Part shown: piece after piece, positions 1 through 22,730 of the stretch
How positions within the stretch are numbered: position 1 is the first letter of the stretch
Layout of the letters: each line of letters starts with the position of its first letter
DNA from: a virus
Lineage: Duplodnaviria; Heunggongvirae; Uroviricota; Caudoviricetes
DNA length: 22,730 bases
Direction: 5' to 3' (one strand)
IMG/VR virus record: IMGVR_UViG_2565956720_000001
Position numbers and translations under genes: made by a program
The notes under the pieces: model-generated
What the model saw: the letters and a program-made list of their open reading frames with translations, nothing else
The model's database searches: none
What the model was told of the DNA's origin: nothing

Positions 1-170
1 ACTCACTGCTGATGAATCTGCTGAACCAGTTACAGGACGACGGGCACGACGTATCGGGCGCGGCGGCGGAGCTGACCACCATGTTCTGCTACATCGTCGG
101 TGTGAGCAAATGCCTGCGTGATATCCAGACACACGCAGAGTACATCAATGACAAGGCAGGGTTCTTCTGA
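1..170 (+). CDS. 3' end of an antirepressor-like gene whose 5' part lies outside the window (…SLLMNLLNQLQDDGHDVSGAAAELTTMFCYIVGVSKCLRDIQTHAEYINDKAGFF*)
   Basis: Open frame (phase starting at nt 3) from the window edge to TGA at 168-170. The 55 encoded residues are identical to the C-terminus of the 947..1891 antirepressor on the other strand; the DNA differs at 6 positions, all synonymous. Confidence 0.6.
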   Translation, partial: SLLMNLLNQLQDDGHDVSGAAAELTTMFCYIVGVSKCLRDIQTHAEYINDKAGFF

Positions 171-214
171 CGGGCGGCGGCACATGGATGTGCCTTTAAA
201 TAATTCTGTACAGA

Positions 215-243
215 TTGCAGACCGGGGGTGAATAGCGTACTAT
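215..243 (+). promoter_or_regulatory. Candidate sigma70 promoter for the small membrane-peptide operon (TTGCAG -17 bp- TACTAT)
   Basis: -35-like TTGCAG at 215-220 and -10-like TACTAT at 238-243 with 17-bp spacing, about 40 bp upstream of the ATG at 284. Pattern match only. Confidence 0.3.
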
Positions 244-257
244 TACCTTAAAGGTAA
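243..257. promoter_or_regulatory. Palindrome TTACC-N5-GGTAA (copy 1), candidate operator overlapping the -10/+1 of the small operon
   Basis: TTACC (243-247), ttaaa, GGTAA (253-257); the same arms recur at 18387-18401 and 21549-21563. Confidence 0.4.
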
Positions 258-283
258 ACCATGTGTTTACATGAGGGGGAAAC

Positions 284-472
284 ATGGAAATCAACATCAT
301 TACATTGCTGAAGGCCATTATTGGCGGAGCGGGCTTAGGCTTTGCCCTACCAGGCGGATTATCTTTCCTGCTTCCTGCTTTTACTGTTACAGCTGGGATA
401 GCCTATGCATTTGCTGTAGCTGGTGCTGTTGCACTCCCTGCTATCTATGCCGCAAAGAAGTTAGCCAACTAA
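284..472 (+). CDS. 62-aa hydrophobic Gly/Ala-rich small membrane peptide (glycine-zipper-like); possible toxin or bacteriocin-like peptide
   Basis: ATG at 284 preceded by GAGGGGG (274-279). Product MEINIITLLKAIIGGAGLGFALPGGLSFLLPAFTVTAGIAYAFAVAGAVALPAIYAAKKLAN has GxxxG/GxxxA motifs and a basic C-terminus. TAA at 470-472 lies 1 nt before the next ATG. Confidence 0.55.
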   Translation: MEINIITLLKAIIGGAGLGFALPGGLSFLLPAFTVTAGIAYAFAVAGAVALPAIYAAKKLAN

Positions 473-473
473 A

Positions 474-806
474 ATGCCTGATTTATCTTGGCTTGCGCCC
501 AGAGATGCACAGCAATTGACAAGGTTTTATTTCATACTGTGCATTGCTTATCTTGCTGTTCATCTGATATGGGATGCCGTTTGCAAAGATACGCCTCCTT
601 TTTCTTTGGATAAGTTGCAATACAAGATGAATGAGGTTTATTCATCATCTACTTTTGCAACCAGCGCATTCTTCATTGTTATTCTGTTCGATATGAAGAA
701 TCCACTGAGAACTTCAGATGCTTTCATATTCCCATTAATTATTGCTGCTCTAACTGGCTTTATGATCTCATTATCAGCAATAGTGCCAAAGAAAGTAAAT
801 AACTGA
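474..806 (+). CDS. 110-aa predicted 3-TM membrane protein, translationally coupled partner of the 62-aa peptide (candidate immunity/antitoxin)
   Basis: ATG at 474, one nt after the upstream stop; three hydrophobic segments (FYFILCIAYLAVHLIW, AFFIVILF, FIFPLIIAALTGFMISLSAIV); lower G+C than neighbours by eye; followed by a terminator. Confidence 0.55.
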   Translation: MPDLSWLAPRDAQQLTRFYFILCIAYLAVHLIWDAVCKDTPPFSLDKLQYKMNEVYSSSTFATSAFFIVILFDMKNPLRTSDAFIFPLIIAALTGFMISLSAIVPKKVNN

Positions 807-810
807 ATAA

Positions 811-832
811 GCCCGCTCTGCGGGCTTTTTTG
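811..832 (+). terminator. Rho-independent terminator of the small two-gene operon
   Basis: GCCCGC-TCT-GCGGGC hairpin (811-825) followed by TTTTTTG, 5 nt after the stop at 804-806. Confidence 0.7.
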
Positions 833-870
833 TGCCTGCAGATTCCCGCCCGGGTGGCGGTGGCATTCGT

Positions 871-895
871 TAAAAACAAGGCCGCGAAAGCGGCC
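871..895 (-). terminator. Rho-independent terminator downstream of the antirepressor gene (minus strand)
   Basis: GGCCGC-GAAA-GCGGCC hairpin (880-895); on the minus strand it is followed by TTGTTTTTA (reverse complement of 871-879). Confidence 0.55.
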
Positions 896-896
896 T

Positions 897-908
897 GTGA
901 CATGTCAC
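897..908. repeat. 12-bp perfect palindrome GTGACATGTCAC, copy 1
   Basis: Exact 12-mer, self-complementary; identical copies at 19377-19388 and 21642-21653. Here it abuts the antirepressor terminator hairpin. Confidence 0.8.
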
Positions 909-946
909 GATAGTTCCTTTTTGCACATCCCTGTGCCTCCGTTCTG

Positions 947-1891
947 TCAGAAGAACCCTGCCTTGTCATTGATGTACTCTGCGTGAGTCTGGATATCACG
1001 CAGGCATTTGCTCACACCAACGATGTAGCAGAACATGGTGGTCAGCTCCGCCGCCGCGCCCGATACGTCATGCCCGTCGTCCTGCAACTGATTCAGCAGA
1101 TTCATCAGCAATGAGTTCTCCGTCAGGCCGAGAACACCAGACGGCGAGTGAATCAGGCTGCGGTAGCCGGGCTTCAGCGGATAACCATAACATTTTGTCT
1201 GTGTTTTAATTGCCTCACGAAGCGCATCTAACATCTTGACTGCCACTTCATCATTCTCTGATGCAGATCCAGCAGGGAGATACTCCCCTTCAAGCGGAAC
1301 CCGAGCAACAAGAGACAACGCTTCGGCGAATTGATCTTCATCAATTTCTTTGTACGAACAGCCAAAATGAGATTTCAGTGACGACCACATGGTGATCATC
1401 GCCTTAGCCTGTTTTTCTTTTGGCAGAGACTGACCGCGACTCATGACGAGTTGTTTAATGGCTTCCTGCTGTTCAGTGGTTATTTTACCCGGCAACGCCT
1501 TTTTAGCTTTGCGTGGGTTAACCACATGGCCTTTAGTCCAGTACTCGTAGAGCACATCGTCACACTCTTCCTGATACTGGATTACCTTGTCGCGGATTTC
1601 AGGACGGACTTTGTTAGGGCTGATGGTTTGCAACCAGCCAGCAAGTTTGCGAAGTGCCAAACAAATAATCTCACGGCGCTGTTCATCCCCAGGAAGCTGC
1701 ATTGTGATTTTCACAATGCAGGTTTTAAACCGCTGCTTCATTTTCGTAAACTGTGAAGCCCAATCCATACCCATTCCCTCAACGATAGGCTTCATTGGTG
1801 TGTACGGTTCGCCGTTGTGATTGACAACATAAAGTTCTACGCCGTGGAATGGCACGTTGATAGTAGATACCGCTGTTGCTATACTCGTCAT
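947..1891 (-). CDS. ant: Phage antirepressor (Ant-like; P22 antirepressor-type N-terminal domain plus C-terminal domain)
   Basis: 314-aa ORF with ATG at 1891 and TGA at 947-949. N-terminal INVPFHGVELYVVNHNGEPYTPMKPIVEGMGMDW matches the antirepressor N-domain signature as remembered. Sits downstream of an Arc-like gene, as arc-ant does in P22 immI. Confidence 0.85.
   Translation of the reverse strand: MTSIATAVSTINVPFHGVELYVVNHNGEPYTPMKPIVEGMGMDWASQFTKMKQRFKTCIVKITMQLPGDEQRREIICLALRKLAGWLQTISPNKVRPEIRDKVIQYQEECDDVLYEYWTKGHVVNPRKAKKALPGKITTEQQEAIKQLVMSRGQSLPKEKQAKAMITMWSSLKSHFGCSYKEIDEDQFAEALSLVARVPLEGEYLPAGSASENDEVAVKMLDALREAIKTQTKCYGYPLKPGYRSLIHSPSGVLGLTENSLLMNLLNQLQDDGHDVSGAAAELTTMFCYIVGVSKCLRDIQTHAEYINDKAGFF
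1857..1885 (+). promoter_or_regulatory. Candidate promoter for a Sar-like antisense RNA (TTGATA -17 bp- TATACT), inside the 5' end of ant on the opposite strand
   Basis: TTGATA at 1857-1862 and TATACT at 1880-1885 with 17-bp spacer; predicted start about 1892, immediately antisense to the ant ribosome-binding region. Confidence 0.35.
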
Positions 1892-1967
1892 GTCGTTAAT
1901 TCCTATACGTAGTTTTACGATACTGAAGCCCTGACGGTCTGGCCACCGTTGGGCTTCGCTGTTTTAT
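1892..1967 (+). ncRNA. sar: Candidate Sar-like antisense RNA complementary to the ant translation-initiation region (about 75 nt)
   Basis: Promoter at 1857-1885; hairpin GAAGCCC…GGGCTTC (1925-1957, inner stem ACGGT/ACCGT) followed by GCTGTTTTAT on the plus strand only. Same layout as the P22 sar RNA between arc and ant. Inferred, not experimentally supported. Confidence 0.35.
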
Positions 1968-2131
1968 GCCACGCTATTCTTCTCACCAGTGAGTCCATAC
2001 ACTTTCCTCAGCTGATAGATAATCTCTGTATTGAACTTTCGGCATTCTTTTTCGCCATTTCTTTCAATAGCTAACTTCACATCGTCCGGAAAACGAACTC
2101 GTCGTTGACACATCTCTTTTGCTTTTTGCAT
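1964..2131 (-). CDS. arc: Arc-like ribbon-helix-helix repressor (55 aa)
   Basis: Start re-placed at ATG 2131 (AAGGAG 7 nt upstream); the track's longer start has no ribosome-binding site. Product MQKAKEMCQRRVRFPDDVKLAIERNGEKECRKFNTEIIYQLRKVYGLTGEKNSVA follows the Arc pattern (R-x-P-x-x-V…NG…N-x-E-I-Y-Q). Directly upstream of ant on the same strand. Confidence 0.65.
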   Translation of the reverse strand: MQKAKEMCQRRVRFPDDVKLAIERNGEKECRKFNTEIIYQLRKVYGLTGEKNSVA

Positions 2132-2146
2132 TTCATATCTCCTTAG

Positions 2147-2214
2147 CCCCACCGTGGGGCAAAACAATTGTCACACCGTGCGTCATTGATGTCAAGCACA
2201 CGGTGAGGCATACT
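2147..2214. promoter_or_regulatory. Divergent, overlapping promoter/operator region between the arc-like and mnt-like genes
   Basis: Minus strand: TTGACA (reverse complement of 2191-2196), 17 bp, GACAAT, reading toward arc. Plus strand: TTGATG (2186-2191), 17 bp, CATACT (2209-2214), reading toward mnt. Palindrome GCCCCAC-C-GTGGGGC at 2147-2161; half-site CACCGTG at 2151-2157 and 2173-2179, inverted as CACGGTG at 2199-2205. Confidence 0.4.
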
Positions 2215-2251
2215 TCAATCATTGCAAGTAACTCAATATTTGGTGAAGAAC

Positions 2252-2683
2252 ATGAGCAGAGAAGATCCACAACTAAGGATCAGACTTCCCGTTGAAGTAA
2301 AAGAAAAAATAGAAATTTCTGCAAAAGCCAATAAGCGATCAATGAACGCTGAAATAGTACAACGTCTTGACACCAGCTTTCTGAAAGATATTCATGAAGA
2401 TGACGTAATTTCTGCTTATGAAGCAAAAATTATTGCAAACAATGCACGGCATGAAATATCAAATATTATTTTCAAAAGAACCTTTAATGAAATTAATAAG
2501 AAAATAACACTTGGACATACAAGTTTTTATATAAACCTTAATGACCTTGAACTGGAATCACTTGCAGATAATGATTACCAGATCATCTTTGAAAAAACAT
2601 TTAATAAGCTCAATGAACTAGGTTACATCATCTGTGAAAACTCATGGGATGCAGATGGTTTTGGAATTGAAATACCTGAATAG
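2252..2683 (+). CDS. mnt: Mnt-like ribbon-helix-helix repressor with an about 95-aa C-terminal extension of unknown function (143 aa)
   Basis: ATG at 2252 with GGTGA 5-6 nt upstream (the track start at 2222 is TTG). N-terminus MSREDPQLRIRLPVEVKEKIEISAKANKRSMNAEIVQRL aligns with remembered P22 Mnt (MARDDPHFNFRMPMEVREKLKFRAEANGRSMNSELLQIV). Roughly one-third G+C by eye. Confidence 0.8.
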   Translation: MSREDPQLRIRLPVEVKEKIEISAKANKRSMNAEIVQRLDTSFLKDIHEDDVISAYEAKIIANNARHEISNIIFKRTFNEINKKITLGHTSFYINLNDLELESLADNDYQIIFEKTFNKLNELGYIICENSWDADGFGIEIPE

Positions 2684-2694
2684 GAAGAACAAAA

Positions 2695-2720
2695 GGCGTG
2701 TACATATTACACGTCTTTAA
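2695..2720 (+). terminator. Candidate intrinsic terminator after the mnt-like gene
   Basis: GGCGTGTA-CATAT-TACACGTC hairpin followed by TTTAA; moderate T-tract. Confidence 0.35.
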
Positions 2721-2773
2721 TACAATTGAAAAACGCCACATTACTGATGTATGTTACAACAAGGAGCGATATT

Positions 2774-3337
2774 TTGAAAACCATATCTATATTAAAGGTT
2801 GCATTAGGCGTCGCTATTATTTTGACTCTCTCAATATTGTTTTATTTTTACCACAAAAAAACAGCTATTGCTCTTGATGGTCACGCGGCAAACTCATTTT
2901 TCTCAGAGTACATAGTGCCGCTATCAGGAAGCGGTATAACAAATAAATATACTGACTATGACATCAAATATGGAATTGATGATGGGGAGACTATTGTATT
3001 ACATGTAATCATTAAAAACCTAATGACAGTAAATAAAAATACAGACTTCAACGATAAAAATACAATACATCACAACAACAGCAAAACATTAATTTCTTAT
3101 AGTAGCAACATCTATACGGATAAATACCTAAAATACATCTCAGAAGATACAATAAAAGCAACCAGCGAAAAGTTAAAAAACATATATTGTGCATCCGGCA
3201 GTTTTCACAAATTATCGCCGCAAGAGCGTTTATTCTACGAAGCAAGAAAACAACGTAAGTCAATAATATTACATTATTATGCTGATTCAGGGGAGTCACT
3301 CATATTTAATATTGGGGTTTCCCCTGAATCATGCTAA
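2774..3337 (+). CDS. AT-rich signal-anchored/secreted protein of unknown function in the sieA-equivalent position (candidate superinfection-exclusion protein)
   Basis: ORF to TAA at 3335-3337. Best-supported start is TTG 2774, with AAGGAG (2761-2766) 7 nt upstream; alternatives are ATG 2747 (no ribosome-binding site) and the track's TTG 2726. N-terminus KTISILKVALGVAIILTLSILFYFYHKK is a signal anchor. Asn/Lys/Tyr-rich, low G+C. Confidence 0.6.
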   Translation: MKTISILKVALGVAIILTLSILFYFYHKKTAIALDGHAANSFFSEYIVPLSGSGITNKYTDYDIKYGIDDGETIVLHVIIKNLMTVNKNTDFNDKNTIHHNNSKTLISYSSNIYTDKYLKYISEDTIKATSEKLKNIYCASGSFHKLSPQERLFYEARKQRKSIILHYYADSGESLIFNIGVSPESC

Positions 3338-3348
3338 AGGCGTTTAAC

Positions 3349-6300
3349 TCACCGCATCACCGGATCCACCTGGTTTATTAGTGGCGCAATCCAGAACAGG
3401 TTATTGCCTGGTATCAGGGTTCGGACATTATGCACAATACGATCACCGGCATCACCATTCAACACTCCTGCGGTCACATCAATGATGCTATCCGCAAGAC
3501 CAAATGACGGTCCGAATAGAGATCCTACGAATCCACGACTGGCATACCTAGACTGTGTGCCAGTGCCAAATAAAGCCCCCAGCCCAACAGCACCACCAGT
3601 AGCCTTTTCAGCCATGTTGTTATATTCCATCAATGGCCCAAGAATACCGGATCTATCTATACCCTCAAGCACCAGCTTCTCTGGTGACCAGTCAACATTT
3701 TTCCCTTTCGATGCTTCTTTAAGCGCATAGACCAGTGAGCCAAGAGCAATCTGAAATGCAGTGCCATAATAAAATTGCGCAGTTCCTTCCTGTAGCCCAC
3801 CAAGTAGCGCACGGTTGTATGAAGCCGTTGTGAATGATTTAAACTGAAATATCGTTCGCCCCATTGGAGTACTCGCCCATAAAGGTGTGTCACCAATACC
3901 GGGGGTGATGATAGTGTTATTAACGTCTTTCAGAACCGCTGACTGGAATACTCCGGCAACGTACTGATCGTCCCATTTATCAAAGTTACCAATGTGCCAT
4001 CCATCAATTACCTCACCATGTTTCTCGAACTCACTGCGAATACGCGCAGCCATATTGTCGTTGATACCGAGTTTTGCCATGCGACGTGCAGAAAACGCAC
4101 CAGACAAAATACCGTCTGACGTGAGCATTCCGTTCATGGATTTGTTTATGTCATTAAATCGATCCATGAGTGTCAGCTTGCCGAAGGCATCAGTAATTCG
4201 CTCCATTCCTGCTTCGACTGCTGTTGTCCTGGAAGAACTGTCAACAAGATCACCAATTGCACGAGAACGTGAATGTAGTACAGTTTCCAATCCAATCCCC
4301 ATCTTCAACATCTCTTCTTTGCTGGCCTTAAATGCCGGTGATTGGGATATCTGAGAAGCATAGCCTTTCATGGTGTTACGGAAACCATTAACCATAACCC
4401 CTCTGGCCAGATCTGGAATAGCTGATACTGTCATTCCACCGAGTTTGGTCGTGAAGTTCACATCCCGCAGAAAAGCGCCAGCACGAACAAAAAACGAAGA
4501 CGGGTCATCAGGCATACCATATGTACCAACAAGACGATCGCGTAATGCTGTTATGTCTCTGAGATCATTTGCTCTTGATTTTGAAAGTCTGGACTGTTCT
4601 TTCCGTAATTCCTTTTCGTACTTTCGCATTAATGAATCGAGTTTACCCTGAGGAACAACTTCACCATTGCTCTCATAACGTGCTTTCAGATTTGCCACAC
4701 TTTCGTCATATTTCGCCTTTATTTTTTCAGGCACTTCCCGTAACAGACTGTCATATTCGTCTTCAATTAATTGCAGACGCTCAGCCATAGTTCGTTTGCC
4801 AAATGTTCTCGTCAACTCAATTTCTGCTGCCGCTTCACGGATATGACGTTGCAGCACGTAATTCACATCACTTTCGAGATAATCCCTGATAAGACTATCA
4901 GGCACATTTAATGTTCTTTCTTTCGTACTACCTGCGGCTTTTACAGAAAATACGCTGACAAAATCCTGTGGAACCTTAGCACCAGTAATTTTATTAATTA
5001 CGATATCCGCTGCAATTTCAGCATCCTCAGGATCCAGTGTTTTATTGCCTCTCGACCACCAGTCAACCAAAATACGTCGAAATTTATCGCGTTCACTGAT
5101 TATTTTTCCAACTTTATATATACGTGGGAAATAGCTTGCCTGACCTAATGCTTTCAGTTCTTCATCTGGCGGCAATAAACCAAGCTTTTGCATTTCAACT
5201 TTCACCCGATTTAATACAGTTCGCATCGCCTGCGCCGTTTCCTGAACAACAGGATTAGCATGAACATCACCGCTTCGCATCGCATTCCCAACCTGCTGAC
5301 GAAATGAATCAAAACTCATGTCACCACCATCAGCTTTATACTTTGCGTATGCCTGTTTATTTCCGACAACAACTGCAGCTTCTTCACGCTGCCATCCACG
5401 TGTACGGGTTTCTACAGCTATCGGTGTTTCAATCCCCCTTTCATTTCCTTTAAGGGTGAAATTATTTTCGGCTAACTCCAGCGTTGTTTTTCGCACTGTC
5501 TTTGACGGAGACTCCATTAACCTTGTCAAAGGAGTAAGATAGCTCCCTGCTTTCCATGCAGCCTTTCCAACCACCCCACCAGAAACAGGGGTTAAATCAT
5601 CCAGAGTCGCTGTATCAATTTTCATAGCACCAACACTACCACCATCGGAAAGCGAAGCGGCAGCCCTGTCAGTCGCTGATGTAATGCTCATATTATCAAG
5701 AGCATCAGCAACCTCACGTGTGGCTGCAGCCCGGACGGATGGCGAAAGCGCAACACCAGCACTGGCAAACACGCCGCTCATCATCGCACCCGCTGCAACG
5801 TGAGCGGCACTTTCACCCCATGAGCGTGTTATTTGCTGATTATTCAGTACAACCTCGCTTAATGCAGTACCGGCAGCACCAATCGCAATCTGTGAGCCAA
5901 TACGCGCCAGTGCCCCTCCTTGAGCACCGGGGATAAACATTGACGCAACAGTAACCGGATCCATTCCCGCAGCAATACTGGCAAGGGTTCCAACTACGCC
6001 AGCATCAGACAATAAACGTCTGTCTTCATTTTCATCATCTATCTGCTGCTTAATCCACGCCGTTTCCTCTGGCGATCGGGAATCTGCAAATTTCGCCCCC
6101 CAGTATTCATAACCGTGCAACTCATTTTTATCAGCATATGGGTTATAACCTTCGACCGGTTCAAACTGTCTGGCTGGGCGGAAAAAACCAGCCAGAATAT
6201 TGTTCTGTCGCATTGCAGCCCCCCATACGGAAGGCTCAGGTGGCAATGGCTCAGGATTAGCCCCTTCCGGAAGGGCAACATCAAACCCAGTTTGTTCCGG

Positions 6301-6363
6301 CAAAACATTACCTGACGGGATCAGTCCGTTATTAAGATCTTCAGCTTGTGCATAAACTGGCAT
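3349..6363 (-). CDS. Large internal virion / DNA-ejection protein (T7 gp16-position analogue, 1004 aa)
   Basis: Long ORF; its ATG (6363) overlaps the TAA of the upstream gene (TAATG). Last gene of the tubular-protein/core-protein series; Gly/Ala-rich N-terminal region. Confidence 0.75.
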   Translation of the reverse strand: MPVYAQAEDLNNGLIPSGNVLPEQTGFDVALPEGANPEPLPPEPSVWGAAMRQNNILAGFFRPARQFEPVEGYNPYADKNELHGYEYWGAKFADSRSPEETAWIKQQIDDENEDRRLLSDAGVVGTLASIAAGMDPVTVASMFIPGAQGGALARIGSQIAIGAAGTALSEVVLNNQQITRSWGESAAHVAAGAMMSGVFASAGVALSPSVRAAATREVADALDNMSITSATDRAAASLSDGGSVGAMKIDTATLDDLTPVSGGVVGKAAWKAGSYLTPLTRLMESPSKTVRKTTLELAENNFTLKGNERGIETPIAVETRTRGWQREEAAVVVGNKQAYAKYKADGGDMSFDSFRQQVGNAMRSGDVHANPVVQETAQAMRTVLNRVKVEMQKLGLLPPDEELKALGQASYFPRIYKVGKIISERDKFRRILVDWWSRGNKTLDPEDAEIAADIVINKITGAKVPQDFVSVFSVKAAGSTKERTLNVPDSLIRDYLESDVNYVLQRHIREAAAEIELTRTFGKRTMAERLQLIEDEYDSLLREVPEKIKAKYDESVANLKARYESNGEVVPQGKLDSLMRKYEKELRKEQSRLSKSRANDLRDITALRDRLVGTYGMPDDPSSFFVRAGAFLRDVNFTTKLGGMTVSAIPDLARGVMVNGFRNTMKGYASQISQSPAFKASKEEMLKMGIGLETVLHSRSRAIGDLVDSSSRTTAVEAGMERITDAFGKLTLMDRFNDINKSMNGMLTSDGILSGAFSARRMAKLGINDNMAARIRSEFEKHGEVIDGWHIGNFDKWDDQYVAGVFQSAVLKDVNNTIITPGIGDTPLWASTPMGRTIFQFKSFTTASYNRALLGGLQEGTAQFYYGTAFQIALGSLVYALKEASKGKNVDWSPEKLVLEGIDRSGILGPLMEYNNMAEKATGGAVGLGALFGTGTQSRYASRGFVGSLFGPSFGLADSIIDVTAGVLNGDAGDRIVHNVRTLIPGNNLFWIAPLINQVDPVMR

Positions 6364-9080
6364 TATTTAGATCCCCACGAAAAGTAATCTTTAAATTTGT
6401 CCATACGTTCGTTATGCAGGCGCTGATACTGCTCATCCAGAGCGCGATGCTTGTCTTTGAAGTTTCGTATAGCCTGTCCACGCATAATTTCTTCCTGCTC
6501 GTACTGCTCCCGTTCCTGCTGCATTTTCTTATAAGGTTCCCAATCTGCTAGTGATGGTTCCCAACGCATAGGACGCCCATGTTTGTTATAAAACGGCTGG
6601 ACCCGATCGATGCCATTTTCATCCTTAGTTCTTACCATAATGGCGTAATCACCATTACGGGGTGTTAACACGTCAGGGGTTATGAATAATTCTCCATTAA
6701 TACGACTCTCAGGGGTTTTTGTCTCAACTACAGGAGCATTACCTGACGTGATCCCAAGCAACGTCGGACTGGTTGTTATAATCTCTTTGCGCTCACCGTA
6801 CATCAGCCGTTCTTTTTCAGCTTTCCACTGCGCCGCCTGCCAGCCTGACGGCCCATATTGATAAAGCGCCTCCGGTGCATATTTCATAAACTGTGCATCT
6901 CCGTTAACCTCGCTGATACTCCAGGTGCGGGCTATCTGCTGGTTGGTCATTTGCTTCGCTACGTCAGCGTTACCACCAGCAACGCGGTAGTTAATGTCAT
7001 ACAGCGTCTGATAGTCATTACGGAATCTAGCTGCTTCCGGCGTCTGGTCATCCGCAGAAGGATCCCAACGGAACCACTGCGCCATATTGCTGACAGCAGA
7101 ATTCATCGCCTTGCTGCGATCATTTTTGTACTCTTTTGAACTCTGCGTTGATGCCAATTGAGCTTTAAGAGCATCGGTCTGGTTGTATGTCAGGTTCTGC
7201 GCCTGCTCGATAGCCGCATCAGCAGACATGCCAGAATCAGTTAGTTGCTTAACAGTCAGATAAAAACCCTGCATATCCTTCGGCATATTTCCAATAGATG
7301 CATTGTCTGTTTCATATAACCGACTAAACAGCTCCGCTGCATTTTTAACCACTTCCTGATTACTGGATCGGGATACTGCTGAAAGCTGCGTGATGACCTG
7401 CGAAGGCATTATGCCAGTCTGAGCCACAAGCCGAACAACCCCATCATGAGTGGAGGCATCATTAATACGAAAGTTCTGCGCCATTTCTGTGTAATCAGCA
7501 GCTTTCTGCATTGACTTGTTGCTTGGGTCTAATTTTTCACCTATTGTCAGCGCCTCATTGAATCTGCGTGAATCCCGTTGCGCCTGAATTGCTTCATTTG
7601 ATCTCTGAAGCAATGCAGACAATTTTCCGTAAGCATCGAGTTTTAACGCATAGTGAGGATCGTTAACCTCAGGCTTCACTTTCTGCATTTCTTCTTGCTG
7701 CTGAGAAGGAGGCAAATACTGAATTGCCTGGAATATTCTCGCGTTATCAATCGCTATATCCAGTTGATTGATTATTTTATCTGCGTTTTTTCCATACCCC
7801 CTGATGATGGTCTCCTGAGCCGGTATATAATCTGGAACCTCACCGTTATATAGCTGGGCCATGGTGTTATTAATAGCTGGCTCAAGCTGTTCTAATATTA
7901 ACTTCCTTTGCTTTTCTATCTGACTATTAGCAAGGTTATCTATTTGATAAATAGTCAGCGGATCCATTCCAGTTTTATTTTTTCTATATCGGGAAAGCCA
8001 CCCTTGTGTTTCTGATGGAAGATTTCGGATAAATTCTTCTTCTGATATTTCACCTTTACGTGGATCACCGACTTTGGCGATCAGTTTATCCACGTTACCC
8101 ATCCCCCAGTTATATGCTGCTCCGGTCAATATTTCTGAGCCGTACTTACCATACAGTTGATTTACATAGTCACTGGCAAGCATTTCATGCTGTTGTTCGT
8201 CCGTAGGGTTGTATTCAACGCCACGCTTGGCCGCCAGTTCTTTCCCTGTGCCCGGCATTAACTGGTATTTCCCCTGGGCCCTCTCTCCAGAAGATGTTTT
8301 CGGTCCTTCAAGAATACTACCATCAGGATTAAAATGACGATCACCTGATTCAACAAGGCGTATGGCACGCATGTCCATGCCTACAGAATCATTTTTCTGA
8401 AACAGACCATTTAGCCATCCTTCCGGATTAGCAGCGGCATAATTCTTCGCCCGCATTTCTGTGGCACTGCGATCATCACTTTCTATTTCTTCCAGAATGC
8501 GTTCTTGTGACCATCCCCTGGCAGCTCCATATCTGGCAATGGCTACCATTCTGGAATTTCTGGCTAAAGTGGCAGTTTGCGGGTCATTCCAGGCATCCGC
8601 TTCATTTTGTATCCATAATTTTCTCGTTGCCTGATATTGCTCATCTTCATAGGCATTTGTCTGCCCTATCTCATGTCTGAGAACTCCAGTACTGAACTGA
8701 ATTTTCTGTGTTCTGGCTTGTTGCAAAAACATATTTCTTGCTGCTTCATCAGTCAATGAAGCAGCTATTTCTTCCACATCCTGATCAAATCCAGATATGT
8801 ACTCTTGCCCCTTACCAATCGCATTTTTGCCTTGTTGTGCATAAAAACCGGTTTGAGGGTTATAAAGACGTTCATTGCTGCGCTGATTAAGCTGAAGGAT
8901 GGCATCCTGAGACAATGCAACATTCGCTTTCTGCCTGGCTTCACCATATGCCACCGCATACTGATCTGCGACATTCGCCAGCACCTGACCTGCTTGAGGA
9001 ACATCGAAGGTCTGAAAACCACCGGTTTGCACACCACGACTTTGCACCTGGCGTCCGGATGTAGTAGGAACAACAGGCAT
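6363..9080 (-). CDS. Internal virion protein with a lytic transglycosylase (SLT) domain (905 aa)
   Basis: ATG at 9080 overlaps the upstream TGA (ATGA). Residues about 240-330 carry the SLT motifs: E-S (RLVESGDRHFNPDG), GKYQLMPGT, AAYNWGMG. Confidence 0.85.
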   Translation of the reverse strand: MPVVPTTSGRQVQSRGVQTGGFQTFDVPQAGQVLANVADQYAVAYGEARQKANVALSQDAILQLNQRSNERLYNPQTGFYAQQGKNAIGKGQEYISGFDQDVEEIAASLTDEAARNMFLQQARTQKIQFSTGVLRHEIGQTNAYEDEQYQATRKLWIQNEADAWNDPQTATLARNSRMVAIARYGAARGWSQERILEEIESDDRSATEMRAKNYAAANPEGWLNGLFQKNDSVGMDMRAIRLVESGDRHFNPDGSILEGPKTSSGERAQGKYQLMPGTGKELAAKRGVEYNPTDEQQHEMLASDYVNQLYGKYGSEILTGAAYNWGMGNVDKLIAKVGDPRKGEISEEEFIRNLPSETQGWLSRYRKNKTGMDPLTIYQIDNLANSQIEKQRKLILEQLEPAINNTMAQLYNGEVPDYIPAQETIIRGYGKNADKIINQLDIAIDNARIFQAIQYLPPSQQQEEMQKVKPEVNDPHYALKLDAYGKLSALLQRSNEAIQAQRDSRRFNEALTIGEKLDPSNKSMQKAADYTEMAQNFRINDASTHDGVVRLVAQTGIMPSQVITQLSAVSRSSNQEVVKNAAELFSRLYETDNASIGNMPKDMQGFYLTVKQLTDSGMSADAAIEQAQNLTYNQTDALKAQLASTQSSKEYKNDRSKAMNSAVSNMAQWFRWDPSADDQTPEAARFRNDYQTLYDINYRVAGGNADVAKQMTNQQIARTWSISEVNGDAQFMKYAPEALYQYGPSGWQAAQWKAEKERLMYGERKEIITTSPTLLGITSGNAPVVETKTPESRINGELFITPDVLTPRNGDYAIMVRTKDENGIDRVQPFYNKHGRPMRWEPSLADWEPYKKMQQEREQYEQEEIMRGQAIRNFKDKHRALDEQYQRLHNERMDKFKDYFSWGSK

Positions 9081-9655
9081 CAGTAACCTCCTATTTTGAA
9101 TCGGGAGTCAGAATTCATAAAACCTGAGTTAGATAACATTGGCGTTCCACCACCAGATGCACTTCCTTTAGAGAACGGACTCCACGTCCCACCAAACATC
9201 TGGTACGCACCGTATGCCTTCAGAGGCGCAGTGAGCAATGTTGTTGCTGCTCCCATATTCCCCTGTTTACGGGCTGAACTGGCTTCTGCTTTATAGTTGG
9301 CAGCCTGAACCTGATAACCGTAAGCCTCGCGTTGCGCGTTATTCACCGTCGTCAGCGAATCAAGAGCGCCAAACTGGGCAGTGTCGCCAAATATATCCAG
9401 CGCGTTACCTGTAGATAAATCAGCGCCGGTAGCCCCCATTGTCGCCGCCTGTGTACCAAGCCGCTGTCGGGTCTCTCTGCGCCGTTGCTCAGCTTCAGCG
9501 TTACCTCTGTTTATTGCATCATTTGCCTGAGCTGTGGCTATATCTGCGTTCGCTTCTGCAACCTTCGAGGCATACTTTCCCTGTTGGTACTGGGTGTATG
9601 CCTGAATGCCACTCATGGCGAGCATTGCGCCACCAGCAATAACCGGATCGCACAT
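9080..9655 (-). CDS. Internal virion protein (T7 gp14-position analogue, 191 aa)
   Basis: ATG at 9655 overlaps the upstream stop; size and position match T7 gp14 (196 aa); Gly/Ala/Gln-rich. Confidence 0.7.
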   Translation of the reverse strand: MCDPVIAGGAMLAMSGIQAYTQYQQGKYASKVAEANADIATAQANDAINRGNAEAEQRRRETRQRLGTQAATMGATGADLSTGNALDIFGDTAQFGALDSLTTVNNAQREAYGYQVQAANYKAEASSARKQGNMGAATTLLTAPLKAYGAYQMFGGTWSPFSKGSASGGGTPMLSNSGFMNSDSRFKIGGY

Positions 9656-10119
9656 TATTTTCTCTCCATGTGAAATCTGTGGAAATTAAGACCAAGAGCA
9701 CCATAAGGCGCGGCTTCTTCAAGCCTGAATCCAAGCCAGTGCAGCCATGCTTTGGCAACATGGTTTCGCTCGTCGACATAGTTTTCCAGGCGCGGATAAA
9801 CTGCCAGCATCTGCTGCAATACAGGGCGGCAGTGGCGAAGAAATGTCTTCTGATATTTTTCGATACGGCTGGTTCCGACCAGCCAGGGCGTACCATTGCC
9901 ACCGATCATTGACGCCGGAGATACGCCAAACATGGTTACCAGTTCTCCGTTCGCAAATCCTGACCAGGCCATAGTCGCAGTACGCAGACCAACACGCAGC
10001 GCATCTTCGGTAGTCATCAGCGATACCGCATACAGTTCGTCAATATCAGCCTGACGAACATCCGGCAAAATCATCTGAAGATGCTCTTCGGTAGCGGGAA
10101 TAATTTGAACGTCGATCAT
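9655..10119 (-). CDS. Small internal virion/assembly protein (T7 gp13-position analogue, 154 aa)
   Basis: ATG at 10119 overlaps the stop of the upstream gene (ATGA); the call rests on synteny only. Confidence 0.65.
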   Translation of the reverse strand: MIDVQIIPATEEHLQMILPDVRQADIDELYAVSLMTTEDALRVGLRTATMAWSGFANGELVTMFGVSPASMIGGNGTPWLVGTSRIEKYQKTFLRHCRPVLQQMLAVYPRLENYVDERNHVAKAWLHWLGFRLEEAAPYGALGLNFHRFHMERK

Positions 10120-12590
10120 CAGAATCCCCCAACAGTAAGGCGAGGAATAACGGCAAGAACAGACAGCGGCAACGGGTCAAGCTGACGGATTTTTACACGT
10201 CCGTTTTTGCCCCAGTTACTGTCCAGTTTCACTTCTACTTTTCCGGTAGCGTCATCAACAGGATCATCGTAGAACTCGAATTCACGCTGTGGATATTCGT
10301 ACCATTTACCGCCGGGCGTAGTCGCCCAGATGCCGCGACTGGCATTCACAACCAGAGTAACGGAGGGGATCACCTGTTTTTTGTCCAGCAGCGTTTCCTG
10401 TCCGTTAATGTTGATATCCAGTGTTTCGAATTCAGCAGTTATTGGCAGGCCGATGTGCACTACAGCCCCCGGAGATTCCAGCGTGACGGCACCTCCGGAA
10501 ACCACTTTCTGTGGTTCCACGTTCGCATCAGAGAGAATGTTTACGGTCTGGCCTTCAAGATGAGACAGGCCTCCAAATGTCCGGCGCGCCATCTGCCAGT
10601 TCGTGGTGGCCACATTCCTGAGGGATGGCGGGACGTTCCTGTTAGCACGAACCACTACAGCGGTATTACTGGTTACAGAAATAATGTCGCAACGTAATTC
10701 TTTTGACACCTCATCGCCAGTATCAGGATCAGTTCCGGTATAAGGGAACTGTAGTTGCGCGCCGACATCACTACTGGTGAAGTACGCACCACCAGAAACA
10801 CTGATTGTATATTCCGCGCGGTAATCCCATTCGCCAGAACCACCAGTGATGATCATCGTTCTGTCAGACGTATTTCTTCCATCATAGCTAAGGCCAGAAT
10901 CAACAAAGAAAGCATCTTCATCGCTGGTAAATAAACGGCTGGACAGTCGCTCGATGTATCTCACTGTTTGCCCGTTAACGGTTCGGTTAACGACGAAATA
11001 CACCGCATCTTCATTGCCTTCGCTGATACTGCATGTGCTTTCATATTTTCCGGTACTGGATTGTGGTGCCCATGCAAAAACCTGCTGATCACGCAAATAG
11101 GTCATCACCAGTAATTTACCGTCATCACGGATGCAGAAGGCGCTGGAGTAAGGGACTATTGAGAAGCACCAGTCAACAATGCTGTGCTTCTGAAAAAGAT
11201 GATTGGCAAGGATAGTAAGGTCGTTCCCCTGATAGCCGTCAACATCGAATGAGTAGGCGAGATCACGGACAACACTGCCTTTCTCCTGGACGAACAGAGC
11301 AATATTCGCCACGGCAATTGGTGGGACATTGCTCGAGCCATTTGATCCCTGAGAGCTGAATGCAAATGATGATGGGGTAAGCACTTTGTTCTGGTCGCCA
11401 GTGATGACGTACTCACCTCCGGAAGTCAGCGCCACCAGCGAACCAACATCAATCAGGTGACGGATCTCATTAACCTGACGCCCGGCATAGGTGTAGATAA
11501 TTCTGTCGTCATCCTGCGTAGGATTGCTTTTGCCAAAATCCTTATAATCCCCAGTACGGCTGGCCCAGATAGTCTGAGGGAACGCAGTCGATGCGGCGAA
11601 GTAAAGGCGTTGTTGATAATAAACAACAGTGCCAGGATAACCGTTAATACTGTTCCAGGCATATTTAGCCCATTTATAGCTGGCATTATCCTCGCCAACT
11701 ACCTGCGAAGGGATATAGGAAATCACCTCGGCAGTTGCAGTAGTTCCATTTGCAGCAGAGATACGGGCAATGCCAAAACCACTGTGCAGATACTCCCACT
11801 CAATGCCGGTATCATCATCACCGGATCCGCCCCAGCCATCCCATGATGTGCCTTCTGTATGCGAAGGGCGCAAAGTACCTGTTTTGCCTGCTGTAACGGC
11901 GCGATAGTAGTTACTGTCTGCACGGCGAATATCGCCAATCGACGTACTCTTACTGGTTTCCCATACCGGCACTGAATCCACTGCAGGCTGTTCCAGATAG
12001 AACAATTTGCCTACCTGCTCCGCGCCAAAAATAGAGGCGCTTGCCGTTAACGTAATTGTCCCGGTGCTGGCGCTGGCATAAACCGTCACTGACTCGTCAA
12101 TATTGATATCTTCAAATGGCCCGTTCTTCGTTACCACATCAACCAGTTGCCAGTTGTCATGCGCATAGCGGCGCAACTCTTTCGGCGGGTATGCCGGATG
12201 AACCAGCGTAAGCACGTCTGCGCTTTGCGTGAATTTAATTCGGAACAGATCGGCTTCAGTATATGGCGTGGCAATTTCATAAATAACATTGCTGCTGTTC
12301 AGCACCAACGCACCATCTTTGATAACGCGCATGTACTGGTGTCCGAACTCCAGAGCATAAGTCTGAACCGTCGAGAACTGGAACGGGATCAGGCGGCATT
12401 TCCGATTTGGGTATTTGGCGGCACCGACAAAACGCGTACCAGGTCGATTCTCAACGCCGCCATACTGCCGCACGATAAAGTTATCGCACTTGCGCAATGC
12501 CACCTGGTACTTCGCCATGTCGATACGTCCGTACAACGACGGTCCAATCTCACCACCGGCAAAGCTGGGCTGGATCCAACTGATAGCCAT
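10119..12590 (-). CDS. Tail tubular protein B-like (nozzle; T7 gp12 analogue, 823 aa)
   Basis: ATG at 12590 overlaps the upstream TGA. N-terminus MAISWIQPSFAGGEIGPSL resembles remembered T7 gp12 (MALISQSIKNLKGGISQQP); size and position match. Confidence 0.8.
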   Translation of the reverse strand: MAISWIQPSFAGGEIGPSLYGRIDMAKYQVALRKCDNFIVRQYGGVENRPGTRFVGAAKYPNRKCRLIPFQFSTVQTYALEFGHQYMRVIKDGALVLNSSNVIYEIATPYTEADLFRIKFTQSADVLTLVHPAYPPKELRRYAHDNWQLVDVVTKNGPFEDINIDESVTVYASASTGTITLTASASIFGAEQVGKLFYLEQPAVDSVPVWETSKSTSIGDIRRADSNYYRAVTAGKTGTLRPSHTEGTSWDGWGGSGDDDTGIEWEYLHSGFGIARISAANGTTATAEVISYIPSQVVGEDNASYKWAKYAWNSINGYPGTVVYYQQRLYFAASTAFPQTIWASRTGDYKDFGKSNPTQDDDRIIYTYAGRQVNEIRHLIDVGSLVALTSGGEYVITGDQNKVLTPSSFAFSSQGSNGSSNVPPIAVANIALFVQEKGSVVRDLAYSFDVDGYQGNDLTILANHLFQKHSIVDWCFSIVPYSSAFCIRDDGKLLVMTYLRDQQVFAWAPQSSTGKYESTCSISEGNEDAVYFVVNRTVNGQTVRYIERLSSRLFTSDEDAFFVDSGLSYDGRNTSDRTMIITGGSGEWDYRAEYTISVSGGAYFTSSDVGAQLQFPYTGTDPDTGDEVSKELRCDIISVTSNTAVVVRANRNVPPSLRNVATTNWQMARRTFGGLSHLEGQTVNILSDANVEPQKVVSGGAVTLESPGAVVHIGLPITAEFETLDININGQETLLDKKQVIPSVTLVVNASRGIWATTPGGKWYEYPQREFEFYDDPVDDATGKVEVKLDSNWGKNGRVKIRQLDPLPLSVLAVIPRLTVGGF

Positions 12591-13195
12591 CAGGACAACC
12601 TCGCAATGGTAAACTCGTCAACCGGTGGCTGTGGTTCCTGTGATTCATTCTGGCTATGCGAGCCAGCACTAAGAATCACGCGATTGTACATATTGAGGGC
12701 AAACGTACCGAGGTCTGCATTCCCAGTCAGCGCCATGTTAATAGCTGCCGCAAGACGCCAGGCCAACGCCTCCATAAAAATGGCATCAAACATGTTCACA
12801 TCTGTAACGCGAGAGACATACTTGAGCCATGCCTGAGGCTGGTCTGTGTAGATCAACTTTCCTGTTCCGTTGGTGTCTGCACCAACTTCGTACTGAACGC
12901 GCATTGCTGCTGTTGGATTGCGTACACCAGGAAGCATAATTTCAGTAATGCGCAGACAATCTGACGGGTACTGGTATGCGTATTCCCAGTCTGGCGGCGG
13001 ATTGTTCGTATCTGCAAGCGCCACGCGTTTGGTAGCAAAGTTCCAGTCAAAATCAGAAAGCACAGCATCACGGCAGGCCTCAAAGTGCAGCGAACATTCC
13101 CCCGCTTCCTTGCTGGCTTCCGTCAGGCTGTTAATGCTACGGCTATTGCCAATATTGGACAGCGCACGATTGCAGATCTCTACTACAGAGGCCAT
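12590..13195 (-). CDS. Tail tubular protein A-like (adaptor/gatekeeper; T7 gp11 analogue, 201 aa)
   Basis: ATG at 13195 overlaps the upstream TAA. N-terminal EICNRALSNIGNSRSINSLTE resembles T7 gp11 [21 protein letters not shown]; size and order fit. Confidence 0.75.
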   Translation of the reverse strand: MASVVEICNRALSNIGNSRSINSLTEASKEAGECSLHFEACRDAVLSDFDWNFATKRVALADTNNPPPDWEYAYQYPSDCLRITEIMLPGVRNPTAAMRVQYEVGADTNGTGKLIYTDQPQAWLKYVSRVTDVNMFDAIFMEALAWRLAAAINMALTGNADLGTFALNMYNRVILSAGSHSQNESQEPQPPVDEFTIARLS

Positions 13196-13518
13196 TACTC
13201 ACCCCCATTGCCGTACAGAGTTTCAGCCGCTGATTTTTCTACATCCCCGGAAACAGTAGCGATCGCCATATCAGTGATCTGCAGATCGGCGCTGCGATTA
13301 ACACCATCGTCAGTTTCTCTGGCAGACAGGCCTCGAATAACAGCCTTTGCAGTTATCATCACTTCTGTTCCGACGCCCTTAGGTTGCGCCTTCAGCTTAT
13401 TCAATGTGTCGTTATTCAGCGTGATGCACAGCCCCCACGGGTATTCATCGCGAGTTCTGGTTTCTCCGCTCTCATCCTGGTAGCTGTCAGTGCCGGTTTT
13501 GAGGTTTACGAGTTCCAT
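13195..13518 (-). CDS. Hypothetical virion-associated protein (107 aa)
   Basis: Start re-placed at ATG 13518, with AGGAG 5 nt upstream (the track start is GTG 13524). Translationally coupled to the downstream gene (TAATG). Confidence 0.65.
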   Translation of the reverse strand: MELVNLKTGTDSYQDESGETRTRDEYPWGLCITLNNDTLNKLKAQPKGVGTEVMITAKAVIRGLSARETDDGVNRSADLQITDMAIATVSGDVEKSAAETLYGNGGE

Positions 13519-13528
13519 ATACACTCCT

Positions 13529-13552
13529 GCAATAAAGGGGCCGAAGCCCCTT
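13529..13552 (-). terminator. Intra-operon intrinsic terminator within the late gene array (analogous in position to T7 Tphi)
   Basis: On the minus strand: AAGGGGC-TTCG-GCCCCTT hairpin followed by TTTATT, then the AGGAG/ATG of the next gene. Confidence 0.45.
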
Positions 13553-13568
13553 GTCTGATTCGCGAGGC

Positions 13569-13904
13569 TTACACGCCCAGTTCTTTACGCTTATCTGCGA
13601 TCTTCTCGCGGAGCGTTTCGGCTTTGGCGTTATGGTGTGGCTTCTCGTTAAAGAGCAATTCGTACTCTTCACGGAGCTTATCCAGTTCACCATCATCTGA
13701 CACATCGTTGATGATTTTGGTGCTGGTTGCTGCCATTGACACCTTTCCTGCAACTTTTGCTTTTGCCTGTCTGGCTGCATCGTTAACAGGTTCCAGTGCG
13801 CTACCAGGCTCACCTTCGTATTCGATTTCTGCCCCCTCCGGCCACAGAGTGTTATGGATATGAGAGAGGCGCAGAACGCGGTATCTTGGTTTCTCACCTG
13901 ACAT
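13569..13904 (-). CDS. Hypothetical phage protein (111 aa)
   Basis: Start placed at ATG 13904, with AAGGTGA 5 nt upstream (the track start is GTG 13913). Charged, helical-looking C-terminus; followed by the terminator above. Confidence 0.65.
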   Translation of the reverse strand: MSGEKPRYRVLRLSHIHNTLWPEGAEIEYEGEPGSALEPVNDAARQAKAKVAGKVSMAATSTKIINDVSDDGELDKLREEYELLFNEKPHHNAKAETLREKIADKRKELGV

Positions 13905-13914
13905 CAATATCACC

Positions 13915-14352
13915 TTAACCAGTTACTTTTGAGCGGATCGGGTACGGTGTATTGGCATCAACATCCAGACTGATACCCGCAGTGAATTTGCCGGCCGTTA
14001 GTGGGCCAGTTGCGACGGAGTAGTTAACACGCAGATATCGCTGAACACCGGCAGGCACCTTTGCAGAAACAACTCGTTTACCTGCTGTCAGGGTAGCCTT
14101 TGCCAGTGCGCCACTATCATAAATAGTGGACCATGAGCTGTTATTCTCACTCGTCTGCAACTGGATGTTTACAGTTGCCTCACCACTTGCCGTGGCGGCT
14201 TCGTTAACCAGCACCCAAAACTCAAGCGGGTAACCCACACCGATATCGCGACAGTTTCCGTCAATTGGACCGAGATCGATTACGTCAGTAGAAGCCGCGG
14301 TATCAGTTACCGCCTGTGCTTCGGAGAACATCAACAGTTTGTCGGTGATCAT
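13915..14352 (-). CDS. Hypothetical capsid-associated protein (145 aa), possibly a decoration or minor capsid protein
   Basis: ATG at 14352 with GGAG upstream; immediately downstream of the major capsid gene; Thr/Ala/Gly/Val-rich. The decoration role is a guess from position. Confidence 0.65.
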   Translation of the reverse strand: MITDKLLMFSEAQAVTDTAASTDVIDLGPIDGNCRDIGVGYPLEFWVLVNEAATASGEATVNIQLQTSENNSSWSTIYDSGALAKATLTAGKRVVSAKVPAGVQRYLRVNYSVATGPLTAGKFTAGISLDVDANTPYPIRSKVTG

Positions 14353-14403
14353 CTTCTTTCTCCATTAGTGGGCCTGTTGCGGCCCACAGGTTAATAACAG
14401 GCG

Positions 14404-15396
14404 TTACACCACGCGGGCTTCTGTTTCCAGAAGTGCGTCAGTTTCGCGAATCGGCACACCACGAAGTGCTGTCCACCATTCGCCTTCTGTCTCTTTCACG
14501 CTGATCGCCAGAGAACTCTTCTCCAGAGATTGCAGGTCAAGCACTTCGTTAATGGTTCTGTTCATGTAGAAAACAGGACGTCCCATCCCACGATTTGGGA
14601 TTCGATGAAGGGCACGAATCATCAGTTTTGCGATATTCGCGGCAGTAGAAGGAGCGTCAAGATTACTGACATCAATGTTTGCGATACGAACTACATAGCG
14701 CCAGTCACGTAATGTCAGCCCGTTGTCCCACTTATAATGGGTACGATAACCTTCGTACTTGCCGCCATTAGCATCTTCCAGTGTCACCTGGCCTTTATCT
14801 TCCATCTGAATGCCAGCCTTCTGTCCTTTCGGGAAGATGCCATGCACGGTGTTTTCGCCCCACACCACTAACCAGATTGAAGTGTTATCTGTACCCGTGC
14901 CACCAGCATCAATGATGTTCTGAGCATTACCCGCAGACAGGCTGGAATATCGGGAGGACAGTCCCATAAACTGCTGAGGGTTAACGCTGGAATCACCGTA
15001 AAACAGTGTCTGCGCCATCGCCTGATTCATCGCTTCAATAAATGCGCGGTCTTCAGACAGGCGGAATTCGGCGGTATTGCCGTTCAGATCAGCCAGTGAC
15101 TTATCGACTTCAGCATAGGTTTCCAGCATGCCAACGTAATCGGTTACCTGCACTGTGGTTGATTTGCTTGGCTGTACGCCATAGTTCAGCAAACGCCAGG
15201 TAGCTGAAGGTAAACCAGAACGAATGGTGGTTCGGTGTCCGGTAGGAAGGTTCCCTTCGACAAAAGGCATATCCTGAAGGATCGGGTTAGTTTGACCGAG
15301 AAGCTCGATAATCTTATCGACTTTCCCGTTTGGATCGACGCGCTTACCCCAGTCAGCCAGCGTTAGCGCAGTTAAGCCTTTAACAGCCATTGTCAT
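14404..15396 (-). CDS. Major capsid protein (330 aa)
   Basis: Follows the scaffold gene in the portal-scaffold-capsid order; ATG at 15396 (or 15390) with a GAGAGGAA ribosome-binding site. Confidence 0.85.
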   Translation of the reverse strand: MTMAVKGLTALTLADWGKRVDPNGKVDKIIELLGQTNPILQDMPFVEGNLPTGHRTTIRSGLPSATWRLLNYGVQPSKSTTVQVTDYVGMLETYAEVDKSLADLNGNTAEFRLSEDRAFIEAMNQAMAQTLFYGDSSVNPQQFMGLSSRYSSLSAGNAQNIIDAGGTGTDNTSIWLVVWGENTVHGIFPKGQKAGIQMEDKGQVTLEDANGGKYEGYRTHYKWDNGLTLRDWRYVVRIANIDVSNLDAPSTAANIAKLMIRALHRIPNRGMGRPVFYMNRTINEVLDLQSLEKSSLAISVKETEGEWWTALRGVPIRETDALLETEARVV

Positions 15397-15404
15397 TTCC
15401 TCTC

Positions 15405-16100
15405 TTATTTGCCATAGAGCACTTCGGCCGCACTACGCTGGCCTTCATTACCACCGGTGACCATGCCATCTTCAGACATCGCCTTTCCGATTTTCACGAA
15501 CGTTTTGACCAGATCAGGGTGATTACCCAGCCCGGTGGTGTTCAGATATTCTTTGAGTTCAGGTGTCCCGAACTGGTCAAGCGCACGCTGTGCGGCGCTA
15601 AGGTTAGAAATCAACTTGTCGCCACCGATTTCTTTGTCGGCTTTTACATCCGCAGCCCACTGCTCGGTTGTTTTCTGCCAGGCTTCTGCCTGGCGCTGCT
15701 GAACACCTGCCAGAATCTTCGGATAAGCATCAACCAGCTTTTGCGCTTGCTCGTTGGTCAGGTTTAGTTCTCGCGCCACCGGCTCGAATTCCTTCAACGC
15801 TTCTGTATCCAGCTCTACGCCTTCGGCAGCCTGAAACTCGTACTTCTCAGGCGCACCCTCTGGTTTATCGCCGTCCTTTTTTTCATCCTGCTTATCGTTT
15901 TCAGGCTTTTTGTCATCAGCAGGTTTATCGCCATCAGCAACAGGTTGTGGCTTATCACCTTCCGGTTGTGATGGTTCACCAACTGGAGCAGGGTTATCAC
16001 CTGCAGGCGCTGACGGTTCTGACGCAGCCGGAGCTGCTCCACCATCGACTGGTTGCTCATTGCAAAGACGGCGATACAGCAAACGCTCAAATAAATTCAT
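15405..16100 (-). CDS. Scaffolding protein (231 aa; acidic, Pro-rich N-terminal region with GDKP repeats)
   Basis: Start re-placed at ATG 16100 (GGAG 5 nt upstream; the track start 16106 is GTG). Asp/Glu/Lys/Pro-rich, low-complexity, helical C-terminus; lies between portal and capsid genes. Confidence 0.8.
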   Translation of the reverse strand: MNLFERLLYRRLCNEQPVDGGAAPAASEPSAPAGDNPAPVGEPSQPEGDKPQPVADGDKPADDKKPENDKQDEKKDGDKPEGAPEKYEFQAAEGVELDTEALKEFEPVARELNLTNEQAQKLVDAYPKILAGVQQRQAEAWQKTTEQWAADVKADKEIGGDKLISNLSAAQRALDQFGTPELKEYLNTTGLGNHPDLVKTFVKIGKAMSEDGMVTGGNEGQRSAAEVLYGK

Positions 16101-16102
16101 GA

Positions 16103-16399
16103 TCACTCCTGTTCACTGGCCTCTTTGGCCATCTTCAAATACTGTTCAGGGCAATGCGCCATAACGCGCTGAAACAGTTCCAGCGCCAGATTGCGTTGCC
16201 CCTCATTAAATGCCATTGCCATAGCGTCCATCGGTGAGATAGCGGAAAACACACGGCCTTTCTCCAGCACCGACCAGACAACGCGACGCCCCTGTTCACT
16301 GCTCATGACAAAGCGAATGTCATCAATTTCACGCTGTGCCATGTCACGTTGCTTACGGGCGTTTTCTTCTTTCAGTTGATCATCTTCGTAATCTGTCAT
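16103..16399 (-). CDS. Hypothetical head-assembly protein (98 aa)
   Basis: ATG at 16399; its TGA (16105-16103) lies 2 nt before the scaffold ATG; acidic, helical composition. Confidence 0.65.
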   Translation of the reverse strand: MTDYEDDQLKEENARKQRDMAQREIDDIRFVMSSEQGRRVVWSVLEKGRVFSAISPMDAMAMAFNEGQRNLALELFQRVMAHCPEQYLKMAKEASEQE

Positions 16400-16404
16400 T
16401 GTGA

Positions 16405-18075
16405 TTACCCACCCTGACCACTAACTGCATTCGCCATAGCTGACAAAACACTCGGATCCGAAGTTTTAGCTTCGCTTAGCGTCTTGGCGCCCTGTGCCGC
16501 CGCCATTCCCATCGCCATCATTTGTTGCTGCTGTTGCTGCTGTGCCCGTTGCTGGCGAGCCTGCTCAACCTGTTCCTGCGGAACAATGACGGTTGGAGAC
16601 ACTCCGGACATATCAGCGAATGCATCGATCGCCTGATCAACATTGAGTTTGTCGAGAGCTTCTGGTTTCGCTTGCGCAAGTTGACCAATGAAGTTGACCG
16701 TAGACGCCAGACTGGACAGGCCGATAGACTTCTGCGCCTGAGCCATGACGGAAATGTATTCGACCTTCAGGGGCATACCTTCCATCGCGTCAGGCGGTGG
16801 CGGCAGCATGTTTTTACGCACCATCATCGAGAAAGCGCGGTCAATGAGAGGATTAAGACATTCGTCGTTCAGACGCTCCAGAACCGGCCCCAACATCAGA
16901 AGTTTTTCTTCTTTCATTTCGATCACCGCTTCAACAGGCATCGAGCGGGTATTGATGTTCTGCAACATCATGAACAGATCGACAAAGTAGGCGCTGTTAA
17001 TGATTTGACGAGTGTCCTGAATGTCTGCCACCAAATCTGCTGTACTGGGGTTAACCAGATAAGCAGGCCTGAAGCCATCCTGACCAGTAATCTGATCGAT
17101 ATACGTGATGTCGCCAGGAAGAAGGGAGGCGCGCTGATTCTTGAGGGAAGTCGGAGCAACCATCGGCGGATTGGTGGCTTTATCAATCAACTGCGACTTG
17201 CGCTTCTGGAGAAGCTGCAATGCCTTAACAGGTCCAAGCGCCAGCATACCCGGGCATGATGATCCATAAACATCTTCGCCGTTAACTTCCCAGCGCGGAG
17301 CCATAATTGGAAACTCATCGAATCCGGACTCACGCAACAACTTGTCGTTATCGCCACCAACCTCGTAATAAACCGATTTGAATGGCTTGTTCTTGCTATC
17401 CAGCTTCGATGTATCGCGGTCAATGTTCGGGTAAACCGAATGCATCACTTCAATCCACTTCTCGTAGGTGCCGCTTTCCCACATGCTTTTTACGGATTCG
17501 CTGACGTTATTTAGCCCGAACTCCTGAACAAGCTGACGAACAGTCATAGAGAACTTGCGAAAACAGGTGTCCACACTGCCACGAGGTGAGTTAGCTAGGT
17601 AGTAACTGCCTATCGGGAATGGCATTGTGCGAATGATGTCCTCGTCATCCTCCAGCACTGCCATTGCACCAGTGCTGTATGTGCCGAGGCTTCCGTATAA
17701 CTGCGGCAGAGACTGATAGAGATTCGACTTATTGAACATATCGTTCATGCGGTTCTGCACCGCCTCAAGCCACAACTTAACAGGGCCATAATCCATCATT
17801 TCAGGATCTGGCGTAGCCAGGCGAAACCACGGACGCGCGGGGCTTGTGATGCCTGACATCATGCCGCTGGCGAGAGTGCGCGCCGCCATAGTCCCGGTCG
17901 AATCAATAATGCGTGTATTGCGTCGATCGTTACGGTTGACCTCAGAAGTCAGAAAGCGGGAACCACGTGGGTTGATGTAATCACTCAACTCGCGCCAGTG
18001 CGGCTCGAACGACTGACGCTCGCTTTCAAGTTGTGCGAACTGTTTGTTCAATCGCTCTTTAGTTGTTTCCGCCAT
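16405..18075 (-). CDS. Portal (head-to-tail connector) protein, T7 gp8-like (556 aa)
   Basis: ATG at 18075 with GGAG upstream. C-terminal tail …QQRAQQQQQQQMMAMGMAAAQGA… resembles the remembered T7 gp8 C-terminus (…QKMAQQSMQMGMDNGAAALAQGMAAQ…); size and position fit. Confidence 0.85.
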   Translation of the reverse strand: MAETTKERLNKQFAQLESERQSFEPHWRELSDYINPRGSRFLTSEVNRNDRRNTRIIDSTGTMAARTLASGMMSGITSPARPWFRLATPDPEMMDYGPVKLWLEAVQNRMNDMFNKSNLYQSLPQLYGSLGTYSTGAMAVLEDDEDIIRTMPFPIGSYYLANSPRGSVDTCFRKFSMTVRQLVQEFGLNNVSESVKSMWESGTYEKWIEVMHSVYPNIDRDTSKLDSKNKPFKSVYYEVGGDNDKLLRESGFDEFPIMAPRWEVNGEDVYGSSCPGMLALGPVKALQLLQKRKSQLIDKATNPPMVAPTSLKNQRASLLPGDITYIDQITGQDGFRPAYLVNPSTADLVADIQDTRQIINSAYFVDLFMMLQNINTRSMPVEAVIEMKEEKLLMLGPVLERLNDECLNPLIDRAFSMMVRKNMLPPPPDAMEGMPLKVEYISVMAQAQKSIGLSSLASTVNFIGQLAQAKPEALDKLNVDQAIDAFADMSGVSPTVIVPQEQVEQARQQRAQQQQQQQMMAMGMAAAQGAKTLSEAKTSDPSVLSAMANAVSGQGG

Positions 18076-18089
18076 TTCAATGACTCCGG

Positions 18090-18296
18090 TTACTGACCAA
18101 GCAGCGTTTTACCGCTGGTCTTAGCGGTTGATGTGTCGCCCTGAGAACCGGTAAGCAGCGTAGAACTACGACCAGCAGCAGCGCGACGGCGACGAGTTTC
18201 TTCGTCGCGGGCATCAACAACGGCGGCATCCTGCTCCTGTGGTGCTGCCTGAACTTCTGGTGTTGCAGGCACTGATGGTGAGCTACCCATGCACAT
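18090..18296 (-). CDS. Small hypothetical protein (68 aa, low-complexity, likely disordered) upstream of the portal gene
   Basis: ATG at 18296 preceded by GGAGTCATTGA, the same 11-mer that precedes the portal ATG. Preferred over the overlapping 79-aa frame (18077..18316), which is Leu/His/Arg-rich and has no ribosome-binding site. Confidence 0.5.
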   Translation of the reverse strand: MCMGSSPSVPATPEVQAAPQEQDAAVVDARDEETRRRRAAAGRSSTLLTGSQGDTSTAKTSGKTLLGQ

Positions 18297-18386
18297 ATCA
18301 ATGACTCCGTACGCAATTAAATTATTACCAATTTAACCACATATGATTTATTTATCGTAGATAGTTGACATTTAACGCACAAATTA

Positions 18387-18401
18387 TTACCTTTCAGGTA
18401 A
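18387..18401. promoter_or_regulatory. Palindrome TTACC-N5-GGTAA (copy 2), about 20 bp after a TTGACA hexamer
   Basis: TTACC (18387-18391), tttca, GGTAA (18397-18401); TTGACA at 18365-18370. The direct repeat AAATTATTACC also occurs at 18319-18329. Confidence 0.4.
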
Positions 18402-18725
18402 CCAAAGAGTTCATTCCGGTTACTAACCTGACTGGCTTGTCGTTAAATTGAACAGGTGGAGTGAGCTTTTATTTTGAGCAGTACGGCGTATGGCACATGC
18501 GCCGATAGCGGTCTGGATACGTTTAAGGGGCACCCTCCCTTGCTCGGGCAAACGAACCAGGTAGCCGGAATGTGCAAGTCACCGTTGGTAGGATAGCGGA
18601 TTCAGGGACTCACCATCCTGGCGATTCGGTGTGACGCCTCGGAAGAGACGAGGGTACAACGATGAGAGCATTTATGGAGCCGCGACAAAGTGTGGCGCCT
18701 TAACAGGCTAAGTGCTCTCAGCGTT

Positions 18726-18802
18726 GTGGCATTAGCTCAGCTGGACAGAGCAACCGCCTTCTAAGCGGTTGGTCGCAGGTTCGAATCCTGCATGCCACGC
18801 CA
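18726..18802 (+). tRNA. tRNA-Arg (anticodon UCU, reads AGA), with encoded CCA
   Basis: Manually folded cloverleaf: acceptor GTGGCAT/ATGCCAC, D-stem GCTC/GAGC, anticodon stem ACCGC/GCGGT with loop CTTCTAA (anticodon TCT), variable loop TGGTC, T-arm GCAGG-TTCGAAT-CCTGC, discriminator G plus CCA. Confidence 0.9.
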
Positions 18803-18846
18803 GAATCACGCCTAAGGACCGTGATGCCAGAAGTTCCAGGGGCTTG

Positions 18847-18888
18847 GCGGTGATGGTTTCCCTTGAAGGACTATCACCGCCCTTTTTA
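18847..18888 (+). terminator. Intrinsic terminator downstream of the tRNA
   Basis: 9-bp stem GGCGGTGAT / ATCACCGCC followed by CTTTTTA. Confidence 0.5.
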
Positions 18889-18965
18889 CAGCAGGACGCC
18901 ATTGCGATGACTTCATGCTGTAAACCAGTACAGCCACGGAAGGCATAACTCATTGCTTCCAGTTC

Positions 18966-18990
18966 GCCCGGTTCGCCGGGCATTTTTTTA
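18966..18990 (+). terminator. Second intrinsic terminator (or attenuator) abutting the ribosome-binding site of the 123-aa ORF
   Basis: GCCCGG-TTCG-CCGGGC hairpin followed by ATTTTTTTA; the AGGTGAG ribosome-binding site of the next ORF starts at the end of the T-tract. Confidence 0.55.
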
Positions 18991-19000
18991 AGGTGAGATT

Positions 19001-19372
19001 ATGAACGACCAGCAAATCGAAAAAGAAATCGTTGAGAAAGGCAAAACTGCTCCTCGCGTTACGCCAGACCATATCGAAAGCATTATTGCTCAGGAGGCAT
19101 ATTTCACAGCAGAGGATGGTGCCTTTGGCAAAGCCATAAAAGCGAAACATACTGGCGGAGAGGTAAACTACCAGCCGCACGAATCACTTTCTCTGCTGAC
19201 GTTCTGCGTCCTGGTGCTGCGCAACGGCTTCACCGTCACCGGAGAGAGCGCCTGTGCAAGCCCGGAAAACTTTGATGCAGAAATTGGTCGGAAGATTGCC
19301 CGGCAGAATGCTGTAAACAAAATCTGGATGCTTGAAGGTTACTTGCTGAAGCAGAAGTTAAGCGAGCAATAA
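19001..19372 (+). CDS. Hypothetical protein (123 aa) carried with the tRNA on the strand opposite the late genes
   Basis: ATG at 19001 with AGGTGA upstream; coherent composition; followed by the GTGACATGTCAC palindrome and a terminator. No family assigned. Confidence 0.7.
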   Translation: MNDQQIEKEIVEKGKTAPRVTPDHIESIIAQEAYFTAEDGAFGKAIKAKHTGGEVNYQPHESLSLLTFCVLVLRNGFTVTGESACASPENFDAEIGRKIARQNAVNKIWMLEGYLLKQKLSEQ

Positions 19373-19376
19373 CACC

Positions 19377-19388
19377 GTGACATGTCAC
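19377..19388. repeat. 12-bp perfect palindrome GTGACATGTCAC, copy 2
   Basis: Exact copy, 4 nt after the stop of the 123-aa ORF and 4 nt before the terminator hairpin. Confidence 0.8.
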
Positions 19389-19392
19389 AAAC

Positions 19393-19420
19393 AGCCAGCC
19401 TATGAGCTGGCTTTGTTTTA
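19393..19420 (+). terminator. Intrinsic terminator between the convergent 123-aa ORF and the large terminase gene (possibly bidirectional)
   Basis: AGCCAGC-CTATGA-GCTGGCT hairpin followed by TTGTTTTA on the plus strand; an A/T-rich flank is also present on the other side. Confidence 0.55.
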
Positions 19421-19462
19421 TCCTCATCAGAGGATATCAACGACATTATCCCCACCAGCGGA

Positions 19463-20938
19463 TTAAGCATAAGGGTCATAATCCGTTATGGCCCTTCCCT
19501 GCTGGCTTTGCTGTCCTGGTATATTTATGCGTTTCGAGACCGGGAACGCAAACGTCAGCAGTAGCGCATCGCCTTTACCAGGAGAACGCCCAAGTCGCTC
19601 TTTGATATCTTCCTTCGGTTCGATAACGATTTTACCGTCCACTCGAACTTTGTACTCTGCTGCCGACAGGTCGTCCGCTGTTTCCTGGTCATCAAGCATG
19701 CCGCCCAGCCTCAGCCATGTCTTGCATGAATTGAACATCTCCCCACGCTTGTTGAGCATCTGCGGGTCAGTAGACGCGCCACCGAACGGAACAAGTTGCC
19801 ATGTACGACCCCATCCGTCACCGATTGACTTCAGACCGGTTCCGTAACCGAAGTCGATGAACACCGCGTCAGCCTGATACTGGTCTTCAAAGTCAGCGAT
19901 ACGCTTCGCCATAATCAGATCGTCGGTAGTCTTGTTGCCAGTCCACAGCACCTTACTGTGTAGCCCCTGCCGCAGGTATATCACCGCGTCATCAACGCCT
20001 GAATATGCCGGGTCAACACCGATTATCACCGGAGCATGCGCCACCTGCGCAGCGGTTACCACCCGTTTCATTGCCTCATCAGTAAGACCGGTAGGGATAA
20101 ACTGCAATTCAGATGCATCAGGGAATATGCCGCGCACACGGATTTTAACGAAGTCGCTGTCTTCCCCGTAGTCATCAACCCATTTCTGCAACTGCTGTTT
20201 GTTAGTGCCTTCCACCGTTCGGCTGTCAATCTGCGCAGTTTTCCAGCGGTGTTTATATTTGCGGAAACATTCGCGAAAACGCCCGGTGTTACGTGTAGGG
20301 TTTCCGAACGCCACCCAGATAATCTCAGTGTCTTCGTCCGTAAGCGCACCCTCAGCAACTTCCCACACCAGATCCGCAATGTTCGACGCTTCATCGAATA
20401 CCACGATGATGCGTTTGCGCTCGTTGTGTAGTCCGGCGAATGCCTCAGTGTTGTGCTCAGACCAGGGTATTGCGTCAGCCCGCCACCGCTTGTCGTGCCC
20501 AGGGTCATTGCTGTACATCGCAGTAGCGGTACAGGTAAACCAGTCTTTCGTGATAGCAAGGTTCGACCACTTGATAATTTCCGGCCAGGTCTTCGTTCGT
20601 AGCTGGTTGTCGGTGTTGGCGGTCACCACGATCTTACAATCCTCGCAAGTGGACATGCCCCAGTTGATCAGCATTGAGATGAATGCGGATTTACCAATAC
20701 CGTGACCAGAAGCGCGTGCCAGCATAAGCGGCTGATAGCGCGTCTCTGGATTCTGCAGGTGATCACGTATCTCTCGGAACGCATCAGCCTGCCACTGACG
20801 TGGGCCGGTAGCATGTGCCAGTTCAGTCCCCTCTTCCCCCCACGGGAACGCATAGAGGGCATAGCCAAGCGGATCGTGAGTGAACCCTGCAATATCCTCG
20901 ATCAACTGCTCTTCAGGAGATAACGCTGTATCTGTCAC
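19463..20938 (-). CDS. Terminase large subunit (491 aa)
   Basis: Long ORF directly after the small-subunit gene, with GTG start overlapping its stop (GTGA). Size and neighbourhood are typical of terminase large subunits; no motif was verified by search. Confidence 0.85.
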   Translation of the reverse strand: MTDTALSPEEQLIEDIAGFTHDPLGYALYAFPWGEEGTELAHATGPRQWQADAFREIRDHLQNPETRYQPLMLARASGHGIGKSAFISMLINWGMSTCEDCKIVVTANTDNQLRTKTWPEIIKWSNLAITKDWFTCTATAMYSNDPGHDKRWRADAIPWSEHNTEAFAGLHNERKRIIVVFDEASNIADLVWEVAEGALTDEDTEIIWVAFGNPTRNTGRFRECFRKYKHRWKTAQIDSRTVEGTNKQQLQKWVDDYGEDSDFVKIRVRGIFPDASELQFIPTGLTDEAMKRVVTAAQVAHAPVIIGVDPAYSGVDDAVIYLRQGLHSKVLWTGNKTTDDLIMAKRIADFEDQYQADAVFIDFGYGTGLKSIGDGWGRTWQLVPFGGASTDPQMLNKRGEMFNSCKTWLRLGGMLDDQETADDLSAAEYKVRVDGKIVIEPKEDIKERLGRSPGKGDALLLTFAFPVSKRINIPGQQSQQGRAITDYDPYA

Positions 20939-21531
20939 TGATTACCATCCTGACGTTCTTTGAGTCGCTTCCTGGCTGCCGCTATGCGATCAGCAATTGT
21001 CACATTCACATTAACATCCAGGCGTTCTTTGAATGCGTTGACGTCGACGTGCTTACCAATCAGTTCGAGGTTCTTCACCTTGTCAGGCCATTTAATTTTT
21101 TTGAGGATTGTCTCTATCGAATCCTCGTTCATGTTCATGATGGTCGATGACAGATCAAAGCCACTAAGCGTAGTGCGCCAGATTTTCGGCCACTCGCGGA
21201 TTGGCTTAAGGCTCCCATCGTCGTTGAGGATATCAATCACGTCCATCTGGTCGATCTCCACCAGGCGCATGAGAACGTAATCGGCACTGACGCGCATTCG
21301 TTTGTTGCGCTCCTCCATCAACTCGGCAATCCGTTTTTGAATGCGTTCATCGCGCATCATGACACTGGCTTTAACTGCCGCTGTATTTGGGGAGAATCCT
21401 GCGTTAATCGCTGCCTGAGTCTGGTTTTCAGGCGTTTTGATGTATGACTGGCAATAAGCCTCCTGCATTGCGGTTAGTGGCTTAAATTGCGTTGATTTGC
21501 GTTTATAGGTTTTAGGTTCAGCAGGCATCAT
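20935..21531 (-). CDS. Terminase small subunit (about 198 aa)
   Basis: Start placed at ATG 21531 (tandem ATG ATG preceded by AGGGTGG). The track's longer ORF begins with TTG at 21609 and would include a terminator hairpin. Basic, helical N-terminus; immediately precedes and overlaps the large subunit gene. Confidence 0.75.
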   Translation of the reverse strand: MMPAEPKTYKRKSTQFKPLTAMQEAYCQSYIKTPENQTQAAINAGFSPNTAAVKASVMMRDERIQKRIAELMEERNKRMRVSADYVLMRLVEIDQMDVIDILNDDGSLKPIREWPKIWRTTLSGFDLSSTIMNMNEDSIETILKKIKWPDKVKNLELIGKHVDVNAFKERLDVNVNVTIADRIAAARKRLKERQDGNQ

Positions 21532-21548
21532 AACCACCCTGGTAATTG

Positions 21549-21563
21549 TTACCGTTGTGGTAA
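21549..21563. promoter_or_regulatory. Palindrome TTACC-N5-GGTAA (copy 3), with an extra GGTAA half-site at 21541-21545, just upstream of the small terminase start
   Basis: GGTAA (21541-21545), ttg, TTACC (21549-21553), gttgt, GGTAA (21559-21563); 18 bp from the terS ATG. Could be an operator or a terminase-recognition element. Confidence 0.4.
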
Positions 21564-21573
21564 TAGTACCATG

Positions 21574-21600
21574 CAAAATAAAGCCGCCATAGTTGGCGGC
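21574..21600 (-). terminator. Intrinsic terminator between the accessory operon and the terminase genes (minus strand)
   Basis: On the minus strand: GCCGCC-AACTAT-GGCGGC hairpin followed by TTTATTTTG. Confidence 0.45.
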
Positions 21601-21641
21601 AGTATTCAAAACCCATCAAATTCATCATGCATAATCTACTC

Positions 21642-21653
21642 GTGACATGTCAC
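21642..21653. repeat. 12-bp perfect palindrome GTGACATGTCAC, copy 3
   Basis: Exact copy overlapping the TGA stop of the 21650..21988 ORF, about 40 bp upstream of a terminator hairpin on the minus strand. Confidence 0.8.
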
Positions 21654-21988
21654 ACTATTAATTTAGTTTCATGCCAGCCTTTAGTCACCCAGCATTGCGA
21701 GTCACCATTACACGGGCATGAATTAACGGGAACTTTCTCGCCGCACTTACCGCAACGTTTTCTGCTAATCGATTTTATACGCCCGCGCACGCGTGCATCA
21801 TCCTGGCGGATCAGTAACGCTATATACTCCCCAAATTCGTAAGGCGCACGCCCGGGGCGACGCGTGGCACAGTTACGCTCCAGCATTTCCTGCTCCTGCT
21901 TATCCAGCACCAGTTCAATTTTGCGCTCACCGGCGGCGGACTGCCGAGCGCGCTGCGCGGCTTTGCGTTCTGCGGGGGATTTAGCCAC
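21650..21988 (-). CDS. Hypothetical protein with a C-terminal Cys cluster (CGKCG…CPCNG), putative zinc ribbon
   Basis: Start uncertain: GTG 21988 (GGAG 8 nt upstream), GTG 21997 (track) or ATG 21886 (AGGAG 6 nt upstream). No family recognised. Confidence 0.55.
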   Translation of the reverse strand: MAKSPAERKAAQRARQSAAGERKIELVLDKQEQEMLERNCATRRPGRAPYEFGEYIALLIRQDDARVRGRIKSISRKRCGKCGEKVPVNSCPCNGDSQCWVTKGWHETKLIV

Positions 21989-22103
21989 GAATCGCACTCC
22001 ACGCCAGATTGATTAATGACTCCCAGGTAATATAAACCCGGATACCAGCAGCCAGGCCGAAACCAATCACCATGGCATAAAGCAGAGCGTTGCACTTGTT
22101 CAT
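21981..22103 (-). CDS. Unlisted 39-codon ORF encoding a single-TM peptide (MNKCNALLYAMVIGFGLAAGIRVYITWESLINLAWSAIRG)
   Basis: ATG 22103 overlaps the TGA of the upstream gene (ATGA) and is preceded by AGGAGGTGA 4 nt upstream; hydrophobic core flanked by Lys/Arg and Trp; below the 60-aa cutoff of the ORF track. Confidence 0.45.
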   Translation of the reverse strand: MNKCNALLYAMVIGFGLAAGIRVYITWESLINLAWSAIRG

Positions 22104-22399
22104 CACTTCACCTCCTGCGGAGTAGCCTTTACAAGCACTGGTGTAAATCCATCTTCATTAAGGTTATGAATATAGACTTCCGTTCTCCTGCGCTCTTCAG
22201 CGTTTAATATGGTTTCTGGATCATAAACCCATACTTTCATTCGACTATTCCATGAAGAAATCGCTTCAGATTTAGTTCGTTTTTCTGGTCCTTGGGCACC
22301 ACATTTGCATGACACATAGCGCATTTTCCCTCTGATACTGAATGAGTATCCGATGTTAAGCACAGTGGAACCACAGAATGGGCAGCGATATAGATTCAT
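22103..22399 (-). CDS. Lar-family (restriction alleviation, RalR-like) zinc-ribbon protein (98 aa)
   Basis: ATG 22399 with AAGGTGG 7 nt upstream. CPFCG…CKCG…EAISSWNSR matches the remembered Rac prophage Lar/RalR pattern (KPCPFCG…C-x-GC…EALERWNKR). Confidence 0.65.
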   Translation of the reverse strand: MNLYRCPFCGSTVLNIGYSFSIRGKMRYVSCKCGAQGPEKRTKSEAISSWNSRMKVWVYDPETILNAEERRRTEVYIHNLNEDGFTPVLVKATPQEVK

Positions 22400-22668
22400 A
22401 AATCATCCACCTTAGGCGCAACTGAGACAGCAACATTCCAGAACTCAGAAAACATATTGTATGCACCAGATAGATTGGAAGTGGCATACCCTCCAAGCTC
22501 ACTTCTAATCTGAACGGCTCTCATCATTTCCGGTGTTAACTCCTTCGGCACCATAACCCAACCATCCGGAGTTACCGGAGAGTTGCCAGCCAGTCTACGC
22601 AAAACAGTCTTAACCGCCTCAATACGGTCATCATCGCAACTTTCCAGCGTATCTATGCGATCGAGCAT
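22396..22668 (-). CDS. Hypothetical phage protein (90 aa from ATG 22668; may extend 5' beyond the window)
   Basis: Its TGA overlaps the downstream ATG (ATGA). No ribosome-binding site precedes ATG 22668, and the frame stays open to the window edge (…AESNRGNEWTGNPDIDNAII-MLDRIDTLES…), so the true start may lie outside. Confidence 0.6.
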   Translation of the reverse strand: MLDRIDTLESCDDDRIEAVKTVLRRLAGNSPVTPDGWVMVPKELTPEMMRAVQIRSELGGYATSNLSGAYNMFSEFWNVAVSVAPKVDDL

Positions 22669-22730
22669 GATGATGGCGTTATCAATATCAGGATTGCCGG
22701 TCCACTCATTACCGCGATTGGATTCGGCAG

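Follow-up and report, generated by a model that had tools for sequence, protein, structure and literature searches.

The inverted repeat at the left end of the window, by which we mean the whole 22,730-nucleotide stretch of viral DNA analyzed here, probably represents one antirepressor domain encoded in two convergent fusion genes, whose copies are kept alike by selection and exchange and which enclose an independent slot for accessory genes. According to this proposal, one protein domain would be written twice on opposite strands, fused to BRO-N on the left and to a P22-type Ant N terminus on the right, and the two fused copies would stay nearly identical by purifying selection and continuing exchange between the arms. 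The repeat would have arisen when two genes with the same domain came to lie next to each other, and the 776 bp between the arms would serve as an accessory-gene expression slot of the left gene's unit, with leader, variable open reading frames (ORFs), and terminator, which would not need the repeat. Such repeats could occasionally invert the intervening segment, as was observed where the arms are longer. The elements, whose coordinates are listed in Table 1, are all of known kinds and do not constitute a new kind of system.

Table 1. Features of the inverted repeat, the slot between its arms, and the adjoining P22-type unit (window coordinates)
Feature	Position	Strand	Description or evidence
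Left antirepressor gene, 3′ end	1..170	+	55 codons and stop, truncated at the window start; forms the left arm
Conserved leader of the cargo slot	171..258	+	Alignment of 20 loci with different cargo
Leader hairpin	179-194		GGCACA-TGGA-TGTGCC
Leader palindrome	243-257		TTACCTTAAAGGTAA
Cargo ORF 1	284..472	+	62 aa, glycine/alanine-rich, hydrophobic; phrog_13406, 'unknown function'
Cargo ORF 2	474..806	+	110 aa, ~three hydrophobic segments; phrog_36716
Conserved intrinsic terminator	809..832	+	AAGCCCGC-TCT-GCGGGCTT and T run; 8-pair stem, 6 GC pairs
Remnant of 53-aa signal-peptide gene	841..873	+	Last 10 codons and stop, DSRPGGGGIR*; seen on aligning the right ends of the cargo
Intrinsic terminator downstream of ant	879..896	−	7-pair stem, 6 GC pairs, T run
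Right arm of the repeat	947-1116	−	Inside ant
ant	947..1891	−	314 aa: P22_AR_N (residues 12-123), middle region, SPC32H-Ant-like module (~233-314)
sar antisense RNA gene	1893..1960	+	Between arc and ant; antisense to the ant mRNA 5′ end
arc-like small repressor gene	1964..2131	−	55 aa, ATG at 2131; phrog_228, 'Arc-like repressor', E 2.3e-5
Pant-like promoter	2195-2167		TTGACA-17-GACAAT; upstream of the arc-like gene
mnt-like gene	2252..2683	+	143 aa, DNA-binding protein of the Arc family; in divergent orientation to arc-ant

Two convergent genes share an antirepressor domain

An inverted-repeat search detected arms at positions 1-171 and 946-1116 (171 nt, 96% complementary, 774-nt spacing), and direct comparison gave a match at 165 of the 171 bases, with differences at positions 6, 26, 32, 47, 98, and 131. 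The near-identical inverted copies described in an earlier note on this DNA were thus confirmed, and since the next-longest inverted repeat within positions 1-3000 comprises only 26 nt at 73%, the 171-nt repeat is far beyond chance. In both arms the translation is the same 55 aa (SLLMNLL...KAGFF) and then a stop codon, one base past which the homology ends. All six differences are synonymous, as had been noted, but only five of them concern the third codon position, the remaining one being a first-position change (CTG/TTG, both Leu). The left arm is clipped by the window start, and the right-hand module goes on to ~1180 as a core and with weaker similarity to ~1219. In relatives with a complete left gene, the repeat covers 270 to 292 nt at 90 to 91%, including a core of 234 nt (78 codons) at ~95 to 97%.

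Searching the PDB with phmmer, we found that Ant residues 233-309 match residues 3-79 of 5D50_E, 'Anti-repressor protein' (E 1.4e-13). The families phrog_450 and phrog_15539 match Ant, the BRO-N protein, and an 85-aa ORF alike. Judged by these similarities, the repeat encodes a ~78-aa domain that is homologous to the 86-aa SPC32H antirepressor (PDB 5D50), with which the module aligns over 77 residues. SPC32H Ant is reported to form a tetramer and to bind two dimers of Rep (PMC9638917). In the present phage, unlike in SPC32H, the domain forms the C-terminal part of two larger proteins, one of 231 aa with a BRO-N and one of 314 aa with a P22_AR_N N terminus.

As the N terminus of the left gene lies outside the window, its identification as BRO-N rests on relatives. 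There, the intact gene encodes 218 to 236 aa, with BRO-N in most cases and with the C-terminal module; Bro-N was assigned in relatives L001 to L005 (PF02498, 76.7 bits), and the 3′ end of the Bro-N-bearing relatives is 97% identical to window positions 1-170. Overexpression of the BRO-N-type antirepressor of the related Uetakevirus ZX5, a different allele, lowered lysogeny (PMC9782041). On the right, the N terminus of Ant corresponds to PF10547 (150 bits; cut-off 30.7) and the protein to phrog_524/245, 'anti-repressor Ant'. P22_AR_N was the sole Pfam family on the 314-aa Ant, which showed no match to the P22 Ant C-terminal domain, and other Ants match residues 1-224 and diverge beyond. The last ~100 aa of the relatives' BRO-N protein are 83% identical to the window's Ant, and this identity, together with the Pfam and PHROG matches, substantiates the earlier proposal of two convergent antirepressor-type genes with a common C-terminal module.

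The ant gene belongs to a unit that resembles P22 immI, in which mnt-like, arc-like, sar, and P22_AR_N-type ant genes are present in the order and orientation of P22 and adjoin genes for virion proteins. The sar gene matched Rfam RF00262 over the full-length model (45.2 bits versus a gathering score of 43) and is accompanied on the plus strand by a promoter-like site (1857-1885) and a terminator-like site (1936-1955). The TL-2011b counterpart of the arc-like gene is annotated as 'Arc-like repressor'. The mnt-like gene matched PF03869 Arc (54.3 bits, scored on a 153-aa ORF), and its relatives are annotated as 'Arc family DNA-binding protein'. One difference from P22 is the C terminus of Ant, which here is the SPC32H-type module.

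Relatives contain a third, free-standing copy of the module outside the window. It is encoded by an 85-aa gene whose product shares 88% identity with the annotated SPC32H ant; the gene carries a LexA box and adjoins the tailspike gene as in SPC32H, a phage of the same genus. In all 7 relatives checked, the 85-aa gene was preceded by this box, TACTGTATAAATATACAGTT, the sole one of its kind there, whereas no CTGT-N8-ACAG box occurs in window positions 1-3000, so that the fused copies have no LexA box. LexA control of SPC32H ant has been described in a review (PMC7380047). Three antirepressors with related effector domains may therefore be subject to three different controls. If so, a temperate phage can put one repressor-binding domain under a LexA box, under a P22-type Mnt/Arc/sar circuit, and into a BRO-N fusion. 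The free-standing copy is only ~40 to 45% identical to the fused module, and at ~44% identity the three copies may not all bind the same repressor.

The segment between the arms is a slot for variable genes

Alignment of the first 150 nt past the BRO-N stop codon at 20 loci defined the conserved leader. Its palindrome TTACCTTAAAGGTAA is enriched (4 sites observed versus 0.29 expected), and it may contain a promoter, TTGCAG-17-TACTAT, a weak promoter-like sequence matching at 7 of 12 positions that the consensus scan did not report. The slot terminator (809..832; detected at 809-827) also follows unrelated cargo at other loci. Most relatives have an intact version of the 53-aa gene of which the window retains a remnant (WP_000708858; phrog_14503, 'membrane associated protein').

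For cargo ORF 1, 20 homologues were found in a large protein collection, all from Enterobacterales and all annotated as 'hypothetical'; ORF 2 accompanies it at an identity of at least 99% in 19 E. coli genomes. Neither of the two window ORFs had a match in Pfam, NCBIfam, or PADLOC. We considered the 62-aa/110-aa pair as a microcin with its immunity protein, on account of the MEINIITLLKAIIGG start, and rejected this reading, as there is no exporter gene and no family match and the leader agrees only partly with the consensus. The two small membrane proteins could have a role at the lysogen's cell envelope, such as the exclusion of other phages.

Among 21 loci we distinguished at least nine cargo types, including a YafO-type toxin, DUF4760, DUF2335, and several without a family, and no PADLOC match to a known defence family was obtained for any cargo protein tested. 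Identical cargo was found next to ant, beside a second BRO gene or a structural gene, and at loci lacking any right-hand antirepressor; it also occurred in Klebsiella prophages without the right-hand ant. The presence of the same cargo in phages that have no right arm indicates that the repeat is incidental to the slot.

An alternative reading, possible but in our view doubtful, holds that the arms are chiefly homology anchors and that cargo is swapped between phages via double crossovers in both of them. The variable cargo between conserved coding flanks would fit this, as would the abundant recombination inside the arms described below. However, conservation runs past the arms into the ~88-nt leader and the common terminator, so that the variable part consists of the ORFs only, and anchoring in both arms does not account for identical cargo next to a BRO gene or a structural gene or in Klebsiella prophages devoid of ant. 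Moreover, unrelated cargo types have the same deletion junction in the 53-aa gene in common, which points to crossovers inside the slot.

The slot preferred here, independent of the repeat, has counterparts in other phages. Morons and accessory-gene hotspots are known from lambdoid, P2, and P4-type elements as variable genes with their own signals. The slot resembles them in its fixed position, conserved flanks, own terminator, and unrelated gene sets in similar prophages, as well as in the toxin-like and membrane proteins among the cargo; it differs in lying between two inverted genes with a common domain. A literature search found no earlier description of this slot. What emerges is a compact slot for accessory genes in E. 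coli and Klebsiella prophages of the epsilon15-like group. Its contents (YafO-type toxins, DUF4760, DUF2335, and several membrane proteins without a name) can be regarded as candidates for roles in protecting the lysogen.

The arms exchange sequence in the phage population

Polymorphism was analyzed in 38 arms of 19 loci with 42 variable sites. Change was exclusively synonymous at 38 of these sites, and only 6 protein variants were present among the 38 arms. The purifying selection on the module that had been suggested from the window alone was thereby upheld, and the pattern among the relatives shows it to be strong.

Comparison of left with right arms gave 24 shared polymorphisms and no fixed difference. 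A four-gamete pattern was observed for 223 of 561 site pairs, and the same haplotype blocks were present in left arms of some genomes and in right arms of others. Identity between left and right arms of the same genome (96.8%) was close to that among left arms (96.4%), among right arms (96.7%), and between left and right arms of different genomes (96.4%). Directly upstream of the module, ant was 100% identical in the 19 loci, whereas the module itself was only ~96% identical. Further signs of exchange between arms came from locus L013, in which two private alleles are each present in both arms, and from locus L088, whose arms are 100% identical across ~450 nt.

These polymorphism data show continuing exchange between the arms at the population level. 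The mechanism may be gene conversion or crossover, both within genomes and among co-resident related prophages. Within-genome left-right identity was not significantly higher than in shuffled pairings (P = 0.22), which indicates that homogenization within genomes is episodic at most and that much of the mixing may occur between phages.

Protein constraint alone, acting on copies that have been independent since a recent one-off duplication or domain capture, is an unlikely explanation of their similarity. It would agree with the exclusively synonymous differences in the window and with the nearly invariant protein. Independent copies, however, should have gained fixed synonymous differences, and none of the 42 sites is fixed while 24 are polymorphic in both sets of arms; the haplotype blocks common to left and right arms and the greater variability of the module compared to the adjoining ant sequence are likewise at odds with it. 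The region shows that paralogous domain copies in one phage genome draw on a single pool of variants.

Orientation of the cassette

The earlier note had suggested that the inverted arms could drive inversion or module exchange of the cassette. Exchange is supported by the cargo diversity (at least nine types) and the shared polymorphisms, whereas inversion did not hold for the ant/BRO class with its 234-nt arms, in which the cargo had the canonical orientation at 32 of 32 loci. A search of 5,426 complete E. coli genomes revealed no full-length flipped ant/BRO junction. The native-orientation control query reached at least 80% coverage in only 33 genomes, as the N-terminal part of ant has several alleles, and this control is therefore a poor denominator. 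Six flipped-junction matches at 78 to 80% coverage proved to be a second BRO-N gene in the position of ant in normal orientation and were discarded as evidence for inversion in the ant/BRO class.

At BRO/BRO sister loci, which have repeats of 0.5 to 1 kb, the segment was flipped in 3 of 11 cases (L088, which is from a complete genome, as well as L104 and L185). Locus L087 was considered as the simple inversion partner of L088, but a windowed comparison revealed, for the BRO gene on one side, a divergent N-terminal part, and the two loci are therefore not related by a single event. In a TL-2011b-like draft contig (L010), ant, leader, YafO gene, and 53-aa gene all point the same way. The flanks of this contig share 99.97% identity with TL-2011b, and the switch lies within 59 nt over which the two arms do not differ. 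Since this contig is a draft whose end coincides with the second arm, a wrongly oriented path in the assembly accounts for it just as well.

The inverted domain duplication might itself be a selected device. Gene conversion would then ensure that the BRO-N fusion and the Mnt/Arc/sar-controlled fusion continue to fit one and the same repressor; the cassette, turned around by rare crossovers, would join the transcription unit of the other antirepressor, and L010 would be a real minority state. We consider this improbable.

Another improbable reading is a recombinational switch, in which recombination between the arms would often invert the 776-bp segment and thus toggle the antirepressor transcript upstream of the cargo. 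The three flipped BRO/BRO loci and the co-directional genes of L010 are what such a switch would produce. Its frequent operation is contradicted by the canonical orientation of all 32 ant/BRO loci, by the complete E. coli genomes, none of which has the full-length flipped junction, and by the retention of the same cargo in phages without the right arm, and L010 loses weight as a draft assembly ending at the second arm. Furthermore, no recombinase or invertase gene was present among the ORFs of window positions 1-3400 or among the annotated features of the relatives' islands.

The G segment of phage Mu and the C segment of P1 are site-specific invertible phage segments with Gin and Cin invertases. 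The arrangement studied here resembles them as a short segment between inverted repeats in gene 3′ ends near the tail-fibre region. It differs in having no invertase gene, in that its arms are not short crossover sites but normal coding homology of 234 nt, and in its fixed orientation at the 32 ant/BRO loci. As the arms encode the same sequence, inversion would change neither protein.

Prophage backbone and position of the tailspike gene

The portal of the window is 100% identical to that of phiv142-3, 99.6% to that of TL-2011b, and 80.7% to that of epsilon15. By this comparison, the backbone is that of an epsilon15-like (Uetakevirus) E. coli prophage, not a P22-like one, and only the mnt-arc-sar-ant unit is of P22 type. 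In TL-2011b and many complete E. coli chromosomes, the gene order is tailspike, 85-aa gene, BRO-N gene, cargo, ant, arc, mnt, and structural genes. Unlike in P22, ant does not lead on in its own direction to the tailspike gene; a unit on the opposite strand (85-aa gene, BRO-N gene, and cargo) separates the two.

The idea that the tailspike gene is absent or replaced by the cassette was not supported, as in every relative it lies ~1.3 kb to the left of the window start, past the BRO-N and 85-aa genes and hence beyond the window's left edge. Nor does the repeat mark a junction of two phage genomes, since the same layout recurs within single prophages of complete genomes and in TL-2011b. Inverted repeats of about this length can mislead short-read assemblers, yet an assembly artefact or chimeric join of two oppositely oriented prophages is hardly credible given the identical gene order in TL-2011b and many complete E. 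coli chromosomes and the structural genes that run on uninterrupted to the right. The island grows stepwise along the series SPC32H, phiV10, phiv142-3, and TL-2011b.

Convergent antirepressor genes with a common C-terminal module

The inverted, near-identical arms described in the earlier note are real: a repeat search returned two arms of 171 nt with 96% complementarity and a spacing of 774 nt, the runner-up in the first 3 kb having just 26 nt and 73%. Direct comparison of the arms gave six mismatches (positions 6, 26, 32, 47, 98, and 131), all of which are synonymous, and both arms encode the same 55 amino acids plus the stop codon. The differences had all been assigned to third codon positions, which is correct for five, the sixth being a first-position change (CTG/TTG). 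The similarity ends 1 base past the stop codon. The left arm is incomplete, as it is cut at the window start; in relatives with a complete left gene the full repeat comprises 270 to 292 nt (90 to 91%), within which a 234-nt core (78 codons, stop included) reaches about 95 to 97%.

Features of the window; empty cells, no position or strand given
Feature	Position	Strand	Remarks
Left arm	1-171		3' end of left antirepressor gene
Leader			conserved, ~88 nt, after BRO-N stop; includes palindrome TTACCTTAAAGGTAA
Variable ORFs			between leader and conserved terminator
62-aa cargo protein	284-472		begins MEINIITLLKAIIGG; partial likeness to double-glycine leader
Intrinsic terminator	809-832		conserved
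53-aa signal-peptide gene	841-873		usual after conserved terminator; in window only last ten codons left
Terminator for ant			last element of slot frame
Right arm	946-1116		3' end of ant
ant, 314 aa	947-1891	-	PF10547 (P22 antirepressor N-terminal domain), 150 bits
sar antisense RNA	1893-1960	+	full-length, between arc and ant; Rfam RF00262, 45.2 bits (gathering score 43)
Promoter-like site flanking sar	1857-1885
Terminator-like site flanking sar	1936-1955
Palindrome GCCCCACCGTGGGGC	2146-2160		between Pant-like promoter and arc start
203-aa ORF	2726-3337	+	phrog_8033; between mnt-like gene and 1004-aa internal virion protein gene
TTACC-N5-GGTAA	243-257, 18387-18401, 21531-21545, 21549-21563
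Non-coding stretch	18400-18725		~330 nt, upstream of tRNA-Arg; no family matched in Rfam search
tRNA-Arg	18726-18802	+	anticodon TCT; within prophage

PF10547 was the only Pfam family found in the 314-aa Ant. In relatives that match window positions 1-170 at 97% identity in the 3' end, the left gene mostly encodes a protein of 228 to 236 aa with a Bro-N domain. Ant and this BRO-N protein are 83% identical over the last ~100 residues but unrelated before, and the common part falls into PHROG families 450 and 15539, confirming that two convergent antirepressor-type genes have a common C-terminal module. The module matched one solved structure, 5D50 chain E (86-aa "Anti-repressor protein"; E 1.4e-13), which is the Ant of Salmonella phage SPC32H. 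These matches establish the domain identities. SPC32H Ant was described as a tetramer binding two repressor dimers (PMC9638917), and from this likeness we read the repeat as one predicted repressor-binding domain written on both strands. Both fusions would then act on the resident repressor. Overexpression of a BRO-N-type anti-repressor of the related phage ZX5 led to lower lysogeny (PMC9782041). Many prophage Ants (L030 to L086) are 78 to 92% identical to the window Ant over residues 1 to 224 and then continue with an unrelated C-terminus, which marks the join between N-terminal part and module as a point of recurrent domain swapping.

Island layout and a third module copy

Parts of the region were present in about 1,100 of 5,426 complete E. 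coli genomes. Annotated relatives, including TL-2011b, show the order tailspike (-), 85-aa ORF (+), BRO-N gene (+), variable genes (+), ant (-), arc-like gene (-), mnt-like gene (+), 187-aa ORF (+), and virion genes (-). From this order, the tailspike gene that the earlier note did not find in the window is there, some 1.3 kb to the left of its first base. The module occurs a third time in the 85-aa ORF (phrog_450, E 9e-48). This ORF and the gene annotated as ant in SPC32H are 88% identical, and the free-standing antirepressor gene adjoins the tailspike gene. In 7 of 7 relatives checked (2865-2880 in L001, equivalent sites in L002 to L005, L007, and L008), the start of the 85-aa gene is preceded at ~22 nt by a perfect LexA box, TACTGTATAAATATACAGTT, left of the window. 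The three module copies might answer to different signals.

Exchange between the arms

The last 170 nt of the arms were compared in the window and 20 related loci. Mean identity was 96.8% between left and right arms within a genome and, between genomes, 96.4% for left versus left, 96.7% for right versus right, and 96.4% for left versus right; compared with shuffled pairings, the within-genome identity showed no significant excess (P = 0.22). In the 234-nt core of 19 loci, 42 sites were variable, 9 of them private to the left and 9 to the right set. All four gametes occurred at 223 of 561 informative site pairs, and haplotype blocks were common to the left arms of some genomes and the right arms of others. 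The 60 nt of ant directly upstream of the module were 100% identical in 19 of 19 loci, the module itself only ~96%, and a module more variable than the surrounding gene is expected if variants come in from a paralogous copy.

The earlier note had proposed inversion or module exchange, and purifying selection on both copies. Exchange is upheld by the 24 core sites polymorphic in both the left and the right sets and by 0 fixed left/right differences among the 42, and selection by synonymous-only variation at 38 of these 42 sites; the data thus show shared polymorphism and purifying selection. Inversion was not borne out for loci with ant on the far side. Direct traces of within-genome conversion exist but are few: L013 carries two private alleles in its left and right arms alike (P about 0.05), and the arms of L088 are 100% identical across ~450 nt. 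Much of the mixing probably occurred between related prophages; many E. coli genomes contain several matching places each. Such exchange would proceed by RecA-type recombination.

Orientation of the cassette

The cargo was co-directional with the BRO-N gene in all of the first 21 loci. An artificial flipped junction, made of the BRO-N gene and the reversed right cargo end, had no full-length match among complete E. coli genomes (n = 5,426). Partial matches (78 to 80% coverage) were rejected as inversions, because they reflected a second BRO-N gene in the place of ant. When IMG/VR contigs were counted by gapped junction patterns, 82 had the native left junction (BRO to leader), 15 the native right one (ant to 53-aa side), 8 joined BRO to the 53-aa side, and 1 joined ant to the leader, as in a flipped cassette. 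This TL-2011b-like contig (L010/L189, IMGVR_UViG_2740892230_000001) has flanks 99.97% identical to TL-2011b and a reversed YafO cargo, with the switch point inside a 59-nt stretch identical in both arms, and stops at the second arm. It may represent either a genuine crossover or a change of path during assembly.

Among all loci holding both arms and the 85-aa gene, those with ant on the far side comprised 32 canonical and 0 flipped cases, and those with a second BRO-N gene there (BRO/BRO) 8 canonical and 3 flipped cases, one of the latter a complete genome. The repeat measures 540 to 1040 nt in BRO/BRO loci versus 234 to 290 nt in the window's class. This pattern agrees with occasional homology-dependent inversion, likelier with longer arms, and does not agree with a programmed switch; neither among the region's ORFs nor among the features annotated in the islands of relatives was a recombinase gene seen. 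In the complete genome of E. coli CUVET21-H2 (L088), convergent BRO-N genes (4511-5500 and 6566-7568) form a ~1-kb inverted repeat, 100% identical over its last ~450 nt, and with respect to the tailspike the intervening segment has the opposite orientation to that in L087, L089, and L091.

An accessory slot belonging to the BRO-N gene

The comparisons show that the segment between the arms is a fixed frame around variable ORFs. The 53-aa signal-peptide gene is complete in most relatives; its deletion junction in the window (826-873), TTTTTTGTG / CTGCGGATTCCC, recurs identically at L003, L006, L008, L016, and L021, whose cargo is unrelated. At least 9 cargo sets were found; those with a Pfam family above its cut-off were DUF2335, DUF4760, and a YafO-type toxin preceded by a small ORF, and no others. 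The window carries 62-aa and 110-aa hydrophobic proteins, for which neither a family annotation nor a match to a defence system was found. In 19 E. coli genomes this pair is conserved at 99% identity or more, next to a right neighbour that varies: ant in some, in others another BRO-N gene or virion genes without an antirepressor. The slot also occurs in Klebsiella prophages, there lacking a right-hand ant, and in Serratia a pair of this type occurs without tailspike or antirepressor genes. Since cargo is kept with a varied or absent right antirepressor, the slot belongs to the unit of the BRO-N gene, and these contexts show that it is independent of the inverted repeat and its right arm. The cargo proteins may act at the lysogen envelope. 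In Serratia fonticola (L195 to L197) the pair (61 and 104 aa) lies near HxlR/ABM genes, in L196 adjoining a GMP-synthase (guaA-like) gene.

The palindrome TTACC-N5-GGTAA has 4 sites in the window versus 0.29 expected (at least 4 in 0 of 100 shuffles) and also occurs at 2811, 3191, and 4242 of L001. Where it precedes the 85-aa gene, the BRO-N gene, or the cargo, it lies just past a -10-like hexamer, and one site lies 14 nt past a TTGACA at 18367; it looks like a putative operator for a phage regulator.

A P22-type immI unit in a Uetakevirus backbone

To the right, an Arc-family mnt-like gene, an arc-like gene, a Pant-like promoter, and the sar RNA make up an immI region of the P22 type. The backbone is unlike that of P22: the portal is 100% identical to that of phiv142-3, 99.6% to TL-2011b, and 80.7% to epsilon15, and the backbone is therefore assigned to the genus Uetakevirus. 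Across the genus, the island (from the last virion gene to the tailspike) enlarges stepwise, from ant only in SPC32H, through an added frameshifted BRO-module gene in phiV10 and the 85-aa gene, module-bearing gene, and cargo in phiv142-3, to the added immI unit in TL-2011b and the window. Taken one by one, the elements belong to known types (domain-shuffled antirepressors, P22-type immI unit, moron-like accessory slot); in the literature searched we found no description of this slot in Uetakevirus prophages, of a chimeric Ant (P22_AR_N plus SPC32H-type module), or of a single variant pool for two module copies.

In phiV10 (L095, 5555-6231), p23 (Bro-N protein) and p22 (30 aa) are the two pieces of a BRO-N-plus-module gene broken by a frameshift; its final 45 module residues are 100% identical to the window module but lie in a different frame. 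The sar RNA is a P22-type regulatory RNA inside an epsilon15-like prophage. The palindrome GCCCCACCGTGGGGC has a place in the sequence like that of the P22 mnt operator. The only match of the 203-aa ORF besides phrog_8033 was a non-significant TIR-like PADLOC match (E 0.006), and its position is roughly that of sieA in P22.

Follow-up and report, generated by a model that had tools for sequence, protein, structure and literature searches.

Related repressor and operator systems

The closest described systems are the Rep operators of epsilon15, phiV10, SPN1S and SPC32H, which share a 15-17-bp palindrome with the locus described here and belong to the same phage group (Uetakevirus). SPC32H Rep is described in a secondary source (PMC9638917) as a tetramer that occupies palindromic DNA sites and is released by Ant. 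The palindromic operator system is already known and is annotated in epsilon15, whose GenBank record labels the same palindromes, as matched by sequence, "protein_bind: repressor, lysogeny"; the paper on vB_EcoP_ZX5 gives no definition of operators.

Two further systems are comparable in design. In phage P1, a single immunity repressor, C1, likewise shuts off many dispersed promoters directly (e.g. Obanab, in the ban operon), unlike in lambda, where P_L and P_R alone are targets. C1 is a protein unrelated to Rep, its 17-bp operators are asymmetric, and the parallel is only an analogy of network design, not of membership. The lambda CI/Cro system resembles the epsilon15-like one in its palindromic operators over the promoter core, its clusters between repressor and cro-like genes, and its operator pairs suited to cooperative binding; among the epsilon15-like sites, a centre-to-centre distance of 62 bp is found repeatedly in pairs (n=39). 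However, lambda repressor is absent from late and packaging promoters, whereas operators of the type found here also lie at terminase, tailspike, int and accessory promoters.

The window, i.e. the whole 22,730-nucleotide stretch analysed (IMG/VR record IMGVR_UViG_2565956720_000001), is an epsilon15-like (Uetakevirus) prophage with 97% identity to TL-2011b and about 77% identity to epsilon15 across the structural genes. The closest prophage is that of FDAARGOS_1302, with a Rep 99% identical to TL-2011b Rep. The window prophage also carries a P22-type immI module (Ant and sar RNA), and epsilon15 lacks the cargo cassette that the first palindrome of the window would control.

The palindrome in the window and in related phages

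TTACC-N5-GGTAA occurs exactly three times in the window (Table 1), at the coordinates given in an earlier note on this DNA, against a chance expectation of 0.01; none of 100 dinucleotide-preserving shuffles, from which the expectation was taken, reached three. Scanning spacings of 0-12 reveals enrichment at N5 only, and the inverted order GGTAA-N5-TTACC has zero occurrences. A fourth site with one mismatch (O2 in Table 1) is centred 18 bp from copy 3; its right arm is the GGTAA at 21541-21545, previously described as an extra half-site. All four sites are intergenic, in a window with an intergenic share of about 6% by our estimate from the ORF map. No site with up to one mismatch is present in 258-18386, immI region included. 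A candidate weak site at 267-281 has two mismatches and is not kept in TL-2011b, and was treated as chance.

Table 1. Features associated with the TTACC-N5-GGTAA palindromes, in window coordinates
Feature	Position	Strand	Detail
Putative sigma-70 promoter, cargo cassette	215..243	+	TTGCAG(215-220)-17 nt-TACTAT(238-243), read from sequence
Probable Rep operator, copy 1	243..257	+	Exact TTACCTTAAAGGTAA; about -7 to +8 of the putative cassette promoter
Cargo ORFs	284-472, 474-806	+	62 aa and 110 aa; ORF map
Terminator after cargo ORFs	809-827	+	Terminator prediction
Putative promoter at copy 2	18365..18393	+	TTGACA(18365-18370)-17 nt-TACCTT(18388-18393)
Probable Rep operator, copy 2	18387..18401	+	Exact TTACCTTTCAGGTAA; orthologue of epsilon15 'repressor' site 2931-2947
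Transcription unit under copy 2	18402..18881	+	Leader, tRNA-Arg(UCU), terminator
Structured non-coding leader	18402-18725	+	Fold z = -3.4
tRNA-Arg(UCU)	18726-18802	+	tRNA prediction
Terminator of copy 2 unit	18846-18881	+	Terminator prediction
Small terminase gene (Terminase_2 family)	20938..21531	-	Pfam E = 1e-29; first gene under copy 3
Probable second operator (O2), one mismatch	21531..21545	-	Plus strand TAACCACCCTGGTAA, minus strand TTACCAGGGTGGTTA
Probable Rep operator, copy 3 (O1)	21549..21563	-	Exact; plus strand TTACCGTTGTGGTAA, minus strand TTACCACAACGGTAA; orthologue of epsilon15 'repressor' site 12-27
Putative extended -10 promoter	21563..21571	-	TGgTACTAT, read from sequence
Intrinsic terminator of upstream (early-right) operon	21583..21600	-	Directly before terminase promoter

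The comparison of related prophages that had been proposed as a check finds the palindrome at orthologous positions with unchanged arms. Sites with up to one mismatch number 14 in TL-2011b, 14 in phiV10, 15 in epsilon15, 15 in Tyrion and 14 in the FDAARGOS_1302 prophage, against 0.5-0.8 expected in the whole genomes of the relatives; in FDAARGOS_1302, 14/14 fall within the prophage. In the complete relatives the palindromes are essentially all intergenic. They bracket the helix-turn-helix repressor gene (rep) on both sides and also lie 5' of int, tailspike/ant-like genes, Bro-N, post-replication genes, terS and gp3. Copies 2 and 3 align with annotated epsilon15 repressor features, while TL-2011b and an E. 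coli prophage have orthologues of copy 1 and epsilon15 has none.

The arms are invariant among orthologous sites and the spacers vary, as had been stated, but the spacer is not entirely free: its centre base is A/T in 30/30 exact sites from three reference genomes and in 295 of 305 sites from 120 IMG/VR loci. With a flank preference for a-TTACC...GGTAA-t, this yields the 17-bp consensus ATTACCnnWnnGGTAAT.

Rep as the probable regulator

With a probability of about 0.9, we consider the palindromes to be the operators at which the main lysogeny repressor acts. This repressor, Rep, is homologous to epsilon15 gp38 and SPC32H Rep. Four marks of an epsilon15/SPC32H-type Rep operator are found in the window or its nearest complete relatives, namely a palindrome with N5, orthologous positions already annotated, multiple copies clustered on both sides of rep, and a homologous Rep. 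TL-2011b Rep matches SPC32H Rep (PDB 5D50) with E = 7e-42 and 42% identity, and the segment NLVNRW is conserved in the N-terminal domain; SPC32H Rep, to which the epsilon15 repressor is homologous, has a solved structure (PDB 5D50/5D4Z). The original suggestion of an operator for a dimeric helix-turn-helix protein is supported.

There is no rep gene within the window, which is why the many copies that surround rep in the nearest complete relatives cannot be seen here. From these relatives, we infer that the cognate Rep is encoded outside the window; it would be a two-domain helix-turn-helix protein of the immunity region, about 5 kb past the right end. The half-sites TTACC and GGTAA are centred 10 bp apart, a distance that would suit two DNA-binding domains in successive major grooves. 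The prophage's own Rep is predicted to bind the window sites, each of which appears to overlap a promoter core, and to repress transcription there. Rep bound to its operator would exclude RNA polymerase, so that the three units would be kept off in the lysogen, and inactivation of Rep by antirepressor would release all three together.

The earlier note had proposed that one phage regulator may coordinate the cassette with the late and packaging genes. A single regulator for the cassette, a second unit and the packaging genes does appear likely, but if it is the master lysogeny repressor then this coordination would amount to plain co-repression in the lysogen. It follows that the small cassette would not be a lysogen-expressed moron; a Rep operator on its promoter should leave it silent in the lysogen.

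Promoter registers and the probably controlled units

In 456 de-duplicated oriented contexts, an exact TTGACA precedes TTACC by a gap of 16 nt (n=19), 22 nt (n=14) or 34 nt (n=2), and by no other gap. The gaps of 16 and 22 nt represent two fixed registers between promoter and operator. A simple promoter scan called none of the three window promoters, all of which match the consensus weakly; since the scan missed them, the putative promoters and their predicted start points were taken from the conserved register and comparative data. On this basis the palindromes do lie 5' of three separate transcription units, as first reported, each overlapping a putative promoter.

At copy 1, the -10 hexamer TACTAT and the operator share a single T, last in the hexamer and first in the operator, in keeping with the initial placement of the palindrome over the cassette -10/+1. 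The cassette promoter, missed by the scan, matches the consensus at 7/12 positions, and its register (-35, 22 nt, TTACC) is seen again at P_L and other promoters. The operator spacer is TTAAA in the window, CCAAA in the FDAARGOS_1302 prophage and TCAAG in TL-2011b, with the arms invariant. In IMG/VR, this promoter is conserved 5' of at least five different cargo sequences. Both cargo ORFs of the window match PHROG families of unknown function, and the FDAARGOS_1302 prophage annotation contains the same two genes.

At copy 2, the operator encloses the -10 of a putative promoter directed toward the tRNA and away from the portal genes. The TTGACA hexamer, previously placed 20 bp before the palindrome, is 16 nt from it, and this hexamer and distance are invariant in seven phages, with variable intervening sequence; the promoter type accounts for 19 de-duplicated oriented contexts. 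It was missed by the simple scan because the -10 fits only 3/6 positions. The epsilon15 record assigns this copy to the portal side, as did the earlier note in linking it to the small-ORF/portal block. A search for a portal-ward sigma-70 promoter at copy 2 gave one weak candidate only (TTGTGC-17-TACGAT), and the plus-strand promoter reads instead into a structured RNA and tRNA-Arg.

The leader RNA (about 250-320 nt) is followed by tRNA-Arg(UCU) in most relatives, with the tRNA about 323 nt downstream in 21 of 28 unique relatives. Compensatory base changes affect six pairs, and a search against Rfam gave no family, even at E <=1. P1 and P7 carry a homologue of its core between trnI and ban, within the ban operon that C1 controls; in phage cdtI the core lies about 60 nt past a putative P_L promoter, directly after cI; and Stx2c-converting phages also match it in sequence. 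The RNA may, for example, act as a scaffold for processing, or as an antiterminator made of RNA that lets polymerase through the terminators at 18846-18881 and 18966-18981. As regards a put-like RNA, the leader has no similarity to HK022 22-30 kb, a stretch that may or may not include putL. It is a tentative and rather unlikely proposal that copy 2 acts as the switch of a phage RNA that is unclassified and widely shared, and that perhaps represents a new class of RNA element in early transcripts.

At copy 3, the small terminase gene is on the minus strand, which refines the reported distance of 18 bp to its ATG, with ATGATG at 21531-21526. No -35 was recognisable in the putative terminase promoter. 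Its -10 and O1 share one T, the last of the -10 and the first of O1, and TGnTACTA-TTACC is kept in all relatives, with at least 54 IMG/VR matches that include TG. O2 overlaps the Shine-Dalgarno sequence and the first ATG of the gene. It is kept with one or two mismatches in TL-2011b, phiV10, epsilon15, SPC32H and Tyrion, lost in more distant relatives, and unannotated in the epsilon15 record. O1, with the weaker adjacent O2 over the ribosome-binding site, would cover about -7 to +8 of the terminase promoter. The terminator preceding this promoter is also annotated in the epsilon15 and phiV10 records.

Alternative readings

The alternative with the most weight, at somewhat less than even chances, is a two-regulator switch in which a Cro-like protein encoded divergently from rep also binds the same sites, or is their main ligand in lytic growth. 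Lambdoid repressors and Cro proteins share operators as a rule, and a 76-aa gene divergent from rep, with two or three operators between them, is present in every relative. Its product has no recognisable match to a DNA-binding family. Such sharing of sites would make 'Rep only' too narrow a reading, but it would complement Rep rather than displace it.

It had also been suggested that copy 3, here taken with 21531-21545, is a pac or cosB-like element bound by small terminase. Copy 3 is directly 5' of terS in every relative, and the deposited epsilon15, SPC32H and phiV10 records open within about 100 bp of it, although these records open just past the terminator, which looks like a convention and not a mapped end. 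A pac or cos element should be unique or near-unique, co-vary with small terminase and coincide with packaging start or ends, whereas this palindrome has about 13 further copies, some of them on either flank of rep, and its arms stay constant while small terminase falls to 53% identity. Moreover, the register of copy 3 to the -10 element matches that of the P_L operator, and an HHpred note in the epsilon15 record ties the large terminase to Sf6 gp2. Packaging of the Sf6/P22 type proceeds by a headful mechanism, and its pac site lies within terS. A packaging role for copy 3 is thus very improbable.

The least probable of these alternatives, with scarcely any weight, is a regulator encoded in the window (Arc-like, Mnt-like or the 115-aa phrog_536 protein at 21650-21997, with the antirepressor also named earlier): the window does hold an immI-like module (P22_AR_N antirepressor, 947-1891; sar RNA, 1893-1960) and the 115-aa gene is directly upstream of copy 3, but the motif, far from occurring only alongside Arc/Mnt at P_ant/P_mnt, persists at orthologous sites in epsilon15, SPC32H and phiV10, whose annotations lack both Arc/Mnt and a P22-type Ant module, clusters by rep/cro and not by the immI module (none with up to one mismatch in 258-18386), and sits over -10/+1, as suits repression and not late activation. 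A methylation or restriction target was dropped, given that the sites lie between genes and keep a fixed phase to promoters.

Implications

One repressor acting directly on each promoter would explain the silence of the packaging genes, the tRNA/RNA unit and the accessory cassette, and the small cassette should not be annotated as lysogen-expressed. Several new, if modest, details are added to the known system: two fixed promoter registers, the leftward promoter at copy 2, a second site in tandem at the ribosome-binding site of terS, and a conserved, probably Rep-controlled promoter ahead of a variable cargo slot. Wider interest could attach only to the structured RNA under copy 2. For epsilon15-like prophages in general, TTACC-N5-GGTAA may be used as an annotation marker for Rep-controlled promoters.

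Identity of the palindrome and its probable binder

The window belongs to a prophage of the epsilon15-like podoviruses (genus Uetakevirus), and by megablast it shows 97% identity to Escherichia phage TL-2011b across 92% of its length, 97% identity to phiV10-type phages and ~77% identity to Salmonella phage epsilon15 over the structural genes. Both these and the packaging genes are carried on the minus strand, and a near-identical complete prophage adjoins guaA in E. coli FDAARGOS_1302. The three exact copies of TTACC-N5-GGTAA described in the earlier note (copies 1, 2 and 3, at 243-257, 18387-18401 and 21549-21563) were all recovered and are far above chance, with 0.01 expected from shuffled sequences. 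With one mismatch permitted, just one further site appears, at 21531-21545; the extra GGTAA previously seen near copy 3 is present, but it is the right arm of this imperfect palindrome and not a lone half-site. The N5 spacing is specific, as a scan of spacings 0-12 in the window and three reference genomes returned only one other match, a chance N11 occurrence, and no occurrence of the reversed arm order. Fixed arms and a varying spacer had also been proposed. The arms of copy 1 are indeed invariant, with three different spacers among its orthologues, but the central spacer base is constrained to A or T, both in the exact sites of TL-2011b, SPC32H and the E. coli prophage (30 of 30) and in 295 of the 305 sites from 120 IMG/VR loci. 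A and T are preferred next to the arms, which gives a 17-bp consensus, ATTACCnnWnnGGTAAT.

This operator system is already known and annotated in epsilon15-like phages. In the epsilon15 RefSeq record, 'protein_bind: repressor, lysogeny' features are placed at 12-27, 2931-2947, 19895-19911, 32479-32494, 32554-32570, 32616-32632 and 35906-35922, and each is a TTACC-N5-GGTAA palindrome. The major repressor was reportedly identified experimentally in the epsilon15 genome paper. By alignment, copy 3 is the orthologue of 12-27 and copy 2 that of 2931-2947. Copy 1 is kept in TL-2011b and the FDAARGOS_1302 prophage but has no counterpart in epsilon15. TL-2011b gp10, which represents the repressor in the E. 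coli-type phages, has 42% identity to the main lysogeny repressor (Rep) of SPC32H, matches the SPC32H Rep crystal structure 5D50 (E = 7e-42), and combines an N-terminal Cro/YdaS-like region with a C-terminal HTH_3 domain. In a later paper that summarises the SPC32H studies (PMC9638917), Rep is described as a tetramer on palindromic DNA, in which the DNA-binding domains that pair belong to different dimers, and which is removed by an antirepressor tetramer.

The earlier note was right in kind in proposing an operator of a dimeric helix-turn-helix protein coordinating three units, but it sought the likely binder among the regulators of the window, which encodes neither a Rep nor a Cro homologue. 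The window does contain an immI module of the P22 type: an antirepressor with a P22_AR_N domain is encoded at 947-1891 (minus strand), and the sar antisense RNA of Rfam matches at 1893-1960 (plus strand; 45.2 bits vs a threshold of 43). A window-encoded binder was rejected because the same palindrome occurs at the same places in epsilon15, SPC32H and phiV10, whose records have no annotated Arc/Mnt/P22-Ant module, and because 258-18386 of the window contains no site with up to one mismatch. Since the immI module is absent from the annotation of these three phages, it appears to provide the prophage with a second antirepression circuit, independent of the first.

Genomic distribution and promoter registers

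Across whole genomes of relatives, 14 or 15 sites with up to one mismatch were counted, against an expectation of 0.5-0.8 per genome (table). At the FDAARGOS_1302 locus, all 14 fall within the prophage and are intergenic, with none in ~9-10 kb of flanking DNA. Pairs of sites 62 bp apart from centre to centre (~6 helical turns) were found 39 times in IMG/VR loci; in each, one operator covers -10/+1 and its partner lies upstream of the -35, an arrangement that suggests looping by a tetrameric repressor.

After de-duplication of the site contexts across all loci, TTACC is preceded by an exact TTGACA with a gap of 16 nt in 19 contexts and of 22 nt in 14 (27 with up to one mismatch), the remaining two having a gap of 34 nt. 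The gaps of 16 and 22 nt are two discrete promoter registers. In register A (22 nt), the end of the -10 hexamer is the first T of the operator, which extends over about -7 to +8; register B has the 16-nt gap. The putative promoters at copies 1-3 are weak consensus matches, none of which was called by a simple promoter scan, and they are assigned by conservation and register, not by score.

Operator sites, putative promoters and associated features. L001, L003 and L006 are fetched loci, by coordinates apparently TL-2011b, epsilon15 and the FDAARGOS_1302 prophage.
Feature	Locus	Position	Strand	Details
Copy 1 promoter-operator	window	215-283		register A, TTGCAG-17-TACTAT
Copy 1 orthologue	L001	about 33333-33375
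Copy 1 orthologue	L006	13614-13682
Copy 2 promoter	window	TTGACA 18365-18370	+	register B; -10 TACCTT inside operator
Copy 3 promoter	window		-	register A, without -35; conserved extended -10 TGgTACTAT
Intrinsic terminator	window	21583-21600	-	upstream of copy 3, then the small terminase gene
P_L				register A, TTGACA-17-AATCAT
Promoter after replication genes				register A, TTGATT-17-TTTAAT
Bro-N promoter				register A, TTGCAA-17-TATATT
62-bp pairs	L001	5172/5234, 8227/8289		outside window
62-bp pairs	L006	38940/39002, 42045/42107		outside window
62-bp pairs	L003	32555/32617, 35907/35969		outside window
Sites, up to 1 mismatch	TL-2011b			14
Sites, up to 1 mismatch	phiV10			14
Sites, up to 1 mismatch	epsilon15			15
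Sites, up to 1 mismatch	Tyrion			15
Sites, up to 1 mismatch	FDAARGOS_1302 prophage			14: at tailspike/ant-like genes, Bro-N, small cassette and gp3/tRNA gap; two at small terminase gene; pair after replication genes; one upstream of cro-like gene; two between cro-like gene and rep; pair just past rep; one at int

Copy 3 and the small terminase gene

The second, weaker site near copy 3 overlaps the Shine-Dalgarno sequence and first ATG of the small terminase gene (terS). The E. coli, epsilon15 and SPC32H lineages retain it, but more distant relatives have lost it. The alternative that copy 3, lying beside terS, is a pac or cosB element is unparsimonious: the element is a multi-copy operator present elsewhere, its register to the -10 is that of the P_L operator, and its arms are unchanged though the small terminase falls to 53% identity. 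Immediately ahead of the terminator and the terS promoter lies the gene for a 115-aa, epsilon15 gp49-like protein (21650-21997, minus strand) assigned to PHROG 536, 'transcriptional regulator', which could be a late regulator. The adjacent gene encodes a 98-aa protein with a Lar restriction-alleviation domain (22103-22399, minus strand).

Copy 2 and a structured leader

Copy 2 had been assigned to the portal block, but its putative promoter points in the opposite direction, towards a 324-nt non-coding leader (18402-18725, plus strand), followed by tRNA-Arg(UCU) and then by a terminator (18846-18881). The TTGACA of this promoter is invariant and at a fixed distance in seven phages, while the bases between vary. 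Among all 28 unique TTGACA-N16-operator contexts that extend 400 nt or more downstream, 21 have the tRNA ~323 nt downstream. The leader folds better than shuffled sequences (z = -3.4), with a conserved core at about 18478-18725, and a nine-sequence alignment yields 53 consensus pairs, of which 6 show compensatory changes; the many G-U pairs are compatible with the plus strand only.

No Rfam family matches the leader, even at E <= 1, and a relationship to the HK022 put RNA, considered by comparison with a 22-30 kb stretch of HK022, was not supported. A 19-nt core (GGTAGCCGGAATGTGCAAG) is found in more than 120 IMG/VR contigs, and most of its 142 matches have no nearby Rep operator or tRNA. By blastn, leader homologues are found in P1, P7, SJ46 and RCS47, in Stx2c-converting phages and in mEp390; those of P1 and P7 are flanked by trnI and ban within the ban operon, which C1 controls, and that of phage cdtI comes after cI and a putative P_L promoter, ~60 nt downstream of the latter. 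Part of the leader region is labelled as an RNase III site in the epsilon15 record.

On the other side of copy 2, directly upstream of the gp3-like ORF (18090-18296), a stretch of ~45 nt at about 18300-18345 (minus strand CATATGTGGTTAAATTGGTAATAATTTAATTGCGTACGGAG) is almost wholly invariant in 26 unique sequences, and the coding DNA beside it has variable third codon positions. This stretch contains no obvious sigma-70 promoter; it may act as a late promoter that depends on an activator, or as a 5' UTR element. A second terminator-like hairpin (18966-18981, plus strand) immediately precedes the RBS of a Phage_gp49_66 family ORF (19001-19372, plus strand), which runs opposite to its neighbours on either side, the large terminase gene and the portal block.

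Copy 1 and the cargo slot

Copy 1 heads a plus-strand cassette encoding two small proteins, with matches to PHROG families only, and ending at a terminator (809-827). The conserved copy 1 promoter-operator (TTGCAG...GAATAGCGTACTA-TTACC) is followed in IMG/VR contigs by at least five cargo sequences unrelated to one another, and in TL-2011b by a YafO-family toxin cassette. Given these variable downstream sequences, copy 1 appears to head, under Rep control, a slot for variable cargo.

Follow-up and report, generated by a model that had tools for sequence, protein, structure and literature searches.

A strictly conserved 12-bp palindrome at gene ends in epsilon15-like prophages, a candidate operator of the phage protein encoded beside it

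The window analyzed here, a 22,730-nucleotide stretch of an epsilon15/phiV10-like prophage, contains three exact copies of the 12-bp palindrome GTGACATGTCAC, one of which overlaps the stop codon of a small Cys-rich ORF (Table 1). The palindrome is real and strictly conserved, and its linkage to the gene for this Cys-rich protein extends across unrelated phages. The best explanation, which we consider probable though far from certain, is that GTGACATGTCAC is a double-stranded-DNA operator of the product of the ORF at 21650-21997, whose most likely action would be that of a roadblock at the ends of transcription units. Binding of the palindrome by the family protein is suggested by sequence comparison; a roadblock or boundary action at gene ends is proposed more tentatively.

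Three copies are beyond chance, as a sequence-only reading of this stretch had claimed: the uniform expectation is 0.0014 (about 0.001), and none of 100 dinucleotide-preserving shuffles contained a copy. A single copy with one mismatch, GTGCCATGTCAC, is located at 16336, within a coding ORF. The same reading had placed each copy between a gene end and an intrinsic terminator and had described the flanks as not conserved, and it was right on both points – a G+C-rich hairpin with a T run on the transcribed strand is found beside each copy, and the DNA flanking the three copies is unrelated. Copy 3 is 41 nt from terminator A, copy 1 is 38 nt past the ant stop codon, and the hairpin of terminator B also faces terL.

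Table 1. Positions in the window of the three palindrome copies and of the genes and signals around them
Feature	Position	Strand	Remarks
Palindrome copy 3 (site A)	21642..21653	.	Overlaps TGA stop of the candidate binding protein's gene, end of early-right operon
Candidate binding protein gene, Cys-rich ORF	21650..21997	-	TGA stop 21652-21650 inside copy 3
Intrinsic terminator A	21573..21600	-	Hairpin 21600-21583 + T run; closes early-right operon before terS
Putative terS promoter	21530..21571	-	Conserved extended -10 TGnTA(C/G)TAT at 21571-21563; presumed promoter
Two Rep-operator-like sites in putative terS promoter	21564-21548, 21546-21530	-	Operator consensus from epsilon15 annotation
Small terminase gene (terS)	20935..21528	-	PF03592; start by analogy with TL-2011b gp21
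Large terminase gene (terL)	19463..20938	-	Transcription unit ends at terminator B
Terminator B	19393..19420	+	Hairpin 19393-19412, A and T runs on both sides; between terL and opposed cargo gene
Palindrome copy 2 (site B)	19377..19388	.	4 nt from cargo stop, 4 nt from hairpin
Cargo (moron) gene, 123-aa ORF	19001..19372	+	PF13876 (N4 gp49 / Sf6 gp66 family)
Palindrome copy 1 (site C)	897..908	.	Abuts terminator C, end of arc-ant unit
Intrinsic terminator C	869..896	-	Hairpin 896-879 + T run; annotated as terminator in phiV10
Antirepressor gene ant	947..1891	-	P22_AR_N, PF10547

A genome-wide count in relatives gave exactly three copies per ca. 40-kb genome in epsilon15, phiV10 and Tyrion, at the same three syntenic places and with diverged flanks (one of the phiV10 copies is split across the ends of the record), and two copies in TL-2011b. 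The genomes that share the three syntenic copies are only 77–81% identical. Terminator A is kept in relatives. The equivalent of site C in phiV10 and epsilon15 is a palindrome-plus-terminator that closes the late operon, a unit confined to epsilon15-like phages. Of 39 unique related contexts of site B, with 13 hairpin variants among them, 35 have the exact 12-mer; the terminator stems beside it vary by compensatory pairs, while the palindrome is invariant. The 4-nt gap to the reversed stop codon is also kept in 35 of the 39, despite differing cargo genes. Some relatives that are viable carry a mutated site B or have lost it (TL-2011b, L228, L241-244 and L257). In epsilon15-like phages the motif is a simple annotation marker of unit boundaries.

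The ORF that ends in copy 3 encodes a protein of 112–115 aa (112 aa from the likely true start in the window) of the family of epsilon15 gp49, phiV10 gp55 and N15 gp46 (phrog_536). The family comprises 209 clusters at 50% identity and ranges over epsilon15-like, N15-like, P2-like and other temperate phages of enterobacteria, Vibrio and Aeromonas; N15 and AH07 encode a separate Q-type late activator in addition to the family gene. The protein has a basic, arginine-rich N-terminal helix, a ribbon-helix-helix-like core and a C-terminal Cys-rich, zinc-ribbon-like part. An AlphaFold model with a pLDDT of 92.9 (an earlier model from 20 close sequences had a pLDDT of 60 and was set aside) shows a predicted ribbon-helix-helix fold, that of duplex-DNA binders: a beta-strand followed by two helices, of the kind that pairs into a dimer through an antiparallel ribbon. 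Pfam, NCBIfam and PDB sequences gave no match, to a curated ribbon-helix-helix family or otherwise, even at E ≤ 10, and 20 members had no Pfam homology to Q (of the lambda, 82 or 21 types), Ogr/Delta, Mor/C, or other late regulators or antiterminators at the same threshold. Foldseek searches against the PDB and viral models gave nothing significant, the PADLOC defence models gave no matches, and the PHROG label of the family is 'transcriptional regulator' only. A few longer relatives were considered as domain fusions that might hint at function, and were rejected as merged ORFs (Ead/Ea22, terL fragments).

The general form of the motif is GTGAC-NN-GTCAC, with two invariant GTGAC half-sites. 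It accompanies the family gene in unrelated phages (P2-like, N15-like, ZF40 and AH07) and in Vibrio, Yersinia and Proteus prophages. Among phages with a family homologue, there are three copies in ZF40 and three in N15 (with the centre TG), and copies are also found in AH07, a Yersinia P2-like phage and Vibrio K233. In three surveys of loci holding the gene, the motif was present in 78 of 80, 74 of 80 and 44 of 46, while nine composition-matched palindromes and spacers of 0, 1, 3 and 4 bases gave 0–8 matches in total in the same surveys; this linkage is partly automatic because one copy overlaps the gene end, and its P-values are inflated because the surveyed loci are phylogenetically related. 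Some loci of the family lack a motif within 10 kb. The PF13876 cargo gene occurs with and without the family gene. All 39 loci with it (704 kb) contained the motif, with 73 matches, and the 41 loci without it (735 kb) contained two matches, against 0.7 expected.

Across the family the sites are found mostly at stop codons. Ninety-eight of 150 sites (65%) are within 7 nt of a stop codon, compared to 9% of random positions, and in 74 of 150 unique sites the TGA stop of an ORF is inside the first half-site. Very often, in diverse loci, this is the family gene's own stop codon, at an offset of −1 that holds across clades with different downstream DNA. Some sites are inside cII-like genes. A terminator-like hairpin is found within 60 nt of 55 of the 151 unique sites (36%; 12–18% in controls), and among terminator-near sites the palindrome is upstream in 34 and downstream in 18, often 0–4 nt away. 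Stop-codon proximity is the stronger family rule. The suggestion that a dimeric phage protein binds the palindrome and acts at terminators has fared accordingly: action at terminators fits the epsilon15-like genus (3 of 3 copies) but not the family as a whole. Binding by a dimeric protein has gained comparative support, with the copy-3 gene product as the candidate, from the co-occurrence, the predicted fold and the symmetry of the sites. The centre is palindromic in 87% of sites, giving perfect two-fold symmetry; the arms are invariant, and the two central bases differ from clade to clade in step with the predicted beta-strand (KLELxLD with AT, RRDWVLE with TG, and NEIRARLE with GC). No mention of the palindrome was found in the searchable literature, a scope that does not include the Kropinski 2007 epsilon15 genome paper.

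The motif and the protein resemble the MatP-matS system in several respects. The half-sites GTGAC and GTCAC are the same, and in both cases a few sites are scattered over the replicon and are not in promoters. MatP is a ribbon-helix-helix dimer in which a helical part N-terminal to the ribbon makes additional DNA contacts (PMC12756933), and a similar architecture is predicted for the phage protein. However, matS is a 13-bp sequence, GTGAC-RNY-GTCAC, with a 3-base spacer (PMC6907758), while the phage site has 12 bp and a 2-base centre, and the 13-bp form with a 3-base spacer had no matches in the family loci. MatP has a four-helix bundle and a coiled-coil C-terminus; the phage protein has one N-terminal helix and a Cys-rich, zinc-ribbon-like C-terminus, is phage-encoded, and has its sites at gene ends, including its own stop codon. 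Alignment with E. coli MatP by hhalign gave a probability of 0.4% (below 1%), and PF06303 and PF17414 were not matched; the E. coli sequence was checked against PDB 4d8j, and a search for MatP homologues gave near-identical sequences only and no profile.

Other known systems share parts of this arrangement. LacI blocks its own transcription at O3, an operator at the 3' end of its gene, which results in truncated transcripts whose products are SsrA-tagged (PMC3711431), and a protein bound to DNA can stop RNA polymerase before it reaches a stop codon (PMC13584721). A bound phage protein would likewise halt RNA polymerase before the stop codon. LacI, however, is a helix-turn-helix tetramer that loops to O1, whereas the phage roadblock is a proposal, and the phage site is a single 12-mer overlapping the stop codon, with further copies at other gene ends. 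The ribbon-helix-helix repressors Arc and Mnt of the P22 immI region have operators of 17–21 bp that overlap promoters upstream of the regulated genes, while the phage sites have 12 bp and are downstream of genes, and the protein has an extra zinc-ribbon-like part. Lambda Q and tR' present the same order of last early-operon gene, DNA site, terminator and late genes, but there is no homology to Q, Q-bearing phages also carry the family, and there are three sites per genome, most of them not at promoters. KorB of IncP plasmids and C1 of P1 also use a single short, near-invariant operator repeated at several functionally distinct places in the replicon, though these sites mostly overlap or flank promoters, and those of the phage are at stop codons and terminators.

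Several other identities for the site were tried and rejected. It is not an operator of the CI-like Rep – the annotated operators of epsilon15 read ATTACC-N5-GGTAAT, which is another motif and is present in the window too. A genome end, cos or pac site was considered, as the phiV10 record starts inside copy 3; this only reflects where the depositors cut the circle, past the stop codon of the last early gene, and the motif occurs in cos and headful phages alike. A sigma-70 promoter with GTGACA as the −35 element has one weak match only, at copy 3, and is impossible at copies 1 and 2 because a terminator hairpin occupies the −10 position. For a class I activator site of the terS promoter, the distances in the window and in epsilon15 disagree by 16 nt.

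Four other explanations of the palindrome have to be weighed against an operator of the adjacent protein. An antitermination site, at which this protein would engage RNA polymerase in the manner of lambda Q or RfaH and cause terminators to be read through (for example by early transcription into terS), seems unlikely. The order of regulator, site, 25–41 nt, terminator and terS does resemble Q-qut-tR', the excess of palindromes upstream of nearby terminators would suit such a role, and in epsilon15 a GTGACA-N17-TAAATT sequence could be a promoter reading into the hairpin. Its counterpart in the window has no good −10, and a promoter is impossible at sites B and C. Against such a role, the window and epsilon15 differ by 16 nt in the distance from palindrome to terminator, late transcription meets the terminator of site B before the palindrome, and the majority of family sites are not close to a terminator. 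Beyond terminator A there is a conserved extended −10 with Rep operators, so that terS is apparently transcribed from a promoter of its own. The missing Pfam matches to Q, Ogr and other antiterminator families, the separate Q-type activators of N15 and AH07, and the predicted duplex-DNA-binding fold also argue against antitermination. That the palindrome acts in RNA at the 3' ends of transcripts, whether as a hairpin, as a processing site such as one for RNase III, or as the place where the protein binds mRNA, is highly improbable, and the idea of a self-complementary RNA element in the sequence-only reading found no support. The palindrome is in transcribed DNA just after stop codons, the N-terminal helix of the protein is arginine-rich, and RNase III sites are annotated elsewhere in the epsilon15 genome. 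But the hairpin that the palindrome could form has 4 bp and a 4-nt loop, with −1.2 kcal/mol and a z of about 0 relative to shuffles, and does not compete with the terminators. Its arms never covary, whereas the adjoining true hairpins do, the variable part is the would-be loop, an Rfam search of the sites gave no matches, and the predicted ribbon-helix-helix fold is of the duplex-DNA-binding type.

The palindrome is also the exact junction between conserved and variable DNA, and homology between relatives breaks there at all three sites. At least five unrelated clusters of cargo genes have their ends exactly 4 nt away, an additional reversed gene has been inserted directly behind site A in some relatives, and the far edge of the TL-2011b cargo cassette bears a degenerate copy. 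These observations favor a recombination anchor, a module boundary for cargo exchange at which the protein would be irrelevant or accessory. We regard this as decidedly unlikely as the main function: no recombinase is associated with the palindrome, 12 bp is short for homologous exchange, and junctions are expected beside any selectively fixed element. Site C's palindrome-plus-terminator is restricted to epsilon15-like phages, and the site on the family gene's stop codon and those in cII-like genes would be unexplained. Nor does the palindrome belong to a mobile cassette, because the same cargo gene lacks it in phages without the family gene; in the 41 PF13876 loci of this kind it does not travel with the cargo as an integron attC-like or PeSL-like element would. 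The earlier proposal of a recombination boundary therefore stands as to position but not as to transfer with the cargo, and a boundary role is at most secondary. The last alternative is that a host factor binds the palindrome for chromosome or nucleoid organization of the prophage, and that the phage protein is unrelated. The taxonomic range of MatP overlaps the Enterobacterales, Vibrio and Aeromonas hosts of the motif-bearing phages. MatP is the factor that first suggests itself, since matS, GTGACRNYGTCAC, has identical half-sites (PMC6907758; PMC3603311), and one true 13-mer occurs in Vibrio phage K233. Against this, the spacer is strictly 2 bases, with no 13-mers in ca. 3.5 Mb of family loci; the motif is missing from phages that share these hosts but do not have the family gene; and true matS is avoided in the prophages of Escherichia and Salmonella (PMC3603311). 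A host factor would also not explain the fixed position on the family gene's stop codon, and we consider this explanation very unlikely.

If the palindrome is an operator of the family protein, a symmetric protein dimer would read the two invariant GTGAC half-sites, and the beta-ribbon would face the two clade-variable central bases, much as MatP reads matS. In this prophage the sites close three units – the early-right operon, terS-terL with the convergent cargo gene, and the ant/late unit – and the likeliest action of the bound protein would be that of a physical roadblock to RNA polymerase at these boundaries. At its own gene the roadblock might limit the synthesis of the protein as LacI does at O3, leaving transcripts without a stop codon; elsewhere it might reinforce termination or insulate adjacent or convergent units from each other. 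A roadblock seems superfluous where a good intrinsic terminator follows directly, and the operator reading does not account for the exact 4-nt spacing between site B and the cargo stop. A bolder version, which we offer as a doubtful speculation, is that the family serves temperate phages as a dedicated DNA-bound boundary factor, a MatP-like ribbon-helix-helix protein. At its 12-bp sites next to terminators and over stop codons, this factor would arrest RNA polymerase, and perhaps other DNA translocases as well, where transcription units end. Roadblocks at 3' ends, and not promoters, would then control how much of the protein is made and how strongly cargo, antirepressor and cII genes are expressed, and the site would be deliberately one base short of matS and so orthogonal to MatP.

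These results give a concrete, testable function to a widespread family of phage proteins without a characterized member, and they define GTGAC-NN-GTCAC as the probable DNA site of the family. The placement of this site is unusual – on the family gene's own stop codon and at other gene ends and terminators, not at promoters. Should the protein indeed work at 3' ends as a roadblock or insulator, it would exemplify a rarely documented mode of phage gene control and module insulation, and would account for cargo genes being slotted exactly beside the site. The near-identity to the matS of the host raises the question of a common origin with, or a deliberate avoidance of, the host MatP system.

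The window is 97% identical to the Escherichia phages TL-2011b and phiV10 and ca. 77–81% identical to the Salmonella phage epsilon15 and the Enterobacter phage Tyrion (genus Uetakevirus), and its late genes lie on the minus strand. Within its 22,730 bases the 12-mer GTGACATGTCAC has three exact copies, found in 0 of 100 dinucleotide-preserving shuffles and expected 0.0014 times under uniform composition. The sequence-only reading had placed each copy at a transcript end next to a terminator, and its positions and contexts held when gene ends and terminators were checked. Allowing two mismatches adds a single site, GTGCCATGTCAC. This site is probably coding conservation, because it is shared with phiV10 and TL-2011b and missing from epsilon15.

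Coordinates of the palindrome copies and neighboring features in the window
Feature	Position (strand)	Context
Copy 1 (site C)	897-908	After ant (947-1891, -, P22_AR_N); abuts minus-strand terminator hairpin 896-879
Copy 2 (site B)	19377-19388	4 nt past stop of PF13876 cargo ORF (19001-19372, +); 4 nt ahead of hairpin 19393-19412
Hairpin at site B	19393-19412	Flanked by A and T runs on either side; faces terL (19463-20938, -)
Copy 3 (site A)	21642-21653	Holds TGA stop of family gene (21650-21997, -); terminator 21600-21583 lies 41 nt on; upstream of terS
GTGCCATGTCAC	16336-16347	One-mismatch copy inside small structural-region ORF (16103-16399, -)
Candidate terS promoter, extended -10-like TGGTACTAT	21563-21571 (-)	Directly past terminator A
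Rep-type operators	21530-21546; 21548-21564	Ahead of terS
Rep-type operator-like site	18386-18402	Preceding portal block
Rep-type operator-like site	242-258	Near window start
tRNA-Arg (anticodon TCT)	18726-18802 (+)	Variable region between terL and portal block, adjoining cargo gene
P22 immI-like module	1893-1960 (+); 1964-2167 (-); 947-1891 (-)	sar antisense RNA (Rfam RF00262, 45 bits) between Arc-like ORF and ant

Four relatives were compared as whole genomes. Epsilon15, phiV10 (where one copy is split across the arbitrary start of the record) and Tyrion carry three exact copies apiece and no more, in the same three places. At site A the palindrome is on the stop codon that ends the last early gene, with a terminator and terS beyond it; site B adjoins the terminator between terL and an oppositely oriented cargo gene; site C adjoins the terminator closing the late operon (gp18 or gp21) or, in the window, the arc-ant unit. 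TL-2011b retains sites A and C; its site B palindrome has given way to another cargo cassette, which has a terminator of its own. The flanking DNA varies from genome to genome and, as the initial reading had noted, from copy to copy; the 12-mer is constant. Degenerate copies are also present: GTGACGTATCAC in TL-2011b (locus L001:14217), at the far edge of the replacement cassette, exactly where homology to the window resumes, and GTGACATGGCAT in epsilon15 (L003:26618), on the stop codon of Rz, the spanin gene that closes the lysis cassette.

Homologues of the protein encoded by the ORF ending at copy 3 were found by tblastn in unrelated temperate phages, all of which have GTGAC-NN-GTCAC. Pectobacterium myovirus ZF40 (66% identity) has three exact copies, one of them 3 nt past the homologue's stop; Pantoea AH07 (59%) has a single exact copy and, on the stop codon of its homologue, GTGACCTGTCAC; N15 (gp46, 37%) has GTGACTGGTCAC three times, once on the gp46 stop codon; a Yersinia P2-like phage (38%) has two copies 33 bp apart, one exact and one with a mismatch; and Vibrio K233 (33%) has GTGACACGTCAC twice, once 20 nt before terS. 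Further homologues are in Klebsiella and Aeromonas phages. The motif was present in 78 of 80 close viral loci (131 hits), 74 of 80 distant viral loci (83 hits) and 44 of 46 loci from different bacterial species (64 hits), with roughly one hit expected by chance per set. Nine composition-matched palindromes and spacers of 0, 1, 3 or 4 bases gave 0–8 hits in total. The PF13876 cargo gene is a natural control, as it is present at 74–99% identity in another phage type. In 41 PF13876 loci without the family gene (735 kb) there were two motif hits, one in a truncated epsilon15-like locus, and the gene is followed by its own terminator with no palindrome. All 39 PF13876 loci with the family gene (704 kb) were positive, with 73 hits (Fisher P = 8e-21, inflated because the loci are related). 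By these sequence comparisons, the motif is therefore tied to the family gene rather than to host or cargo.

The family protein of the window has 112–115 residues and belongs to phrog_536, labeled "transcriptional regulator"; it had no sequence match in Pfam, NCBIfam, PADLOC or PDB. The family is a small one: among 1.8 billion proteins, it has 209 representatives at 50% clustering, almost all stand-alone and of 100–135 residues; apparent domain fusions proved to be merged ORFs. Two cysteines, C82 and C85, are invariant and C102 almost is; conservation of C43 and C94/95 is seen in closer sets. ParD, TacA3-DNA, AmrZ-DNA, Arc and MetJ are listed beside the family protein; Foldseek returned nothing significant. 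MatP, which binds DNA through a central ribbon-helix-helix with an N-terminal helical bundle (PMC12756933), recognizes matS, GTGACRNYGTCAC (PMC6907758), whose half-sites are identical to those of the palindrome but whose center is 3 bases. No sequence homology to the verified MatP sequence was detectable, and the 13-bp form was absent from the family loci surveyed. The family protein is thus filed as a ribbon-helix-helix protein that is MatP-like in site recognition but not a member of the MatP family. Beside its 12-mers, Vibrio phage K233 (L009:6763) carries a single 13-mer in agreement with the matS consensus, GTGACACCGTCAC.

In most clades one copy begins one base ahead of the TGA stop of the family gene (xxG TGA C NN GTCAC), whether the downstream DNA is a terminator and terS, an excisionase gene, a LexA-box promoter or another site; in N15 a ribosome-binding site is 1 nt from this copy. 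The TGA stop of an ORF falls within the first half-site at 74 of 150 unique sites, and another 24 sites are 1–7 nt past a stop codon – 65% at or near a stop, compared to 9% of random positions. A terminator-like hairpin lies within 60 nt of 55 of 151 sites (12.5% of random positions, 18% of long-ORF ends), with the palindrome mostly just upstream (34 vs 18 sites) and often 0–4 nt away. The center is AT in 108 and GC in 38 of 168 sites, and 87% are perfect palindromes. The center follows the clade and the predicted beta-strand (KLELxLD with AT, RRDWVLE with TG, NEIRARLE with GC), a correspondence that is only suggestive since there are three clades.

Two alternative locations recur. The exact palindrome is within cII-like genes (codons R/C-D-M-S-H/Q) of ZF40 and of Proteus, Providencia, Morganella and Xenorhabdus prophages (L005:7622; L189, L190, L197-L200, L204, L205). 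P2-like contigs have arrays of 2–3 full or partial sites at ca. 33-bp spacing (L092:10858-10933; also L090-L110, L115, L126-L129, L143, L146), between the portal/terminase operon terminator and a G/C-rich run that we take to resemble a P2-type cos. In Citrobacter, Pseudocitrobacter, Kluyvera and Erwinia prophages, the palindrome at the stop of the family gene has a good sigma-70 promoter within 6–20 nt after it, and a LexA box (TACTGT-N8-ACAGTA) overlaps this promoter (L170, L171, L175, L177, at about 10340-10420).

Despite the shared half-sites, host MatP is argued against as the binding protein by the different half-site spacing and by control phages of the same hosts that do not have the motif; true matS is avoided by Escherichia and Salmonella prophages (PMC3603311). 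The sequence-only reading had also offered an RNA-level or RNase III-type element, which does not agree with the folding energy, the absence of covariation or the fold of the family protein. The hairpin takes 13 forms across 39 unique site-B-type contexts, with compensatory changes of CCAGC/GCTGG to CCCGC/GCGGG among them, while the 12-mer is exact in 35; it is therefore structure that is kept in the hairpins and sequence in the palindrome. In 35 of the 39, exactly 4 nt separate the palindrome from the reversed cargo stop codon (window 19373-19392; loci L010-L089, L162-L186, L216-L295), a distance shared by at least five unrelated clusters of cargo genes, though the 4 nt themselves vary; a footprint of 4+12+4 bp is one possible explanation. 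The same pattern, with homology breakpoints exactly at the palindrome, fits a recombination anchor. That part of the earlier suggestion of a module boundary stands, but, judged by the PF13876 control loci, the palindrome is not carried along with the cargo. The remaining suggestion, a dimeric phage protein, agrees best with a symmetric, sequence-constrained 12-mer of strict half-site spacing, linked to one gene whose product has a duplex-DNA-binding fold. A dimer of the family protein probably binds the two-fold symmetric palindrome.

What the bound dimer would do is a more tentative matter. Loading of a Q-like or RfaH-like antiterminator would fit how the genes are ordered at site A and the position of palindromes upstream of terminators, but not the variable spacing, the orientation of site B, the separate terS promoter, the lack of homology to antiterminators, or the true Q genes that co-occur in N15 and AH07. 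A roadblock to RNA polymerase, or a boundary between units, is favored, though we hold it as possible rather than probable, because the sites are at gene ends and not promoters, and because the window's copies mark three boundaries: early operon/terS unit, terL/convergent cargo gene, and ant or late/convergent genes. It is favored also because terS seems to be served by a promoter of its own past terminator A, with TGnTA(C/G)TAT at that position in relatives from five genera. With this promoter, and with Rep-type sites (ATTACC-N5-GGTAAT, the epsilon15 annotation for its CI-like repressor) at terS and the portal block, the late blocks look like separate units needing insulation, and the placement of these sites suggests direct repression of the late blocks. 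Finally, a dimer on the family gene's own stop codon would halt RNA polymerase ahead of the stop, as LacI does at O3, where autoregulation acts via truncated, SsrA-tagged products (PMC3711431); a further paper (PMC13584721) describes a DNA-bound block ahead of a stop codon.

Neither the 12-mer nor the protein family was mentioned in the literature searched, a set that did not include the epsilon15 genome paper. Ribbon-helix-helix proteins with palindromic operators are an already known kind of system; what is new is the family, its site, the placement of that site on stop codons and next to terminators, and its resemblance to a matS one base short.

Follow-up and report, generated by a model that had tools for sequence, protein, structure and literature searches.

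What controls the antirepressor gene of TL-2011b-like prophages, and how closely does that control follow the immunity I (immI) switch of phage P22? A resident prophage remains silent or not under the control of antirepressor modules, and these can also target the repressors that co-resident prophages make (Lemire et al. 2011, PMC3121763). Since they can act across prophages, and since an outbreak strain of EHEC is the source of the Escherichia phage TL-2011b, the way its Ant protein is controlled may bear on prophage cross-induction. The stretch of DNA considered here (22,730 nt, below called the window) shares about 97-99% identity with TL-2011b; the region itself is 99% identical to that phage and occurs in full in 36 of 5426 complete E. 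coli genomes. The segment described below is a complete copy of a P22-type immI switch, with three look-alike operators where P22 has two different ones. We are fairly confident that it is the control centre of the immI-type antirepressor module of a TL-2011b-like prophage, working in the way proposed below. Every sequence feature that an initial annotation had claimed for this region is present, with small coordinate corrections that shift it by a few bases; the features are collected in Table 1.

Table 1. Features of the immI-type module, by position in the window
Feature	Position	Strand	Description and basis
ant	947..1891	-	314 aa; ORF list, Pfam P22_AR_N, PHROG 524/245
Psar -35	1857..1862	+	TTGATA; within ant codons 10-12; promoter scan
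Psar extended -10	1877..1885	+	TGcTATACT (hexamer TATACT 1880-1885, TG 1877-1878); within ant codons 2-5
Predicted sar-like antisense RNA	1892..1965	+	about 74 nt; Rfam match, P22 analogy for start
sar stem-loop 1	1892..1921	+	UUCCU 1900-1904 complementary to ant Shine-Dalgarno AGGAA
sar terminator	1925..1965	+	hairpin 1925-1957 and TGTTTT 1960-1965; fold and covariation
arc-like gene	1964..2131	-	55 aa; divergent Arc-type RHH; stop codon 1964-1966
O1	2146..2160		perfect palindrome GCCCCAC-C-GTGGGGC (GCCCCACCGTGGGGC); centre about +8 of Pant
Pant -10	2167..2172 (read 2172-2167)	-	GACAAT, TG before; promoter scan
O2	2170..2184		GTCACAC-C-GTGCGTC; in Pant spacer, over -10, at P22 Oarc place
Pmnt -35 candidate	2186..2191	+	TTGATG; read from sequence; relatives TTGAAG, TTGATG or TTGCTG
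Pant -35	2190..2195 (read 2195-2190)	-	TTGACA; promoter scan
O3	2195..2209		AGCACAC-G-GTGAGGC; in Pmnt spacer, abuts Pant -35
Pmnt -10 candidate	2209..2214	+	CATACT; read from sequence; relatives CATAAT
mnt-like gene	2252..2683	+	143 aa; Mnt-type RHH N-domain residues 1-46, alpha/beta C-domain about 55-143

The identities of the three genes are established. The initial annotation had placed the arc-like gene and ant on one strand and the mnt-like gene on the other, and both the open reading frames and the order of the annotated P22 immI genes bear this out: the mnt-like gene diverges from an arc-like-ant operon. Order and orientation, the Ant N-domain and the presence of two Arc/Mnt-type RHH repressors are all as in P22. 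The N-domain of Ant is that of Pfam P22_AR_N (E 3.7e-44), and the protein matches PHROG 524/245, 'anti-repressor Ant'; P22_AR_C was not detected in the Ant of the window. It is 49% identical to the N-terminus of P22 Ant in an alignment that runs from Met1, which favours a start at the ATG of 1891-1889, with a Shine-Dalgarno sequence (AGGAA, 1900-1904), over the GTG at 1855 chosen by PGAP.

The two putative repressors differ in how readily they are recognised. The best match of the Mnt-like N-terminus is the solved Mnt repressor (1mnt, E 3.5e-7), and the protein matches Pfam Arc at E 1e-14. P22 Mnt, however, has 82 aa and a C-terminal tetramerisation helix, which was not found in the longer Mnt-like protein, whose unassigned alpha/beta C-domain is unrelated to it. 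The Arc-like protein belongs to a subfamily that, unlike P22 Arc, is not captured by Pfam Arc. As a single sequence it has no Pfam match at E <=0.01, Pfam Arc included, and only spurious TALE-repeat and primase matches in the PDB; an AF2 monomer model was too poor for use (pLDDT 57). Its homology to Arc, a 53-aa RHH protein, emerges from profile comparison only: alignment with Arc/Mnt by hhalign gives 96.3% probability (E 1.8e-9), PHROG 228, 'Arc-like repressor', is matched at E 3e-5, and the family profile finds Arc chains in the PDB only at E 0.04-0.1. In that alignment the beta-strand Q9-R-R11-V-R13-F-P15 lies in register with Q9, N11, R13 and P15 of Arc, and the motif Q-x-(R/K)-x-R-x-P occurs in all 15 members of the Arc-like family. 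Both proteins conform by sequence to the RHH pattern of an N-terminal beta-strand with alternating DNA-facing residues and a closing proline, two helices coming after it, and in both the strand reads Q-x-R-x-R-x-P.

Between the divergent genes lie Pant, with a 17-nt spacer and 10 of 12 consensus positions, and a candidate Pmnt, also with a 17-nt spacer, which matches at only 8 of 12 positions, is for that reason rated weak, and falls under the threshold of the promoter scan. Promoter-like hexamer pairs are not enriched in the sequence (4 found against 3.6 expected from shuffles), so the promoter calls rest on conservation in relatives and not on the match itself. The Pant -35 is TTGACA or TTGACT, and its -10 GACAAT or GACACT, in all 12 of the control regions that were tabulated. 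The promoters had been described as face-to-face with overlapping hexamers. The overlap is real and consists of 2 bp shared by the two -35 hexamers, but the promoters are divergent, back to back. In P22 itself each -10 lies over the -35 of the other promoter and the starts are about 37 bp apart, whereas here only the -35 hexamers of Pant and Pmnt overlap, the predicted starts are about 60 bp apart, and the interdigitation of P22 is not found.

The same spacer holds the operators. The palindrome GCCCCAC-C-GTGGGGC, noted at the outset, is confirmed at O1. The heptamer CACCGTG had been reported three times, once inverted, and these copies exist (2150 and 2174, with inverted CACGGTG at 2199), but they are not mere half-sites, since each is part of a full 15-bp operator. 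The 15-bp sites match GNCNCACSGTGNGNC with 0, 0 and 1 mismatch, share the half-site GCCYCAC, cluster within 64 bp and are the only such sites in the 22.7 kb. Shuffling that preserved dinucleotides (300 rounds) gave 0.3 sites per window on average and never three within 70 bp (0/300); the bare heptamer, with 5 occurrences across the window against 2.5 expected, is not rare. O1 has the core CCACgGTGG in common with P22 Omnt (AGGTCCACGGTGGACCT) and, being centred at +8 of Pant, lies at the same offset from the Pant -10. The presence of an operator within the Pant spacer is a further likeness to P22, although the site there in P22, Oarc, is a distinct 21-bp operator of the TAGA type. No TAGA-N(5-9)-TCTA sequence was found anywhere in the window, and the Pant spacer holds O2 instead. 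The single Oarc and single Omnt of P22 are thus replaced by three operators of one family.

The existence of these operators and promoter elements and their conservation are established. Conservation was assessed in 12 diverged control regions, which were tabulated, and in 15 further loci of the window type from a species scan; the positions of the array are conserved in at least 26 loci from many Enterobacterales. All 12 control regions have O1 at the same position; among the 15 further loci, whose three-operator layout is the same, 13 scored a matching site there. The centres of O3 and O2 are 25 bp apart in 12/12 control regions, and across these no variation is seen at half-site positions 3, 5 and 6 (72/72). 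The reverse complement of O2, GACGCACGGTGTGAC, is identical in 10 of the 12, and the two exceptions retain the half-site consensus. O3 is near-perfect (GCCCCACnGTGGGGT) in 11 of 12 relatives; unlike theirs, the O3 of the window is degenerate. The centre base of the operators varies freely while the arms stay symmetric. Because of this, and because the half-site recurs at O2 and O3, a role of O1 solely as a hairpin in the 5'-UTR of the arc-ant mRNA was rejected as its main role. A CRP or LexA site over O2 was likewise rejected on inspection by eye, which finds a lone TGTGA and no second half-site. A literature search found no published description of a three-operator immI variant; the layout is widespread and undescribed.

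What do the operators say about the proteins that bind them? Position 8 of the Mnt-like protein covaries with the operator flanks: arginine goes with GCCCCAC, lysine with GAACCAC, and the asparagine of P22 with GGTCCAC. At the level of the whole strand, QLR(I/V)R is found with GCCCCAC, QLK(I/V)R and QFKLR with GAACCAC or GGACCAC, and HFNFR of P22 with GGTCCAC. This covariation of the Mnt strand with the operator is established, and it supports the earlier expectation that operator specificity is probably unlike that of P22. For the RHH field it provides a natural specificity series, R/K/N at position 8 with flanks CCC/AAC/GTC. Position 11 of the Arc-like protein is R or K, each beside the same O2, so that covariation assigns no site to the Arc-like protein. 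In Xenorhabdus and Serratia, moreover, three-site arrays occur though the small partner ORF has no RHH signal, and the array therefore belongs at least to the Mnt-like protein.

The assignment of each repressor to its operators has to be inferred, and several assignments come into question. The labour might be divided as in P22, with the Mnt-like protein confined to O1 and possibly O3, O2 reserved for the Arc-like protein, and the shared CACnGTG core a relic of the common ancestry of the two repressors. O2 lies exactly at the place of P22 Oarc in the Pant spacer; its half-sites, GACGCAC and GTCACAC, depart from the GCCYCAC of O1 and O3, the difference at half-site positions 2 and 4 being seen in 10 of 12 loci; and P22 Arc and Mnt themselves have similar recognition strands and different operators. 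On the other hand, O2 overlaps the extended -10 of Pant, and its invariance may for that reason be a promoter constraint. Furthermore, O2 is GCCTCAC or GCCGCAC in Citrobacter and Morganella, whose Arc-like proteins show no corresponding change, and the Xenorhabdus and Serratia loci have a site at the O2 position and no recognisable RHH partner. Such a strict division is quite possible, though we would not call it probable.

At the other extreme, the Mnt-like protein could be the sole user of all three operators, in a graded array of the kind seen at lambda OR, with the Arc-like protein acting in some other way, for example on the Mnt-like protein or on Ant. Three-site arrays beside a small partner that is not an RHH protein do exist, and the operator flanks follow position 8 of the Mnt-like protein and not position 11 of the Arc-like one. 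It is difficult, however, to square this with the Arc-like protein being in register with the DNA-reading strand of Arc and keeping the strand motif throughout its family, or with the Pseudorhodoferax pair QVKIRLP/QLKIRLP, whose DNA-facing residues are identical, and we regard it as unlikely. It is conceivable, if somewhat doubtful, that the two repressors read their operators through a common code (Q-x-R/K-x-R), competing or cooperating on one array, as a bistable RHH switch resembling lambda OR. If so, the alpha/beta C-domain of the Mnt-like protein would be an undescribed module for oligomerisation or signal sensing that sets the order in which sites are filled, and the two-operator immI of P22 would be a derived exception to a three-site layout that is the common form across Proteobacteria.

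The second layer of control is predicted to be an antisense RNA. The annotation had seen TTGATA-17-TATACT inside the 5' end of ant on the opposite strand, and this pair is indeed there, matching 10 of 12 consensus positions in the promoter scan; its activity as Psar is predicted from the sequence. Among 19 distinct variants the -35 is TTGATA, TTGATT or TTGATG in most, nearer to consensus than the TTAACT of P22. The family match of the RNA is established: Rfam sar (RF00262) is matched over its full length (model 1-68/68) at 1893-1960(+), at 45.2 bits where the gathering score is 43, a small margin of about 2 bits. This supports the earlier prediction of an RNA of about 75 nt. P22 scores 97.8 bits and an Enterobacter relative 59.4, and seven more relatives have full-length, sub-threshold matches at the same junction. 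The start at 1892 was set by analogy, as P22 sar begins 7 nt past the -10, abutting the ant ATG. The predicted RNA is antisense to the arc-ant junction, spans the ant ribosome-binding site and has its ends placed as in P22, with the start at the ant ATG and the terminator over the arc stop codon.

Like sar of P22, the RNA is predicted to fold into two stem-loops, the first carrying the anti-Shine-Dalgarno sequence and the second an intrinsic terminator (MFE -23.7 kcal/mol, z -2.56). It differs in being about 74 nt long instead of 68-69, in its score (45 bits vs 98 for P22), and in the sequence of the terminator loop and inner stem. Both stems are maintained by compensatory changes. The 5' stem folds in 29/29 sequence variants, each folded separately, with arms as varied as GUCGU/ACGAU, GUUGGU/ACUGAC, GUCAAU/GUUGAU and GUCAGU/ACUGGC; in the window it is weak (-3.0 kcal/mol vs about -6 in relatives). 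RNAalifold did not recover it on a MAFFT alignment, because the 5' part aligns badly. In the terminator, GAAGCCC (1925-1931) pairs with GGGCTTC (1951-1957). A hairpin and T-tract had been claimed at 1925-1967; the hairpin stands, and the T-tract is corrected to the six bases given in Table 1, which overlap the arc-like stop codon. Paired bases fill 93% of the cells of the terminator alignment against 34-49% when the partners are slid, and the covariation score of 0.261, against 0.182 in shuffles, was reached by 0/500.

Could there be no antisense RNA at all, the hairpin serving only the structure or processing of the arc-ant mRNA and TTGATA/TATACT being a by-product of the N-terminal codons of Ant? 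Promoter-like matches are, after all, no more frequent than in shuffles, Psar sits in coding sequence, and a hairpin can form on either strand. Yet the T-A....T of the -10 and its upstream TG are kept in nearly all variants despite amino acid changes (I to V or L, S to N or T), and a T-tract follows the hairpin on the plus strand only. Moreover, U.G and G.U pairs occur in the terminator in 13 and 10 of 20 sequences; on the mRNA strand the same positions would read as C.A mismatches, and since the wobble pairs are possible on the plus strand only, the sar strand is favoured. Adding the full-length Rfam match above threshold, and the fact that the RNA of the homologous P22 element has been mapped by experiment (NC_002371 annotation; PMC2629481), we consider the absence of an antisense RNA very improbable.

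How might the whole module work? In the order of events that we infer, Pant (minus strand, start near 2160) would drive the arc-like gene and then ant, and Pmnt (plus strand, start near 2221) the mnt-like gene, the two RHH repressors acting on the three 15-bp operators through their common half-site. In a lysogen, the Mnt-like protein would keep ant off via O1 and would probably limit its own synthesis via O3. Once Pant has yielded Arc-like protein, following infection or derepression, that protein would shut the promoter down again, most likely at O2 and possibly at O3 as well. A constitutive sar-family antisense RNA starting inside ant would cover both the ribosome-binding site and the start codon of ant by pairing and so block Ant translation, ending at the hairpin over the arc stop codon.

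The module is mostly known biology with a modest variant of immI. The initial annotation took it to mirror P22 immI, and this is apt for the genes, the predicted sar RNA and O1; it fails for the interdigitated promoters, the Oarc and Omnt pair and the Mnt C-terminus. At lambda OR, three related operators lie between the divergent promoters PR and PRM. The array described here may be likened to it in mode of action, not ancestry: three graded palindromic operators lie between divergent promoters, and the site beside each -35 has its centre at about -42 to -45 relative to the opposite promoter. The likeness is one of analogy only, and cooperativity and activation are no part of it. The proteins are unrelated, RHH here and helix-turn-helix in lambda, and the third operator here, unlike those of OR, lies downstream of one start site.

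The carrier phage also differs, being epsilon15/phiV10-like and not P22-like. The 'ant morons' of P22-like phages are mobile mosaic cassettes with mnt, arc and ant homologues, which are inserted into late operons and vary greatly from one related phage to another (Villafane et al. 2008, PMC2629481); that survey dealt with P22-like podoviruses and with gene content only. The cassette described here is likewise a mobile, mosaic mnt-arc-ant unit, but it resides in an epsilon15-like phage, and its relatives lie within lambda-like and other tail gene clusters; besides Ant, its antirepressor partner can be of the Bro-N, P22_AR_C or Rha/ANT kind. Its conserved three-operator geometry can be compared directly with the well-studied Arc and Mnt paradigm. 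Most of the module goes unnoticed in public annotation: the TL-2011b record truncates the mnt-like gene, RefSeq labels the Arc-like protein 'hypothetical', and the ant start is set downstream of Psar.

The control region that the initial annotation had compared to P22 immI is real, and the comparison is essentially correct, although the region departs from P22 in how its operators and promoters are arranged and in the C-domain of its Mnt-like protein. The evidence best fits a P22-type control logic built on a different scaffold. Most of its elements were already known, namely the immI gene arrangement, the sar RNA family and the fold of Arc and Mnt; the departures appear to constitute a modest new variant, for which comparison across loci gives good support, and a literature search found no description of a three-operator layout or of a two-domain Mnt-like protein.

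Positions 900-3000 were inspected on both strands, and the reading frames are listed in the table with other features of the window. The product of ant matches Pfam P22_AR_N (E = 4e-44), and its alignment with P22 Ant begins at Met1. Because of this homology, which supports an ant start at the ATG at 1891, that codon is preferred to the PGAP (RefSeq) start, the GTG at window 1855, 12 codons further in (2098-3006 of compared locus L003). With the latter start, neither the Psar -10 nor the target of sar would fall inside the gene. Residues 2-46 of the Mnt-like protein form an Arc-type ribbon-helix-helix (RHH; Pfam), 1mnt, the Mnt repressor, is its closest solved structure (E = 3.5e-7), and its first 13 residues, MSREDPQLRIRLP, resemble Mnt MARDDPHFNFRMP. 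As a single sequence the Arc-like protein has no match in Pfam or PDB; when 15 members of its family are combined in a profile, the profile matches an Arc/Mnt alignment (96.3% probability, E = 1.8e-9), with Q9, R11, R13 and P15 in register with Arc Q9, N11, R13 and P15, and the protein matches PHROG 228, 'Arc-like repressor'. From these strand alignments, both repressors would therefore display Q-x-R-x-R on the DNA-reading strand.

Features of the control region and its surroundings
Feature	Position	Strand	Remarks
ant	947-1891	minus	314 aa
Arc-like ORF	1964-2131	minus	55 aa; AAGGAG 7 nt upstream of ATG
O1 (predicted)	2146-2160		
O2 (predicted)	2170-2184		
O3 (predicted)	2195-2209		
Pant	-35 2190-2195; -10 2167-2172	minus	
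Pmnt (candidate)	-35 2186-2191; -10 2209-2214	plus	
mnt-like ORF	2252-2683	plus	143 aa from first ATG; divergent
203-aa ORF	2726-3337	plus	directly 3' of mnt-like gene, same strand; hydrophobic N-terminus; PHROG 8033, unknown function
tRNA gene	18726-18799	plus	Rfam 71.7 bits

Both motifs previously noted between the divergent genes are present: the palindrome, GCCCCACCGTGGGGC, at O1, and the heptamer CACCGTG at 2150 and 2174, with its inverse CACGGTG at 2199. The heptamer alone is unremarkable across the window (5 found, 2.5 expected); these three copies are the cores of 15-bp sites that fit GNCNCACSGTGNGNC with 0, 0 and 1 mismatches, and there are no further sites of this type in the window. 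Dinucleotide-preserving shuffles (n = 300) contained on average 0.3 such sites per window, and three within 70 bp never occurred (0/300). O1 is perfect and O3 degenerate. Aligned in the arc orientation, O1 is centered near +8 of Pant, at the same distance from the -10 as P22 Omnt; the core CCACgGTGG is common to both, whereas the flanks differ (GGTCCAC in P22, GCCCCAC in O1). O2 is located over the spacer and the extended -10 of Pant, while O3, which has no counterpart in P22, occupies the candidate Pmnt spacer and adjoins the Pant -35. The proposed overlap of the divergent promoters does exist (TTGATGTCAA), but only between the two -35 hexamers, unlike P22, where each -10 lies over the other's -35.

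How general is this layout? All three operators recur in 12 of 12 diverged control regions, with O3-O2 spacing of 25 bp in each, O2-O1 spacing of 24-26 bp, and 49-51 nt from the mnt ATG to the O3 center. There is no variation at half-site positions 3, 5 and 6 (72/72), and the center base is free to vary. A further 15 loci with an equivalent layout came from a species-level scan, and O3 is a near-perfect palindrome, GCCCCACnGTGGGGT, in every compared locus except the window. The Mnt-like family comprises at least 262 clusters in Enterobacterales, Yersinia pestis among them, and the Arc-like family 19 (word-indexed search). An Arc-like ORF of 55-58 aa stands beside the Mnt-like gene in every context looked up; one Proteus contig has no such gene call, and the reading frame is nonetheless in its DNA. 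The expectation that operator specificity is probably unlike that of P22 is strengthened by covariation of the operator flanks with the Mnt-type recognition strand: P22 HFNFR goes with GGTCCAC, a P22-like phage with QFKLR has a single GAACCACGGTGGTTC site, and in more distant loci, which retain the layout with altered sequence, K8 proteins (QLK[IV]R) of Acinetobacter, Giesbergeria and Pseudorhodoferax accompany three GAACCAC- or GGACCAC-type sites. The operator family is thereby linked, on sequence grounds, to the recognition strand of the Mnt-type proteins.

Where the sites lie with respect to the promoters is plainly seen; for site occupancy and promoter activity, we infer the following. The Mnt-like protein at O1 would silence Pant in the lysogen and, at O3, would probably limit Pmnt. 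The Arc-like protein, a product of Pant, would feed back through O2 and possibly O3 too, and sar would block Ant translation. Alternatively, O2, which takes the position of P22 Oarc, may be the sole site of the Arc-like protein, or the Mnt-like protein may bind O1, O2 and O3 and the Arc-like protein may work some other way. No TAGA-type Arc operator occurs anywhere in the window, and no covariation was found by which any of the sites could be attributed to the Arc-like protein, the same O2 standing beside Arc-like R11 or K11. Moreover, Xenorhabdus and Serratia loci retain three xCTCAC sites next to a small partner ORF with no RHH signal, and the three-site array would therefore not rely on an Arc-like protein.

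The elements invoked for a Sar-like antisense RNA of about 75 nt are likewise in place: TTGATA (1857-1862) and TATACT (1880-1885) are 17 nt apart, with a TG two bases upstream of the -10, and GAAGCCC (1925-1931) pairs with GGGCTTC (1951-1957), followed by TGTTTT. The Rfam sar family, RF00262, matches 1893-1960 on the plus strand across the whole model, with a score of 45.2 bits (gathering score 43; P22 itself 97.8); matches in relatives of the module, at the equivalent position and also covering the whole model, are mostly sub-threshold (25-38 bits in seven loci, 59 in one). According to the P22 annotation, sar begins 7 nt past the TATACT -10, abutting the ant ATG, and finishes over the arc stop codon. 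Applied here, this rule predicts an RNA of 74 nt, from 1892 to about 1965, with a two-hairpin fold (-23.7 kcal/mol, z -2.56) and UUCCU at 1900-1904 facing the ant Shine-Dalgarno sequence.

From 80 loci gathered via the Ant N-domain came 30 distinct versions of the arc-ant junction. Predicted Psar is conserved: nearly all of 19 promoter variants retain T-A....T in the -10 and the upstream TG despite I to V/L and S to N/T changes. The terminator stem has compensatory changes, with 93% of cells paired (34-49% with slid partners) and a covariation score matched by 0 of 500 shuffles. Its frequent U.G and G.U pairs would turn into mismatches if the mRNA strand folded, and it therefore appears to be on the sar strand that the hairpin is under selection. 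Stem 1 folds in 29/29 variants with differing arm sequences, most weakly in the window. The 3' arm of the terminator, 1943-1954, reads CCACCGTTGGGC, which agrees at 11/12 positions with the O1 core plus right half, and its sister-phage equivalent, CCACCGTGGGGC, matches 12/12. This could be a fourth, half-strength predicted operator in the arc-ant junction or a coincidence, conceivable because the P22 terminator likewise ends GGGGCTTC.

The window cassette is consistent with an 'ant moron' as conceived by Villafane et al. (PMC2629481), who note that the P22 version is the sole one studied. The antirepressor partnered with the control unit varies (P22_AR_N Ant, Bro-N, Bro-N + P22_AR_C, Rha/ANT types), as does the cassette location, often within tail gene clusters. 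Examples with various antirepressors lie in tail clusters of lambda-like and other siphovirus and myovirus prophages (loci L004, L115-L122), between L and K-like genes in E. coli and Y. pestis, and adjoining tape-measure genes in Enterobacter. In a Morganella contig (L123, 2426-2501), a 50-bp deletion that joins O3 to O1 (TATGCCCCACGGTGGGGCATTAAAGGAG) and eliminates O2, both -35 hexamers and the Pant -10 looks like the outcome of recombination between repeated operators. E. coli QIBL01000006 (L111, 2300-2700) has the entire control region with many small indels, damaged O1 and O3, and a Mnt-like frame ending after 15 aa; either this cassette is decaying or its assembly is poor.

The immI-like region is 99% identical to that of Escherichia phage TL-2011b, an epsilon15/phiV10-like podovirus originating from an EHEC O103:H25 outbreak strain (about 97% over the entire window), and 100% identical in a prophage of E. 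coli AR_0085. Of 5426 complete E. coli genomes, 36 contain the region in full; about 200 have just the sar stretch and the 5' end of ant, fused to different upstream genes. The TL-2011b record (NC_019445 6544-6885) has one more G near window 2275 (CTAAGGGATCAG vs window CTAAGGATCAG), either a sequencing error or a genuine mnt-like defect in that phage. The extra base disrupts the Mnt-like frame about 8 codons in, which is why the annotation shows only a truncated 'hypothetical protein' from an internal Met (window 2343). The mnt product in the P22 RefSeq record (L002, 14519-14770) is named 'partition protein ATPase', an annotation error; the label is also in PHROGs 795 and 2685, matched by the Mnt-like and Arc-like proteins.

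The slot of the 203-aa ORF holds orf59a and sieA in P22. At the other side of the cassette, window 1-171 and 946-1116 form an inverted repeat (171 nt, 96% complementary), and the ant 3' end is present as a second, inverted copy 774 nt off. The two copies flank small ORFs (284-472 and 474-806; PHROGs without known function) and could be a recombination scar or bound an invertible segment; the left arm reaches the window edge, and the full repeat may be longer than 171 nt. Finally, the anticodon loop of the tRNA gene, CUUCUAA, implies the anticodon UCU (Arg), and tRNA-Arg is annotated at the equivalent place in related typing phages.

Follow-up and report, generated by a model that had tools for sequence, protein, structure and literature searches.

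Two independent AT-rich genes beside the ejection-protein genes of a TL-2011b-type temperate podophage: a long Mnt-type repressor and a candidate superinfection exclusion protein

Two adjacent AT-rich genes on the plus strand of a phage sequence raise the question of whether they form one functional unit or two, and of what each of them does. They occupy positions 2252-2683 (gene 1, 143 aa, ATG start) and 2774-3337 (gene 2, 187 aa, TTG start) of the window, that is, of the whole stretch of 22,730 nucleotides that was analysed, which is 99.4% identical to the E. coli phage TL-2011b. Of 5426 complete E. coli genomes, 36 carry the pair in intact form, and the copies in AR_0085 and strain 3908 are 100% identical to the window. 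In the best explanation, the region is an accessory block on the lysogeny side of a temperate podophage of the TL-2011b type, and it holds two independent units. The whole account, in which gene 1 is the Mnt-equivalent repressor of a switch and gene 2 is an independent exclusion factor acting against a T7-type ejectosome, is held here with evenly divided confidence. An affiliation of TL-2011b with epsilon15 was considered, and no genus is claimed for it here. A tblastn search with the 1004-aa protein encoded next to gene 2 retrieves Vibrio, Klebsiella, and other podophages, and epsilon15 is not among the matches listed. The spanin family is the only link between the two phages, the spanin cassette of TL-2011b being classed with the Bcep176/epsilon15 spanin family (PMC6139136).

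The Mnt-type ribbon-helix-helix N-terminus proposed for gene 1 in a preliminary description of this DNA is upheld. Residues 2-46 match the Pfam Arc family (PF03869) with an E-value of 1.1e-14 and 54.5 bits, above the curated cut-off of 20.4, and on this basis gene 1 is classified as an Arc/Mnt ribbon-helix-helix protein. Its match to the Mnt structure (PDB 1mnt) has an E-value of 3.5e-7 and those to Arc structures of about 2e-3. The resemblance extends well past this domain. In BLASTP, residues 1-86 align with residues 1-83 of P22 Mnt (E 3e-14, 32% identity) and so reach the end of that protein, and positions 13-96 of phrog_795 are matched both by gene 1 residues 1-84 and by P22 Mnt residues 1-82, identity being low in the helix. 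At the level of sequence, residues 1-84 are co-linear and homologous with the whole 83-aa P22 Mnt, including its C-terminal helix. In Mnt, this helix follows the ribbon-helix-helix and mediates tetramerisation. Because of this co-linearity, the figure of about 95 extra residues given earlier is overstated; extra residues do exist, but only about 59 (85-143) are truly additional.

In gene 1, the ribbon-helix-helix takes up about residues 1-46. The long helix resembling that of Mnt comes next (55-87), and about residues 88-143 make up an additional unit of beta-alpha-beta type. The AF2 model, with a pLDDT of 81, predicts the helix at 55-87 and the beta-alpha-beta unit after it. With its 143 residues the protein differs from the compact Mnt of about 83 aa, as residues 85-143 constitute an extra conserved unit, and its best PHROG is phrog_1388 (143 of 143 positions, E 5e-72), which is separate from phrog_795. 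The description of this C-terminal part as a novel domain holds insofar as it is uncharacterised, and the additional 59 or so residues gave no convincing fold match. It is not rare, however, since it occurs in more than 260 homologous protein clusters (262) across Enterobacterales. Among the 120 matches listed, identity to gene 1 is 58-69%, the clusters nearly identical to that of the window apart, and nearly all matches are full-length. The family alignment has 38 invariant columns, many of them within the C-terminal extension. More than 500 contigs carry one Y. pestis variant of the long-Mnt module and more than 750 carry one from Enterobacter, and pN/pS of gene 1 among E. coli alleles is 0-0.13.

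The genes on the other side of gene 1 indicate what it may control. On the minus strand, and divergent from it, lies a gene for a 55-aa Arc-like small repressor (1964-2131), recognised by PHROG Arc-like repressor matches and annotated as "Arc-like repressor" in TL-2011b. The last gene of this immI-like module, on the same minus strand, encodes a 314-aa antirepressor (947-1891; Pfam P22_AR_N, E 3.7e-44), which is "anti-repressor Ant" in TL-2011b. In every context examined, gene 1 homologues are divergent from an Arc-like gene of 55-58 aa and an antirepressor gene. Four other genera (Yersinia, Enterobacter, Morganella, and Proteus) have sipho-, myo-, and podophage prophages with the same divergent layout of an arc-like gene and Bro-N/Ant, and the Arc-like gene of the Y. 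pestis module has clear sequence similarity to the copy in the window.

The intervening control region (2146-2209) was delimited by repeats, a promoter scan, and cross-genus alignment. It contains three related sites with the cores CCCCACCGTGGGG (2147-2159), CACACCGTGCG (2172-2182), and CACACGGTGAGG (2197-2208), centred on 2153, 2177, and 2202. They form a repeat family (D1) spaced by 24 and 25 nt, and the inverted repeats I4, I5, and I7 fall in the same region. The promoter scan yields a candidate Pant on the minus strand (-35 TTGACA, 2195-2190; -10 GACAAT, 2172-2167). A candidate Pmnt on the plus strand (-35 TTGATG, 2186-2191; -10 CATACT, 2209-2214) was read from the alignment, and its -10 element is CATAAT in the other four modules aligned. 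A control block of about 65 bp is nearly invariant across the E. coli, Y. pestis, Enterobacter, Morganella, and Proteus modules. The arrangement typical of the Mnt subfamily, in which the repressor gene is divergent from arc and ant and palindromes lie in the shared promoter region, is therefore that of the window and of four further genera, and the three palindromic sites are putative operators for the gene 1 protein.

From these sequence comparisons, gene 1 is best explained as the maintenance repressor, equivalent to Mnt, in an antirepressor switch of three genes that is mobile as a module. In a lysogen, an oligomer of the gene 1 protein would bind the three sites and shut off Pant, and the extra beta-alpha-beta unit may strengthen or change oligomerisation in such a way that three sites 24-25 bp apart are spanned. 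Mnt-type genes are not always on, as mnt expression was undetectable in the lysogen of a P22-like E. coli phage (PMC12922286). The long-Mnt module, common in prophages of Enterobacterales and uncharacterised, probably governs prophage induction through antirepressors, which would be relevant to pathogenic strains, including those bearing Stx phages.

Genes 1 and 2 had been described as a two-gene island with a possible functional coupling. If they formed one operon, gene 1 would be a ribbon-helix-helix antitoxin or regulator and gene 2 a toxin or defence effector. Type II toxin-antitoxin systems classically have an effector gene after a ribbon-helix-helix gene, and the two genes are indeed on the same strand, 90 nt apart, both AT-rich, and found together in 36 of 36 E. 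coli carriers. Outside E. coli, however, the conserved pairing expected of such systems is absent and each family has a distribution of its own: prophages of Yersinia, Enterobacter, Morganella, and Proteus have a gene 1 homologue but lack gene 2, and Providencia, Proteus, and metagenome loci have a gene 2 homologue but lack gene 1. Moreover, gene 2 is probably exported, the conserved partner of gene 1 is the divergent arc-ant pair, PADLOC has no match for gene 1, and a Pfam match to ParE in one of 11 family members (E 0.084) is noise.

The DNA between the two genes also separates them. A terminator-like hairpin (2692-2718; inverted repeat I6) has an 11-bp stem and a 5-nt loop, with a T-run that is better on the minus strand and a terminator-like match on that strand. 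It occupies the position of the annotated mnt terminator in P22, and the RNA fold of the whole 101-nt stretch (-16.7 kcal/mol, z -1.7) is not significant. Overlapping it on the plus strand is a candidate promoter of gene 2 (2699-2726), consisting of TGTACA, 16 nt, and TACAAT, from a promoter scan in which the number of hits was not above that in shuffled sequence; its -10 element is TATAAT in four divergent E. coli alleles. The Providencia and Proteus homologues of gene 2 must have a promoter of their own because the neighbouring gene is divergently oriented. The separate family distributions, together with the hairpin and the promoter-like site, refute the island, and coupling of the two genes finds no support. 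On the family distributions, the one-operon reading is largely refuted, and we regard it as very improbable.

Base composition was the other ground on which the two genes had been set apart. They are AT-rich as claimed, with a G+C content of 0.322 in gene 1 (GC3 0.236) and 0.326 in gene 2 against 0.484 in the whole window and 0.455-0.52 in the virion genes. Such a difference, 0.32 against 0.48, could mean that the genes came in recently by horizontal transfer from a donor of low G+C, with open reading frames that may be decaying passengers; the closest relatives of gene 2 outside E. coli include those of Providencia, Proteus, and Morganella. Nevertheless, both frames are intact in all 36 carriers and have pN/pS below 1. 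Gene 2 homologues have a G+C content of 0.29-0.37 in every phage examined, in one of them beside core genes of 0.50-0.52, and are thus richer in A+T than the phage that carries them, whatever the host, so that low G+C is a trait of the gene 2 family. The Y. pestis homologue of gene 1 likewise falls below its flanks (0.398 vs 0.463). Recent import, as originally suggested, is not supported and appears improbable.

The two genes being separate units, gene 2 can be considered in its own right. The sequence AAGGAG (2761-2766) precedes the TTG at 2774. This start is confirmed by four E. coli alleles in which a 4-nt insertion between the in-frame ATG at 2747 and the TTG puts that ATG out of frame. 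A Kyte-Doolittle scan reveals a single hydrophobic segment, residues 1-28, and the sequence beyond residue 33 is rich in Ser, Ile, Lys, Asn, and Tyr. Searches of Pfam and NCBIfam with gene 2 gave no match, and among PHROG families it matches phrog_8033 only. The family numbers 17 representatives among 1.84 billion proteins, all from Enterobacterales, Serratia included, and all lacking annotation. It has an invariant cysteine, C139, and a nearly invariant one, C187, and the N-termini of several homologues resemble signal peptides. With K2 and K8 before the anchor of gene 2 itself and H27, K28, and K29 after it, the flanking charges are ambiguous, and the assignment to the periplasm rests on the homologues and the Cys pair. 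By sequence, the domain is probably periplasmic, anchored in the inner membrane, and disulfide-bonded. The N-terminal anchor of the earlier proposal is accordingly sustained by the hydrophobic segment, and its extracytoplasmic domain is probable from the homologues and the cysteines.

The fold of this domain was approached by several routes. The single-sequence AF2 model is poor (pLDDT 59), and a Foldseek search against BFVD returned nothing with E below 0.3. A likeness to the PA3611/AspS (type II secretion pilotin) fold is a lead from that same model which lacks support at the sequence level. Iota-carbonic anhydrase (NTF2-like) was rejected, the family-profile E-value of 2.2e-6 being the sum of three repeat matches with a domain E-value of about 1 each. 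A membrane-tethered TIR effector resembling ThsB of Thoeris was suggested by a PADLOC match of ThsB1 to residues 54-128 (E 0.005); only one of 11 family members matches, in a low-complexity insert, and the family has signal-peptide-like N-termini and the Cys pair, so that this reading was rejected and is given next to no probability.

Gene 2 has constant neighbours. Downstream, on the minus strand, lie T7-type internal core or ejection protein genes (3349-9655), identified by Pfam, PHROG, and synteny in seven loci. Their products have 1004 aa (3349-6363), 905 aa including an SLT domain (6363-9080), and, for the one resembling gp14, 191 aa (9080-9655). The Pfam matches to SLT (E 1.2e-7) and T7_gp14 (E 7.1e-8) are both above cut-off, and a PHROG "internal virion protein with endolysin domain" is matched with E 1.4e-209. 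In seven of seven loci examined, gene 2 is convergent to the last T7-type core-protein gene, from which 2-34 nt separate it. Core-gene neighbours are 42-51% identical across these loci and gene 2 28-30%. This constant synteny could reflect shared ancestry of a block of genes rather than functional coupling.

The slot itself is variable. In near-identical prophages it is occupied by a protein of 175 aa that has a TM segment at its N-terminus or by one of 98 aa that has two TM segments, while the 3' 1.15 kb of the adjacent core gene still matches at 99.2-99.7% in DNA; by hhalign, the gene 2 family has no relationship to the 175-aa replacement protein of strain A_5. Where gene 2 is present, its frame is intact in each of the 36 carriers. 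Counted over seven alleles, its pN/pS is 0.18-0.79 versus 0.06-0.12 for the 1004-aa gene, and amino-acid-changing and silent variable codons stand at 15:13 versus 27:73 (Fisher p = 0.012). With pN/pS below 1, this faster change may denote relaxed constraint rather than an arms race.

Location and topology bear on the remaining readings of gene 2. Rz-type i-spanins have an N-terminal TM segment and a periplasmic domain, and gene 2 resembles them in this respect. A role as a lysis accessory is nonetheless extremely improbable, given that the holin, endolysin, and Rz-like spanin cassette of TL-2011b is separate and about 10 kb away, and that gene 2, antisense with respect to the late operon, lacks an o-spanin partner. 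A more serious alternative is a lysogenic-conversion or host-fitness "moron" like lambda Bor or Lom, which would alter host surface, stress, or virulence and have no part in exclusion. Gene 2 is AT-rich and looks independently transcribed and exported, its carriers include EHEC, ETEC, APEC, and ExPEC strains, and a YafO-family toxin and an O-acetyltransferase are located further along its accessory region. Against this, the family is always beside the last ejection gene in E. coli, Providencia, Proteus, and metagenome phages even though their accessory genes differ, and a role directed at phages would account for such constancy more readily than one in the host's niche. The moron reading is considered unlikely, though far from negligible.

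From its position and topology, the best inference for gene 2 is superinfection exclusion. The protein would be made from its own promoter, anchored in the inner membrane with its domain in the periplasm, and there or at the inner membrane it would interfere with the T7-type ejectosome of incoming related phages, namely with their gp14-like, SLT-bearing, and 1004-aa proteins. A broader and more tentative proposal, which we regard as possible but somewhat doubtful, has a part for each gene. The phrog_8033 family, with its Providencia, Proteus, Morganella, and Serratia relatives, would be an unrecognised class of periplasm-facing exclusion proteins for T7-type ejectosomes, travelling with the gp14/15/16-like core genes of temperate podophages and blocking, from the periplasmic side, the trans-periplasmic DNA conduit (its assembly or its function) or its SLT transglycosylase. 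Separately, the long Mnt would, through its extra domain, form a higher-order repressor on three operators or sense a partner. By itself, what has been found is, as judged from sequence, a prophage accessory region of an ordinary kind for which the synteny evidence is good. If exclusion by action on a T7-type ejectosome from the periplasm is true, gene 2 would provide a natural means of inhibiting a DNA-delivery machine that is known chiefly from lytic T7 structures, and escape mutants would reveal exposed, vulnerable parts of the core proteins.

P22 is the closest known system for the whole arrangement. Its immI region shares with the window a divergent arc-like gene and ant, overlapping divergent promoters with palindromic operators, and a location between ejection-protein genes and tailspike. 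In the P22 record, genes 7, 20, and 16 are followed by sieA, orf59a, and mnt, transcribed from mnt toward sieA, and then by arc and ant in the opposite direction, with an mnt terminator and a separate sieA promoter. Order and orientations are those of the window, which bears out positionally the proposal that gene 2 fills the equivalent of the sieA slot. Like gene 2, sieA is convergent to the last ejection-protein gene, with mnt upstream, past a terminator, and with its own promoter; both encode small envelope proteins, and the slot varies among relatives.

The two proteins themselves differ. BLASTP of P22 SieA against gene 2 gives E 0.15, and SieA belongs to phrog_7745; more generally, PHROG, PADLOC, and BLASTP against SieA detected no homology of gene 2 to known exclusion proteins. 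SieA has three or four TM helices in the inner membrane, with its bulk in membrane and cytoplasm, whereas gene 2 has one N-terminal hydrophobic segment and a bulk predicted to be periplasmic. The SieA motif FxRYPxEAxxFNK (PMC10883804) is absent from the gene 2 sequence. Sequence comparison places gene 2 outside the SieA homologues (types A, B, and C). The ejection proteins on which SieA acts are gp16 and gp20 (Leavitt et al. 2024, PMC10883804). Gene 2, if it excludes, would represent a second way, without homology to the first, of doing what SieA does in P22. It would also be functionally analogous to T4 Sp, again without homology. Small exported or N-terminally anchored phage proteins that block genome entry outside the cytoplasm include T4 Sp (spackle), Imm, and the lactococcal Sie2009 type. 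Sp inhibits the cell-wall hydrolase of the incoming phage, and the 905-aa core protein encoded near gene 2 carries an SLT transglycosylase domain.

The extended Mnt-type repressor gene (gene 1, 2252-2683, plus strand) and the gene that follows it, for an anchored, probably periplasmic protein (gene 2, 2774-3337, plus strand), had been presented in the preliminary description as one AT-rich island. The AT-richness is real, as G+C is 0.322 in gene 1 and 0.326 in gene 2, against 0.484 in the entire window and 0.455-0.52 in the virion genes. The interpretation given there finds support in part. The stretch is, however, not a single island but the junction of two independent units: at five of seven loci that hold gene 2 the Mnt-like gene is missing. 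Over 1900-3400 the window shares 99.4% identity with Escherichia phage TL-2011b, which an O103:H25 EHEC outbreak strain carries as a prophage. Among 5426 complete E. coli genomes, 36 contain the stretch 2200-3345, in single copy and never partially. In TL-2011b everything from the last core-protein gene to the tailspike (29853-37809) is accessory cargo, comprising a sie-like slot, mnt/arc/ant, a small transmembrane (TM) protein, a YafO-family toxin and more Bro-N proteins; an O-acetyltransferase lies beyond the tailspike. The accessory content between these two landmarks varies among prophages that are otherwise near-identical.

Gene 1 starts with ATG and encodes 143 aa. Residues 2-46 match the Pfam Arc family at 54.5 bits (cut-off 20.4), and the closest solved structure is P22 Mnt (1mnt, E 3.5e-7). 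By BLASTP, residues 1-86 align with residues 1-83 of Mnt from the P22 record (32% identity, E 3e-14), and phrog_795 positions 13-96 are matched by both, through residues 1-84 of gene 1 and 1-82 of P22 Mnt. This co-linearity in sequence places a complete Mnt inside gene 1, including a probable counterpart of the Mnt C-terminal helix. The extra C-terminal part, earlier put at about 95 residues, shrinks to about 59 (85-143) beyond the full Mnt match. An AF2 model from 28 homologues (mean pLDDT 81) has helices at 14-26, 31-42, 55-87 (a long one) and 106-123, and strands at 91-95 and 136-140. Relatives form 262 clusters at E 1e-3 or better. The 120 matches listed are nearly all full-length and, excepting the window's own near-identical clusters, 58-69% identical; they come from Citrobacter, Enterobacter, Salmonella, Klebsiella, Yersinia (Y. 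pestis included), Proteus, Morganella, Serratia and others. The family alignment has 38 invariant columns, many within the extension. Judged from these sequences, a protein of this type is not rare. Its N-terminus, MSREDPQ, is found in 28/28 aligned homologues. The RefSeq/GenBank record of TL-2011b (gp40, NC_019445 30507-30848) begins the gene at an internal Met, giving 113 aa and skipping window 2252-2341, so that the ribbon-helix-helix beta-strand is lost and the gene is left labelled "hypothetical protein".

The context of gene 1 was compared in four further genera, represented by siphophage prophages of Y. pestis (lambdoid), Enterobacter and Proteus and by a myophage contig of the Morganella type. 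In all four, the module sits among tail genes, and the gene 1 homologue diverges, across about 125 nt, from a gene of 55-58 aa that precedes a Bro-N/antirepressor gene. The gene 3' of the Mnt-like gene is different in each. Two products of the Y. pestis module, the 55-aa protein and, in its C-terminal half, the antirepressor, are clear homologues of those of the window. Aligning the five intergenic regions reveals a near-invariant block with three candidate operators, with core centres at 2153, 2177 and 2202: site A (GCCCCACCGTGGGGC, 2146-2160), site B with its flanks (TTGTCACACCGTGCGTCATTG, 2168-2188) and site C (2195-2212; CCCCACGGTGGGGCATAA in the other genera, degenerate in the window). 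The promoter scan gives a sigma-70-like candidate Pant on the minus strand (-35 at 2195-2190, -10 at 2172-2167), with site B within its spacer and site A just 3' of the predicted start. A candidate Pmnt on the plus strand, read by us from the alignment (TTGATG 2186-2191, 17 nt, CATACT 2209-2214), holds site C within its spacer. The assignment of proteins to sites A-C is one that we infer. The logic is that of P22 immI, whereas the operator set differs. The third site of the window, GCACACGGTGAGGC, departs from the perfect palindrome CCCCACGGTGGGGC of the four other genera, and the -10 of the candidate Pmnt is weaker (CATACT against their CATAAT), so that autoregulation may be altered in the E. 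coli phage. The long-Mnt antirepressor switch is a widespread, uncharacterised unit.

At the antirepressor end, two convergent antirepressor genes form with their 3' ends a 171-nt inverted repeat of 96% identity (window 1-171 and 946-1116). The 774 bp inside it hold two small hydrophobic ORFs, of 62 aa (284-472) and of 110 aa with two TM segments (474-806). Since the cargo enclosed by the ant 3' ends occurs in both orientations in related E. coli prophages (L027 versus L029, L006 versus L007), inversion or recombination between these ends is suggested.

Between genes 1 and 2, an inverted-repeat search with RNA folding gives a hairpin with an 11-bp stem (2692-2718), and the promoter scan a promoter-like site before gene 2 (TGTACA, 16 nt, TACAAT; 2699-2726), whose -10 reads TATAAT in four alleles; taken singly, neither signal is statistically above chance. 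Gene 2 starts with TTG, 7 nt after AAGGAG (2761-2766), and encodes 187 aa. An upstream in-frame ATG at 2747 is excluded as the start: in four divergent E. coli alleles, 4 additional nt separate it from the TTG.

Searches of Pfam and NCBIfam with gene 2 gave no match, the sole PHROG match is the unannotated phrog_8033, and a word-indexed search returned near-identical proteins only. HMMER, run exhaustively on 1.84 billion representatives, yielded 17 relatives (28-48% identity), all of them confined to Enterobacterales (E. coli, Superficieibacter, Serratia, Klebsiella, Morganella, Providencia, Proteus) and nearly all labelled "hypothetical protein". The family has an N-terminal hydrophobic segment, and by inspection several N-termini look like cleavable signal peptides (e.g., MKKTLLILLLSSPLATFA|A and ...SLATNAVA|G). 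The segment is flanked by positive charge on its N-side and acidic residues on its C-side in the Providencia and Proteus members; in the window the flanking charge is ambiguous. Cys139 does not vary, and Cys187 at the C-terminus scarcely does; further cysteines are absent from most members. Taken together, these traits of the sequence argue for a disulfide-bonded domain in the periplasm. A ThsB/TIR identity was discarded as a spurious match, and a spanin reading fails because the phage's own Rz-like spanin is already present in the lysis cassette.

Synteny was followed at seven loci (the window, Providencia, Proteus and four metagenome contigs). In each, the gene 2 member is convergent, across 2-34 nt, to the last large internal core protein gene, which comes after the gp14-like and SLT-bearing genes. 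Compared with the window, identity is 42-51% for the adjacent core proteins and only 28-30% for gene 2. In 7/7 loci the G+C of the gene 2 member (0.285-0.372) lies below that of its own phage (0.35-0.52); low G+C is therefore a family trait and offers no evidence for the earlier suggestion of acquisition from a low-GC source. The Providencia and Proteus prophages also encode, divergently from the gene 2 homologue, a second exported protein of 175-180 aa (L008 6352-6879, L010 6339-6881) with a signal peptide and a conserved CxxC-like stretch (CSECPD/CKQCSS). It matched nothing in Pfam or PHROG, and adds a further uncharacterised envelope protein to this slot.

The full gene 2 ORF is kept in 36/36 E. 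coli carriers (96.5-100% identity), and one metagenome allele has a 7-codon deletion. Across seven alleles, amino-acid-changing versus silent variable codons number 15 versus 13 in gene 2, 27 versus 73 in the adjacent 1004-aa gene (Fisher p = 0.012) and 3 versus 9 in gene 1, with pN/pS of 0.18-0.79, 0.06-0.12 and 0-0.13, respectively. Gene 2 is thus under purifying selection, with more change tolerated or favoured than in its neighbours. The same core-protein gene occurs in 46 genomes, about ten of which lack genes 1 and 2. At the place of gene 2, strains A_5 and MS 196-1 encode, in matching orientation, a protein of 175 aa with an N-terminal TM segment, and UTME-9 one of 98 aa with two TM segments; neither is related to gene 2. 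Envelope proteins are therefore swapped at this slot. A 45-bp piece of the 3' end of the 1004-aa gene (window 3355-3399) is 100% conserved in 34 E. coli genomes without that gene. In the one examined (L030), it lies (4001-4045) in a prophage whose virion genes are of another kind (DUF919 family), beside the 98-aa two-TM cargo gene (WP_001555166); it looks like a mosaic recombination junction.

Gene 2 represents a rare family of fast-evolving, probably periplasmic proteins that is linked to the T7-type ejection genes of temperate podophages. Its best available explanation would be superinfection exclusion at the step of DNA entry, a reading built on position, synteny, topology and analogy and held tentatively, at slightly under even chances. 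P22 SieA blocks DNA injection, and escape mutations fall in ejection proteins gp16 and gp20; its three sequence types always lie between genes 16 and 9 (PMC10883804). Gene 2 shares with SieA its position alone, differing in homology, TM number and motif, and a likeness in action to SieA or T4 Sp would be by analogy only. The ejection proteins of the window are of T7 type, unlike those of P22, but the P22 arrangement (7-20-16, sieA <- orf59a <- mnt, arc -> ant -> 9) recurs in the same order and orientation. In the P22 annotation, a mnt terminator and a promoter for sieA itself stand where the window has the hairpin and the promoter-like site.

Follow-up and report, generated by a model that had tools for sequence, protein, structure and literature searches.

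Positions 18480-18726 of a 22,730-nt stretch of viral DNA (here called the window) encode a ~250-nt structured RNA, which we name X-RNA. The window is a phiV10/epsilon15-like (Uetakevirus) prophage. X-RNA lies in a plus-strand insert between the large terminase gene and the small-ORF/portal block of the minus-strand late operon. A first-pass annotation had described the insert as a separate accessory unit with these flanking genes, and had listed a tRNA-Arg(UCU), three hairpin/T-tract terminators, a 123-aa ORF and a palindrome. All of these were found where it had placed them. It had left ~320 bp upstream of the tRNA (18403-18725) unexplained; no record inspected has any annotation for this stretch, but it holds the X-RNA gene. 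The "unexplained" 320 bp are an independent structured RNA gene, conserved more highly and spread more widely than any other part of the plus-strand unit. Over its whole length, the insert is 95% identical to that of phage phiV10 and 99.7% identical to that of an E. coli prophage. Behind one promoter region it carries three cargo modules: X-RNA, tRNA-Arg(UCU) and an Acb4-family (PF13876) gene, the last two with two intrinsic terminators between them. The protein cargo downstream of X-RNA differs among relatives. The insert and its flanks are laid out as follows.

16405-18075, minus strand: portal gene (PF12236).
18090-18296, minus strand: small ORF (phrog_831).
18365-18393, plus strand: putative sigma-70 promoter of the plus-strand unit, from a -35/-10 reading.
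18386-18402, no strand: operator-like palindrome ATTACCTTTCAGGTAAC, overlapping the -10/+1 region.
18395-18479, plus strand: Uetakevirus-specific leader upstream of X-RNA, conserved in phiV10 and epsilon15.
18480-18657, plus strand: X-RNA 5' domain, from covariation and covariance model R1.
18657-18726, plus strand: X-RNA 3' domain P6, a long stem closing a hypervariable insert.
18726-18802, plus strand: tRNA-Arg, anticodon UCU, with encoded CCA (ARAGORN, Rfam RF00005, RefSeq and several phage records).
18846-18889, plus strand: terminator 1, a 14-bp stem (hairpin 18846-18881) then CTTTTT, ending the X-RNA/tRNA part.
18966-18989, plus strand: terminator 2, GCCCGG-UUCG-CCGGGC plus U7.
19001-19372, plus strand: 123-aa ORF, PF13876 (Phage_gp49_66; Pfam, phmmer).
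19377-19388, no strand: palindrome GTGACATGTCAC, after the 123-aa ORF.
19393-19420, plus strand: terminator 3 (hairpin 19393-19412; z = -3.2), between the convergent Acb4-like and large-terminase genes.
19463-20938, minus strand: large terminase gene, so annotated in phiV10, epsilon15 and RefSeq.
20935-21609, minus strand: small terminase gene (PF03592).

X-RNA is a self-contained RNA module that phages exchange horizontally. In it, a conserved multi-helix 5' domain is joined to a long 3' stem with a hypervariable insert, and one of its seven helices is a candidate pseudoknot. The 5' domain contains the following elements.

18484-91/18497-504, plus strand: helix H1.
18511-16/18557-62 together with 18520-23/18551-54, plus strand: helix P2.
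18560-78, plus strand: near-invariant strand GGUAGCCGGAAUGUGCAAG.
18582-86/18595-99, plus strand: variable hairpin P3.
18605-08/18616-19, plus strand: helix P4.
18611-14/18628-31, plus strand: candidate pseudoknot.
18637-41/18649-53, plus strand: helix P5, CCUCG-GAAGAGA-CGAGG.

In the 3' domain, the P6 stem pairs CAACG-A-UGAGAGCAUU with AAGUGCUCUCA-G-CGUUG. Its closing pair is C18657-G18726, and G18726 is the first base of the tRNA-Arg.

The fold is supported by an alignment of 38 sequences, each <96% identical. Canonical pairs fill 91.9% of cells, against 32-45% with the partners slid, and both sides have changed in 19 of 36 pairs, a level reached by none of 500 shuffles. For P6, the fold has z = -5.7 relative to shuffles, 82% of cells pair (29-48% when slid), and both sides have changed in 81 cells (34 in shuffles). 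The G-U pairs place X-RNA on the plus strand. These data also bear on the idea that the conserved block acts as DNA, be it a recombination/attachment site, an origin or a packaging signal. Sharp mosaic boundaries, horizontal spread among unrelated phages and nearby tRNA-like fragments would suit a DNA element. However, the opposite strand would have A-C mismatches in place of many of the G-U/U-G pairs, the compensatory changes keep intramolecular helices, including the pseudoknot, and the orientation is always that of the tRNAs and downstream genes. We find a DNA element scarcely credible.

The first-pass annotation had suggested a covariance-model search of 18403-18725 for structured RNAs. 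With Rfam 15 at the gathering score, only the tRNA was found in the window, plus sar elsewhere, and no family fell on X-RNA; at E <= 10 over 18250-19500, matches on 18480-18725 were limited to chance-level ones of 13-14 bits touching the 5' edge. Our own model, R1, scores 150.8 bits in the window; most of the remaining phages and genomes give 131-169 bits, and the lowest full-length score is 103.2 bits. X-RNA contains no conserved ORF, and a small conserved peptide from the invariant AUGGCACAUG was rejected because it has no Shine-Dalgarno sequence and indels break the frames. An alternative helix between CCGGA (18565-69) and UUCGG (18625-29) was rejected because 18625-27 changes without compensation. 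A candidate loop-strand pairing, GCACAU/AUGUGC, shows hardly any variation on either side. P6 inserts are wholly different from phage to phage, with T-arm-like hairpins in some copies. The insert of one locus (L058) holds a hammerhead ribozyme; no other copy has one, and we rejected it as a general feature.

X-RNA occurs in three unrelated temperate-phage settings. In Uetakeviruses, tRNA-Arg is directly 3' of X-RNA. In P1-like phages, X-RNA lies 14-19 nt after tRNA-Ile2 and upstream of ban; the P1 copy is 2.3 kb from its promoter and immediately before ban. In N-less lambdoid/Stx2 phages, it has the cI/OL-PL region on one side and the first early-left gene on the other, and is ~50 nt past two TTGC-N7-GCAA operator-like repeats that come after the cI terminator. 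RNA modules make up these early-left leaders in mosaic fashion. Identity is ~80-85% in P1, P7, D6, SJ46, mEp460, cdtI and Stx2c/Stx2a phages, and 2153 of 5426 complete E. coli genomes have a match (1472 at a coverage of at least 80%). X-RNA is without annotation among the E. coli genome matches listed and in the phage records inspected, and elsewhere the region is mis-annotated as small hypothetical proteins. Exact 19-mer matches come from Enterobacterales genera, except for two metagenome bins labelled Bacillota. X-RNA was found in temperate phages only, a restriction not required of a general anti-defence RNA, and one that counts against it being so.

Each phage has a single copy of X-RNA, and none is on the PR side. 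Among 80 phage loci with an identical first early-left gene, 36 are without X-RNA and keep the downstream hairpins. Similarly, epsilon15 has an X-RNA remnant only, and keeps terminator 2 and the Acb4 gene. X-RNA is, on this comparative evidence, dispensable.

The putative promoter of the plus-strand unit has a -35 TTGACA (18365-18370), a 17-nt spacer and a weak -10 TACCTT (18388-18393), and the block is almost the same in phiV10 and epsilon15. We call it putative because a consensus promoter scan made no call at 18365-18393. The palindrome at 18386-18402 appears to match a putative repressor site of epsilon15: it aligns about where the epsilon15 record has a protein_bind feature, 'repressor, lysogeny', which is an annotator's prediction and was matched by alignment position, not by sequence. 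A second copy, ATTACCTTAAAGGTAAA, at 242-258 overlaps a promoter, TTGCAG-17-TACTAT. The leader between promoter and X-RNA (18395-18479) is outside the module common to P1 and lambdoid phages, and folds no better than shuffles (z = -1.4). X-RNA-bearing transcripts appear to be repressor-controlled and early; in P1, C1 controls the ban operon. We propose that a repressor-controlled promoter would drive early transcription of the plus-strand unit, as it does for the lambdoid PL transcript and for ban in P1.

The tRNA-Arg(UCU) is genuine. ARAGORN calls it at 18726-18802 on the plus strand with anticodon tct at position 35, RF00005 scores 71.7 bits (gathering score 29), and the gene encodes its own 3' GCCA (18799-18802). 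The first-pass annotation had linked such a tRNA to AGA-rich genes, and AGA is enriched in the window's genes: at 6.3 per 1000 codons its frequency is ~3x the E. coli K-12 average, and the two largest ORFs account for 23 of its 39 occurrences. The AGA-rich ORFs span 3349-9080. The tRNA would supplement AGA decoding. In this it resembles argN/argO, the phage-borne tRNA-Arg(UCU) genes of Stx phages, which likewise place a rare-codon tRNA on a temperate coliphage with AGA enriched in phage genes. What sets the window tRNA apart from argN/argO is its head-to-tail fusion with a structured RNA, whose last helix is closed by the first base of the tRNA.

A genuine tRNA, AGA enrichment and a conserved terminator 2 are all consistent with the reading first put forward for the insert, a tRNA moron for AGA decoding with an attenuated small ORF, in which the 320 bp are a mere tRNA precursor leader. 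However, the 320 bp are conserved more widely than the tRNA or the ORF, and there are compensatory changes in the seven helices of X-RNA. Moreover, about two-thirds of X-RNA loci have no tRNA, as in Enterobacter phage BUCT554. Such comparisons already contradict a functionless tRNA leader, and we consider the reading as a whole very unlikely.

A directly adjacent same-strand tRNA is present at 44 of 125 X-RNA loci: tRNA-Arg at the 3' end in 27 (window included) and tRNA-Ile2 at the 5' end in 17. At tRNA-less loci, GUGGUGA...hairpin-CCACCACAAC (CCACCAC) is found in 65 of 82, as opposed to 7-11 in shuffles. This count used the motif CCACA[ACT][ACT] in place of a generic acceptor-closure search, since looking for any 7-bp closure with a hairpin 3' of X-RNA lacked specificity (40 of 82 real loci, 25-37 in shuffles). 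In mEp460, this acceptor/T-arm-like 'Z' domain folds no better than shuffles, and its loop is 9 nt. Judged from sequence, X-RNA abuts a tRNA or a 'Z' minihelix, the latter replacing the tRNA in lambdoid phages. RNase P would cut at the 5' boundary of this tRNA or 'Z' and thereby generate the X-RNA 3' end. Phage T4 stable RNAs species 1 and 2 (rnaC/rnaD) are non-tRNA RNAs in a tRNA cluster, freed by tRNA-processing enzymes, and in MALAT1/mascRNA, RNase P at a tRNA-like element forms the 3' end of the upstream non-coding RNA. X-RNA is similarly 5' of a tRNA or tRNA-like element and, by analogy, may be similarly processed; we know of no sequence relationship to either system.

The 123-aa ORF matches PF13876 over profile positions 1-82 of 82 (121.5 bits, cutoff 27; E = 2e-35), and PF13876 includes Acb4 (10.1101/2024.12.30.630793). 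Acb4 of Bacillus phage SPO1 is also PF13876, and the ORF aligns to the solved Acb4 chain (PDB 9e4w_A, 'anti-CBASS 4 (Acb4)') across the ligand-pocket region (phmmer E = 0.0067 over 42 residues). By homology, it is a member of the Acb4 family of anti-CBASS cyclic-dinucleotide sponges. All eight Acb4 homologues tested bound 3'3'-cGAMP (10.1101/2024.12.30.630793). Among the cGAMP-contact residues, F48, F62 and I66 are kept, and E49, V56, Y57, N63 and T70 are replaced (E49->T, Y57->A and T70->I relative to SPO1 Acb4); the ORF is also ~26 residues longer than SPO1 Acb4 at its N-terminus. A single-sequence AlphaFold model of the ORF was poor (pLDDT 46.6), and PADLOC gave no defence-system match for the two small ORFs. 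The protein would sequester CBASS-type cyclic dinucleotides. With a sponge of this family in the unit, codon supply would therefore not be its sole purpose. The Acb4-like protein and X-RNA are found together in just a subset of Uetakeviruses (16 loci), and we therefore rejected an obligate partnership.

Each of the predicted intrinsic terminators 1-3 is a G+C-rich hairpin with a U-tract. Terminator 3 is annotated as such in the phiV10 record; as originally described, it follows the palindrome GTGACATGTCAC downstream of the ORF (19377-19388, then the hairpin at 19393-19412), and the window has three exact copies of this palindrome. The terminator 2 hairpin (18966-18981; 6 G-C pairs, TTCG loop) is followed by ATTTTTTT, which leads straight into AAGGTGAG-N5-ATG, with the Shine-Dalgarno sequence AAGGUGAG (18990-18997) directly 3' of the terminator. 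Terminator 2 is kept in all Acb4-bearing Uetakeviruses; in epsilon15 and L097, the stem is changed from CCCGG/CCGGG to CCCAC/GUGGG, and hairpin and U-tract are retained. Such conservation with compensatory change shows that this terminator at the ribosome-binding site is under selection. It may act as an attenuator, as first proposed, but the sole anti-SD candidate, a pairing of CAUAACUCAUU with the Acb4 ribosome-binding site in the MFE fold, is not conserved in L021 or L139. Production of the Acb4-like protein would require read-through of terminator 2.

A leader position, downstream terminators and a complex conserved fold with a pseudoknot and near-invariant unpaired strands could also indicate a riboswitch-like sensor, whose 5' domain binds a metabolite or host factor and gates downstream transcription or processing. 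However, the conserved domain takes part in no alternative terminator/antiterminator pairing, X-RNA and terminator 1 of the window have an entire tRNA between them, the genes that follow X-RNA are unrelated from one context to the next, and a hypervariable P6 is atypical of an expression platform. The likelihood of a riboswitch is remote.

The main rival to a trans-acting role casts X-RNA as a leader element that works in cis. While nascent, it would render polymerase resistant to intrinsic terminators and Rho in long untranslated early leaders, as do HK022 put and Bacillus EAR, allowing expression of the Acb4 gene here, early-left genes in N-less lambdoids and ban in P1. Indeed, X-RNA is always 5' of co-oriented genes in an untranslated early leader, often with hairpin/U-tracts between; there are two terminators between X-RNA and the ORF in the window, and two hairpin/U-tract structures come after X-RNA in mEp460. 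Furthermore, lambdoid X-RNA hosts have no N gene from cI to the early-left genes. The P5 loop GAAGAGA resembles the GAAGA loop of lambda nutL boxB. A lambda-type nut site was nonetheless rejected: there is no N-like ORF between cI and the early-left genes, and X-RNA is far larger. HK022 put RNA is ~70 nt with two stem-loops, and is located downstream of both PL and PR (PMC9378689). Like putL/putR, X-RNA is cis-encoded, structured and just past the early promoter in N-less lambdoid phages. Unlike put, it measures ~250 nt, includes a hypervariable insert, is single-copy in each phage and can be missing from sister phages. The HK022 immunity/early region has no R1 match and no motif match, and X-RNA is not identified with put.

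Other observations also argue against a cis-acting leader. The distance of the P1 copy from its promoter and the single copy per phage, never on the PR side, fit it poorly. A strict scan found a same-strand terminator downstream of X-RNA at 51 of 108 loci, which is not above the control sides (upstream, 81 of 108; opposite strand, 69 of 108). This reading is weakened because the 36 of 80 sister phages without X-RNA retain identical downstream hairpins and genes; epsilon15, with no more than an X-RNA remnant, still has terminator 2 and the Acb4 gene. We consider antitermination in cis rather unlikely.

What, then, is the function of X-RNA? We found nothing in the open-access literature on X-RNA sequence strings, P1 ban-leader RNAs or phage anti-defence RNAs, including expression, end-mapping and phenotype. 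The phage RNAs GOLLD and ROOL frequently lie close to tRNA islands; their linkers vary and in some cases contain tRNAs (PMC12286853). Like these structured, phage- or prophage-encoded RNAs, X-RNA adjoins tRNAs (at the 44 of 125 loci given above), has a variable insert (in P6) and is dispensable. It differs in size (~250 nt, against 500-800+ nt) and in being confined to phages of Enterobacterales, and the Rfam GOLLD and ROOL models have no X-RNA match, even at E <= 10. In the manner of GOLLD/ROOL, X-RNA may act in trans as an accessory early RNA: once released, it would serve a dispensable accessory function in early lytic growth, host take-over or immune evasion. This role fits the neighbours of X-RNA, a rare-codon tRNA and a cyclic-nucleotide sponge; it is neighbourhood and dispensability that suggest a trans-acting or anti-defence role. 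The best explanation of the insert as a whole, which we hold tentatively and give slightly less than an even chance, is a three-module unit with an early, RNase P-released, trans-acting accessory X-RNA, a sponge and AGA supply. Possible, but on balance doubtful, is the more specific proposal that X-RNA is a new phage RNA class. RNase P would cut it out of transcripts made early by temperate enterobacterial phages, P1 and Stx2 phages among them. It would then work in trans, either as a decoy for, or inhibitor of, a host factor or an immune sensor, or by assembling itself into a ROOL/GOLLD-like particle, with P6 as a slot for exchangeable cargo (tRNA-like arms, hammerhead).

It is striking that no Rfam family covers a ~250-nt RNA that covaries so strongly, has matches in 27-40% of the complete E. 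coli genomes and is carried by textbook phages (P1, Stx2 converters and phiV10/SPN1S). X-RNA is a tractable E. coli/P1 model for the role of structured RNAs that travel with phage tRNAs; GOLLD and ROOL raise the same question, but in less convenient hosts. The RNA-module mosaics in lambdoid leaders bear on the control of early transcription in N-less Stx2 phages. Lastly, the Acb4-family identity of the ORF would recast the Uetakevirus terminase-portal insert as an early accessory/immune-evasion cassette, and not only a codon-supply moron, and predicts that phiV10-like prophages of pathogenic E. coli may evade CBASS.

The ~320 bp upstream of the tRNA gene, left as unexplained sequence in the first-pass annotation, hold a widespread structured RNA that we refer to as X-RNA (18480-18726, plus strand). 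Its 5ʹ domain and its 3ʹ domain, P6, are made up as follows:

18484-91 / 18497-504, plus strand, helix H1
18511-16 / 18557-62 plus 18520-23 / 18551-54, plus strand, helix P2
18582-86 / 18595-99, plus strand, helix P3
18605-08 / 18616-19, plus strand, helix P4
18611-14 / 18628-31, plus strand, candidate pseudoknot pairing of the P4 loop CACC with GGUG
18637-41 / 18649-53, plus strand, helix P5
18657-61 / 18722-26 and 18663-72 / 18711-20, plus strand, P6, a 15-16-bp stem

There is very little doubt that X-RNA exists and has a conserved fold. The structure was checked on a MAFFT alignment, not fitted to any structure, of 38 copies less than 96% identical. Cells at the proposed pairs are canonical in 91.9% of cases, versus 32-45% when the partners are slid by 1-3 columns. 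Nineteen of the 36 pairs change on both sides, a number reached in 0 of 500 shuffles, and 127 cells change on both sides, versus 38 ± 7 in shuffles. Because of numerous G-U pairs, X-RNA can be assigned to the tRNA strand. The window's P6 gives a far better fold than its shuffles do (z = -5.7), and 82% of its cells pair across 100 distinct copies, versus 29-48% when slid. The insert enclosed by P6 is completely different from phage to phage. Some inserts include T-arm-like hairpins (loci L008 and L100), and that of locus L058 (384-430) includes a type I hammerhead ribozyme core, CUGAAGAG...CGAAAC...GUC (Rfam, local search, 28.7 bits, E = 4.7e-5), found in no other X-RNA copy. P1-type copies keep the 5ʹ domain and nothing else of X-RNA. 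With R1, our covariance model of the 5ʹ domain, the window scores 150.8 bits and most other full-length copies 131-169 bits (lowest 103.2). X-RNA has no conserved ORF.

The structured RNA that the first-pass annotation proposed looking for here fits no Rfam family (no match even at E <= 10); it is our own alignment that supports its fold. X-RNA is not a put RNA, since put is ~70 nt long and lies at both PL and PR, unlike X-RNA, and R1 has no match in HK022. Nor is it a nut site, as an N gene is missing. The closest analogues in kind are GOLLD and ROOL, phage RNAs of unknown function that often lie beside tRNA islands and whose variable linkers sometimes hold tRNAs (PMC12286853); X-RNA is much smaller and shares no homology with them. 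We found neither its sequence nor related descriptions in the open-access full-text literature, and we regard X-RNA as a new family within a loosely known kind of RNA.

X-RNA is very widespread and unannotated. In a sensitive BLAST search of 18317-18725 against phage genomes, this stretch was common to Uetakeviruses of E. coli, Salmonella, Klebsiella and Enterobacter, and 18483-18725 matched, at 80-85% identity, unannotated DNA of P1, P7, D6, SJ46 and RCS47, and of the lambdoid phages mEp460, cdtI, 2H10, Stx2c converters and Stx2a_WGPS2. The invariant 16-mer GGTAGCCGGAATGTGC occurs in at least 120 IMG/VR loci, representing at least 105-106 distinct copies (median pairwise identity ~60% over 300 nt). 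A search with an independent anchor found only five of ~100 true copies without the exact 16-mer, so this strand is nearly invariant. A match is present in 2153 of 5426 complete E. coli genomes, with coverage of at least 80% in 1472, and no annotated feature underlies any of the matches listed. With one genome per species, an exact 19-mer is almost confined to Enterobacterales genera (Escherichia, Citrobacter, Klebsiella, Enterobacter, Kosakonia, Kluyvera, Phytobacter, Buttiauxella and Ca. Erwinia dacicola); the other hits are two metagenome bins labelled Bacillota/Oscillospiraceae. Stenotrophomonas phage vB_SmeS_BUCT709 (name as deposited) has a full-scoring copy downstream of a cI-like gene (L259 1940-2093, 152.7 bits), outside the Enterobacterales host range seen elsewhere. 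Two opposite-strand “hypothetical protein” CDS annotations are probably spurious: PhiV10p04 of phiV10 (L001 3151-3402), over the tRNA and terminator region, and gp37 of mEp460 (L005 2443-2811), over X-RNA.

Identity over 18080-19470 is 95% with Escherichia phage phiV10 and with O157 typing phages 9 and 10, and 99.7% with a prophage of E. coli Br_54_kylling; because of these identities, we regard the window as a phiV10/epsilon15-like (Uetakevirus) prophage. Every detail observed in the first-pass annotation was borne out, and part of its interpretation stands, namely the tRNA, the terminators and the plus-strand insert as a moron. The features are:

16405-18075, minus strand, portal gene (PF12236)
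minus strand, Bbp19-like gene
18726-18802, plus strand, tRNA-Arg(UCU) (ARAGORN and Rfam agree; 71.7 bits, gathering score 29)
18846-81, plus strand, terminator 1, hairpin/T-tract (consensus scan)
18966-81, plus strand, terminator 2, hairpin/T-tract (consensus scan)
19001-19372, plus strand, 123-aa ORF (PF13876)
19377-88, palindrome GTGACATGTCAC
19393-412, plus strand, terminator 3, hairpin/T-tract (consensus scan)
19463-20938, minus strand, large terminase (so named in phiV10, epsilon15 and RefSeq records)
20935-21609, minus strand, small terminase (PF03592)

In all three phage types, the X-RNA transcript appears to be repressor-controlled and early, with promoters and operators assigned from sequence and the annotation of others. 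In the window, a TTGACA -35 element (18365-70) is followed by the palindrome ATTACCTTTCAGGTAAC (18386-402), at about the alignment position of the repressor-binding site annotated in the epsilon15 record. This operator-like palindrome, ATTACCTT-N-AGGTAA, has two copies (242-258 and 18386-18402), each overlapping a promoter-like site. In P1, X-RNA lies between trnI (tRNA-Ile2, CAT) and ban, within the C1-controlled ban operon, which has C1 operators; the P1 record also annotates a “dicF-like region” in this operon (68791-68892). The early transcripts that hold X-RNA at L081 and L100 also contain weak DicF-like matches (802-854 and 4098-4150, respectively; 24-28 bits, under the gathering score). 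In lambdoid phages, X-RNA is downstream of a same-strand cI-like gene in 61 of 122 loci (median 157 nt). In mEp460 and Stx2a_WGPS2 it occupies a ~780-bp non-coding gap, devoid of an N gene, from cI to the first early-left gene; in mEp460 it follows the cI terminator and two TTGC-N7-GCAA operator-like repeats.

What is the function of X-RNA? Our initial hypothesis was that it is a cis antiterminator of early leaders: the leaders that carry it are long and untranslated, its lambdoid hosts have no N, and hairpin/U-tract structures lie between it and the downstream genes. This hypothesis is weakened by sister loci. Among 80 viral loci whose first early-left protein is identical to that of mEp460, 44 have X-RNA, but the 36 without it keep the same ~185-380 nt downstream leader, including the hairpins and the Z domain (an acceptor/T-arm-like element in place of the tRNA), joined to other immunity regions. 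Similarly, terminator 2 and the Acb4-like gene are retained in epsilon15, where X-RNA is reduced to a truncated remnant, H1 and the start of P2 (L003 1792-1863; R1 score 36.8 bits), in a leader with a 126-nt insertion relative to the window. Each phage has a single copy, that of P1 is 2.3 kb from the promoter, and a strict count finds no more terminators downstream of X-RNA than on the control sides. For these reasons, X-RNA behaves as an optional cargo module rather than a core regulatory element; a cis role is the less likely reading. The N-less lambdoid/Stx2 early-left leaders are themselves mosaics of RNA modules (L005 2734-3060 and the corresponding part of L176-L255). A 5ʹ hairpin comes first and X-RNA, where present, second; next are the Z domain GUGGUGA...GCCGGAGAUCAGCACCGGCCACCACAAC, a hairpin with a long loop, GGCGGUACCAG...CUGGUACCGC, then UCUUUUUACAA (boxA-like) and a 17-bp hairpin right before the first gene.

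What stays constant in the Uetakevirus insert is X-RNA; the protein cargo varies. SPN1S and BUCT711 have X-RNA and tRNA-Arg, with a 64-aa ORF and a 263-aa coiled-coil protein, respectively; BUCT554 has X-RNA, no tRNA-Arg, and a 61-aa ORF with an Acb4 homologue; epsilon15 has the remnant, no tRNA-Arg, and an Acb4 homologue. The proposed support of AGA decoding by the tRNA is compatible with codon usage: AGA accounts for 6.3 per 1000 codons in the window's genes (11% of Arg codons), versus an E. coli K-12 average of ~2 per 1000, and 23 of the 39 AGA codons are in ORFs 3349-6363 and 6363-9080.

The family of the 123-aa ORF was missed on first reading. Its sequence places it firmly in the Acb4/PF13876 family of immune-signal sponges (Phage_gp49_66, 121.5 bits, E = 2e-35); RefSeq labels it “Gp49 family protein” and PHROGs lists its family as of unknown function. 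The sole match among all PDB sequences is 9e4w_A, “anti-CBASS 4 (Acb4)” (E = 0.0067; residues 67-108 align to Acb4 39-80). SPO1 Acb4, the founding member of PF13876 with 1,331 homologues, is a tetramer that sequesters 3ʹ3ʹ-cGAMP and related CBASS signals, and 8/8 homologues assayed bound 3ʹ3ʹ-cGAMP (10.1101/2024.12.30.630793). Of the published contact residues, mapped through the alignment, F48, F62 and I66 are kept, and E49, Y57 and T70 are replaced. A single-sequence AlphaFold model had a pLDDT of only 46.6, too low for judging the fold. Terminator 2, which adjoins the ribosome-binding site and had been read as an attenuator, is functional in some sense, because all phages with an Acb4-type gene except BUCT554 share a conserved leader between terminator 1 and the ATG, and stem changes in epsilon15 and locus L097 are compensatory. 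In BUCT554, the 61-aa ORF is directly upstream of the Acb4 homologue and the leader does not align to the others. For attenuation itself, folding gave one candidate anti-SD pairing, which is not conserved in relatives.

The palindrome GTGACATGTCAC may be a binding site for a late-transcription regulator. Three exact 12-nt copies are present in the window (897-908, 19377-19388 and 21642-21653; none expected by chance), with a one-mismatch copy at 16336-16347. The ant-like ORF 947-1891 and the Acb4-like ORF, both accessory genes, each have one copy next to the terminator hairpin at their 3ʹ end; the remaining exact copy is ~35 nt upstream of the small-terminase start, directly ahead of a TAGATT -10-like hexamer. 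At 1893-1960 on the plus strand, sar RNA (RF00262) has a match of 45.2 bits (gathering score 43). This match is directly upstream of the 314-aa minus-strand ORF 947-1891 and runs antisense to its 5ʹ leader. The sar match and this ORF resemble P22 immI-type antisense control, here of an antirepressor-like gene in a Uetakevirus.

X-RNA is often coupled to tRNAs. The tRNA-Arg(UCU) gene is directly 3ʹ of X-RNA in 27 of 125 loci, and in 17 X-RNA begins 14-19 nt after tRNA-Ile2; no tRNA is present in the remaining loci. The last P6 base pair in the window, C18657-G18726, takes in the first tRNA base. Where there is no tRNA, GUGG(U/C) again starts the sequence after GUU, and in 65 of 82 such loci (7-11 in shuffles) closure follows 50-200 nt on by a hairpin, typically GCCGG-AGAUCAGCA-CCGGC, and then (C)CACCACAAC. 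Judged by sequence, this order of 5ʹ acceptor strand, hairpin and 3ʹ acceptor strand is the acceptor/T-arm layout recognised by RNase P, and we therefore propose that RNase P would create the 3ʹ end of X-RNA. The Z domain folds no better than shuffles and its loop departs from a canonical T-loop; a looser acceptor/hairpin test on tRNA-less loci was not specific. Once released, X-RNA would act in trans, in an accessory role early in lytic growth. As a whole, this is the mechanism that we prefer, tentatively and at slightly short of even odds: a very widespread phage RNA that may be freed by RNase P and would assist the early lytic phase in trans.

Follow-up and report, generated by a model that had tools for sequence, protein, structure and literature searches.

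The short open reading frame (ORF) that lies between the accessory genes and the terminase genes of this prophage raises two questions: whether it is a gene at all and, if so, what its hydrophobic product might do. We analyzed it within the window, that is, the whole 22,730 nt stretch of DNA, which represents the structural half of an epsilon15/phiV10/TL-2011b-like (Uetakevirus-type) prophage; TL-2011b homology covers 92% of its length at 97.4% identity. The earlier note placed the ORF correctly at 21981-22103 and recorded it as unlisted, for which the 60-aa cutoff of the ORF track is the only cause, but its count of 39 codons has to be replaced by 40 sense codons plus a stop. The features of the locus are as follows.

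22396..22730, minus strand: 3′ part of an Ead/Ea22-like gene, which runs off the window; its stop overlaps the ATG of the Lar-like gene (ATGA).
22103..22399, minus strand: Lar-like restriction-alleviation gene, 98 aa (Pfam Lar_restr_allev, E 7.5e-9).
21988..22120, minus strand: exchangeable cassette of Shine-Dalgarno (SD) tail and small ORF, from homology breakpoints.
22108..22116, minus strand: SD sequence AGGAGGTGA, with its core AGGAGG at 22111-22116, within the last codons (PQEVK-stop) of the upstream gene.
21981..22103, minus strand: small ORF, 40 codons and TAA (PHROG 5525 match, CDS annotation in relatives, dN/dS 0.13-0.16).
22023..22088, minus strand: hydrophobic, putative transmembrane (TM) segment, codons 6-27 (hydropathy, AlphaFold2 helix, family alignment).
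22044..22064, minus strand: GFGxxAG motif, codons 14-20 (alignments).
21987..22022, minus strand: predicted amphipathic C-terminal helix ESLINLAWSAIR, codons 28-39 (hydrophobic moment 0.57 for residues 29-39).
21981..21988, minus strand: 8-nt overlap GTGGCTAA, in which the small-ORF stop falls within codons 2-3 of the downstream gene.
21650..21988, minus strand: downstream 112-aa gene of PHROG 536, annotated "transcriptional regulator", epsilon15 p49-like, with a conserved Cys cluster.
21583..21600, minus strand: terminator-like hairpin GCCGCCAACTATGGCGGC, with TTTATTTT after it, in the spacer that separates the regulator from the small terminase gene.

The small ORF runs on the minus strand from the ATG at 22103-22101 to the TAA at 21983-21981, and its product is MNKCNALLYAMVIGFGLAAGIRVYITWESLINLAWSAIRG. 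The start codon is preceded by a perfect 9-nt SD sequence, AGGAGGTGA, all nine bases of which are complementary to the 16S rRNA 3′ end (anti-SD). The strong ribosome-binding site described previously was found as reported, with a spacer of 4 nt to the ATG (7 nt when counted from the AGGAGG core), and it is conserved in nearly all relatives: GGAGG is retained in nearly all of 68 related viral loci, independently of which gene lies upstream. AGGAGGT occurs twice in the 22.7-kb window, which is not above chance expectation, and thus it is the placement of the SD that matters and not its count. The local fold at the junction of the upstream gene and the small ORF is no more stable than those of shuffled sequences (z +0.87). 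As for the start codon, the ATG at 22103 is conserved among relatives, and the GTG at 22106, from which some PGAP annotations including WP_257156568.1 begin a 41-aa version, was rejected because this codon is GTA, ATG or GGG in relatives.

On both sides the ORF is linked to its neighbors by overlapping stop and start codons. Four genes had been proposed to be translationally chained, and the series of overlaps, ATGA, then TGATG, then GTGGCTAA, bears this out. The ATGA, however, does not join the Lar-like gene to the small ORF as previously stated; it lies at 22396-22399, at the Ea22-like/Lar-like junction, and the Lar-like stop overlaps the small-ORF ATG by 1 nt in TGATG. The end of the small ORF does overlap the next gene, whose start could be pinned to the GTG at 21988, the start annotated in relatives. 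The GTG at 21997 taken by the ORF lister is disfavored, since relatives are annotated from 21988 and divergent ones carry ATG at that position. The 8-nt overlap is conserved as (G/A)TG(G/C)CTAA in all Uetakevirus-type loci. Given its perfect SD and its coupling to both neighbors, the small ORF is predicted to be translated efficiently. The AlphaFold2 model of the regulator itself reached a pLDDT of 52, too low to be of use.

As many as 37 ORFs of at least 20 aa are found within 3.2 kb, and therefore the length of the small ORF is not significant by itself and the case for a gene rests on conservation. Residues 1-40 of the peptide align with all 40 positions of the PHROG 5525 profile (E 7.6e-30). 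In a 15-billion-protein collection the identical protein, for which RefSeq WP_001030561.1 and UniProt A0A0D0LT16 are entries, occurs on at least 1000 public contigs, each time labeled "hypothetical protein", and a CDS annotation exists for it in RefSeq genomes of E. coli as well as in the phages EC.W1-9 and phiv142-3. A word-indexed search returned 42 clusters at 90% identity from Escherichia (E. coli), Klebsiella and Citrobacter, and IMG/VR contains 68 loci, including 45-codon variants at 55-65% identity. The check suggested in the earlier note, conservation of the frame and of the ribosome-binding site in relatives, was clearly positive: the SD is kept, and no loss of frame was seen in the 80 full-length copies collected as loci with the N-terminal motif, all of which are intact and exactly 40 or 45 codons long. 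Pooled Nei-Gojobori estimates put dN/dS at 0.16 in the 40-codon and 0.13 in the 45-codon group, while the other two frames give 1.0-3.6, and variable sites per codon position number 21/12/31 and 14/8/34. An alternative 91-aa ORF in another frame (21820-22095) was rejected because the off-frames have a dN/dS of 1 or more. By these comparative criteria, the small ORF is a real prophage gene for a 40-residue peptide. The whole ORF is present in 160 of 5426 complete E. coli genomes (~3%), and 35 E. coli genomes retain just its 3′ half, indicating that the gene is dispensable.

The gene is an exchangeable cassette, delimited by homology breakpoints and swapped by recombination among temperate enterobacterial phages. 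The position immediately before the PHROG 536 gene differs in content between phages: it is occupied by the peptide gene in this window, EC.W1-9 and phiv142-3, by an ASCH-domain gene in phiV10, and by a DUF2591/NinX gene in TL-2011b. At the 3′ side, the cassette reaches about 21953 in lambdoid contexts. Its 5′ boundary lies within the tail of the upstream gene, (P)PQEVK-stop, which encodes the SD; this tail ends at least 10 unrelated upstream proteins, and the 1-nt stop/start overlap is found in 69 of 79 loci. Most of the upstream genes are of the DUF551 type, and DUF551 is known as a portable C-terminal domain that occurs on Ea22 variants, on YfdS and on a dATP/dGTP pyrophosphohydrolase (PMC10834534). 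Here, the peptide cassette is joined at the shared CCGCAGGAGGT to a Lar-like module with 98.8% DNA identity to Sf6 genes 20/21, and none of 5,426 complete E. coli genomes and none of 50,697 phage records contained this Lar-like/peptide junction. The cassette is hosted by epsilon15/phiV10-like prophages, Klebsiella lambdoid prophages and P1-like phage-plasmids.

In most loci, the small ORF directly precedes and overlaps the 112-aa PHROG 536 gene, and in the window and its Uetakevirus relatives it is located between accessory genes and regulator/terS. In the lambdoid relatives, the accessory block after the replication genes ends with this gene, and a terminator-like hairpin comes next; in those of Klebsiella, a separate holin-lysozyme-spanin (Rz) cassette lies 4-5 kb downstream. 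Throughout the loci examined, the gene was always found in early/accessory blocks and never in a lysis cassette. Given this location, with the lysis genes elsewhere, it is an early accessory gene outside the lysis cassette. The hairpin at 21583..21600 corresponds in position to an annotated terminator in phiV10, and an Rfam search of 21500-22730 gave only a sub-threshold rseX match, in the regulator-terS spacer.

We then considered the anatomy of the peptide. The single hydrophobic helix proposed in the earlier note is supported by a Kyte-Doolittle 19-residue maximum of 1.85 at residues 7-25 and by AlphaFold2, which predicts from a 20-sequence alignment one continuous helix spanning residues 3-39 (pLDDT 91). 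The uninterrupted hydrophobic run, A6-I21, comprises just 16 residues, fewer than is usual for a TM helix. Next come a conserved polar residue, R22 (H/Q in distant branches), and an aromatic belt of Y24 and W27. Residues K3, L7, Y9, M11, G14, A19, G20, W27 and W35 are invariant, and F15 and G16 are nearly so, while the glycine codons of the GFGxxAG motif vary synonymously. Small-residue faces are generally associated with helix-helix packing of TM segments, and the GFGxxAG face would be suited to such packing. Beyond W27 the tail is amphipathic and not strongly charged, E28 and R39 being its only charged residues. K3 and R22 balance each other, so that the topology is not callable from charge. 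A bacterial lipoprotein was also considered and rejected: the sole Cys, C4, precedes the hydrophobic segment and is V/S/L/R in relatives.

Database searches placed the peptide in one family. In PHROGs, the sole significant match is 5525, a family without assigned function, and a profile search against 1.84 billion representatives yielded 19 matches, only its own family plus low-complexity and fusion matches. The PHROG 5525 family is thus narrow and confined to enterobacterial phages, and consequently no function can be transferred from a characterized relative. Pfam gave no holin family at E≤1 and only a sub-threshold match to DUF2109 (E 0.03), NCBIfam gave only sub-threshold CydH/YnhF matches, on relatives of the peptide, and PADLOC gave no defense-model match at E≤1 for three family members. 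A PDB profile search with the peptide returned nothing meaningful, and no homology to a characterized MgrB/AcrZ-type member was seen in Pfam, NCBIfam or the PDB. Rfam contained no relevant family at E≤1 for the peptide region, and a literature search with peptide substrings and RefSeq accessions found no papers in the library covered.

How else might the conservation of this locus be explained? It could reflect a DNA/RNA element or recent common ancestry instead of a gene, given that many copies are nearly identical and that an island of ~100 nt, consisting of the 3′ half of the ORF and the first 12 regulator codons, persists in remnants. However, frame, length and motif are kept in homologs at 50-65% identity, variable sites are biased to the third codon position, and neither an Rfam match nor an unusual fold was detected. 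Synonymous divergence is similar in the N- and C-terminal halves (pS 0.47 and 0.37), and with low pN/pS in both (0.28 and 0.22, respectively) this gives no sign of an overlapping nucleotide-level element; the explanation is almost certainly wrong. It is also highly improbable that the ORF is only a translated leader, with ribosomes reinitiating at the overlapping GTG of the regulator and a functionless peptide. Such a role would be consistent with the stop/start overlap conserved in all Uetakevirus-type loci and with the weak GTG start of the regulator, which has only GGAG upstream, and the MFE fold pairs the regulator start region. Yet the hairpin that would sequester this start was dropped because its 3′ arm varies without compensation among 31 distinct relatives, and the fold z-score at the small-ORF/regulator junction is -0.81. 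Furthermore, unrelated genes (ASCH, DUF2591) are coupled to the same regulator start in other phages, and purifying selection on the small ORF acts at the amino-acid level. In ~10 viral loci and in widespread Klebsiella lambdoid prophages, the regulator is cut to 12-46 codons or absent while the small ORF and its SD are intact, and the lambdoid-context copies, with a regulator of only 12-46 codons, still have a pN/pS of 0.24. Selection in such loci, the P1-like homolog that stands alone, and low pN/pS in both halves argue that the peptide product matters, beyond its translation.

If the product matters, it might still act by damaging the membrane, as the earlier note implied by likening it to small membrane toxins and holins. 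A membrane-permeabilizing peptide would form oligomeric pores or lesions as a toxin, a viroporin-like depolarizer or a holin/antiholin-type timer. The peptide does resemble type I toxins in being small and hydrophobic, with fewer than 60 aa and one predicted TM helix, a class that depolarizes the membrane (PMC12648545); in addition, it has glycine-zipper-like small residues, and residues 22, 26, 29, 32, 36 and 39 form a narrow polar stripe on the 37-residue helix. Nevertheless, searches of Pfam, NCBIfam and PADLOC matched it to no family of holins or toxins, its gene is never in a lysis cassette and relatives have separate holins, and its amphipathic C-terminus does not look like the highly charged tail typical of holins. 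The architecture of a repressed type I toxin is not seen either: the SD is exposed and perfect, not sequestered, and lies in an operon with a 1-nt stop/start overlap, no recognized RNA is present at the locus, and a consensus scan of the opposite strand over 21300-22730, which may miss a weak promoter, revealed no antisense promoter-like site. The toxin/holin reading is therefore disfavored by context and is unproven, and we consider a permeabilizing peptide unlikely, although overexpression may still damage the membrane; the peptide is probably not the phage's holin. The pattern K3 / A6-L17 / A18-A19-G20, judged by eye, also resembles the n-h-c arrangement of signal peptides. Residues 1-20 could then be a cleavable Sec-type signal peptide (n = MNK, h = ALLYAMVIGFGL, c = AAG) from which a 20-residue amphipathic, Trp-rich IRVYITWESLINLAWSAIRG is released to the periplasm. 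The hydrophobic core of only 16 residues, the invariant G20 at -1 with only A/V/S/T at -3 across the family, which fits the -3/-1 rule, and the slightly better conservation of the C-terminal half (pN 0.080 versus 0.132 in the N-terminal half) are in line with this possibility. In contrast, the invariance or near invariance of G14, F15 and G16 in the putative h-region, at a pN/pS of 0.28, would be unusual for a disposable segment, the basic R22 at +2 disfavors export, and AlphaFold2 predicts one continuous helix; cleavage and release thus seem very unlikely.

We infer that the most likely function of the peptide is that of a small inner-membrane protein acting through helix packing. It would be transcribed with the early/accessory genes, namely the Ea22-like, Lar-like, peptide and regulator genes, and its helix would insert into the host inner membrane as a bitopic protein. 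The GFGxxAG face and the interfacial Trp-bearing amphipathic tail may pack against another copy of the peptide or against a membrane protein of the host or the phage, which would alter some membrane function in early lytic development. There is a precedent in that small single-TM proteins act by binding larger membrane proteins (review PMC12648545). That the ORF encodes a real small membrane protein is very likely, and a specific partner-packing, non-lytic mechanism is proposed tentatively, at somewhat less than even chances; taken as a whole, a real single-helix inner-membrane protein with a helix-packing, non-lytic mechanism is rather probable. It is distinctly unlikely, in our judgment, that the peptide is more specifically an early effector that binds a particular host inner-membrane protein through the GFGxxAG face and so gives exclusion, anti-defense or lysis-lysogeny control. 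The targets of such an effector might include a transporter or receptor of competing phages, a divisome component, or a membrane-anchored defense effector. If it were one, the persistent linkage to DUF551 genes across three unrelated phage types would represent a functional pair.

The closest known systems are members of the same family. The PHROG 5525 entries (WP_001030561.1, WP_257156568.1, A0A0D0LT16, phiv142-3 Orf32 QGF19637.1 and EC.W1-9 WYA78225.1) are the same protein at 97.5-100% identity, and in phiv142-3 and EC.W1-9 a peptide of the same length occupies the same position before the PHROG 536 regulator and terS. The only difference is the upstream neighbor, which is Lar-like in this window, and the PHROG 5525, RefSeq and UniProt entries of the peptide carry no function. 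SJ46 gp090 (YP_009293547.1) and its relatives in P1-like phage-plasmids, a branch found in 225 PLSDB plasmid records, are 40 aa long, ~50% identical and share the pattern MSK...VGFGxxAG...YIxWExxINxAW. Likewise, SJ46 gp090 lies downstream of a DUF551-type gene, which ends in PEPPQEV, but it stands alone, flanked by intergenic spacers of its own, no regulator gene follows it, and its product has Gln at position 22 and Val at position 4.

Like the peptide, the partner-binding small membrane proteins of enterobacteria, such as those of the MgrB-PhoQ type, have fewer than 50 aa and a single TM helix and lack a catalytic domain (PMC12648545), and packing of their helix against a larger membrane protein is the mode that would apply to the peptide by analogy. 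They have no sequence relationship to it, and they are products of chromosomal stress-regulated genes whereas the peptide belongs to a phage early operon. The type I toxins TisB, HokB, DinQ, IbsC, ShoB and ZorO are similarly small, hydrophobic or amphipathic single-helix proteins of fewer than 60 aa; the peptide differs from them in that it has no antisense RNA locus or family match and its translation is coupled, not repressed. Phage holins and pinholins are also small phage-encoded membrane helices, but the peptide gene does not adjoin an endolysin or spanin gene, and its product consists of a single short helix whose tail carries little charge.

The peptide is already catalogued as a hypothetical protein in PHROG 5525, RefSeq and UniProt, and by itself it is unsurprising, as temperate phages often carry short hypothetical genes with hydrophobic products in their accessory regions. 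It is, at the same time, a common gene under clear purifying selection without an assigned function, and thus a clean and cheap candidate for functional work on small phage membrane proteins, a class routinely hidden by annotation pipelines and ORF-length cutoffs. The recombination boundary CCGCAGGAGGT, which encodes PQEV, also serves the next cassette as its ribosome-binding site.

The small ORF is preceded by a short motif, which also occurs in a related locus (L088, 1375-1390) and is listed here with the region that persists in truncated copies of the ORF and with the counterpart of its peptide on plasmids.

22107-22120, minus strand: junction motif CCGCAGGAGGT(G/T)AA, upstream of the small ORF
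21953-22044: 3′-half remnant region, represented by related loci L076, L077, L085 and L086 and homologous proteins P0037-P0041
3001-3123 in both L083 and L084 (related loci): sister-branch peptide MSKVNVLIFSAIVGFGFTAGVQIYIAWEKIINYAWSCFIK, found in 225 PLSDB plasmids

The motif encodes PQEV at the 3′ end of the Lar-like gene, of DUF551-type genes and of several unrelated accessory genes. It is an inter-module recombination junction and the Shine-Dalgarno sequence of the following gene, both at once. The junction between the Lar-like gene and the small ORF as found in the window was absent from the 5,426 complete E. coli genomes and 50,697 phage records searched. On P1-like phage-plasmids, the peptide family has a sister branch, MSKVNVLIFSAIVGFGFTAGVQIYIAWEKIINYAWSCFIK, whose gene maps to the accessory region close to upfN; the upstream neighbor is again of the DUF551 type and ends with PEPPQEVNQ. 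In the gene tables of most plasmids, this locus has no entry. The label "membrane protein insertase Oxa1/YidC/SpoIIIJ", given to one member by a single source, was probably assigned automatically and in error.

In 35 E. coli genomes and in at least five protein clusters, the small ORF is reduced to its 3′ half (from codon 17-21 onward), with different upstream sequences fused to it. The three junctions sequenced all lie within ~10 nt, and the breakpoint sequence, GCTGCTGG, deviates from Chi (GCTGGTGG) by one mismatch. The breakpoints fall at the same place as the hypothetical signal-peptidase site, after A18-A19-G20 of the peptide.

Downstream of the small ORF lie the following features.

21650-21988, minus strand: PHROG 536 "transcriptional regulator", epsilon15 p49-like, 112 aa
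21583-21661, minus strand: terminator-like hairpin GCCGCCAACTATGGCGGC followed by a T-run, plus a weak promoter-like site
20935-21609, minus strand: small terminase gene, start position in doubt

The PHROG 536 gene is the conserved core gene at this position, comprising 726 protein clusters and present in ~659 E. coli genomes. Its function as a transcriptional regulator is putative and derives from annotation. The protein has a basic N-terminus and a cluster of invariant cysteines, Cys79-x2-Cys82 ... Cys91-x-Cys93, as well as Cys99, which is nearly invariant. It matches nothing in Pfam, NCBIfam or PDB, and AF2 modeled it poorly (pLDDT 52). The hairpin and the weak promoter-like site separate this gene from the small terminase gene. 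A regulator gene located just 5′ of a terminator that precedes late genes resembles the layout of Q-like antitermination, although reading the gene order in this way would be pure speculation by analogy. Annotations of near-identical relatives disagree on where the small terminase gene starts, with 594-nt, 675-nt and 711-nt versions. As the TTG at 21609, chosen by the ORF lister, is within the terminator hairpin region, the real start may be the ATG near 21531-21528, which makes the gene shorter.
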